From a virus (Duplodnaviria > Caudoviricetes), in IMG/VR virus record IMGVR_UViG_3300025012_000225, positions 1 to 31,683 of that record: a stretch of 31,683 bases of DNA. One strand, given 5' to 3'. A program made the position numbers and the translations under genes. Under the pieces are notes generated by a model. It was given only the letters and a program-made list of their open reading frames with translations, searched no databases and was not told the DNA's origin. Shown here one piece after another: positions 1-31,683 of this stretch (position 1 is its first letter; each line of letters starts with the position of its first letter).

Positions 1-1
1 T

Positions 2-244
2 AATATTCTTCAAGAGCAATTAACCGAAACTGATGCCATTGCAAATGTTTTAACTTTTTCTACAAATATTTCAACTATTGAATTATATAATACTGATGCT
101 GTAAATACTGGAATATTTAATGTTAATGGAATAGATATTACAGTCCCTCCAGAAAAATATTTTAAATCAACTATTGGTGGCACTCCTAATACAGAAGTAA
201 CTATATCTGGTGCGACTACTTATATAGTTTCAAGGTATGAATAA
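2..244 (+). CDS. 3' part of a hypothetical, possibly structural, protein (5'-truncated)
   Basis: Open frame from the window edge (NILQEQLTETDA...SRYE*), ending TAA just before the SD of the next gene. Confidence 0.75.
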   Translation, partial: NILQEQLTETDAIANVLTFSTNISTIELYNTDAVNTGIFNVNGIDITVPPEKYFKSTIGGTPNTEVTISGATTYIVSRYE

Positions 245-262
245 TAGAAACGAGGTGAATAA

Positions 263-1324
263 ATGGGTTACGGAGATAACGTAAATTTAATAAATGTTGG
301 TGTAAGCAAATCTGATTTTAATAATTTAGTTGAAGATTCTAAAGTTGAACCTGCCAATTATTTATATGTTGGGAAGAATGGAAATGACGATACAGGTGAT
401 GGAAGTGCAAATAAACCATTTTTAACAGTTAGTAAAGCGATTACAGAAGGTAGTGCTGGAACTACATTATTTATATTTCCGGGTACATATACAGAGAATA
501 TAACATTAAAAGCAGGTGTTAATATGGTTTCTCCTGCTAAATTTTCAGTATATATTAAAGGGAAGGTAACTGTAGATATTACTGGTACTGTATATACAGA
601 AAAAATTATATTTAAGAATGATTCTGACATTGTAATAGATTTTAAAGGTATTGATGCTCAAAATTTGCAAATGTTAATGTGTAATGTAGAAAGTTTAACC
701 GGAAATGATGCTAATGCCATTAATTATACAAATACTAATGCTAGTAGTAAAATATCTATTTCTGATGGAGTTATAACAGTTTATACGTCATCTGGTGGAG
801 CAAAGGCATTTTCTAGTATATCAACTGCATATGGTACTGTATTATTAGATAAAACAACTTGTCAATTATTAGATGATGTAGATAATATTTGTTTAGATAT
901 TGCAGGATATATCAATTTTGTACATACACAAGACCAAATTAAAGGTCAAATTGTAGTATCTGATTCTGCTAGTACAACTTTTGCTATTCTAACAATGACT
1001 ACTGGAACAGTACCAGTTTTTGTTACGAATTCTAGTGGAATTAGTACTATATCAGAAATTGTTGCTGTAACTACATCTACTCCCTGTTTTTCTGGGGTGG
1101 GAATCATGCTCTACATGGCAATTATTTACGCTGGAACAGGCGTGTCCGGAGCATCAACTTTATCTGGTAATTTAGGAGCAATTCCGTTAACGATGGCACC
1201 AATTAGATTAAGACAAGGTATATTAACTAATGGGATTAATGACGGAACATTTGAATATAATGGTACGGATCTTTTCTTTAGTAAAGGAACGACACGATAT
1301 AAGGTAACAATGAGTGCTGTTTAA
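263..1324 (+). CDS. DUF1565/pectin-lyase-like beta-helix protein, possible tail-associated or receptor-binding protein
   Basis: SD GAGGTG; N-terminal YVGKNGNDDTGDGSANKPFLTVSKAI...PGTYTENI motif typical of right-handed beta-helix proteins; T/S/G/I-rich. Confidence 0.65.
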   Translation: MGYGDNVNLINVGVSKSDFNNLVEDSKVEPANYLYVGKNGNDDTGDGSANKPFLTVSKAITEGSAGTTLFIFPGTYTENITLKAGVNMVSPAKFSVYIKGKVTVDITGTVYTEKIIFKNDSDIVIDFKGIDAQNLQMLMCNVESLTGNDANAINYTNTNASSKISISDGVITVYTSSGGAKAFSSISTAYGTVLLDKTTCQLLDDVDNICLDIAGYINFVHTQDQIKGQIVVSDSASTTFAILTMTTGTVPVFVTNSSGISTISEIVAVTTSTPCFSGVGIMLYMAIIYAGTGVSGASTLSGNLGAIPLTMAPIRLRQGILTNGINDGTFEYNGTDLFFSKGTTRYKVTMSAV

Positions 1325-1352
1325 TTATATTAAATAATAAGATAATTTATGT

Positions 1353-1388
1353 AAATATAAACCCTTATAAAATCAAGGGTTTATATTT
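1353..1388. repeat. Perfect 14-bp inverted repeat containing the AAACCCTT-N8-AAGGGTTT palindrome
   Basis: AAATATAAACCCTT ataaaatc AAGGGTTTATATTT; related copies at 6713, 25569 and 28915. Confidence 0.85.
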
Positions 1389-1405
1389 TTGTAATTTTAA
1401 ATTAG

Positions 1406-1443
1406 AAATAACCATCTTATTTTAGGATGGTTATTTTTGTTTT
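1406..1443 (+). terminator. Intrinsic terminator
   Basis: AAATAACCATCTTA-ttt-TAGGATGGTTATTT hairpin (one G-U pair) followed by a T-rich tail. Confidence 0.7.
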
Positions 1444-1470
1444 AAAAAATAAATTTAAGGAGTGTTTGTT

Positions 1471-1986
1471 ATATCAAATTATATTTGGGCATTTGATCTA
1501 TCTATGGATGATAGTGGGATTGTGGTATTTTCTCAACAAGGCAATCCAGTACATATAACTTCAATTAAGACTAATAATAAACAATCTCATGGTAAAAGAC
1601 TTAAATATATAGCAGATAAAGTTTTAGAATTGAAAGAAAAATATCCCACTGAAATAATTGTGATTGAAAGAGGGTTTTCAAGATTTAATACTGCCACACA
1701 AGTTATATATAAAGTACATGGTTTAATATCATTTTTGTTTCATGACTGTGAGCAAATATATTATCCACCTAAGAAAGTTAAAAGTTTTATATTAAATGGT
1801 AATGCAACAAAGAAACAAATAAGAGAAGAAATTAAAAGAAGATATCCTAATATAGAATTTAGCAAAACTGAAAAGAAAAATAAAAAGACTAAGGAAATAG
1901 TTATTGAGGAAAATGAGAACGAATCAGACGCATTTTCTGTGGGATTGACTTATTTTATAGATAAGAAAATAATTAGTTTTAAATAG
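1471..1986 (+). CDS. ruvC: RuvC-like Holliday junction resolvase (probable ATA start; ORF track GTG at 1462)
   Basis: AFDLS...SG, IVIERGF, P..VK...G.A.K, NESDA motifs; the GTG at 1462 lies inside the SD AAGGAGTG, so ATA 1471 is better placed. Confidence 0.8.
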   Translation: MSNYIWAFDLSMDDSGIVVFSQQGNPVHITSIKTNNKQSHGKRLKYIADKVLELKEKYPTEIIVIERGFSRFNTATQVIYKVHGLISFLFHDCEQIYYPPKKVKSFILNGNATKKQIREEIKRRYPNIEFSKTEKKNKKTKEIVIEENENESDAFSVGLTYFIDKKIISFK

Positions 1987-2131
1987 ATTACTAATATAAT
2001 TATTGTAATAATAAAATACAATTCCCCATATCATTCCCTCTTTATTTTATCACTTATCAATGGTATAATATTTTTGTATAAAACATATAATACTATATAA
2101 TACCATATACTAATGAGGTGATAAAGATAAA

Positions 2132-3577
2132 ATGAATATTAAAATGAGAGTAGAAGACCCTAAACTTAAATTTGCAGACACTTACAAAAATGATAAAAAC
2201 AAAACAGCAGATAAGAAGAAACAATTACTTAAAAAATTCATAGATGTAACCAAAGTTGAAGATGTAAAATCTTCTGAAGAATTAAAGGATATTGTTAGCA
2301 ATAACAATGATAAAAGTAATAACAAAGATAATGTTAATAATAATAAAGAATATTTAAAAAAATTACGTCAAAAAGATAAACAGATTGAGAATTTACAAAA
2401 TGATATAGCATTAAAAAATAAACAATTAAAAGATAATAAATCTACTATCTCCCTTTTGAAGAAAGAAATCTATGATTTAAAACAGAAGAATATTCTTGAT
2501 GAAAGTGCTGAAATATTATTATTGAGAAATAAAGTTATTGAACAGGAAAATATTTTAGTTAAAATTCAGGAAGATGTATTAAATAGATTACCTTATAAAG
2601 ATAGTTATGATAATTTAGTAGAAGATAATAAGAGTTATAGAAGTACATTTCATATTATGAAACTTGAACATCAAGAATTACGTATTAAATATGAAAAACT
2701 TAAAACTGCATTAACACATATTAATACATCTACTGTAGCAGAAGATTTAAAGAAACATAAAGAAATTATTATGAATATGAGTATTGAATTACAACATTTT
2801 AAATACCTTTTTGAGAATTATAAAGAATCTTTAACAATTTTAGATTTAATAGAAGAATTAATTGTAAGATTTAATGATACAAATTATATGGAATATGAAA
2901 AAATTTATAATTTATATAAGTTATATTTTAATAAAATGAATTTTGGATTAGGATATAATTGTAAAACTGAAGAACAGAAAATAGAAGAAAATGTTAACAT
3001 AGAATTTGGTTGGTTGAGAATCATTGATAATAAATGGTTTTTTGTTGGAACAAATTATAAAACTTATCCTATTATTAATACTGTTCCATATATGGACAAT
3101 GGAATACCTGCAAAAGCAATTGTAGAATTTGGATTAGCAAAATTAGTTAAAGCGTTTAAGAATTATAGTTTTGATTACGATATGTATGAAGAAAATTCAT
3201 TATTTCTTAATAAGTATAAACGTAAAAACAACAACGCTGATGAATATGTTAATTTTGGTAATTTCACAGTTTTAATTGTTGGTTCACAGTATAAAAACCA
3301 ATATATGGACAGATTAAGAAAACATGGATTAAATGTATTATGGTTTGATTCATTTGATGTAGATGATGTAAATAAATTAGAAGTTATGATTAAACATTCA
3401 GATATAGTTATTATTTGTAGAAGACATACTAGACATTATGTTAATAAGTTGGCTAATAAGTCTTTTAAAGACGATGATAAATTTCAATTCATAGAGAAAA
3501 ATAACGAAGATAGCATTGTTGGTAGAGTGAGATTTGCTGGAATTAAATTAGGATTGATTAAAATGGATAGTAATTGA
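2132..3577 (+). CDS. Coiled-coil protein with C-terminal DUF2325-like domain
   Basis: SD GAGGTG; K/E/L-rich heptad N-terminal half; C-terminal VLIVG...RLRKHG...SDIVII....RH pattern. Confidence 0.6.
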   Translation: MNIKMRVEDPKLKFADTYKNDKNKTADKKKQLLKKFIDVTKVEDVKSSEELKDIVSNNNDKSNNKDNVNNNKEYLKKLRQKDKQIENLQNDIALKNKQLKDNKSTISLLKKEIYDLKQKNILDESAEILLLRNKVIEQENILVKIQEDVLNRLPYKDSYDNLVEDNKSYRSTFHIMKLEHQELRIKYEKLKTALTHINTSTVAEDLKKHKEIIMNMSIELQHFKYLFENYKESLTILDLIEELIVRFNDTNYMEYEKIYNLYKLYFNKMNFGLGYNCKTEEQKIEENVNIEFGWLRIIDNKWFFVGTNYKTYPIINTVPYMDNGIPAKAIVEFGLAKLVKAFKNYSFDYDMYEENSLFLNKYKRKNNNADEYVNFGNFTVLIVGSQYKNQYMDRLRKHGLNVLWFDSFDVDDVNKLEVMIKHSDIVIICRRHTRHYVNKLANKSFKDDDKFQFIEKNNEDSIVGRVRFAGIKLGLIKMDSN

Positions 3578-3696
3578 TAATGTATTAATTTAATATTAAT
3601 AATATTTAAGAATATAGATAATTTCTATATTCTTTTTTATTGTTCTTGAATATTTTTTCAAACATAAATAATAAAATAAAACGGAGGTATCCTATC

Positions 3697-4266
3697 ATGG
3701 CGAAAGTAAACAAATTAAATTCATCGGTAATTTTAGAAGCATACTCAAAGGAATTCTCACAGAAAAAAGTAACTATTATCATTGGAAACAAAAATTATGA
3801 AGTGTTGGTAGATCAAAAATTTAGAAATACAAAAATAAGTGAAATGTTCCTAGAAAGTTTAAATAATCATGATAATTATAAAAATTTGAGTGAATCTATT
3901 AAAACATCATATTTTATGTTTTTATTAATTAAATATTTTACCGATCTGGAAATTGCTAAAACGGATGATTTCGAATATCAAATTCGTCTGTTGAATGCAT
4001 TGTTGGATTTAGGTATATATGAAATTTTGATTAATTCTTTTCCAGAAAGTGAGATTGAAAAAGTAAATAATTATGTTATTAAATTCTCAAAAAATATGAA
4101 TGAATTCATGAAGGATGATAAGAATATTGAAAATTTGAAGAGTATTATTGATGGGTTTGGGATTGGTGAGGATGTTGTAGAAGATATGAGTGAAGAAATT
4201 GATAAATCTGATATAGTAAATGAATTGATTGCTGATGATAAGAATGGAATTGAGATTACAGAATAG
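3697..4266 (+). CDS. Hypothetical phage protein with acidic C-terminus
   Basis: SD GGAGGT 8 nt before ATG 3697; the ORF track start at 3640 has no SD. Confidence 0.75.
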   Translation: MAKVNKLNSSVILEAYSKEFSQKKVTIIIGNKNYEVLVDQKFRNTKISEMFLESLNNHDNYKNLSESIKTSYFMFLLIKYFTDLEIAKTDDFEYQIRLLNALLDLGIYEILINSFPESEIEKVNNYVIKFSKNMNEFMKDDKNIENLKSIIDGFGIGEDVVEDMSEEIDKSDIVNELIADDKNGIEITE

Positions 4267-4277
4267 TAGAAATATTT

Positions 4278-4318
4278 AATAAGAGTGAGAAATTAAATAT
4301 AAAAATCTCACTCTTATT
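4278..4318 (+). terminator. Stem-loop, probable terminator
   Basis: AATAAGAGTGAGA...TCTCACTCTTATT, 13-bp arms, right after the stop codon. Confidence 0.7.
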
Positions 4319-4341
4319 TACAAAATACTAAAATAATTATA

Positions 4342-4370
4342 TTGACAAACATATATCCTAAGTGTATAAT
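4342..4370 (+). promoter_or_regulatory. SigA-type promoter
   Basis: TTGACA-17-TATAAT exact consensus upstream of the methyltransferase. Confidence 0.85.
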
Positions 4371-4419
4371 ATAAACAACAAATCAAAAATATTATTATAC
4401 AATTAAGGAGAGTGATTAT

Positions 4420-5196
4420 TTGATTGAACTGAACAAAGTATATCACATGGATAATTTAAAATTACTTAATCAATTAGATAATGAATGTATTGACTTAATT
4501 TACTGTGATATTCTTTATGGCACTGGGAGAAATTTTGGAGAATATAAAGATATTAAATCAGATAAAAAAGTTATTAATGATTTTTATATCCCAAGAATAA
4601 AAGAAATGAATAGAGTATTAAAAGATACAGGCAATATAATATTACATATGGACGATAGAATTAATCATTGGATTAGGAATATTTGTGATGATATATTTGG
4701 ATATAAAAATTTCAAAAATGAAATAGTATGGGGATATTTAAGTGGAGGTTCAACTAGAAAATATTTACCCAAAAAACATGAATATTTAATATGGTATACT
4801 AAATCTGATAATTATACTTTTAATCCAATATTTAAAGAATATAGCGATAAAGTAAAAGTTAGAAATGGTTGTGGATTTGATAAACAAGCAAAAGGATACG
4901 GATGCAAAGAAGAAGGTACACCTATAGTAGATTGGTGGATTGATATAGAAAAAGTATTAAATTATAAAATGTCAGAATATACAGGTTATCCAACTCAAAA
5001 AAGTAAACAATTATTAGAAAGAGTAATTAAATTGTTTAGCAATGAAAATGATATTATATTAGATTGCTTTATGGGTAGTGGAACTACAGGTGAAGTTGCT
5101 ATTCAATTAGGTAGAAGATTTATTGGTTGTGATATTGGAGATAAAGCATGTGAAATTACTAAAAGTAGAATTGAAAAAGTTATAGAAAATGTTTGA
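4420..5196 (+). CDS. N6A/N4C DNA methyltransferase (beta class), orphan
   Basis: Motif IV-like CDILYGTG, YPTQKS, motif I DCFMGSGTTG; SD AAGGAG before TTG. Confidence 0.85.
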   Translation: MIELNKVYHMDNLKLLNQLDNECIDLIYCDILYGTGRNFGEYKDIKSDKKVINDFYIPRIKEMNRVLKDTGNIILHMDDRINHWIRNICDDIFGYKNFKNEIVWGYLSGGSTRKYLPKKHEYLIWYTKSDNYTFNPIFKEYSDKVKVRNGCGFDKQAKGYGCKEEGTPIVDWWIDIEKVLNYKMSEYTGYPTQKSKQLLERVIKLFSNENDIILDCFMGSGTTGEVAIQLGRRFIGCDIGDKACEITKSRIEKVIENV

Positions 5197-5233
5197 TAGA
5201 ATGATAAAATAAATACATATAGAATAATATTTT

Positions 5234-5277
5234 ACTATATATAGTGGTAATTCATTTTAATAACTACAATATGTAGT
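5234..5277. promoter_or_regulatory. Tandem NrdR-like boxes
   Basis: ACTATATATAGT (5234) and ACAATATGTAGT (5266), 32 bp apart; matches the NrdR box consensus and tandem spacing. Confidence 0.6.
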
Positions 5278-5286
5278 AAAATATCA

Positions 5287-5308
5287 GCATGAAATCGCAG
5301 ATTTGTTA
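5287..5308. repeat. Putative recombination core site (AAA-N6-TTTTGTCA family)
   Basis: GCATGAAA tcgcag ATTTGTTA. Confidence 0.5.
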
Positions 5309-5338
5309 TGATTTTTAAAAAAGAAGGGAGATAAAAGT

Positions 5339-6611
5339 TTGGAATTAATTTATAAAACAGACAATGGTAAACTTGTTCAAGGTGATAATATTGAAGTAAT
5401 GGAGAAAATTAAAGATAATACATATGATAGTTGTATTTCTGATTTTCCTTATGATTTAAAATTTATGGGTAAGAAATGGGATAATACAGGAGATTTTTAT
5501 AAATGGTGTAATAAAAGAGCAATTGGTTTATATAGAATAATTAAACCAGGAGGTTATGTTTGTATATTTGGACATCCTTAGGATGAAATGTGCCTTTGAA
5601 GATGTTGGATTTCAAATAGTAGAAGAAATTGAATATTTATATGGTACAGGATTTCCTAAAAACCAAGATATAGGAAAATTGTTTGATAAGAAAGCAGGTA
5701 AAGATAAAGAAAGAAAAATTGTTGGGAAAAATGATAGCAAGGGTATTAGAAGTGGTGATAATAATTTTGTTGGAGATAATTATAAATGTGATGGGTATAA
5801 TATTACTGAACCTTCAACAGAACAAGCAAAGCAATGGAATGGATGGAAGACATCAGGTTTAAAGCCAGCACATGAATCTATTACAATTTTTCAAAAACCA
5901 TTAGAAGGTACATATATTAATAATATAAGTATACATAATTGTGGTGCAATGAATATTGATGCTTGTAGAATACCTACTTCACAAGATGATAAAGATATTA
6001 TCAATGCAAAAGCATCTAAAAATCCAACAACTAATTATTCAGATAATGAAAATAAAATATATGGTGCGTATGCAGAAGATAAGTCAATGCCAGCAAATGA
6101 GATAGGAAGATTCCCTGCTAATATTATTCTTGATTCTTCTATGGGAGAAATATTAGATAGTCAAAGTGGAGAAATTAAAAAAGGTCAACCAGCAGGTACA
6201 GATTGGAAAAGTGGGAATATTAATCATGAACGCAATGGTGGTAGAAAAGCACAAGAAAAAGATATACCTGCAAGTGAAGGTGGAGCAAGTAGGTATTTCT
6301 TAAAGATTAATACAGATGACTTTGTACCATTTTATTATTGTGGAAAAGCAACCAAGAAAGAAAAAGGCGAAGGTAATACTCATGTCACAGTTAAACCTAA
6401 ACAATTAATTAAATGGTTGATAAAATTAGTTACTCCTATTGATGGTAAAACAATTGATGTAACCGCTGGAAGTGGAACACACGGATTAAGTTGTGAGGAA
6501 TTAAACAAAGATGAAGGATATAATTTAAAATGGATTAATATTGAGTTATTAAATACAGACAAAGAACCTTATTGTGAAATTGCAAAAAATAGGATTAAAA
6601 GTGTAATATAA
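5339..6611 (+). pseudogene. N6A/N4C DNA methyltransferase split by a frameshift near 5579
   Basis: N-terminal part (SDFPY, KPGG) stops at FGHP*; the rest continues in another frame as RMKCAFEDVGF...GFPK...LKPAHE...GRFPAN...HVTVKP...DVTAGSGTHG. Confidence 0.85.
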
Positions 6612-6629
6612 AATACAAATATAATATTT

Positions 6630-6651
6630 GAATAAAACTACTGTTTTGTCA
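6630..6651. repeat. Putative recombination core site
   Basis: GAATAAAA ctactg TTTTGTCA, starting 19 nt after the MTase stop. Confidence 0.55.
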
Positions 6652-6787
6652 CAATATAGGTAAAATTACGCAAAATCGTAATATATTTGATTTTACCTAT
6701 ATTAATGTCAATAAACCCTTGATATATAAGGATTAGAGAGCATTTATATGTGTAAAATAAAAGTATAATATAAATATTGTGACGAAA
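6644..6787. mobile_element. 144-bp non-coding element with terminal inverted repeats (MITE-like or empty cassette)
   Basis: TTTTGTCACAATAT...ATATTGTGACGAAA (13/14 inverted); internal 14-bp hairpin arms 6653-6666/6690-6703; AAACCCTT motif at 6713. Confidence 0.5.
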
Positions 6788-6801
6788 GAAAGATTTTGTC
6801 A
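6780..6801. repeat. Putative recombination core site
   Basis: TGACGAAA gaaaga TTTTGTCA, the most symmetric copy (7/8 arms). Confidence 0.6.
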
Positions 6802-6858
6802 TGAAATAGGTATGATTTATACAATATCGTATTTTAATATATTAATATTGATAATAAT

Positions 6859-7218
6859 ATGAAAGGTAAAATAATAATGATAAGTTATTCATTATGGCAA
6901 TATCATAAAAAAGAAGATGGAACAGTAGTTCAAACACCAGTAGCAATAAATTTTGGAGATAAAAAATCATGTCCTAAGTGTAATAAGTATTTTTTAATTG
7001 AAGAAGGAAATATAATGCGTTGTGCTGGATGTTATTATTTAACTTGTTATATATCTAATAACGACAATAAAAATAAAAAAATAGATAAAATTAAAAATTG
7101 TTTTTATATTCCTATTAATTTAGTAGAAGAAGGTAATAATTGGTTTGAAGTAAAATATGAATTACATAGTGCAAAAGAAATTTATATTTTAAAAGATAAA
7201 ATAAAAAGTATGTTATAA
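6859..7218 (+). CDS. Hypothetical zinc-ribbon protein
   Basis: CPKC...CAGC; the true start may be a downstream ATG. Confidence 0.65.
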   Translation: MKGKIIMISYSLWQYHKKEDGTVVQTPVAINFGDKKSCPKCNKYFLIEEGNIMRCAGCYYLTCYISNNDNKNKKIDKIKNCFYIPINLVEEGNNWFEVKYELHSAKEIYILKDKIKSML

Positions 7219-7275
7219 GTATTTACTAAAGAAAAATTTAATTATTAAATTTAAATAAGAAGGATGTGAATATAC

Positions 7276-7815
7276 ATACATAGTCAATTTTTATTCACTA
7301 AAGATAAATATAATAAGGTATATGATTATTTATCTAATAATATATTATACAAACCAAACATACAACAATTATTCTTACAATGTGAAAAATACGGTGATGT
7401 ATATTTAATTGGAGGAGCAATAAAAGATATTGCTTTCTTTAATAGAAAACCAAAAGATTATGATATTATTATTAAATCATCAAATAAAATTGAATTAAAT
7501 TTACCAGATTGTTTTAAAATAAATCTAAATAGTTTTGGAGGATATAAAATATTTTATAAAGAGATTATATTTGATGTATGGAATTGTAAAGATGAACAAG
7601 ATATTTTTAATACAAGTATTAAATTTAATATTGATGGACTATATATAAATTTAACTAAGAATTATTATAAAGATAAATTATTTAATCAAGCAATTATTGA
7701 AGGTACTGTTATATTTATTAATAATAAAAATATGCATCCAGTAGAAGGTATGGATTATAAAAGAGGATTAAAATTGGCAAATGATTTTGGATTGAAATAT
7801 AAATATAAAGAGTAA
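7276..7815 (+). CDS. Poly(A) polymerase/CCA-adding-enzyme head-like nucleotidyltransferase (179 aa, ATA start)
   Basis: Open frame 7270-7815 with VYLIGGAIKD...KPKDYDII, NSFGGYK, FDVW, FNIDG; SD AAGGATGTG upstream; absent from the ORF track. Confidence 0.8.
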   Translation: MHSQFLFTKDKYNKVYDYLSNNILYKPNIQQLFLQCEKYGDVYLIGGAIKDIAFFNRKPKDYDIIIKSSNKIELNLPDCFKINLNSFGGYKIFYKEIIFDVWNCKDEQDIFNTSIKFNIDGLYINLTKNYYKDKLFNQAIIEGTVIFINNKNMHPVEGMDYKRGLKLANDFGLKYKYKE

Positions 7816-7853
7816 ATATAAAGAATAAATATAAATAAAGGAGAGAATTTAAT

Positions 7854-8021
7854 ATGGTAATGAAACCAGAAGAATTTGATAGTTTATATTTATCATTTTT
7901 AAATGGCAATGAATTATCCAGAGAAGAAATTAAAAACTTATTTGATACTTTCGGAGAATTAATAAATGAGTATAAACGATTATTAGAAGAATGTAAAAAA
8001 TTATCAGCAAATAATTTATAA
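7854..8021 (+). CDS. Small hypothetical protein (55 aa)
   Basis: SD AAGGAG; MVMKPEEFDSLYL...SANNL*. Confidence 0.7.
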   Translation: MVMKPEEFDSLYLSFLNGNELSREEIKNLFDTFGELINEYKRLLEECKKLSANNL

Positions 8022-8029
8022 TAATATAA

Positions 8030-8072
8030 ACTATATGTAGTATTAAGAAAATAAACATACATTACATATAGT
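8030..8072. promoter_or_regulatory. Tandem NrdR-like boxes
   Basis: ACTATATGTAGT (8030) and ATTACATATAGT (8061), 31 bp apart. Confidence 0.55.
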
Positions 8073-8082
8073 AATAAAATTA

Positions 8083-8104
8083 AGAACAATTTCCTCTTTG
8101 GTTT
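8083..8104. repeat. Degenerate putative core site
   Basis: AGAACAAT ttcctc TTTGGTTT; same 58-bp offset from the first NrdR-like box as the 5287 site. Confidence 0.35.
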
Positions 8105-8125
8105 TAATATTTTAGGAAAGGAGAA

Positions 8126-8362
8126 TTGTATATGAAAGATATACGTTGCATATTAGGAATTCATGATTGGAAATATGAAGCAACGGCAATTCGTAGTTGT
8201 GGTTCTGAATTAGAAAAACATTATCGCTGTTTAAGATGTGGAGAAAGATTATATATGGGTTGCGATACGAGTCCTGAAGGATGTAAATATTTTAAATTTC
8301 CTAAGTGTATTTATGTTACTGAAGAAAATCCTGAATGTTATAGAATGAGAAAGAAAAAGTAA
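8126..8362 (+). CDS. Small Cys/His-rich phage protein
   Basis: SD AAGGAG; RCILGIHDW...RCLRCG. Confidence 0.7.
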   Translation: MYMKDIRCILGIHDWKYEATAIRSCGSELEKHYRCLRCGERLYMGCDTSPEGCKYFKFPKCIYVTEENPECYRMRKKK

Positions 8363-8395
8363 AATAAAAATAATTATTTTAAAAAGGAGTAAAAT

Positions 8396-8614
8396 ATGTC
8401 TTGTGAAATTTGTAAAAAGTTAGAATTTATCAATAAAGAATATCCAGATGATTTAACAATGGAATATATAAAACATATTAATAATACTATAGATGAAGAA
8501 AAGATTAAACAAGGATATATTAATTATTTGATTAAGTGTGGATTTACACCTGAAGAATATATGAAAGAATATTATAAGAATGAAAAAATAATAGTTGACA
8601 GAATGGTAAAATAA
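8396..8614 (+). CDS. Hypothetical protein
   Basis: SD AAGGAG, ATG start. Confidence 0.7.
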   Translation: MSCEICKKLEFINKEYPDDLTMEYIKHINNTIDEEKIKQGYINYLIKCGFTPEEYMKEYYKNEKIIVDRMVK

Positions 8615-8624
8615 ATGTTATAAT
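8595..8624 (+). promoter_or_regulatory. SigA-type promoter of the ligase-macro-PARP operon
   Basis: TTGACA-18-TATAAT with extended TG; near-identical to the promoter at 11881. Confidence 0.8.
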
Positions 8625-8814
8625 ACGTTAGGGTTAAGAATTAGAAAATTATTAAAAGGAGGTTAAACATATAAAAGAATGTTGTGCAAATTGTCATTGG
8701 TTTTTAGATGAAGTATTAGAAGAATGTGATGGTTTGGATGATATATACAATGATAAATGTCATGAATATTCAGAAGGTAGATATATAAAGGAAGAATTGA
8801 AGGAGGTTACATAT

Positions 8815-10143
8815 ATGCAAGAAGTATTAAGTATTGTTAATCAATTAGCAAGTACAAGTAGTCGCAATGAAAAAGAATCTATCTTAAAAAAGAATCAAAA
8901 CAATCAACTATTCAAAGATATTCTTACATTCGTTTATAATACTTTAGAAGTTAAAACAGGTATTAAACGTAAAAAACTTGAGAAGGAAGTTAATTCTAAA
9001 CCAACAGTAATTATGAATAATTTCTATGATTTAAGAGATTATCTATCTAATCATAATACTGGTTCAGATGAAGTAATTGCAAATATTCAACAGTTTTTAT
9101 CTCAACAAGAAGAAGATATGAAAGAATTGTATATTAAAATTATACTTCAAGACTTACGTTGTGGATTAAAAGAAAAAACTGTTAATTCTGCTTTCGGATA
9201 TGAATTTATTTATATACACAAGTTAGAGAAAGGCGAAGTAGCAGAAGAAAAACATTTTAAATGGCTTAAAGGTAAGGAATTTGGTATTTATAGAAAATTA
9301 GATGGATACAGAAGTGAAATAGAAATTGGAAATAATAAAGTTAAAATAATGTCTTCTGGTGGAGAAATTTATAAAGAATTGGTTGATATTGAAAAAATAT
9401 TATCTGAAACTGATTTACCACATGGAGTATTTGTTTGTGAATTATTAGCAACAGATAATGAAAATATAATGTCTAGAATAGAGAGATTTAATAAAACTGG
9501 TTCTATTCTTAGGAAAGATGGAGAAAAGCATGGAATAGAAGTTAATATATTTAATTTTATTCCTGATGATGGATTTTATAAAGGTTATCATCCTATGACT
9601 TGTAGAGATAGAAAGAATTTAGCAAAAGAATTGATTGATAAGATTAATTCACCTTTAATTAAAAATGTTGATTCTTTTTATATCGGAAAAAATATTGCTC
9701 AAATTGATTATTGGTTTGAAAAAATGATGGATCAAGATGATGAGGGCATTATGGTTTTACCTTTAGATGCTAAGTATTATGGTAAAAAATCATATCAGCA
9801 AATGTTAAAAGTTAAAACTGAGAAAGAAGCTGATGTGGCTATTATTGGTTTTGAAAAAGGTGAAAAAGGTAAGGAATTTGAAAATACTTTAGGTAAAATA
9901 ATTATAGATTATAAAGGTAAACCAGCAAAAGTAATGTGTGGATATAAAGTAAAATATAATCCAGAAAAATATGATAATAGGATGGTTAGAGATTATATTT
10001 GGAATCATCAAGATGAATTAATGGGAAAAATTGTTAAAGTAAGGTATACTGATGAAAATGTTAATGAAAAAGGTGAATTGGATTTAAGACTATGTAGATT
10101 GATTGAATATAGAGATGATAAGATTGTTCCTAGTTATAATTAA
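8815..10143 (+). CDS. ATP-dependent DNA ligase
   Basis: Motif I RKLDGYR, motif IV EGIMV, motif V LKVK, C-terminal OB fold ending YRDDK; SD AAGGAGG before ATG 8815. Confidence 0.9.
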   Translation: MQEVLSIVNQLASTSSRNEKESILKKNQNNQLFKDILTFVYNTLEVKTGIKRKKLEKEVNSKPTVIMNNFYDLRDYLSNHNTGSDEVIANIQQFLSQQEEDMKELYIKIILQDLRCGLKEKTVNSAFGYEFIYIHKLEKGEVAEEKHFKWLKGKEFGIYRKLDGYRSEIEIGNNKVKIMSSGGEIYKELVDIEKILSETDLPHGVFVCELLATDNENIMSRIERFNKTGSILRKDGEKHGIEVNIFNFIPDDGFYKGYHPMTCRDRKNLAKELIDKINSPLIKNVDSFYIGKNIAQIDYWFEKMMDQDDEGIMVLPLDAKYYGKKSYQQMLKVKTEKEADVAIIGFEKGEKGKEFENTLGKIIIDYKGKPAKVMCGYKVKYNPEKYDNRMVRDYIWNHQDELMGKIVKVRYTDENVNEKGELDLRLCRLIEYRDDKIVPSYN

Positions 10144-10171
10144 AATAAACAAATTAAAAGGAGGAAATATT

Positions 10172-10591
10172 ATGATTATTAAAGAAGAACAAAGAGATTT
10201 ATTTTCAGTACCACATGGTTATTATTTTGCACATTGTATTTCAGGTGATTTTGCTTTAGGTGCAGGAATAGCAGTTAAATTCAATGAGTTATATAATATG
10301 CGTAAAAAGTTAAAAGAAGTTGCAGAATATAAATCTGATAATTGTGCAATTCTTATTGATAATGTATTTAATCTTGTGACTAAAAGAAGAGCATTTCATA
10401 AACCTACATATGATAGTTTAAATGAAGCATTGGTAGATATGATGGAGCAAGTTATTAGTTTAGGAGTAGAAAAAATTGCGATTCCATTGATCGGATGCGG
10501 TTTGGACAGATTAGATTGGAGCATTGTTAAGGAAATAATTGAAGAAGTTTTTGAGGATGTTGATGTTGAAATTCTAGTTTGTTATTTATAA
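10172..10591 (+). CDS. Macrodomain ADP-ribose glycohydrolase (TARG1/OARD1/DarG-like class)
   Basis: DLF...AHCISGDFALGAGIAVKF...NLVTK...IAIPLIGCGLDRLDW; SD AAGGAGG. Confidence 0.9.
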   Translation: MIIKEEQRDLFSVPHGYYFAHCISGDFALGAGIAVKFNELYNMRKKLKEVAEYKSDNCAILIDNVFNLVTKRRAFHKPTYDSLNEALVDMMEQVISLGVEKIAIPLIGCGLDRLDWSIVKEIIEEVFEDVDVEILVCYL

Positions 10592-10604
10592 GAGAGGTGG
10601 ATAT

Positions 10605-11834
10605 ATGCAAAATCCATTGTATTTAGTTAAAGTAGAACCAGGAGAGAATAATAATAAATATTACCAGATGTTGGATAAAGGAGATGGTTACTTTATATGT
10701 AAATATGGTAGGATAGGTAATTCAGGATATCAAACAAAAACTTATCCTATATTTAAATGGGAATCTCAGTATAAAAGTAAAATAAAAAAGGGTTATGTGG
10801 ACAATAGTAGATTAGTTGCAGAAACTATTATCCCTCAAAATAAAAAGAAAGAATACCTTGATATTATTATTCCTTCAATCGCACAAATTGTAATAAGATT
10901 ACAATCAATGGCACGACAAGCAATTAAAGATAATTATACAATATCTTCTAATAAAGTTACACAACAAATGATTGACGAAGCACAATTAATTTTAAATAAT
11001 TTAATTGATACAGATGATATTGAATTATTTAATAAGATATTAGTTGATTTATTTAAAACTATTCCTAGAAAAATGGGAAAAGTTAAAGATTACTTAGCAA
11101 AAGATGATAAAGATTTTAGTGAGATTATTCAAAGAGAGCAAGATTTACTTGATGTAATGAAAGGGCAGGTGGTACAGCATTCAATAGTCAAAGATGAAAA
11201 TAATGAAAATGATACATATGAAATGCCAAATCAAACAATATTAGAAGTCTTAGGATTGCAATTTGAAGAAATTAATCAGGAAGAAAAAGAATTAATCAAG
11301 AAAAATCTTGGTGGTATTAGTGATAAGTTTTATCAAGCATGGAAAGTAATTAACATTAAGACACAAAAGAAATTTGATGAATTTACACAGAGCAATAATA
11401 TAAATAATATGAAGTTATTATGGCATGGCAGTAAATCAGAGAATTTCTGGTCAATTATTAATATGGGTCTAGCACTTAGACCTCCAGCAGTAATCACAGG
11501 TAAATTATATGGGAATGGTATTTACTTTGCTCCAAAAGCTAGAAAAAGTTTAGGATATACATCTTTAAATGGAAGTTATTGGGTTAAAGGTAATAGTAAT
11601 TCAGGATTTATGGCATTATTTAATGTTGCTTATGGTAAACCTTATGATGTTTATACATTTGATAGTAAATATCATAATTTAAACTATGAAAACTTACAAA
11701 TAATGTGTCCTGGTAGTAATTGTTTACATGCACATGCAGGTGCAAATATTGGTTATTCAACATTAAAGAATGATGAAATAATAGTATATAAAGAAGAACA
11801 ATGTACTATAAAATATTTAATTGAATTGAGGTAG
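10605..11834 (+). CDS. WGR-domain PARP-like ADP-ribosyltransferase
   Basis: WGR domain (NNNKYY...YGRIG), helical region (FKTIPR), catalytic LLWHGS / GNGIYFA / KSLGY / NDEIIVY giving an H-Y-E triad. Confidence 0.9.
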   Translation: MQNPLYLVKVEPGENNNKYYQMLDKGDGYFICKYGRIGNSGYQTKTYPIFKWESQYKSKIKKGYVDNSRLVAETIIPQNKKKEYLDIIIPSIAQIVIRLQSMARQAIKDNYTISSNKVTQQMIDEAQLILNNLIDTDDIELFNKILVDLFKTIPRKMGKVKDYLAKDDKDFSEIIQREQDLLDVMKGQVVQHSIVKDENNENDTYEMPNQTILEVLGLQFEEINQEEKELIKKNLGGISDKFYQAWKVINIKTQKKFDEFTQSNNINNMKLLWHGSKSENFWSIINMGLALRPPAVITGKLYGNGIYFAPKARKSLGYTSLNGSYWVKGNSNSGFMALFNVAYGKPYDVYTFDSKYHNLNYENLQIMCPGSNCLHAHAGANIGYSTLKNDEIIVYKEEQCTIKYLIELR

Positions 11835-11880
11835 TTATTAATTTCTGTCAAGGGAAAAATAAAAATAAATAAAATTTCTC

Positions 11881-11910
11881 TTGACAGAATGATAATATAA
11901 ATGTTATAAT
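11881..11910 (+). promoter_or_regulatory. SigA-type promoter of the replication operon
   Basis: TTGACA-18-TATAAT with extended TG. Confidence 0.8.
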
Positions 11911-11983
11911 AATGAAGGATTAAGAAGTAAGAATTAAATTCAAAAAACAAAAAATTAAAATGAAAAGGAGAAATGATTTATTT

Positions 11984-12283
11984 ATGATCGATGTTAAAAA
12001 AGTGCCGTACAAAAGTATTGAAGTAGAAACAGAAGTAGGAATTCAAACTATTTCAAGTGGAAACAAAATTAGATTTGTTACCGAAGATAATGGTGAATTA
12101 AAGCAAGGAGTAGTGACTGGTTTTAAAGGTACTAAACCTGAGAAAGTAGAAGTAGAATTTATCCCAAGTGATGGTAAACACAAGGAAACGTGGAGTATTT
12201 TGGAAATGGAGGATGGAAGTTTAAGATTGAGTGAGGAGGAAAAGGATGAAGATAAGGGTGGTGATAATGGAGAAGAAGAATAA
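11984..12283 (+). CDS. Hypothetical protein with acidic tail
   Basis: SD AAGGAG upstream of ATG 11984; ORF track start is 11960. Confidence 0.7.
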   Translation: MIDVKKVPYKSIEVETEVGIQTISSGNKIRFVTEDNGELKQGVVTGFKGTKPEKVEVEFIPSDGKHKETWSILEMEDGSLRLSEEEKDEDKGGDNGEEE

Positions 12284-12375
12284 GTGATAAGGTTTAGTTT
12301 AATAGGTTAGTAAGTTAAGTAATTAGTAAGAATAATAAAATAAAAAATACATATATAAAGGAGATAATATTACAT

Positions 12376-13614
12376 ATGGCAAATAACACATTTGAATTTG
12401 TTGGAAAATTATCAATTGGTAAAGAATCAGAAAAATTTAAACCTTATACTACAGAAACTTATCCTAGTGGTTGGGTATCTAACAGATTATTATTTAATGT
12501 AATTGCAGGAGATAATCGTCATATGCTTGAATCTAAAGGTGGATATTTTGCTAATGGTGAAGGTAAAATATATTCCTTTTCAAAATCTGGTAAAGATGAT
12601 GAAGGTAATCAAGTTAAAGGTGAAAAACTTGAAATTGCATGGAAAGATAGATTTAAACCAGAAGAAATTGCTAATGTAGCTGAATTTAAAAAATTTGTTA
12701 TTGATTTAGAAGAACCTGGACGTAGATTTAAGTTAGAAAAAGCATTAGAAAAATATAAAGACGGAACATTAGAAGATGAAGAACTTAAAAATTTAGGTGT
12801 AGAAGATATTGAAAAAGTATGTGAAGATAGTAAGAAAAAACGTAAAGAATTCCTTGCTGAATCTGATTTCGCAGAATATTTATATAAAGTAATTTCTTCA
12901 GGTAAAATTAATGAAAGAATGTTTAAAGTATTAGGTAATATCGTATATACATATTCAGATAAAACTGAAAAATTTTATAAGAAAAATGTTCCTACTAGAA
13001 TTTATTTAGCAGAAAAAGATGCTCAACCAGTTTCAACAGGACAATTAACTTTATTTTTTAATAAGGATAGTTTAGATGATAGTTTATTTAAGAAAACACA
13101 AAAATATTATGTTAATACATATGTTAGAGACTATGATAATCAAAGAAAAACTAATATTCCTTGTCCAGTAATTTTAACTATTGACTTTTCAAATGAAGAT
13201 GAAAAAGTTAAAAAAGTAAATGATTTATTTGTAAAGCAATTTACTGTTAAAGATAAATCATGGAAAGAATTTGGTGTTAAAGTAAAAATACTTGATGGTG
13301 CTCAAAAAATGGAAATTACAGAAGATATGCTAAATGATTTTCAACGTGAAATGCTTGAATTAGAAGCTATGACGATGGATCAAATTAGAGAAGATATTAT
13401 GAAAGAAACTGGTGGAAACATTTATGGAGATCCTGTAAGAGAAATGGTAATTATTAATGCTGCTAAAGGGTATACAAAAGGTAGAAAAGATACAGTATAC
13501 CAAAACAAAGATTTTGTTATTGTTCCAATAGAAATAAAAAAAGAAAAAGATAATAAAAACAAAGAAGGAGAAAATGAAGATATATTTGATGATTTAGATT
13601 TAAATTTAGACTAA
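12376..13614 (+). CDS. Phage replication protein, putative single-stranded DNA-binding protein
   Basis: Beta-rich with acidic C-terminal tail (EDIFDDLDLNLD); directly upstream of the AAA ATPase, helicase and primase as in SPbeta-like replication blocks. Confidence 0.5.
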   Translation: MANNTFEFVGKLSIGKESEKFKPYTTETYPSGWVSNRLLFNVIAGDNRHMLESKGGYFANGEGKIYSFSKSGKDDEGNQVKGEKLEIAWKDRFKPEEIANVAEFKKFVIDLEEPGRRFKLEKALEKYKDGTLEDEELKNLGVEDIEKVCEDSKKKRKEFLAESDFAEYLYKVISSGKINERMFKVLGNIVYTYSDKTEKFYKKNVPTRIYLAEKDAQPVSTGQLTLFFNKDSLDDSLFKKTQKYYVNTYVRDYDNQRKTNIPCPVILTIDFSNEDEKVKKVNDLFVKQFTVKDKSWKEFGVKVKILDGAQKMEITEDMLNDFQREMLELEAMTMDQIREDIMKETGGNIYGDPVREMVIINAAKGYTKGRKDTVYQNKDFVIVPIEIKKEKDNKNKEGENEDIFDDLDLNLD

Positions 13615-13623
13615 TTAAAAAAT

Positions 13624-13645
13624 AAAGGGGTGAAATTCCCCTTTT
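13624..13645 (+). terminator. Intra-operon terminator hairpin
   Basis: AAAGGGG-tgaaatt-CCCCTTTT. Confidence 0.65.
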
Positions 13646-13679
13646 AATAAAATAATAATATAAAAGGAGATTAAAATTT

Positions 13680-14819
13680 ATGACAAGAAGAAAAGTAGGT
13701 AAAAGAAAAGAAGTCAAAATTGATTTTGCTAATTATAGTTATTTATTAGATGGAATCGCCGGGATCGGGAAAACGACTTTAGCATATGAAGTTGGTAAAA
13801 CTCTTTACGGTGAAGATGGAATAATGATTTTAACTGTAGGTCAAGAACCTGAACCAGATCATTTAGGAGGAGTTTTATCTGATAGAGCAGGAACATGGGA
13901 AGATTTAACAGAAATGGTTGATGATCTAGTTGCATATAGAAATGAAGATTATAAAAATTTAAAAATGATTGCAATAGATACTGTAGATGAATTATTTAGA
14001 CTTGCAGAAGAAGAAGTAGTAGAGATATATAATGCTTCTGTTATACCAGAGAAAAGAGTAAAATCAATTAAACAAGCATATGGTGGGTTTCAGGGAGGAG
14101 AAAATAAAGTAGTAGATTTAGTTATTTCTACTGTATTTAAGTTAAGAGATGCTAAATATGGTATTTTCTTTATTGGTCATACAAAACAAAAAAATAAAAA
14201 AGATCTTATGACTGATATTGAATATGAACAACTTACCTCAAATTTAGAAGCTAAATACTATAATGCAATTAAAGATAAAGTAAATATTGTTGCTTGTGCA
14301 TACATAGAAAGAGAAATGAATGATATTGAAACAGTTAAGGATGCATTTAGCAAGAAAAATAAACAAGTAGGTAGAATTGCTTCTGAACGTAGAGTGATTG
14401 TATTTAGAGATGAAGAATATGCAATTGATGTAAAATCACATTTTATTGATATTGAACCTAAAATTGAATTTGATACAAATATTTTTATTGATACTATTCT
14501 TGTTGCAATTAAAAAACAACATGAAAAATATCATGGTAAGACTTCTGATAAAGAATTAAAACAAATAAAAGAAAAGCAAGAAACTGAACGTATAAATGAA
14601 GCAGAAGAAAAGGTACAAGAAATTAGAGAAGATTTAGATAATATATCAGATGAAGAGAAAAATAAAGAATTAGTTAAGAAAATTACTAGTCATTATAAAA
14701 CTGCCAATCCTGAACAAAAAAAATCAGTGAAAGATATATTAGAAAAAAATGGTACATCAAAATTTGATCTTGCCTTACCAACAAGAGTATTTGAAGAAAT
14801 ATTACATATTTTTGAATAA
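13680..14819 (+). CDS. AAA/P-loop ATPase (Sak4/AAA_24-like)
   Basis: Walker A GIAGIGKTT, Walker B IAIDTVD, FIGH motif. Confidence 0.8.
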   Translation: MTRRKVGKRKEVKIDFANYSYLLDGIAGIGKTTLAYEVGKTLYGEDGIMILTVGQEPEPDHLGGVLSDRAGTWEDLTEMVDDLVAYRNEDYKNLKMIAIDTVDELFRLAEEEVVEIYNASVIPEKRVKSIKQAYGGFQGGENKVVDLVISTVFKLRDAKYGIFFIGHTKQKNKKDLMTDIEYEQLTSNLEAKYYNAIKDKVNIVACAYIEREMNDIETVKDAFSKKNKQVGRIASERRVIVFRDEEYAIDVKSHFIDIEPKIEFDTNIFIDTILVAIKKQHEKYHGKTSDKELKQIKEKQETERINEAEEKVQEIREDLDNISDEEKNKELVKKITSHYKTANPEQKKSVKDILEKNGTSKFDLALPTRVFEEILHIFE

Positions 14820-14826
14820 ATAATTT

Positions 14827-14853
14827 AATAGGGAGAATATTATTCTCCCTATT
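14827..14853 (+). terminator. Stem-loop after the ATPase gene
   Basis: AATAGGGAGAATA-t-TATTCTCCCTATT perfect inverted repeat. Confidence 0.6.
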
Positions 14854-14874
14854 ATCTATTGGAAGGTGGATATT

Positions 14875-15357
14875 ATATTAGTAAAATGTAAATGCCATGA
14901 TAATAATAAAATAGAAAGAGATACTGCATTTAAAGTAATTATTAATGGTAAAAACGAATACTATTGTACTGAAAAAGATTATTTATTAATTAAAGAAGAA
15001 AAAGAAAATAGGATAAATTGTATAGAAAATATTAATAAAATATTTGGATATGTGATAACAAATACAGCATTATTTAAAGAATTAAAATTGATTGCAGAAA
15101 TTCATACATATAAGAAAATTAATTTATATTTAATGGATAACATCAGTTTCTTAGAAAAAGTTATGTCTAAAGAATTTAGTCGTGAATATGGAAAGATTAG
15201 GTATTTTATGACAATACTTAATAATAATTTGCAAGATTATAAATTAAAACAACCTGAACCAATTAAGCAATTAGATATTGAAATGATTGAAGTTAATTAT
15301 AAATCAAAAGAACGTAAAAAGAATCTATCAGAATATATAGAAGAATTGGAGGGATAA
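14875..15357 (+). CDS. Hypothetical replication protein, possible helicase loader (probable ATA start; track GTG at 14866)
   Basis: N-terminal C-x-C-H...YYC; abuts the helicase gene; the GTG lies within the SD GGAAGGTGG. Confidence 0.6.
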   Translation: MLVKCKCHDNNKIERDTAFKVIINGKNEYYCTEKDYLLIKEEKENRINCIENINKIFGYVITNTALFKELKLIAEIHTYKKINLYLMDNISFLEKVMSKEFSREYGKIRYFMTILNNNLQDYKLKQPEPIKQLDIEMIEVNYKSKERKKNLSEYIEELEG

Positions 15358-15358
15358 T

Positions 15359-16912
15359 TTGAGTGAATTTATTAGTGGTTGCAGTAAATATCCTGAACAA
15401 TTACTTAAAGGAAGAATAACCATAGAAGGTAATGTTATTTCTTGCTTATTTAAAGACATTTTATTACTTGATGAATGTAATCTTAAAATTGAAGATTTTT
15501 TGTCAATAGATGGTAGATTTTATTTTGCTTTAATTCAAAATATAAGATCTAAAGGATTCCCTTCTATTGATGAAGTAACTATTCTATCTAATATATCTGA
15601 AATGATTGAAGAAAGTTTTCAAAATAGAGGTGGATGGAATACAATACAAAACCTAATTGACATAATTAATGACAAAAATTGGGATACATATCTAGATATT
15701 TTATATAGAGAAAACATTATAATTAATTTGTATAATAATGGATTTAATTTGCTAAGTGCTGTAGAAGAAGACGGTAAAAATATTATTCCATTAGATTTAT
15801 TTAGAAAAATGGATAGTGAAAGTGTTATTGAATATTATGAAAATAAACTATCAACATTTTCAACTAGAAATAGTAGTAAAATTATAGAAGAAGGTAATCT
15901 TGATATTACAGATGAATTTATTGAAGAAGTACAATCAGGATTAGAAAGTGGTGTACCATTTAATACGTGTGGAATTGATTGTGATGGAAATAATGTAATG
16001 TGTTTTCCTTATATATCCAATCAAATAGGAGGTTTATTATCAGGAGCATTACATATGTTGGGTGGTTTTAGTTCTTCTGGAAAAACTACATTAATTATTA
16101 CAATATTAATGGCATTAGCTTCACAAGGGAAAAAAACATTAATTATTACAAATGAACAAAAAAGTACAGTATTTAAGATTCAATTTATTACATGGTTACT
16201 TGCTAAAAAGTTTAAGTATTTTAAAGTAACTAAAAGAAAAATAAAAAATAAAAATGAATTAACAGATATTGACAAAGAATATATAAAAAAAGCACAAAAA
16301 TTATGGAATGAAGAATATAGTAAATATTTTAAATTTATTCAAATAGCAGATGCAGACATTAATTTAGTAAAAAAGAAAGTAAGATATTATGCTTTGTCTC
16401 ATGGATTCGATTGTTTTGTTTATGATACATTTAAATCAGAATTAACAAATATGAAAGGAGATCAAAACTGGTTAAATTTAATTAAAGATTCTAGAGAACT
16501 AGATAAACTTGCTAAAAAATATAATCTTATAGGATTTGCAAATATTCAATTAGCACAAGCATTATTTGGAATATTATTTTTAGATGCTTCAACATTAAGT
16601 CAATCAAAACAAATAAAAGAAATATTAGAAACATTATTATTAATTAGACCAGTATTTTCAGATGAATTAGATAAAAGTAGTAAGTATTATTGTAAACCAT
16701 TTAAAAGAGTAAAAATACAAAATAAATGGTGTGAAGAAGAATATGAACCAGATCCAACAGCGGTTTATAGAATGTTATTCTTTGAAAAAAATAGAAATGG
16801 TGAAAATTCAAGTGATACAGGAGTAGCTATGCTTCTAAAATTTAATGGAAATACAGGAACATTTACTGAATCTGCATATTCAAGACCGAAACATGGAAAG
16901 ATTGGAGGATAA
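15359..16912 (+). CDS. dnaB: DnaB-like replicative helicase
   Basis: Walker A GGFSSSGKTT, ITNEQ, VYDTFK, IQLA, EKNRNG. Confidence 0.85.
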   Translation: MSEFISGCSKYPEQLLKGRITIEGNVISCLFKDILLLDECNLKIEDFLSIDGRFYFALIQNIRSKGFPSIDEVTILSNISEMIEESFQNRGGWNTIQNLIDIINDKNWDTYLDILYRENIIINLYNNGFNLLSAVEEDGKNIIPLDLFRKMDSESVIEYYENKLSTFSTRNSSKIIEEGNLDITDEFIEEVQSGLESGVPFNTCGIDCDGNNVMCFPYISNQIGGLLSGALHMLGGFSSSGKTTLIITILMALASQGKKTLIITNEQKSTVFKIQFITWLLAKKFKYFKVTKRKIKNKNELTDIDKEYIKKAQKLWNEEYSKYFKFIQIADADINLVKKKVRYYALSHGFDCFVYDTFKSELTNMKGDQNWLNLIKDSRELDKLAKKYNLIGFANIQLAQALFGILFLDASTLSQSKQIKEILETLLLIRPVFSDELDKSSKYYCKPFKRVKIQNKWCEEEYEPDPTAVYRMLFFEKNRNGENSSDTGVAMLLKFNGNTGTFTESAYSRPKHGKIGG

Positions 16913-16956
16913 ATTAAATTATTATATAAGTAATATGATATTAATACATAATTTAT

Positions 16957-17997
16957 ATGGATGGAGCGAATTTTGTGATAACTGAAATCAAACAAAAACT
17001 CATAGATAATCCTATACATATTAAAAATATATTAGAATATTATGAGTTTCATAATATTGATCTCAAATCACATGAGATTCGTGCTGGTATTAATGAAAAA
17101 ACTAATAAAACATCAATAAGAATTAAATTACATAATAATCAATATTTATATGTTTCTGATTATGGTAGAGGAATTAATTGTGATTTTATCAGTTTTATTA
17201 TTAAAAGTAAAAATGTTGAATTTAAAGAAGTTATTAATATTATTAAAAAAGAATTAGGAATTGATTCATTTTATTATTATAAGAAAAGAAAATCTGTATT
17301 TGGAGGATTCTATAATAAAATTAAATCTAAAAATGCACATGTTATAGAATTAAAAACTTATGATGAGAATATTTTAAATCAATATTTGGATAAATATAAT
17401 ATTATGTTTTTTCGTGATAATATATCATTTCAAACACAAAAGAAATTTAAAATTGGATTTGATATATTATCACAAAGAATTACATGTCCTTGGTGGAGTT
17501 TTGAAGGAGATTTAGTTGGTATTACTGGAAGATATATAGGAGATTATGAAATGGATAATACATTAAAATGGTGTCCAGTAATTCCTCATCTAAAATCTCA
17601 AACATTATATGGTTATACAGAAAATTACCAATACCTTCAAGGATGTGAAGAATTATATATTTTTGAATCTGAAAAGGGAGCAATGCAATTAGATAGTATG
17701 GATATATATACTGGATTAGCATTGGGTGGTAATTCAATTCATTATCATCAAATAATAAATATAATAAATTTGCAACCTCAAAAAATAATTTTAGGAATGG
17801 ATGAAGGTTTAAAGGAAGAAATTGTTGTAAATCAAATTAATAAAATAAAATCTATGTTAAAATTTAAAGATATTAAAGTGGGATATATCATAGATAAAGA
17901 AAATAAAATATTACCTAAAGAATCAAAAATGAGTCCTACAGATTTAGGTAAAGAAAAATTTATAGAATTAAAAAATAATTATGTAGAGTGGGTGTGA
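16957..17997 (+). CDS. DNA primase (TOPRIM), SPbeta-like
   Basis: RITCPW...VGITGR, LYG, YIFESEK, LGMDEG, SPTD; the true start may be GTG 16975. Confidence 0.8.
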   Translation: MDGANFVITEIKQKLIDNPIHIKNILEYYEFHNIDLKSHEIRAGINEKTNKTSIRIKLHNNQYLYVSDYGRGINCDFISFIIKSKNVEFKEVINIIKKELGIDSFYYYKKRKSVFGGFYNKIKSKNAHVIELKTYDENILNQYLDKYNIMFFRDNISFQTQKKFKIGFDILSQRITCPWWSFEGDLVGITGRYIGDYEMDNTLKWCPVIPHLKSQTLYGYTENYQYLQGCEELYIFESEKGAMQLDSMDIYTGLALGGNSIHYHQIINIINLQPQKIILGMDEGLKEEIVVNQINKIKSMLKFKDIKVGYIIDKENKILPKESKMSPTDLGKEKFIELKNNYVEWV

Positions 17998-18800
17998 TAT
18001 TGAGTAAAATAATATATAGCTTTAGTAGATTAGATAGTTTTCATAATTGTAAAAGAAGTTATTTTTATACATATGTTCTTGGACAAAGAGGTGGTGAAAA
18101 CATATATAGTTTTTTAGGTACTATATGCCATGAATTAACTCAAGGGATAATTGAGAATAAAGAAACAAATGAAGGTGCTGTAGAAAAATTTACTCAAGCA
18201 GTAGATGATGCTGATATGCTTGGATTAGAATGGATTAGTGAAAAAGTTAAAAATAATTATAAAGAATGTATTACACATTTTTTTGAAAATTATATTTCCG
18301 AAGCAATAAAAGATTTTAAGATTGAAGAATACTTTGAAGTGAATGTAAATGGAGTTATGATGAAAGGATATATTGATTTATGGTATTTTAAAGATGGGAA
18401 AATACATATATGTGATTTAAAAACAAGTAGTAAATATAGTAAGAAAGATTTACTTAAAAAACAAAGACAATTATATTTATATGCATATGCTTTAAGTAAA
18501 CAATATCCAAATATGAAGATTAATTTATATTTTAATATGTTAAAGTACGTAATTCAAAATAATAAATTAGTTGAAAGAAATAAATGTAGTATATTTGAGG
18601 ATTACTCAGATGGATTAGTAATAATAAAATATGATGATGATATTGCTAAAAAAGATATTGAAGATTATGTGACAAATACAGTAGATGAAATTGAATTGTT
18701 GGATAAAGATATTATATTTTGGAATAAAAATTATAATGCTGAAAAAGATTTCTTTTGTGTTAATTTATGTAGTTTTAGAGATAAGTGTTTAATTGAATAA
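17988..18800 (+). CDS. PD-(D/E)XK nuclease (RecB/Cas4-like exonuclease)
   Basis: YSFSRL...C, GTICH, GYIDL, ICDLKT, QLYLY, C-terminal Cys cluster; likely start TTG 18000. Confidence 0.85.
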   Translation: MGVILSKIIYSFSRLDSFHNCKRSYFYTYVLGQRGGENIYSFLGTICHELTQGIIENKETNEGAVEKFTQAVDDADMLGLEWISEKVKNNYKECITHFFENYISEAIKDFKIEEYFEVNVNGVMMKGYIDLWYFKDGKIHICDLKTSSKYSKKDLLKKQRQLYLYAYALSKQYPNMKINLYFNMLKYVIQNNKLVERNKCSIFEDYSDGLVIIKYDDDIAKKDIEDYVTNTVDEIELLDKDIIFWNKNYNAEKDFFCVNLCSFRDKCLIE

Positions 18801-18819
18801 AATAATAAGGAGGAATAAT

Positions 18820-20037
18820 ATGCAATATTGTAGTATATGTGGTGTATCAGAATTAAATACATCAAGATTTAATAAAAATAGTAAATATGGGAAAAATTTA
18901 TGTAACAAGCATTATTTGCAAATAAAGAATCATGGTAAAATAATTGATTCTTCACAACCGGATATAAATGATAAGAGAATATATTGGAAACCAGAAGAAG
19001 AAAATAAATTAATAGAATTAGTAGAAAAAATAATTCCATATAAAGAGATTGCAGAAATATTACATAAAAGTGTTACATCAATTAATAGTAAAGTAAATCA
19101 AATGGGAATAAAAACAAAATATAAAAATAGCAATAAATTTAAAGCTATATATCAAGATTATAATTGGTGTTATCAAAAATATATGGTTGAAGGTTTAAGT
19201 CATAAAGAAATGGCAAAAGAAGCAAAATGTACAAAAAGAGTGATTGAAAAATGGTGTACCGAAATACATAGAATAACTCAAGAATATAGACAAGTTAATA
19301 AGCAATTAAATGAAAAACAAAAAGATTTAATTATTGGTTCAATGTTAGGGGATGGTCATATTGATAAGAGAGAAGATCAACCTATATTTATAGAATCACA
19401 TGCAGAAAATCAAAAAGATTATTTATATTATAAATATAATAATCTTAAGGAATTCTGTAATATTTCTCCTGTTAGGAAAGAAGCATGTTATAGAGAATTT
19501 AATGGTAAAATGTATTTATGTCAACCACAATATAGATTATCTACAAGAATACATGATTGTTTATTAGAATATAGAGGAAAATCATATACATATTTATTAA
19601 ATTTAATGAATAAATTTTCATTTTCAATTTGGATGTTAGATGATGGTTATAGAGATAAGTCTAATTGGGAATTATGTGTTGCAGAATATACTCAAGATGA
19701 TATTGATTATGCTATAAATATTTTTAAAGAAAAATTTGAATTAATTTGCTGGCAAGAAAAAGATATTAGATATTTACGATTTGATGCTCCATCTTCTAGA
19801 AAAATAGATAAAATTATATTAAATAATATTCCTAATGATTTAGATATTATTAAATATAAAATAACAGAAAATAAAAATATTTATGGAGAAGAAAAAAAAA
19901 TTTATATTAAATATAAAAATGAAGAAATATTATTTACAGATTTATGTAAAAAATATAATTTAGATTACAAAAGTACATGGCAAAGAGTATTTAAAAATAA
20001 TGAAAATATCAGTAATATAATAGGTATATGCCAATGA
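18820..20037 (+). CDS. Free-standing LAGLIDADG homing endonuclease with N-terminal Cys/HTH modules
   Basis: IIGSMLGDGHI and SIWMLDDG motifs; SD AGGAGG before ATG 18820. Confidence 0.85.
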   Translation: MQYCSICGVSELNTSRFNKNSKYGKNLCNKHYLQIKNHGKIIDSSQPDINDKRIYWKPEEENKLIELVEKIIPYKEIAEILHKSVTSINSKVNQMGIKTKYKNSNKFKAIYQDYNWCYQKYMVEGLSHKEMAKEAKCTKRVIEKWCTEIHRITQEYRQVNKQLNEKQKDLIIGSMLGDGHIDKREDQPIFIESHAENQKDYLYYKYNNLKEFCNISPVRKEACYREFNGKMYLCQPQYRLSTRIHDCLLEYRGKSYTYLLNLMNKFSFSIWMLDDGYRDKSNWELCVAEYTQDDIDYAINIFKEKFELICWQEKDIRYLRFDAPSSRKIDKIILNNIPNDLDIIKYKITENKNIYGEEKKIYIKYKNEEILFTDLCKKYNLDYKSTWQRVFKNNENISNIIGICQ

Positions 20038-23000
20038 AAAAAATTATTGAAAAAATTATTCCTAAATTAAAATTTAAATTCCCATATACTATTGAAGATT
20101 ATTCAGAAAATTTATATTGTGAAAATTACCATAAGCATTCATTTTTTAGTAATACCTCAGTAGCAGATAGTCCTGAATCTATGAAAACATATGCACAACA
20201 AACTATTGAATATAAAGGAAAATGTTTATTTAGTGGTGAGCATGGGAATCAAGGGAATCAATTTGAAGTTTATAAATTAGCAGAAGAATATAATTTAAAA
20301 TATAGACATTCAGTTGAAGCATATTGGGTAAAAGATAGATTAAAAGAATATCCTGAAATTGATAAAGAAACTGGAGAATATAAAATAGATACAAAAACAG
20401 GAGAAATTAAAACATATAAAGATAAAACAAATTGTCATATATGTCTTACAGCTAAAAATCCTGAAGGGAGAGAAGATATTAACTATATTCTCTCTCTGGC
20501 TAATATTGATGGTTATTATTATAAACCAAGAATTGATTTAGAATTATTATTAAATATTCCAAAAGATAATATTATAATCACTTCTGCTTGTTTTGAAAAA
20601 GATACTAAAGTATTAACAAAAAACGAAATTAAAAATATTCAAGATGTAAGATCAGGTGATTTTGTTCTTACACATAAAGGAACTTGGGAAAAAGTTATTG
20701 TACCAACAAAAAGAGAATATAATGGTGAAATGTATAATTTGTTTATTGAAGGTTGTTTTGAAAGTATAAAATGTACTAAAGATCATAAATTTCCAACAAT
20801 AAATAAAACACATTCAGATGTAACGAAAAAAATAATTTGGAAAAAAGCAAGTGAATTAACAACAGAAGATAGAATATTAAGTGCAATAGATGGGACTATA
20901 GAAATTACAGAGCATATCGATGTTGATTTAATTTTAAATAACTATAGAGAAAATTGTAATTTAGGTAGACCATTAAAATCTCCTATTATAAAATCTAAAA
21001 TAGAAGTAGATAATTTATTTCTACAAATATTAGGTTTATATGTAGCAGAAGGGAATATAAATAAAAAAAATAATTATATTTGTTTTACTATTAATAAAAA
21101 AGAAAATAATTTATATAATTTAATTAATGAATTTAGTTTAAAATATTTAAATAAACCTGCTATTATCCAAGATAAAAAAAATACAAATGGAATGTCTGTT
21201 TTAATTCATAGCAAAGAAATGGCATTATTATTTTCTTATTTAATTCCATCAGGGTCAATTAATAAAAAAACACCTAATTTTATTCTAAGATTACCTCCAT
21301 TTTTACAAATGGAATATATAAAAGGTTTGTTTTTAGGAGATGGACATATTGCTAAAAATTTAAACAGAGTAAATTATGTAACAATATCAGAGCAATTAGC
21401 ATATGAAGTTGGTTATATATTAGAAAGAAATGGTTTAAAAAGTTGTTGTTCGATTAGAAATGAGAAAATAGATAAAAACAATATACATCATAATAAAGTT
21501 TATGTGATTGAGATTAATAATAAAGAATTCTATCAATACTGGAAATTATATTTAGAATCAAACGAAAAATATGATTTTAAACATATAGGATGGAATTCAA
21601 AAAAGCCTGTATACATAGATGGGGTAAATTATATACATAGAAGAGTAAGAAAAATTGAAACATATGATTATAATGATTATGTATATTGTTTAAGTGTAGA
21701 AAATACACCTTCTTTTAGAATAGAAGGAATTTCTGTTCATAATTGTATTGCAGGATGGAAATATGAAGATGCAGAAGATATATGGTTGAAAATACATAAT
21801 TATTTTGGTGATAATTTTTTATTAGAAATACAAAATCATAATACAAAAAGTCAAAAATTATTAAACAAAAAAATCTTAGAAATATCTAAAAAGCATAATA
21901 TTCAAATTATTTGTGGCTTGGATAGTCATTATGTTAAACCAGAGAATACCATTAAAAGAGATCAAATATTAAAATATAAAGGAATTATATATGAAGATGA
22001 AGAAGGATGGTATTTAGATTTTCCAGATGGTAAAGAAATATTTAATAGATTTAAAATCCAAGGTATATTAAATGATGAAGAAATTATAACTTCAATGATG
22101 AATACAAATATATTTATTAATGAATGTGAAGATATAATATTTGATAAACATTTTAAAATACCTTGTTTATATCAAGATAAAACATATGAAGAAAAAGTAA
22201 AGATTTTTAAAAAAATATTAAATGAAAGATATAAAGAAGAAAAATTAAAAACATCTGAAAAAGTAAAAGGAATAAAATATGAAGTAGGAGAGATTGTTGA
22301 TAGTGGAGTTGTAGATTATTTTTTAACAAATGATAAAATTATTAATAAGGCTGTTAATGAAAAAGGTGGTATTTTAACTACAACTTCAAGAGGAAGTTCA
22401 GCATCTTTTATTGTAAATAAATTATTAAGATTTACTACGATTGATAGATTTAATTGTGAAATACCTATTTATCCAGAAAGATTTCTTACAAAAGAAAGAG
22501 TATTAAGTGGGCAAATGCCAGATATTGACTATAATTTAGCTATAGCAGAACCATTTGTAGAAGCTACAAGAGAATTAATAGGGGAACATAGTTGTTATCC
22601 TCTTATGGCAATTGGAAAATTAAAAGAAAAAGCAGCATGGCAATTATATGCAGGGGCAAATGATGTTACACCTGAACATGCAAATGAAATTTCTAAATTC
22701 ATTGATAAATATAATGAAAAAATAAAATATGCAGATGAAATAGATAGAGAATTTATAAATATTGAAGATTTTATTCCAGAAGAATATATAGATATTTATA
22801 AAGGTAGTTTAGAATATCAAGGTATTGTAATAAATTTAAAATGTCATGCTTGTGGATATTTACTTCTAGAAGGAGATATAAGAAGAAAAATTGGTTTAAT
22901 AAATGCAGTATCAGAAACAACAGGAAAACGTACATTATGTGCTTGTATTGAAGGGAATTATCTAGATGAATTTGGTTATGTAAAAAATGATTACCTTATA

Positions 23001-24554
23001 GTTGATAGTGTTCATTTAACTCATAAATTTTTTCAAAGTATTAATAAAGATGTTCCTAGTTTTGATGAATTAAGAGAAATGATTGATGGAGATAAATTAA
23101 CATGGGATATATATGCTAAAGGAATTACTTGTTGTGTAAATCAGGTGGAAAAAGAATCTACAACAAAAAAAGTAAAACAATACAAACCAACAACATTAGC
23201 AGAATCTAGTGCATTTATTGCAGGAATTAGACCAGGATTTAAATCTCTCATCGGAACATTTTTAGCAAGAGAAAAATATACAACAGGAGAAGAAACAGTA
23301 GATAGAATATTAGAAGATAGTTATCATTTCATGTTATATCAAGAATCAATTATGAAATTATTATCATATTTAGGATTAACAATGGGGGAAGCATATGGAG
23401 TTCTTAAAGCAATATCTAAGAAAAAATTAAAAGGAAAACAATTAGATGACCTTCAAAAAAAATTGAAAGAAAATTGGATGAATATAATTGGGAATCTAGA
23501 TAATTTTGAAAAAATATGGAAAGTAATAGAAGCATCTGCTTTTTATGCTTTTAATGCTCCTCATGCTTTATCGATGGGAGGAGATAGTGCTTATCAAGCA
23601 TGGTTTAAAGCACATCATACAGCAAAATTTTATGAAGTAGCAATAAATCATTATCAAGATAAAAATAAAAAAGATAAAATTGATGCTCTTGTAAAAGAAG
23701 CATTATCATTTTATGGTTATAGATTAGGTGATTATGAATTTGGTAAAGATAATAGAAGAGTTAATATTGATGAAAAAAATAAAATTATATATCCTAATCT
23801 ATCTAGCATAAAAGGATTTGGTGAAGGGGTAGTACAAATACTATATGAATTAGGTAGTAATGAATTTAAAAGTTTTGTAGAATTTTTAGATTCATTAAAA
23901 GGTCTTAAAATAAATAAAACTATTATAGATAAATTAGTTAAATTAAATTATTTTAAAAAATTTGGAGAAGTGAATACCTTATTAGAAATTATTAAATGGT
24001 ATGATATATTTAGAGATGCAAAAGAAATTTCAAAATCTAAAATTGAAAATTACGGATTAGATTTAAAATTTGTAATTCAATATGGAAATGAAACTGCAAA
24101 AAAAATCACAAAACTTAAAAGCAAAGAATTATTGCAAGATATAATAAAAAATATAAAAAATATTCCATTAACAGTAAAAGAAATTATAGATAATCAAAAA
24201 GAAATTTTAGGTATTATTACTTATATTGATAAATCATATTCAGATGATATTTATTATGTTTCTAATTTAGAAGTTATGAAATCAATAGTAAAAGTTAATT
24301 TGTATCAAATTAGTAATGGTACTATATTAGAAATTAAATTATGGACTAATCAATATAATAGAAATAACTTTCAACAAAGTGATTTTTTATATGTAAAAAA
24401 CTTTGATATCAAACCACAAAAGTCTCCTACTGGGGAAATTAATTTAGAAACAGGAAAGAAAATTTATAGAGAAGTAGAAGGTACTGAAGAATTTTGGATG
24501 CCAAAATATCAGAATATATCTTATAAATTTCAAAGTGAGGTAGAATATGATTAA
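20028..24554 (+). CDS. dnaE: DNA polymerase III alpha subunit (PHP + polymerase), intein-containing
   Basis: NYHKHS, DSHY, RGSSAS, FLTKER..MPDID, HACG, VKND, YQE, YAFNAPHA, IKGFG. Confidence 0.92.
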   Translation: MPMKKIIEKIIPKLKFKFPYTIEDYSENLYCENYHKHSFFSNTSVADSPESMKTYAQQTIEYKGKCLFSGEHGNQGNQFEVYKLAEEYNLKYRHSVEAYWVKDRLKEYPEIDKETGEYKIDTKTGEIKTYKDKTNCHICLTAKNPEGREDINYILSLANIDGYYYKPRIDLELLLNIPKDNIIITSACFEKDTKVLTKNEIKNIQDVRSGDFVLTHKGTWEKVIVPTKREYNGEMYNLFIEGCFESIKCTKDHKFPTINKTHSDVTKKIIWKKASELTTEDRILSAIDGTIEITEHIDVDLILNNYRENCNLGRPLKSPIIKSKIEVDNLFLQILGLYVAEGNINKKNNYICFTINKKENNLYNLINEFSLKYLNKPAIIQDKKNTNGMSVLIHSKEMALLFSYLIPSGSINKKTPNFILRLPPFLQMEYIKGLFLGDGHIAKNLNRVNYVTISEQLAYEVGYILERNGLKSCCSIRNEKIDKNNIHHNKVYVIEINNKEFYQYWKLYLESNEKYDFKHIGWNSKKPVYIDGVNYIHRRVRKIETYDYNDYVYCLSVENTPSFRIEGISVHNCIAGWKYEDAEDIWLKIHNYFGDNFLLEIQNHNTKSQKLLNKKILEISKKHNIQIICGLDSHYVKPENTIKRDQILKYKGIIYEDEEGWYLDFPDGKEIFNRFKIQGILNDEEIITSMMNTNIFINECEDIIFDKHFKIPCLYQDKTYEEKVKIFKKILNERYKEEKLKTSEKVKGIKYEVGEIVDSGVVDYFLTNDKIINKAVNEKGGILTTTSRGSSASFIVNKLLRFTTIDRFNCEIPIYPERFLTKERVLSGQMPDIDYNLAIAEPFVEATRELIGEHSCYPLMAIGKLKEKAAWQLYAGANDVTPEHANEISKFIDKYNEKIKYADEIDREFINIEDFIPEEYIDIYKGSLEYQGIVINLKCHACGYLLLEGDIRRKIGLINAVSETTGKRTLCACIEGNYLDEFGYVKNDYLIVDSVHLTHKFFQSINKDVPSFDELREMIDGDKLTWDIYAKGITCCVNQVEKESTTKKVKQYKPTTLAESSAFIAGIRPGFKSLIGTFLAREKYTTGEETVDRILEDSYHFMLYQESIMKLLSYLGLTMGEAYGVLKAISKKKLKGKQLDDLQKKLKENWMNIIGNLDNFEKIWKVIEASAFYAFNAPHALSMGGDSAYQAWFKAHHTAKFYEVAINHYQDKNKKDKIDALVKEALSFYGYRLGDYEFGKDNRRVNIDEKNKIIYPNLSSIKGFGEGVVQILYELGSNEFKSFVEFLDSLKGLKINKTIIDKLVKLNYFKKFGEVNTLLEIIKWYDIFRDAKEISKSKIENYGLDLKFVIQYGNETAKKITKLKSKELLQDIIKNIKNIPLTVKEIIDNQKEILGIITYIDKSYSDDIYYVSNLEVMKSIVKVNLYQISNGTILEIKLWTNQYNRNNFQQSDFLYVKNFDIKPQKSPTGEINLETGKKIYREVEGTEEFWMPKYQNISYKFQSEVEYD
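20589..21743 (+). mobile_element. Intein (385 aa) with LAGLIDADG endonuclease in the DnaE PHP domain
   Basis: TSA|CFEKDT, block B CTKDHKF, ILGLYVAEG, YIKGLFLGDG, VYCLSVE, VHN|C. Confidence 0.93.
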
Positions 24555-25080
24555 TCAATATAAATACACAGATAAACAACAAGAAGAATTATTATCATCT
24601 ATTACAATTATTGTAGACACAAGAGAAAAAGAAAATAAAAATATTATTGATTATTTTGAAAAGAAAAAGATAAGATATAATAAAAAAACATTAGATTATG
24701 GTGATTATAGTTTCTTCTTGCCACAAAATATTGAATTATCAATTCCTAGAGATTTATATTTTGATAAAAAAATTGCTATAGAAAGAAAAATGTCTCTTGA
24801 AGAATTAAGTGGTAATTTTTCTCAACATCGAGATAGATTTGAGAAAGAATTTGGTCTTTATAAAGGGAAAATGTATTTATTAATTGAGAATTCAAATTAT
24901 GAAGATATTTGCAATGGCAATTATAAAACTGAATATAATAAAAAATCATATTTAGGAAGTTTACATAGTTTTTCTAATAGGTATAATTTATCTATTATGT
25001 TTATGCCAAATAGTCAATATAGTGGACTATATATTTGGGCGACATTCTATTATTATTTAAGAAATTTAATAAAATACTAA
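24547..25080 (+). CDS. ERCC4/XPF-family nuclease
   Basis: IIVDTREK, LDYGDY, IERK, LLIE motifs. Confidence 0.88.
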   Translation: MINQYKYTDKQQEELLSSITIIVDTREKENKNIIDYFEKKKIRYNKKTLDYGDYSFFLPQNIELSIPRDLYFDKKIAIERKMSLEELSGNFSQHRDRFEKEFGLYKGKMYLLIENSNYEDICNGNYKTEYNKKSYLGSLHSFSNRYNLSIMFMPNSQYSGLYIWATFYYYLRNLIKY

Positions 25081-25090
25081 AATAAATAAC

Positions 25091-25119
25091 TTGACATTTA
25101 ATCCATCATCATTTATAAT
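25091..25119 (+). promoter_or_regulatory. SigA-type promoter of the accessory gene array
   Basis: TTGACA-17-TATAAT exact consensus. Confidence 0.85.
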
Positions 25120-25209
25120 ATAAACAGACAGGAAGAGAGTAGATATAATTATAAAATATTTAAAATTCTCTCTCTTCCTTTTAATTAAAGTAAAGGAGAA
25201 AGAATATAA

Positions 25210-25539
25210 ATGCTAGATAAACAAGAATTGATACATAAAATGCAAGAACGTGGATTTACTGTATATGCAAACATAGGAAAAGCAAAAATACAATTTATAT
25301 CTTCTCATATGTATGATATTCATTATAAAGAAAATACATTACCACGAAAAAGAATACCTATAATAAATATAATAGTAGATTTAGAGTATAATGAATTTGA
25401 ATGTATTTACAATATTAACGAAAGTACTAATACTTTAAATACTGGAATATGTGGTTCTATCCTTAATGATAAACATTTTGATAATATTGTTGGTAAATTT
25501 GAATCTCATGCAAAAATATTAGAAAAATATACATTATAA
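25210..25539 (+). CDS. Hypothetical protein
   Basis: SD AAGGAG; 109-aa ORF. Confidence 0.75.
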   Translation: MLDKQELIHKMQERGFTVYANIGKAKIQFISSHMYDIHYKENTLPRKRIPIINIIVDLEYNEFECIYNINESTNTLNTGICGSILNDKHFDNIVGKFESHAKILEKYTL

Positions 25540-25568
25540 TCTAAAATATCAAAAATCCCTAATTCCAC

Positions 25569-25629
25569 AAACCCTTATAAATCAACACTTTCTAATTTCC
25601 AAAATCAACACGAAATCGATGTTTTGTCA
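25569..25629. repeat. Composite site: AAACCCTT palindrome + CAAAATC + core
   Basis: AAACCCTTataaatcAACACTTT...CAAAATC...ACACGAAA tcgatg TTTTGTCA; aligns without gaps to 28915-28975. Confidence 0.7.
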
Positions 25630-25663
25630 CGATTTACCAAAATTTAATAAAAGGAGATTAATT

Positions 25664-25852
25664 ATGAACAAGAGTACTTATTCATTGATTGAAAATAACC
25701 CAGAAGTTACAGAAATATATAATGCACTAGATGAACTTAGAGAAAATAATCATACATTTGGATTTAATGCTTATGATTTATTAGAAAACGCAGAAGAAAT
25801 TTATTATTTGTTAAATATGTTTTTAAAAATTAAGTTAAAGGAGATCAACTAA
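25664..25852 (+). CDS. Hypothetical protein
   Basis: SD AAGGAG before ATG 25664. Confidence 0.7.
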   Translation: MNKSTYSLIENNPEVTEIYNALDELRENNHTFGFNAYDLLENAEEIYYLLNMFLKIKLKEIN

Positions 25853-25853
25853 T

Positions 25854-26276
25854 ATGAAAAATAAAACAATAGAATTCACAGCAATCAATTCTGGAGATTA
25901 TGAATGTTTTTGTTGGGAAGTTGATATAGAAACATTTAAAAGAATAAAAGGTAAAGAACCAGATATATTTGATTATTCCGAAATAGATGATTCAGATTTT
26001 GATAATTATAAACCAATAGGAGATAAGGTTAGATTGTACCCTGATGATATTTTTAGTAAAGATAGTAAAGTTAAAGTTAAAATAGAAATTGAAACATTAG
26101 AAATATATTGCAGAGGTTGTGGTAAAATATTAAAACCTTCAGAATTAAAATCTCATAATAAAGATAAAAGTTTTGATGAATATTTTTGTGACGATTGTTT
26201 AAGTGTTTGTTCAGTATGCGGAAAATTATTTGCTGATTATTATGATACAGGTAAATGTGATAGTTGTGCAGATTAA
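25854..26276 (+). CDS. Hypothetical protein with C-terminal multi-CxxC zinc finger
   Basis: CRGC, CDDC, CSVC, CDSC. Confidence 0.75.
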   Translation: MKNKTIEFTAINSGDYECFCWEVDIETFKRIKGKEPDIFDYSEIDDSDFDNYKPIGDKVRLYPDDIFSKDSKVKVKIEIETLEIYCRGCGKILKPSELKSHNKDKSFDEYFCDDCLSVCSVCGKLFADYYDTGKCDSCAD

Positions 26277-26323
26277 AATTATGAGAAAGATAATTAAAAT
26301 TATAAGGGAGGTAAATAAAAATT

Positions 26324-26581
26324 ATGAAAAATACTACTATCTATGATGATTTAATTGATATTGCATTAGATATTAAAGATAAAGAATGGTTTAATCAATT
26401 AATTAAATTAAAAAGTGAAAAAACTAAAGAAGTAACTTTTATAGAAGCATTAACTGCATGGTCTAATGGAAAGATAATTCAAGGTGTTTTTGGTGATAAA
26501 GTAGTTATAGTAAATAATAATATGGATGAAGTTAGATTAGGAAAGGAATTCATGAAAGGTAAATATTATATACTAGATTAA
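26324..26581 (+). CDS. Small protein with IDEAL-like N-terminus
   Basis: LIDIALDIKDKEWFNQL; SD GGAGGT. Confidence 0.65.
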   Translation: MKNTTIYDDLIDIALDIKDKEWFNQLIKLKSEKTKEVTFIEALTAWSNGKIIQGVFGDKVVIVNNNMDEVRLGKEFMKGKYYILD

Positions 26582-26649
26582 AATAATATAAAGAAGGATA
26601 AACAAATTGTTATAATGGTTAAAGCAGAATATAAAGGAGAATAAATTCA

Positions 26650-26985
26650 TTGGAATATATAAATATTATATATAAAAACTATACTAAAGATCAGGTAAAA
26701 TATTGGATTGAAAAAGAAGGTATATGGTATATTAATAAAAGAATTGATGATAAAGGGTATAGGCTTATATTTTATAGTCATTGCAATGACTATTCTGTTA
26801 GAGATATAGACTGTATATTAGATGAGTATAATGGTGATTATAAAGAAATTACTAATAAGATGCTTAATACAATTAATGCACAACAATATGGGTATCCAAG
26901 AAATAAAATGTACATAAAATTATTAAGAAAAACACCTATGGGTTATTTCCCAATATTTGAAGGATTTGTTCTAGATATATTTTAA
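26650..26985 (+). CDS. Hypothetical protein
   Basis: SD AAGGAG, TTG start. Confidence 0.7.
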   Translation: MEYINIIYKNYTKDQVKYWIEKEGIWYINKRIDDKGYRLIFYSHCNDYSVRDIDCILDEYNGDYKEITNKMLNTINAQQYGYPRNKMYIKLLRKTPMGYFPIFEGFVLDIF

Positions 26986-27015
26986 TAAATCTACATAAGA
27001 AAGAAGGAATTAATC

Positions 27016-27414
27016 ATAAGAAAAATTAAAAGTAGTTTAATAGATGATAAGCACAAAGATGATGAAGAAATAGAAAATGAAAAACAATACATAGAAGACG
27101 AAGATGATTCAAGTAATGAAGATTCTGCAAATAAAAATAATTGTCCAAACTTAATCAGAGAAATAATTAAAAAGACATGGACAGCAAAAGATGGATATGA
27201 AATGTATATGGAGTATCCTAAATACAGTTGTAAAGATATTAAAGAGAAAAGTATGAAAGGGAATATAGGGTGCTGTGGTAATATTAAATGGTGTGATAAA
27301 AAATTAAATAAGGATAAGAAAGATAAAAAAGAAGGAAATGAAAACTATAGTAAGATTGCAACGGAGATTAAGAAGGTTAAAAAGAAACAAAAAGAAAATA
27401 ATAAAGGAGAATAA
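27016..27414 (+). CDS. Hypothetical protein (probable ATA start; track start 27202)
   Basis: Frame open from ATA 27016 behind SD AGAAGGA; acidic N-terminal part, Cys-containing C-terminal part. Confidence 0.55.
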   Translation: MRKIKSSLIDDKHKDDEEIENEKQYIEDEDDSSNEDSANKNNCPNLIREIIKKTWTAKDGYEMYMEYPKYSCKDIKEKSMKGNIGCCGNIKWCDKKLNKDKKDKKEGNENYSKIATEIKKVKKKQKENNKGE

Positions 27415-27421
27415 TATTAAT

Positions 27422-27684
27422 ATGTTTAATATTAATGAAATAAAAAATAAAACAAAAGAAAATGAAATACGTTTTATGGTTAAATTTGAAAATGAAAATA
27501 AAGAATTATTACAAAAAATTAAAAATGTTATTGATGAAGAAGTTAATAATCTAAATAGAGGTGCTTACTAAAAGGATTTGAAACCAATCTATCTACCTAT
27601 AGTTTTTCGATTTATTGGAATGAAAAAGAATTTAATATTGAAGATTACATAAGAGAAATCGTGAATGAATGTATTGATAATTAA
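27422..27684 (+). pseudogene. Probable frameshifted hypothetical gene
   Basis: SD + ATG 27422, stop at 27571; a protein-like frame (LLKGFETNLSTYSFSIYWNE...) continues 27559-27684 without a start codon. Confidence 0.45.
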
Positions 27685-27729
27685 TAAATTGACTATTATT
27701 AGTTGTGAAAATATAAAAGGAGAATAATT

Positions 27730-28038
27730 ATGAAAAAATTTGAAAACTTTAGTTTTACAACAAAACTTACAAATAAAAAATTAACAATTGAAATCCCAAT
27801 TAATATTTTAGTAAAAGCATTTGAACTTTATCCTAATAATTATAATGAATCAAAAGTTAAAAAAGGTAAAAAACAAATGTTTGCTGAATTTGTAGCAAAA
27901 CAAATTATAGAAGAACGTTTAGATAGTGAAACAGGTGATTCTCCAATGTCTAAAGCATTTGATAATGTTTTTGATTTACTATTTGAAGGATATGAAGATG
28001 GAAGAGATTTTATTGATTTTGGTGAAGATTATAAATAA
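27730..28038 (+). CDS. Hypothetical protein
   Basis: SD AAGGAG; 102 aa. Confidence 0.75.
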   Translation: MKKFENFSFTTKLTNKKLTIEIPINILVKAFELYPNNYNESKVKKGKKQMFAEFVAKQIIEERLDSETGDSPMSKAFDNVFDLLFEGYEDGRDFIDFGEDYK

Positions 28039-28056
28039 ACTAAGGAGAATATTTAT

Positions 28057-28497
28057 ATGAAAAAGATTAAAAAATTCCATTATGAGAAACTAAATAGAGG
28101 TGGGTTAAGATTGCCAGATCAAAGTGTTATATGTAAGAAAATAGAAGAAATTATTGATTGTATTAATAATATGAATACTATTGATAAAACTCCTAATACA
28201 ATCAATAATACAAATGATGATACTAATACTATAAAACAAATTGTAGAAAATAGTTTACAAATAATATTTAATGAAATTGATAAAATAAAAAATATTACAT
28301 ATACACAAATTAAACATAGACATTTAGACAATACTTTTGATATTAGGGATGCAATCTCAGATACAAAATTGCATGAGTATTTTAGAAATATTCAAATTCA
28401 TGGAAAACAATATGATGGTGATAAAGTATTAAATGTTATTAAAGATTATATAGATTATGAAATTGAATTATTAGTAGAAAAAGATCAATGGAATTAA
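28057..28497 (+). CDS. Hypothetical protein
   Basis: SD AAGGAG; 146 aa with an N/T-rich linker. Confidence 0.75.
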   Translation: MKKIKKFHYEKLNRGGLRLPDQSVICKKIEEIIDCINNMNTIDKTPNTINNTNDDTNTIKQIVENSLQIIFNEIDKIKNITYTQIKHRHLDNTFDIRDAISDTKLHEYFRNIQIHGKQYDGDKVLNVIKDYIDYEIELLVEKDQWN

Positions 28498-28509
28498 AGG
28501 AGGGCAACC

Positions 28510-28887
28510 ATGTTATACATAACATATTTTCATAAAATAAATCAATTACCAGAAGAAACTAAGAAACTTATAATCACAAGATTTCCTCCAAAATGGTTTG
28601 ATGTAAATAAATATCCTAATACATATATCGTAAAAGAATTAGCACCTTATGCAGAAACACTTTTAGAATATAAAAAAGATAATGATTGGAATAAATATGT
28701 TGAAAGATTTAATAAGCAAATGCAAGAAGATCATATAATGGGATATTATTTAGATAAGTTATATTTAAAATTATCTCAAGGTCATAGCTATGCTTTAATA
28801 TGTTATGAAAAAGATTACATTCATTGTCATAGGTATTTAATAGCAAAATATTTAGAGAGTAAAGGTATTGAGTGGAGAGAAATTTAA
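28510..28887 (+). CDS. DUF488-family protein
   Basis: ELAP...W..Y..RF..QM and LICYEK....CHR motifs. Confidence 0.75.
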   Translation: MLYITYFHKINQLPEETKKLIITRFPPKWFDVNKYPNTYIVKELAPYAETLLEYKKDNDWNKYVERFNKQMQEDHIMGYYLDKLYLKLSQGHSYALICYEKDYIHCHRYLIAKYLESKGIEWREI

Positions 28888-28914
28888 AAAATACGATATA
28901 TTACGTAAAAACGG

Positions 28915-28975
28915 AAACCCTTATAAATAAAGAGTTTGTAGGCATCAAAATCGTGTCCAAACCGACATTTTGTAT
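28915..28975. repeat. Composite site: AAACCCTT palindrome + CAAAATC + core
   Basis: AAACCCTTataaataAAGAGTTT...CAAAATC...TGTCCAAA ccgaca TTTTGTAT. Confidence 0.7.
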
Positions 28976-28978
28976 TAA

Positions 28979-29080
28979 TTTATTAGAGAAGTTGGCATAA
29001 TACATAAAAATGAAATATTCTTCCGAAGGATTATTTACTAATTATATATTACAGCTTCTCTCACCAACCTCTCTAATAAA
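28979..29080. other. Structured non-coding segment with 17-bp terminal inverted arms
   Basis: TTTATTAGAGAAGTTGG...CCAACCTCTCTAATAAA (16/17). Confidence 0.55.
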
Positions 29081-29133
29081 ATTATAACCATAGATAGTAT
29101 AAAATATTCTGGTAAAATTAAGGAGGTTATATT

Positions 29134-29409
29134 ATGGAATTAGTAAGAGCATATAAACTTGAAAAATATATGGAAATAATTGTAGATGATAGTTTAGTAA
29201 AAGATAAATTTAATGACACAAATATACCCAATATGTAATTAATAGAAGATGTTAAAGATTTTGATAACTATGATGTAATATTTAGATTACTTAATTGGAC
29301 TAGGAATTATAAAAGAGAAGATTATACTTTTAGAATTTTAAAAACAAATAAAAATAAAAAGGTAGATTTTCAAGAAGAAATGGAATATTTAAAATGTAGA
29401 GTATTATAA
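29134..29409 (+). pseudogene. Hypothetical gene with an in-frame TAA at 29236
   Basis: SD AAGGAGG + ATG; the same frame continues for 56 codons after the TAA, up to the next gene's SD. Confidence 0.7.
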
Positions 29410-29429
29410 AATTAGAAAGGATATGACAT

Positions 29430-29651
29430 ATGTTTAAATGGTTAAATAGAAAGTTTACTAAAAACTACACTGAAGTACCTTTATTATTGGTGGAATTTGA
29501 CTTAAATAAGTATAAAACAAATGGTGCGAAAAATTCATGCATGATTAAAATTCATCCTGAATTAAAAGGTGATAAATACATTCAAACAGAAATAAGTAAA
29601 GTTATTGACTATATCAGAGAAAATTATGATATGGAAAAATTAAGTAAGTAA
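29430..29651 (+). CDS. Hypothetical protein
   Basis: SD AAAGGA; 73 aa. Confidence 0.7.
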   Translation: MFKWLNRKFTKNYTEVPLLLVEFDLNKYKTNGAKNSCMIKIHPELKGDKYIQTEISKVIDYIRENYDMEKLSK

Positions 29652-29685
29652 ATATCTAAATTTATAACAGGAGGCAATAATTTAT

Positions 29686-29985
29686 ATGTGTAAGTTTTGT
29701 GAAAGTAGATTTGAACGAGAAGCATATCAAGAAGCATTAAAACAATTCAAAATTTCAAAAGAATTTGCTTTTGCTGACGAAAATCCAAGAATGACTGAAT
29801 TTTATAATACAGCAATTATAGCACTTGAAAAACAAATACCAATGAAAGTAAAACACCCAATTAATGCAGATGGTCAATATAATAAGTTAGTTACATATTG
29901 CTTTTCATGTGGTGAAACTGTCAAGGATATGAAATATTGTTGTAATTGTGGGCAGAAATTAGATTGGGATATAAAGGAGGAATAA
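29686..29985 (+). CDS. Phage zinc-ribbon protein
   Basis: AIIALEKQIPMKV...CFSCG...YCCNCGQKLDW. Confidence 0.75.
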   Translation: MCKFCESRFEREAYQEALKQFKISKEFAFADENPRMTEFYNTAIIALEKQIPMKVKHPINADGQYNKLVTYCFSCGETVKDMKYCCNCGQKLDWDIKEE

Positions 29986-29990
29986 TTAAT

Positions 29991-30176
29991 ATGTATTTTG
30001 TAAGTTATAGTTGTGGAGGAGAAGAATTGTTATTATGTAAATCCTATCCTAGCACAGTAATAATATTTAATAATATAGAAGATGCTAAAATTGCAATTTT
30101 ACAAGAAATTAATAAAGATGAATTTAAGTTGAAACATAATTATAAAATACTAAATATTGTTTGTGAACAAAAATAA
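29991..30176 (+). CDS. Hypothetical protein
   Basis: SD AAGGAGG before ATG 29991. Confidence 0.7.
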   Translation: MYFVSYSCGGEELLLCKSYPSTVIIFNNIEDAKIAILQEINKDEFKLKHNYKILNIVCEQK

Positions 30177-30197
30177 TAAAAGGAGATTATAATTAAT

Positions 30198-30329
30198 ATG
30201 ACTACACAAATAATGTATGACAATGGATTAAGATGTAAAGGTAAAGGATTTAATTGTAAAAATTGTAGAGATAAAAATGAATGTGTTGAGTATGAAATTT
30301 GGGAATCTAAGAAAACATACCAATATTAA
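30198..30329 (+). CDS. Small Cys-rich protein (43 aa)
   Basis: SD AAGGAG; C...CKNC...C. Confidence 0.6.
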   Translation: MTTQIMYDNGLRCKGKGFNCKNCRDKNECVEYEIWESKKTYQY

Positions 30330-30505
30330 AATTTGAATACAAGAATTGGAAAGGTGAAACAAGTATAAGAAAAGTTATTCCATATAAGATTTGGTTTGGT
30401 AGTACGGAATTCCATAAAGAAGAACAATATTTGCTACATGCGTATGATGTTGATAAATGTGGTGAAAGAAATTTTGCTTTAAGAGATGTGATTAAGTTTT
30501 TGTAA
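30317..30505 (+). CDS. WYL-like domain (ATA start, or frameshifted continuation of 30198)
   Basis: LKFEYKNWKGETSIRKVIPYKIWF...YLLHAYDVDKCGERNFALRDV. Confidence 0.7.
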   Translation: MPILKFEYKNWKGETSIRKVIPYKIWFGSTEFHKEEQYLLHAYDVDKCGERNFALRDVIKFL

Positions 30506-30529
30506 ATTAGAAAGGAAAATAATTATTAT

Positions 30530-30670
30530 ATAAATAAAAATATCCCATTAGAATGTGAAGATTGCTTATGTTATAACTGTAAAAAGAAGAATATTTGTAA
30601 TATATGCATATATTGTTTAAATATAGAATATCACCCTATATATAATTGCGATGAGGAGGAAGAAATTTAA
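30530..30670 (+). CDS. Small Cys-rich protein (46 aa, ATA start)
   Basis: CEDCLCYNC...C..C..C; SD AAAGGA; fills the gap between neighbouring genes. Confidence 0.55.
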   Translation: MNKNIPLECEDCLCYNCKKKNICNICIYCLNIEYHPIYNCDEEEEI

Positions 30671-30671
30671 T

Positions 30672-31094
30672 ATGAAGACAGGTAAAGAAATAATATTAGA
30701 TTATTGTGATAATATTAAAACAGGTGATATAGACCACTTGCAAGCATGTATAGATATTAGAGAATCATTGAGAGATAAAAGTGATATAAATTATTTTTAT
30801 GATCATTGTCCTAGTGCGTTTGGATTAGATGATTTTACTGGAGATTGTGAAATAGAAAATGTGGGAATAGATTCTAAAGAACAATTAAAACAGTGTAGAA
30901 AATGTTGGGATAGAGCATTGAATATAAATATAAAAACATATTATTGTGAACAAGATTGTATTTATATAAGATATAGTAAATTACCATGTGTTAATAAGGA
31001 AATTATAAATCTAAAAATAAAAGAAGAAATAAATATAATATATGATAATAATAGTTATCCATTATGTCCTTATTATATAGAAGAAAATAAATAA
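30672..31094 (+). CDS. Cys-rich hypothetical phage protein
   Basis: SD GAGGAGG before ATG 30672; CPSAFGL...CRKCW. Confidence 0.75.
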   Translation: MKTGKEIILDYCDNIKTGDIDHLQACIDIRESLRDKSDINYFYDHCPSAFGLDDFTGDCEIENVGIDSKEQLKQCRKCWDRALNINIKTYYCEQDCIYIRYSKLPCVNKEIINLKIKEEINIIYDNNSYPLCPYYIEENK

Positions 31095-31125
31095 ATTAAT
31101 TTATTTTAAATGAGGTGTTAAATAT

Positions 31126-31293
31126 ATGTATTGTTTAATATGTGAACCAATAGTTAAACTAAAAGAACAAGAATATGATGAAAATGAAGGTTTATATTAT
31201 CAATATTATATATGTCCTGAATGTAATAATAAACATTATTTTACTTCGCAATCAGGTGATATGGTTGAAGAATATTTAAATTTGTATGAATAA
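31126..31293 (+). CDS. Small zinc-ribbon protein (55 aa)
   Basis: SD GAGGTG; CLIC...CPEC. Confidence 0.7.
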   Translation: MYCLICEPIVKLKEQEYDENEGLYYQYYICPECNNKHYFTSQSGDMVEEYLNLYE

Positions 31294-31305
31294 AAGGAGT
31301 AAATT

Positions 31306-31391
31306 ATGGCAAATTGTAATATATGTTTAAATAAAATAAGGCATGTCATATTTGTGGAATAGGTTATTATTGGATGATTTTTAAAACCTAA
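31306..31391 (+). pseudogene. Tiny Cys-rich gene with an apparent 1-nt frameshift
   Basis: SD AAGGAG; MANCNICLNK, then KACHICGIGYYW in a different frame across an A-run. Confidence 0.4.
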
Positions 31392-31413
31392 AATAAAAAG
31401 TGAGGTGATTATT

Positions 31414-31683
31414 ATTAATTATTGTGCTGAATGTAATTCACCAACTAATTCTACATTATTTATTAGGCAATTAGGTTTTCTATGTGGTGAATGTGCTATG
31501 GAATATGGCAATAAAGAAATTGAAAAATTAGTTAATGAAAAGAATAAAATAAATAAACAAATACAAGAAATAACTAGTAAAATTAAAGAAACAATTCAAA
31601 ATGATTGCAAACATAAAAATGCCTTTGCTAGTAATTATGTTTTTATAGGTCAAGATGAATTTGAACAAAGTTGGAGATGTCCT
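31414..31683 (+). CDS. Cys-containing hypothetical protein, 3'-truncated (probable ATT start)
   Basis: SD GAGGTG, then INYCAEC...CGEC...; open to the window end. Confidence 0.6.
   Translation, partial: MNYCAECNSPTNSTLFIRQLGFLCGECAMEYGNKEIEKLVNEKNKINKQIQEITSKIKETIQNDCKHKNAFASNYVFIGQDEFEQSWRCP

Follow-up and report, generated by a model that had tools for sequence, protein, structure and literature searches.

Ordered palindromic sites with individual centres as candidate tyrosine-recombinase crossover points in SPbeta-like phages

Six imperfect palindromes, each consisting of two inverted arms around a variable 6-base centre, lie between genes in the window (the whole 31,683-nucleotide stretch analysed here, IMG/VR record IMGVR_UViG_3300025012_000225), raising the question of what such sites do at the boundaries of accessory genes. 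An initial annotation had read them as the sites of an integron-like cassette system, and all six were recovered from the window sequence where it had placed them, on the + strand: 5287..5308 (centre TCGCAG, 5295-5300), 6630..6651 (CTACTG, 6638-6643), 6780..6801 (GAAAGA, 6788-6793), 8083..8104 (TTCCTC, 8091-8096; degenerate), 25608..25629 (TCGATG, 25616-25621) and 28954..28975 (CCGACA, 28962-28967). The full site spans approximately 12+6+12 bases, (ATCA)TGAYAAAW-N6-WTTKRTCA(TGAT). Whether the motif exceeds background depended on the form scanned. The strict AAA-N6-TTTTGTCA occurs three times in the window against 0.17 in local shuffles (0/300 shuffles reach three), whereas the looser AAA-N6-TTTTGT shows no enrichment of its own (6 versus 3.3, with 40/300 shuffles reaching six), and two of its six matches fall in coding DNA. 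A site matrix trained on 18 related records with this phage left out, but seeded with the pattern from this window and hence not fully independent, gave five intergenic matches of at least 11 bits in the window against 0.43 expected; the five sites other than 8083 score, in order of position, 12.3, 14.6, 17.6, 16.5 and 12.5 bits, and site 8083 just 4.3. The matrix is also enriched in relatives (27 versus 1.7 expected in G001, 15 versus 1.2 in G004, 13 versus 1.5 in G005 and 21 versus 2.8 in G019). Its scan of the window yielded no intergenic site between 8105 and 25607, and a generic repeat search of the window failed to bring up the sites. Across 179 sites, a start codon follows within 45 bases at 99, and 64 sit right at the stop codon of the gene upstream. 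The strict extended consensus had one match in GTDB genomes, pointing to no host, and our literature search found no published description of such addressed sites.

The genes around the sites bear directly on the cassette reading. Sites 5287 and 6630 had been described as bracketing exactly one gene, and MTase 2 (5339..6611, +) is indeed the sole gene between them, but it is frameshifted here into two ORFs (5339-5581 and 5556-6611), both matching PF01555. In G001 it forms a single 433-aa frame one address earlier, behind the centre GCTGAA, and near 5578 the window has 11 bases fewer than a contig of run X6. Site 6630 also forms the left end of a 149-150-base unit without an ORF, lying between two sites (6644..6793, +) and containing an inverted repeat; the unit is of equal length in the window, G001, G004 and G020, and in both of its copies in G021. 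Upstream, MTase 1 (4420..5196, +; PF01555) is a probable assembly junction of two near-identical copies. G015 matches the window from 4436 onward and differs upstream, where it bears a GCTGAA site; the G002 record starts within MTase 1, and two upstream variants occur in runs X1 and X3. The window is probably a chimera joined at MTase 1, in which case the sigma-A-type consensus promoter at 4342..4370 (+; 12/12 match), proposed earlier as driving the accessory genes, likely does not drive this array. In L183 and L247 a homologue of this promoter and an MTase are followed by a tyrosine recombinase gene; the promoter probably belongs to that late-side context. Contigs of four runs over 4200-7050 contained no clean site-to-site joint, which is no evidence since contigs drop rare variants; one joint, 5633-6644, has a 21-base side at 85% likeness.

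Comparison with relatives indicated that the centres behave as addresses. No centre is repeated within a genome, either among 10 in this phage or 45 in G001, and the two share six centres against 0.18 expected, 6/6 in the same order. Shared centres are likewise ordered between G004 and G005 (6/6), G004 and G020 (6/6), and G001 and G005 (4/5). In seven orthologous pairs from five sites, centres are identical at 42/42 positions, variable arm positions at 50/70 and flanks at 128/168, and 12 of 15724 unrelated site pairs have equal centres. Among 78 matched-centre pairs, drawn from 25 chosen addresses, both flanks are shared in 8, only the left in 27, only the right in 9, and neither in 34, corresponding to flank replacement on both sides. 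For example, TCGCAG recurs at G001:83227, where neither flanking gene is the same; GAAAGA recurs in G001, G004, G005, G007, G016 and G020 with several different downstream flanks and six left-arm variants; TCGATG recurs in G001 and G016, the next gene differing in G001; and at CCGACA, G001 has the same centre and both the same flanks. The degenerate site 8083 is real by descent, since TTCCTC lies within arm-flanked sites of G001, G004, G005 and G016; its left side resembles G001 and its downstream gene G004. Site 6630 departs from this pattern, each of four syntenic phages having another centre. The sites mark breakpoints between relatives: homology with G001 begins at 6631 and stops at 6799, at sites 6630 and 6780, and before it a 5-kb G001 block is missing here. 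Gene order is broken at 63/69 junctions with a site and at 411/528 without one (for small genes, 41/44 versus 299/356; p=0.12). Most gene turnover therefore falls at site-free junctions, and single genes must mainly come and go by another route than the sites. Different phages have MTase 2 and gene 6859 behind different addresses, and many site-to-site intervals hold several genes with their own promoters. The idea that a centre always moves with its left flank, as in one-strand exchange, was dropped, since most of its support came from site 6630 and paralogues, and SPbeta is symmetrical.

The same architecture was found in SPbeta and phi3Ts, which carry 34 and 30 strict TAAAA-N6-TTTTA sites, respectively, with arms enriched at a 6-base gap only and 21 common centres in order. 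Ends of blocks identical between these genomes fall on strict sites in 6 of 32 cases (0.33 expected) and on one-mismatch sites in 9 of 32 (0.72 expected), the centre lying within the shared block whichever side that is; the other 23 ends lie off sites.

The initial annotation had also noted an accessory motif at a fixed distance upstream. Phased motifs are present, but they are of two different types. Type A, AAACCCTT-N7/8-AAGGGTTT, ends 16 bases ahead of the arm in 26/40 type-A cases in relatives, and in the window precedes sites 25608 (25569..25591) and 28954 (28915..28937) at that distance; another copy lies within the 149-150-base unit (6713-6735). Type B comprises two boxes approximately 30-32 bases apart, with 14 cases in seven records whose boxes start 52-54 and 20-23 bases before the arm. 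In the window, the two NrdR-box-like palindromes of one pair (5234..5277) begin 53 and 23 bases upstream of the 5287 arm, and a pair read from sequence ahead of 8083 (8030..8074) resembles that before G001:90023. These boxes resemble the NrdR-box consensus. NrdR boxes are described as tandem and 31-32 bp apart (PMC2892513); all 14 type B pairs are spaced by 30-32. A profile search of five records returned no phage nrdR gene over cut-off, and if type B boxes were read by NrdR, it would be a host protein.

If the sites are crossover points, an enzyme is required, and one encoded outside the window had been postulated. Accordingly placed is a candidate: close relatives carry, in their late-side module, a gene for a Xer-like recombinase that is predicted to be catalytically intact, with residues R, H, R, W/H and Y retained in 45-46 of 46 distinct sequences and K in 44/46. 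This linked enzyme, with its R-K-H-R-H/W-Y set, is not encoded in the window. It is a homologue of an SPbeta gene, yomM, for which a literature search found no paper; the late-module tyrosine recombinase gene of SPbeta lies at about 40.2-41.3 kb. A site directly follows the recombinase gene in 14/37 loci, compared with 44/405 other gene ends, and G024, a 90%-complete genome, has the gene and 38 sites together. Its link to this particular phage runs solely through the left part of the window and G024. Searches of G001-G005 (PF00589, phrog_1), fragments 27-82% complete, returned no active tyrosine recombinase; Pfam on 87/95 G001 ORFs of at least 140 aa gave no recombinase-type match apart from an MrpR-like protein and a serine recombinase. 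A short 192-aa tyrosine recombinase occurs in the G019 record alone and for that reason was set aside as the enzyme. We infer that the candidate recombinase acts on the sites; a host enzyme may do so.

Taken together, the arms, their evolution, the position of the sites at gene junctions and the phased accessory motifs fit the tyrosine-recombinase layout suggested earlier, and we consider it probable that the palindromes are crossover sites whose unique, ordered centres permit recombination only at matching centres, swapping blocks in register. When related phages share a cell, their genomes would recombine at matching centres only, and two crossovers would exchange the gene block between two addresses. 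Centre identity would be required for exchange, unlike centres would guard a genome from self-deletion, and motifs A and B may be bound by proteins with an architectural or regulatory role. The origin of new addresses, like the movement of genes out of register, would call for another, rarer route.

A different account, which we regard as unlikely, is that the sites are short conserved boundaries for relaxed homologous recombination, carried out by a phage Sak4 annealase, by RuvC or by RecA of the host. The arms would then bind a protein with some other role, and equal centres would just lengthen the homology. The window does encode RuvC and a Sak4-like single-strand annealing protein (13680..14819, +; AAA_24; two of four phage matches carry a Sak4-like annotation), and most turnover occurs at site-free junctions, as noted above. 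Furthermore, four laboratory hybrids, attributed to homologous recombination (bioRxiv 10.1101/2020.05.06.055103), contain nine parent switches, not counting five back-and-forth pairs of less than 100 bases (artefacts or short tracts); eight are uninformative, falling inside stretches of 1.4-18 kb in which the parents are identical, and no site is present at the ninth, which is resolved to 39 bases. This account, however, predicts arms as conserved as centres, contrary to the orthologous pairs and to the varied left arms around GAAAGA, and does not explain why the gap is strictly 6 bases or why the sites are two-fold symmetric. Less probable again is the reading first proposed, an integron-like or Tn916-like system in which individual genes leave as circles and can enter any site whatever its centre. 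Cassette anatomy is present at many junctions, some genes lie behind different addresses, copies of the 150-base element (two of them in G021) have unlike centres, and centres are equal in 9/13 left-only versus 4/23 right-only pairs, as expected from one-strand exchange; yet site 6630 alone supplies nine of those 23 right-only pairs and paralogues account for several more, and block ends in SPbeta retain the centre on either side. Inheritance of Tn916 coupling sequences does not need identity, whereas centres here are conserved, with site 6630 as the exception. Colinearity of centres between genomes also argues against shuffling, which would scramble them, and the gain and loss of single promoterless cassettes is not borne out by unique centres and often multi-gene intervals with promoters. 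Moreover, the centres of 5287 and 6630 differ at 4/6 positions; if recombination needs matching centres, the circle 5295-6643 proposed earlier would not be expected to form. The attC ends of integrons have the form RYYYAAC...GTTRRRY, and 0/6 sites carry them on either strand; the candidate enzyme scores 22 bits with the integron-integrase model TIGR02249 (cut-off 265).

The least probable of the readings weighed is that the sites are operators, or roadblocks resembling stoperators, of an MrpR-like, catalytically dead integrase-fold repressor. Mycobacteriophage stoperators lie between a stop codon and the next ribosome-binding site, as do these sites, and MrpR-like genes (PF22822) are present in G001, G005, G007, G014, G019, G022 and L114. 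MrpR itself is described as a recombinase-fold repressor of SPbeta (PMC10516654). However, in 7/7 MrpR-bound SPbeta promoter regions examined of the 10 named there, we found ATACA-N7-TGTAT, a motif (SPBRE) inferred here from sequence, apart from the TAAAA-N6-TTTTA sites; this different motif counts against the sites being MrpR operators. There are also 10 MrpR peaks against 34 strict sites in SPbeta, only 5/179 sites overlap a promoter, and operators give no reason for invariant, colinear centres.

The wider proposal is more tentative, and we put it at somewhat below even chances: that in SPbeta-like phages a genome-wide map of 30-50 addressed sites and their own Xer-like recombinase constitute natural cassette exchange, with phased accessory boxes, some perhaps read by NrdR, a nucleotide sensor of the host, gating individual joints. 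If true, co-resident phages would exchange blocks of accessory genes in register, among them methylases, base-modification clusters and anti-defence genes, and would do so without deleting parts of themselves. Such exchange would account for sharp block boundaries among these phages. Phage mosaicism is usually attributed to homologous or illegitimate recombination, and dedicated addressed exchange would be a further engine of it. SPbeta and phi3T in B. subtilis allow direct testing, and an enzyme with tens of naturally occurring centres that exclude one another would be a ready tool for multi-site cassette exchange.

Among known systems, absence of attC ends and IntI, together with the unlike centres of 5287 and 6630, places the sites closer to matched-centre exchange at Acinetobacter pdif than to integrons. 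Integrons comprise IntI, attI and attC. As here, their accessory genes run from ribosome-binding site to stop codon between repeated sites, and a site is often 3' of the recombinase gene; the phage sites differ in their conserved order, genome-wide distribution and often multi-gene, promoter-bearing blocks. In Acinetobacter plasmids, the pdif (xrs)/dif modules of XerC/XerD likewise have many two-armed sites with 6-base centres around accessory genes (PMC11705084, PMC6449649), with centres unlike within one molecule, and recombination is described as occurring only between closely related central regions, through cointegration and then resolution at a second pair (PMC11705084); the comparative pattern here would fit such exchange between molecules, site 6630 excepted. 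The phage system differs in its carrier, a temperate phage of 130-180 kb bearing tens of ordered sites, in a phage-coded candidate enzyme, in arms of one two-fold symmetric consensus, pointing to a single recombinase in place of the XerC/XerD pair, and in its phased accessory motifs, none being found near tested xrs (PMC11705084). XerH/difH shares arms of 10-12 bases, a 6-base centre and strictest reading of the inner five bases, but is a single chromosomal site with one fixed centre and FtsK activation (PMC5241119); the phage candidate scores far under XerC/D/S/A cut-offs. The MrpR/SPbeta repeated element shares the phage group, a recombinase-fold protein and a repeated intergenic palindrome, with the 7-base gap at bound promoters as the difference (PMC10516654). 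PeSL cassettes of T4-type phages are also repeated intergenic elements marking modular shuffling of non-essential genes, but are described as promoter plus terminator repeats that recombine mutually and form mini-circles (PMC2839356), whereas the sites considered here are not promoters and have individual centres.

The window (24% G+C) derives from a large temperate phage resembling SPbeta, the host of which is probably clostridial. It encodes two DNA methylases, a ligase, PARP, Sak4-like, DnaB and ERCC4 proteins, an intein-containing PolIII-alpha and many small ORFs, while relatives carry an MrpR-like gene matching SPbeta yopR. Macro-domain and WGR-PARP genes lie side by side 3' of the ligase (10172-11834) and are kept in the related phage G001, possibly as an ADP-ribosylation writer/eraser pair. 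The PolIII-alpha region (18793-24554) also contains a LAGLIDADG ORF, compared to an intein-free polymerase of 1091 aa in G001. One window ORF is broken at ~29237, where a second assembly of the phage is ~65 bases longer (L001:14691-14757 vs window 29230-29237).

Six two-armed palindromes around a 6-base centre, proposed in the initial annotation to be cores of an integron-like cassette system, were all found as described (5287, 6630, 6780, 8083, 25608 and 28954). The strict core word is enriched (3 vs 0.17), whereas the loose word by itself is not (6 vs 3.3). Using a site matrix trained on 18 related records, from which the window's phage was left out but with a seed pattern taken from the window, we identified 5 intergenic matches of at least 11 bits in the window vs 0.43 in shuffled intergenic DNA. 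Related phages G001, G004, G005 and G019 yielded 27, 15, 13 and 21 matches (1.7, 1.2, 1.5 and 2.8 expected, respectively), and late-side fragments G008, G010 and G018 yielded 1, 2 and 0. Site 8083 scores 4.3; nonetheless, its arm-flanked centre recurs in four other phages. The sites are a real feature, spanning ~12+6+12 bases. Among 179 oriented intergenic sites, the next start codon lies at most 45 bases away at 99, an upstream stop adjoins 64, and promoter overlap is seen at 5. Between site 6780 and gene 6859 lies a further, degenerate arm-N6-arm remnant (6819-6840; centre ATCGTA).

Comparisons among relatives revealed that centres behave as addresses. The window's phage (window plus its G002 extension, 10 sites) and G001 (152 kb, 82% complete) have 6 centres in common vs 0.18 expected, with order kept in all; 6/6 common centres are also colinear in G004/G005 and G004/G020, and among the pairs listed 2 shared centres are out of order. 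Each centre occurs once in the window's phage (10 sites) and among 45 sites of G001, although few repeats are expected by chance (0.02 and 0.39, respectively). Across 7 orthologous pairs from 5 sites, identity extends to 42/42 centre positions, 50/70 variable arm positions and 128/168 flank positions. In a first pair test, centres matched in 7/7 both-flank pairs and 12/15724 unrelated pairs; a suggestion that the centre goes with its left flank (9/13 left-only vs 4/23 right-only pairs) was set aside, as it derived mostly from site 6630 (9/23 pairs) and paralogues. For 78 pairs at 25 addresses, picked because shared and with loose flank clustering, flanks agreed on neither side in 34, left only in 27, right only in 9 and both in 8, and no complete four-way flank combination was seen at these addresses.

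As anticipated, synteny breakpoints coincide with sites: homology between the window and G001 runs through MTase 2 (5339..6611) as far as 6621, breaks off for 5 kb that contain QueC and radical-SAM genes, restarts at 6631 and ends at 6799, corresponding to sites 6630 and 6780. Where the window's phage has MTase 2, addresses TCGCAG and TAACGG of G001 enclose a block (83285-87400; L052) of QueD-like, radical-SAM, QueC, DUF6884 and Mom genes; DNA-modification systems seem to be exchanged as blocks.

SPbeta and the SPbeta-like phage phi3Ts contain 34 and 30 strict TAAAA-N6-TTTTA words, respectively, 6 bases being the sole enriched gap, and have 21 centres in common, all in the same order. Ends of identical blocks (at least 300 bases) fall on strict sites in 6/32 cases (0.33 expected) and on sites with at most one mismatch in 9/32 (0.72 expected). 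Judged by eye, 7/8 transitions from homology to unrelated DNA lie on sites, with the centre within the shared block, at block starts and ends alike. Four laboratory hybrids have 8/9 switches inside identical blocks of 1.4-18 kb, where each could lie anywhere within its block, and no site lies at the ninth, narrowed to 39 bases; the available text of the source attributes these hybrids to homologous recombination (bioRxiv 10.1101/2020.05.06.055103).

No active tyrosine recombinase was found in the window or in G001-G005, all fragments. The annotation had placed the enzyme outside the window, where sequence comparison points to a candidate, a 340-aa Xer-like protein that close relatives encode in their late-side module. 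In one relative (G036), 5.6 kb separate its gene from a homologue (91%) of window gene 2132. The protein is 28% identical to the product of an SPbeta gene near 41 kb, which we take to be yomM. Of 46 distinct sequences, 44-46 retain each of the catalytic residues, the closest solved structures are archaeal XerA, and no NCBIfam cut-off, IntI included, is reached. A site lies 3' of the gene at 14/37 loci vs 44/405 other gene ends, and in the 90% complete G024 it occurs together with 38 sites and a gene for an MrpR-like protein. A 192-aa tyrosine recombinase lacking a core-binding domain, with catalytic motifs intact, is encoded in the accessory region of G019 (74268-74846).

The MrpR-like protein is without the H-x-x-R motif, and SPbeta promoters bound by MrpR, as listed in the accessible part of PMC10516654, possess a different common motif in 7/7 examined. 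Window promoters at 8595-8624, 11881-11910 and 5197-5215, the last resembling a promoter remnant, and many G001 promoters have a common ACAGAATGATAAAAT-like spacer motif, a candidate operator of the MrpR-like repressor. Immediately 5' of the yopQ/mrpR-like operon, in the place of the SPbeta arbitrium genes, G001 (42081-45271; L050:2081-5271), G005 and G019 possess an agr-like quorum-sensing cluster (membrane protein, 38-41 aa AgrD-like peptide, PemK-domain protein and AgrB), which may provide an agr-type lysis-lysogeny signal.

Promoter 4342 had been proposed to drive the accessory array. A related record, G015, agrees with the window from 4436 onward (99.6%), preceded by site GCTGAA and then the address series known from G001, and G002 begins within MTase 1 (4420..5196). 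Window 1-4400 instead matches contigs from the late side, where a similar promoter and methylase precede the recombinase gene. Depth in sequencing run X1 is 49-50 for the window's upstream, 58 for the alternative upstream and 58 downstream. Given these record ends, matches and depths, the window was probably joined across two near-identical MTase 1 copies (4436-4920) or represents a rare recombinant; with the window probably chimeric at MTase 1, 4342 is probably not the array's promoter.

Gene order is broken at 63/69 junctions with a site vs 411/528 without (p=0.007, or p=0.12 when restricted to small genes); both counts are inflated by noise in ORF calling. Since breaks are common at site-less junctions too, sites bound blocks, with other routes serving most single-gene turnover. 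Furthermore, the address in front of MTase 2 and of gene 6859 differs between phages, and an ORF-less 150-base unit (6644-6793) differs in its left centre among four syntenic phages and is present twice in G021, some joins thus being out of register.

An accessory motif at a fixed upstream distance was corroborated in its phasing, but comprises two distinct motifs. Type A stops exactly 16 bases short of the arm in 26/40 left-side and 7/17 right-side cases. Type B, at 14 sites, is a pair of boxes placed ~53 and ~21 bases upstream of the arm, which we liken to NrdR boxes. Its spacing matches that of NrdR boxes in the available portion of PMC2892513. One and the same address may be preceded by type A, type B or neither, indicating that accessory motifs move with the upstream block. 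A perfect type A palindrome (AAACCCTT-N8-AAGGGTTT) at 1359-1382, common to G018, has no adjoining crossover-like site.

The system fails the integron tests, and a pdif-like exchange is favoured instead. The phage Xer-like recombinase would fuse a pair of genomes at a matched centre, and resolution at another would swap the block lying between the two centres; unlike centres within a genome would prevent self-deletion. No description of the sites was found in a literature search that covered few subscription papers (not the 1999 genome paper on SPbeta) and, of bioRxiv 10.1101/2021.11.22.469490, bioRxiv 10.1101/2022.10.21.513154 and PMC11984713, passages only. Judged from sequence, the sites probably represent a form of matched-centre site-specific exchange with, as yet, a candidate enzyme only. 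As far as the available texts describe these systems, the sites differ from PeSL shuffling (PMC2839356) and resemble XerH/difH in layout (PMC5241119). In Acinetobacter plasmids, the accessible text of PMC11705084 reports cointegration-resolution, with no recombination between sites without closely related centres; the route proposed for the phages would be the same cointegration-resolution at matched centres.
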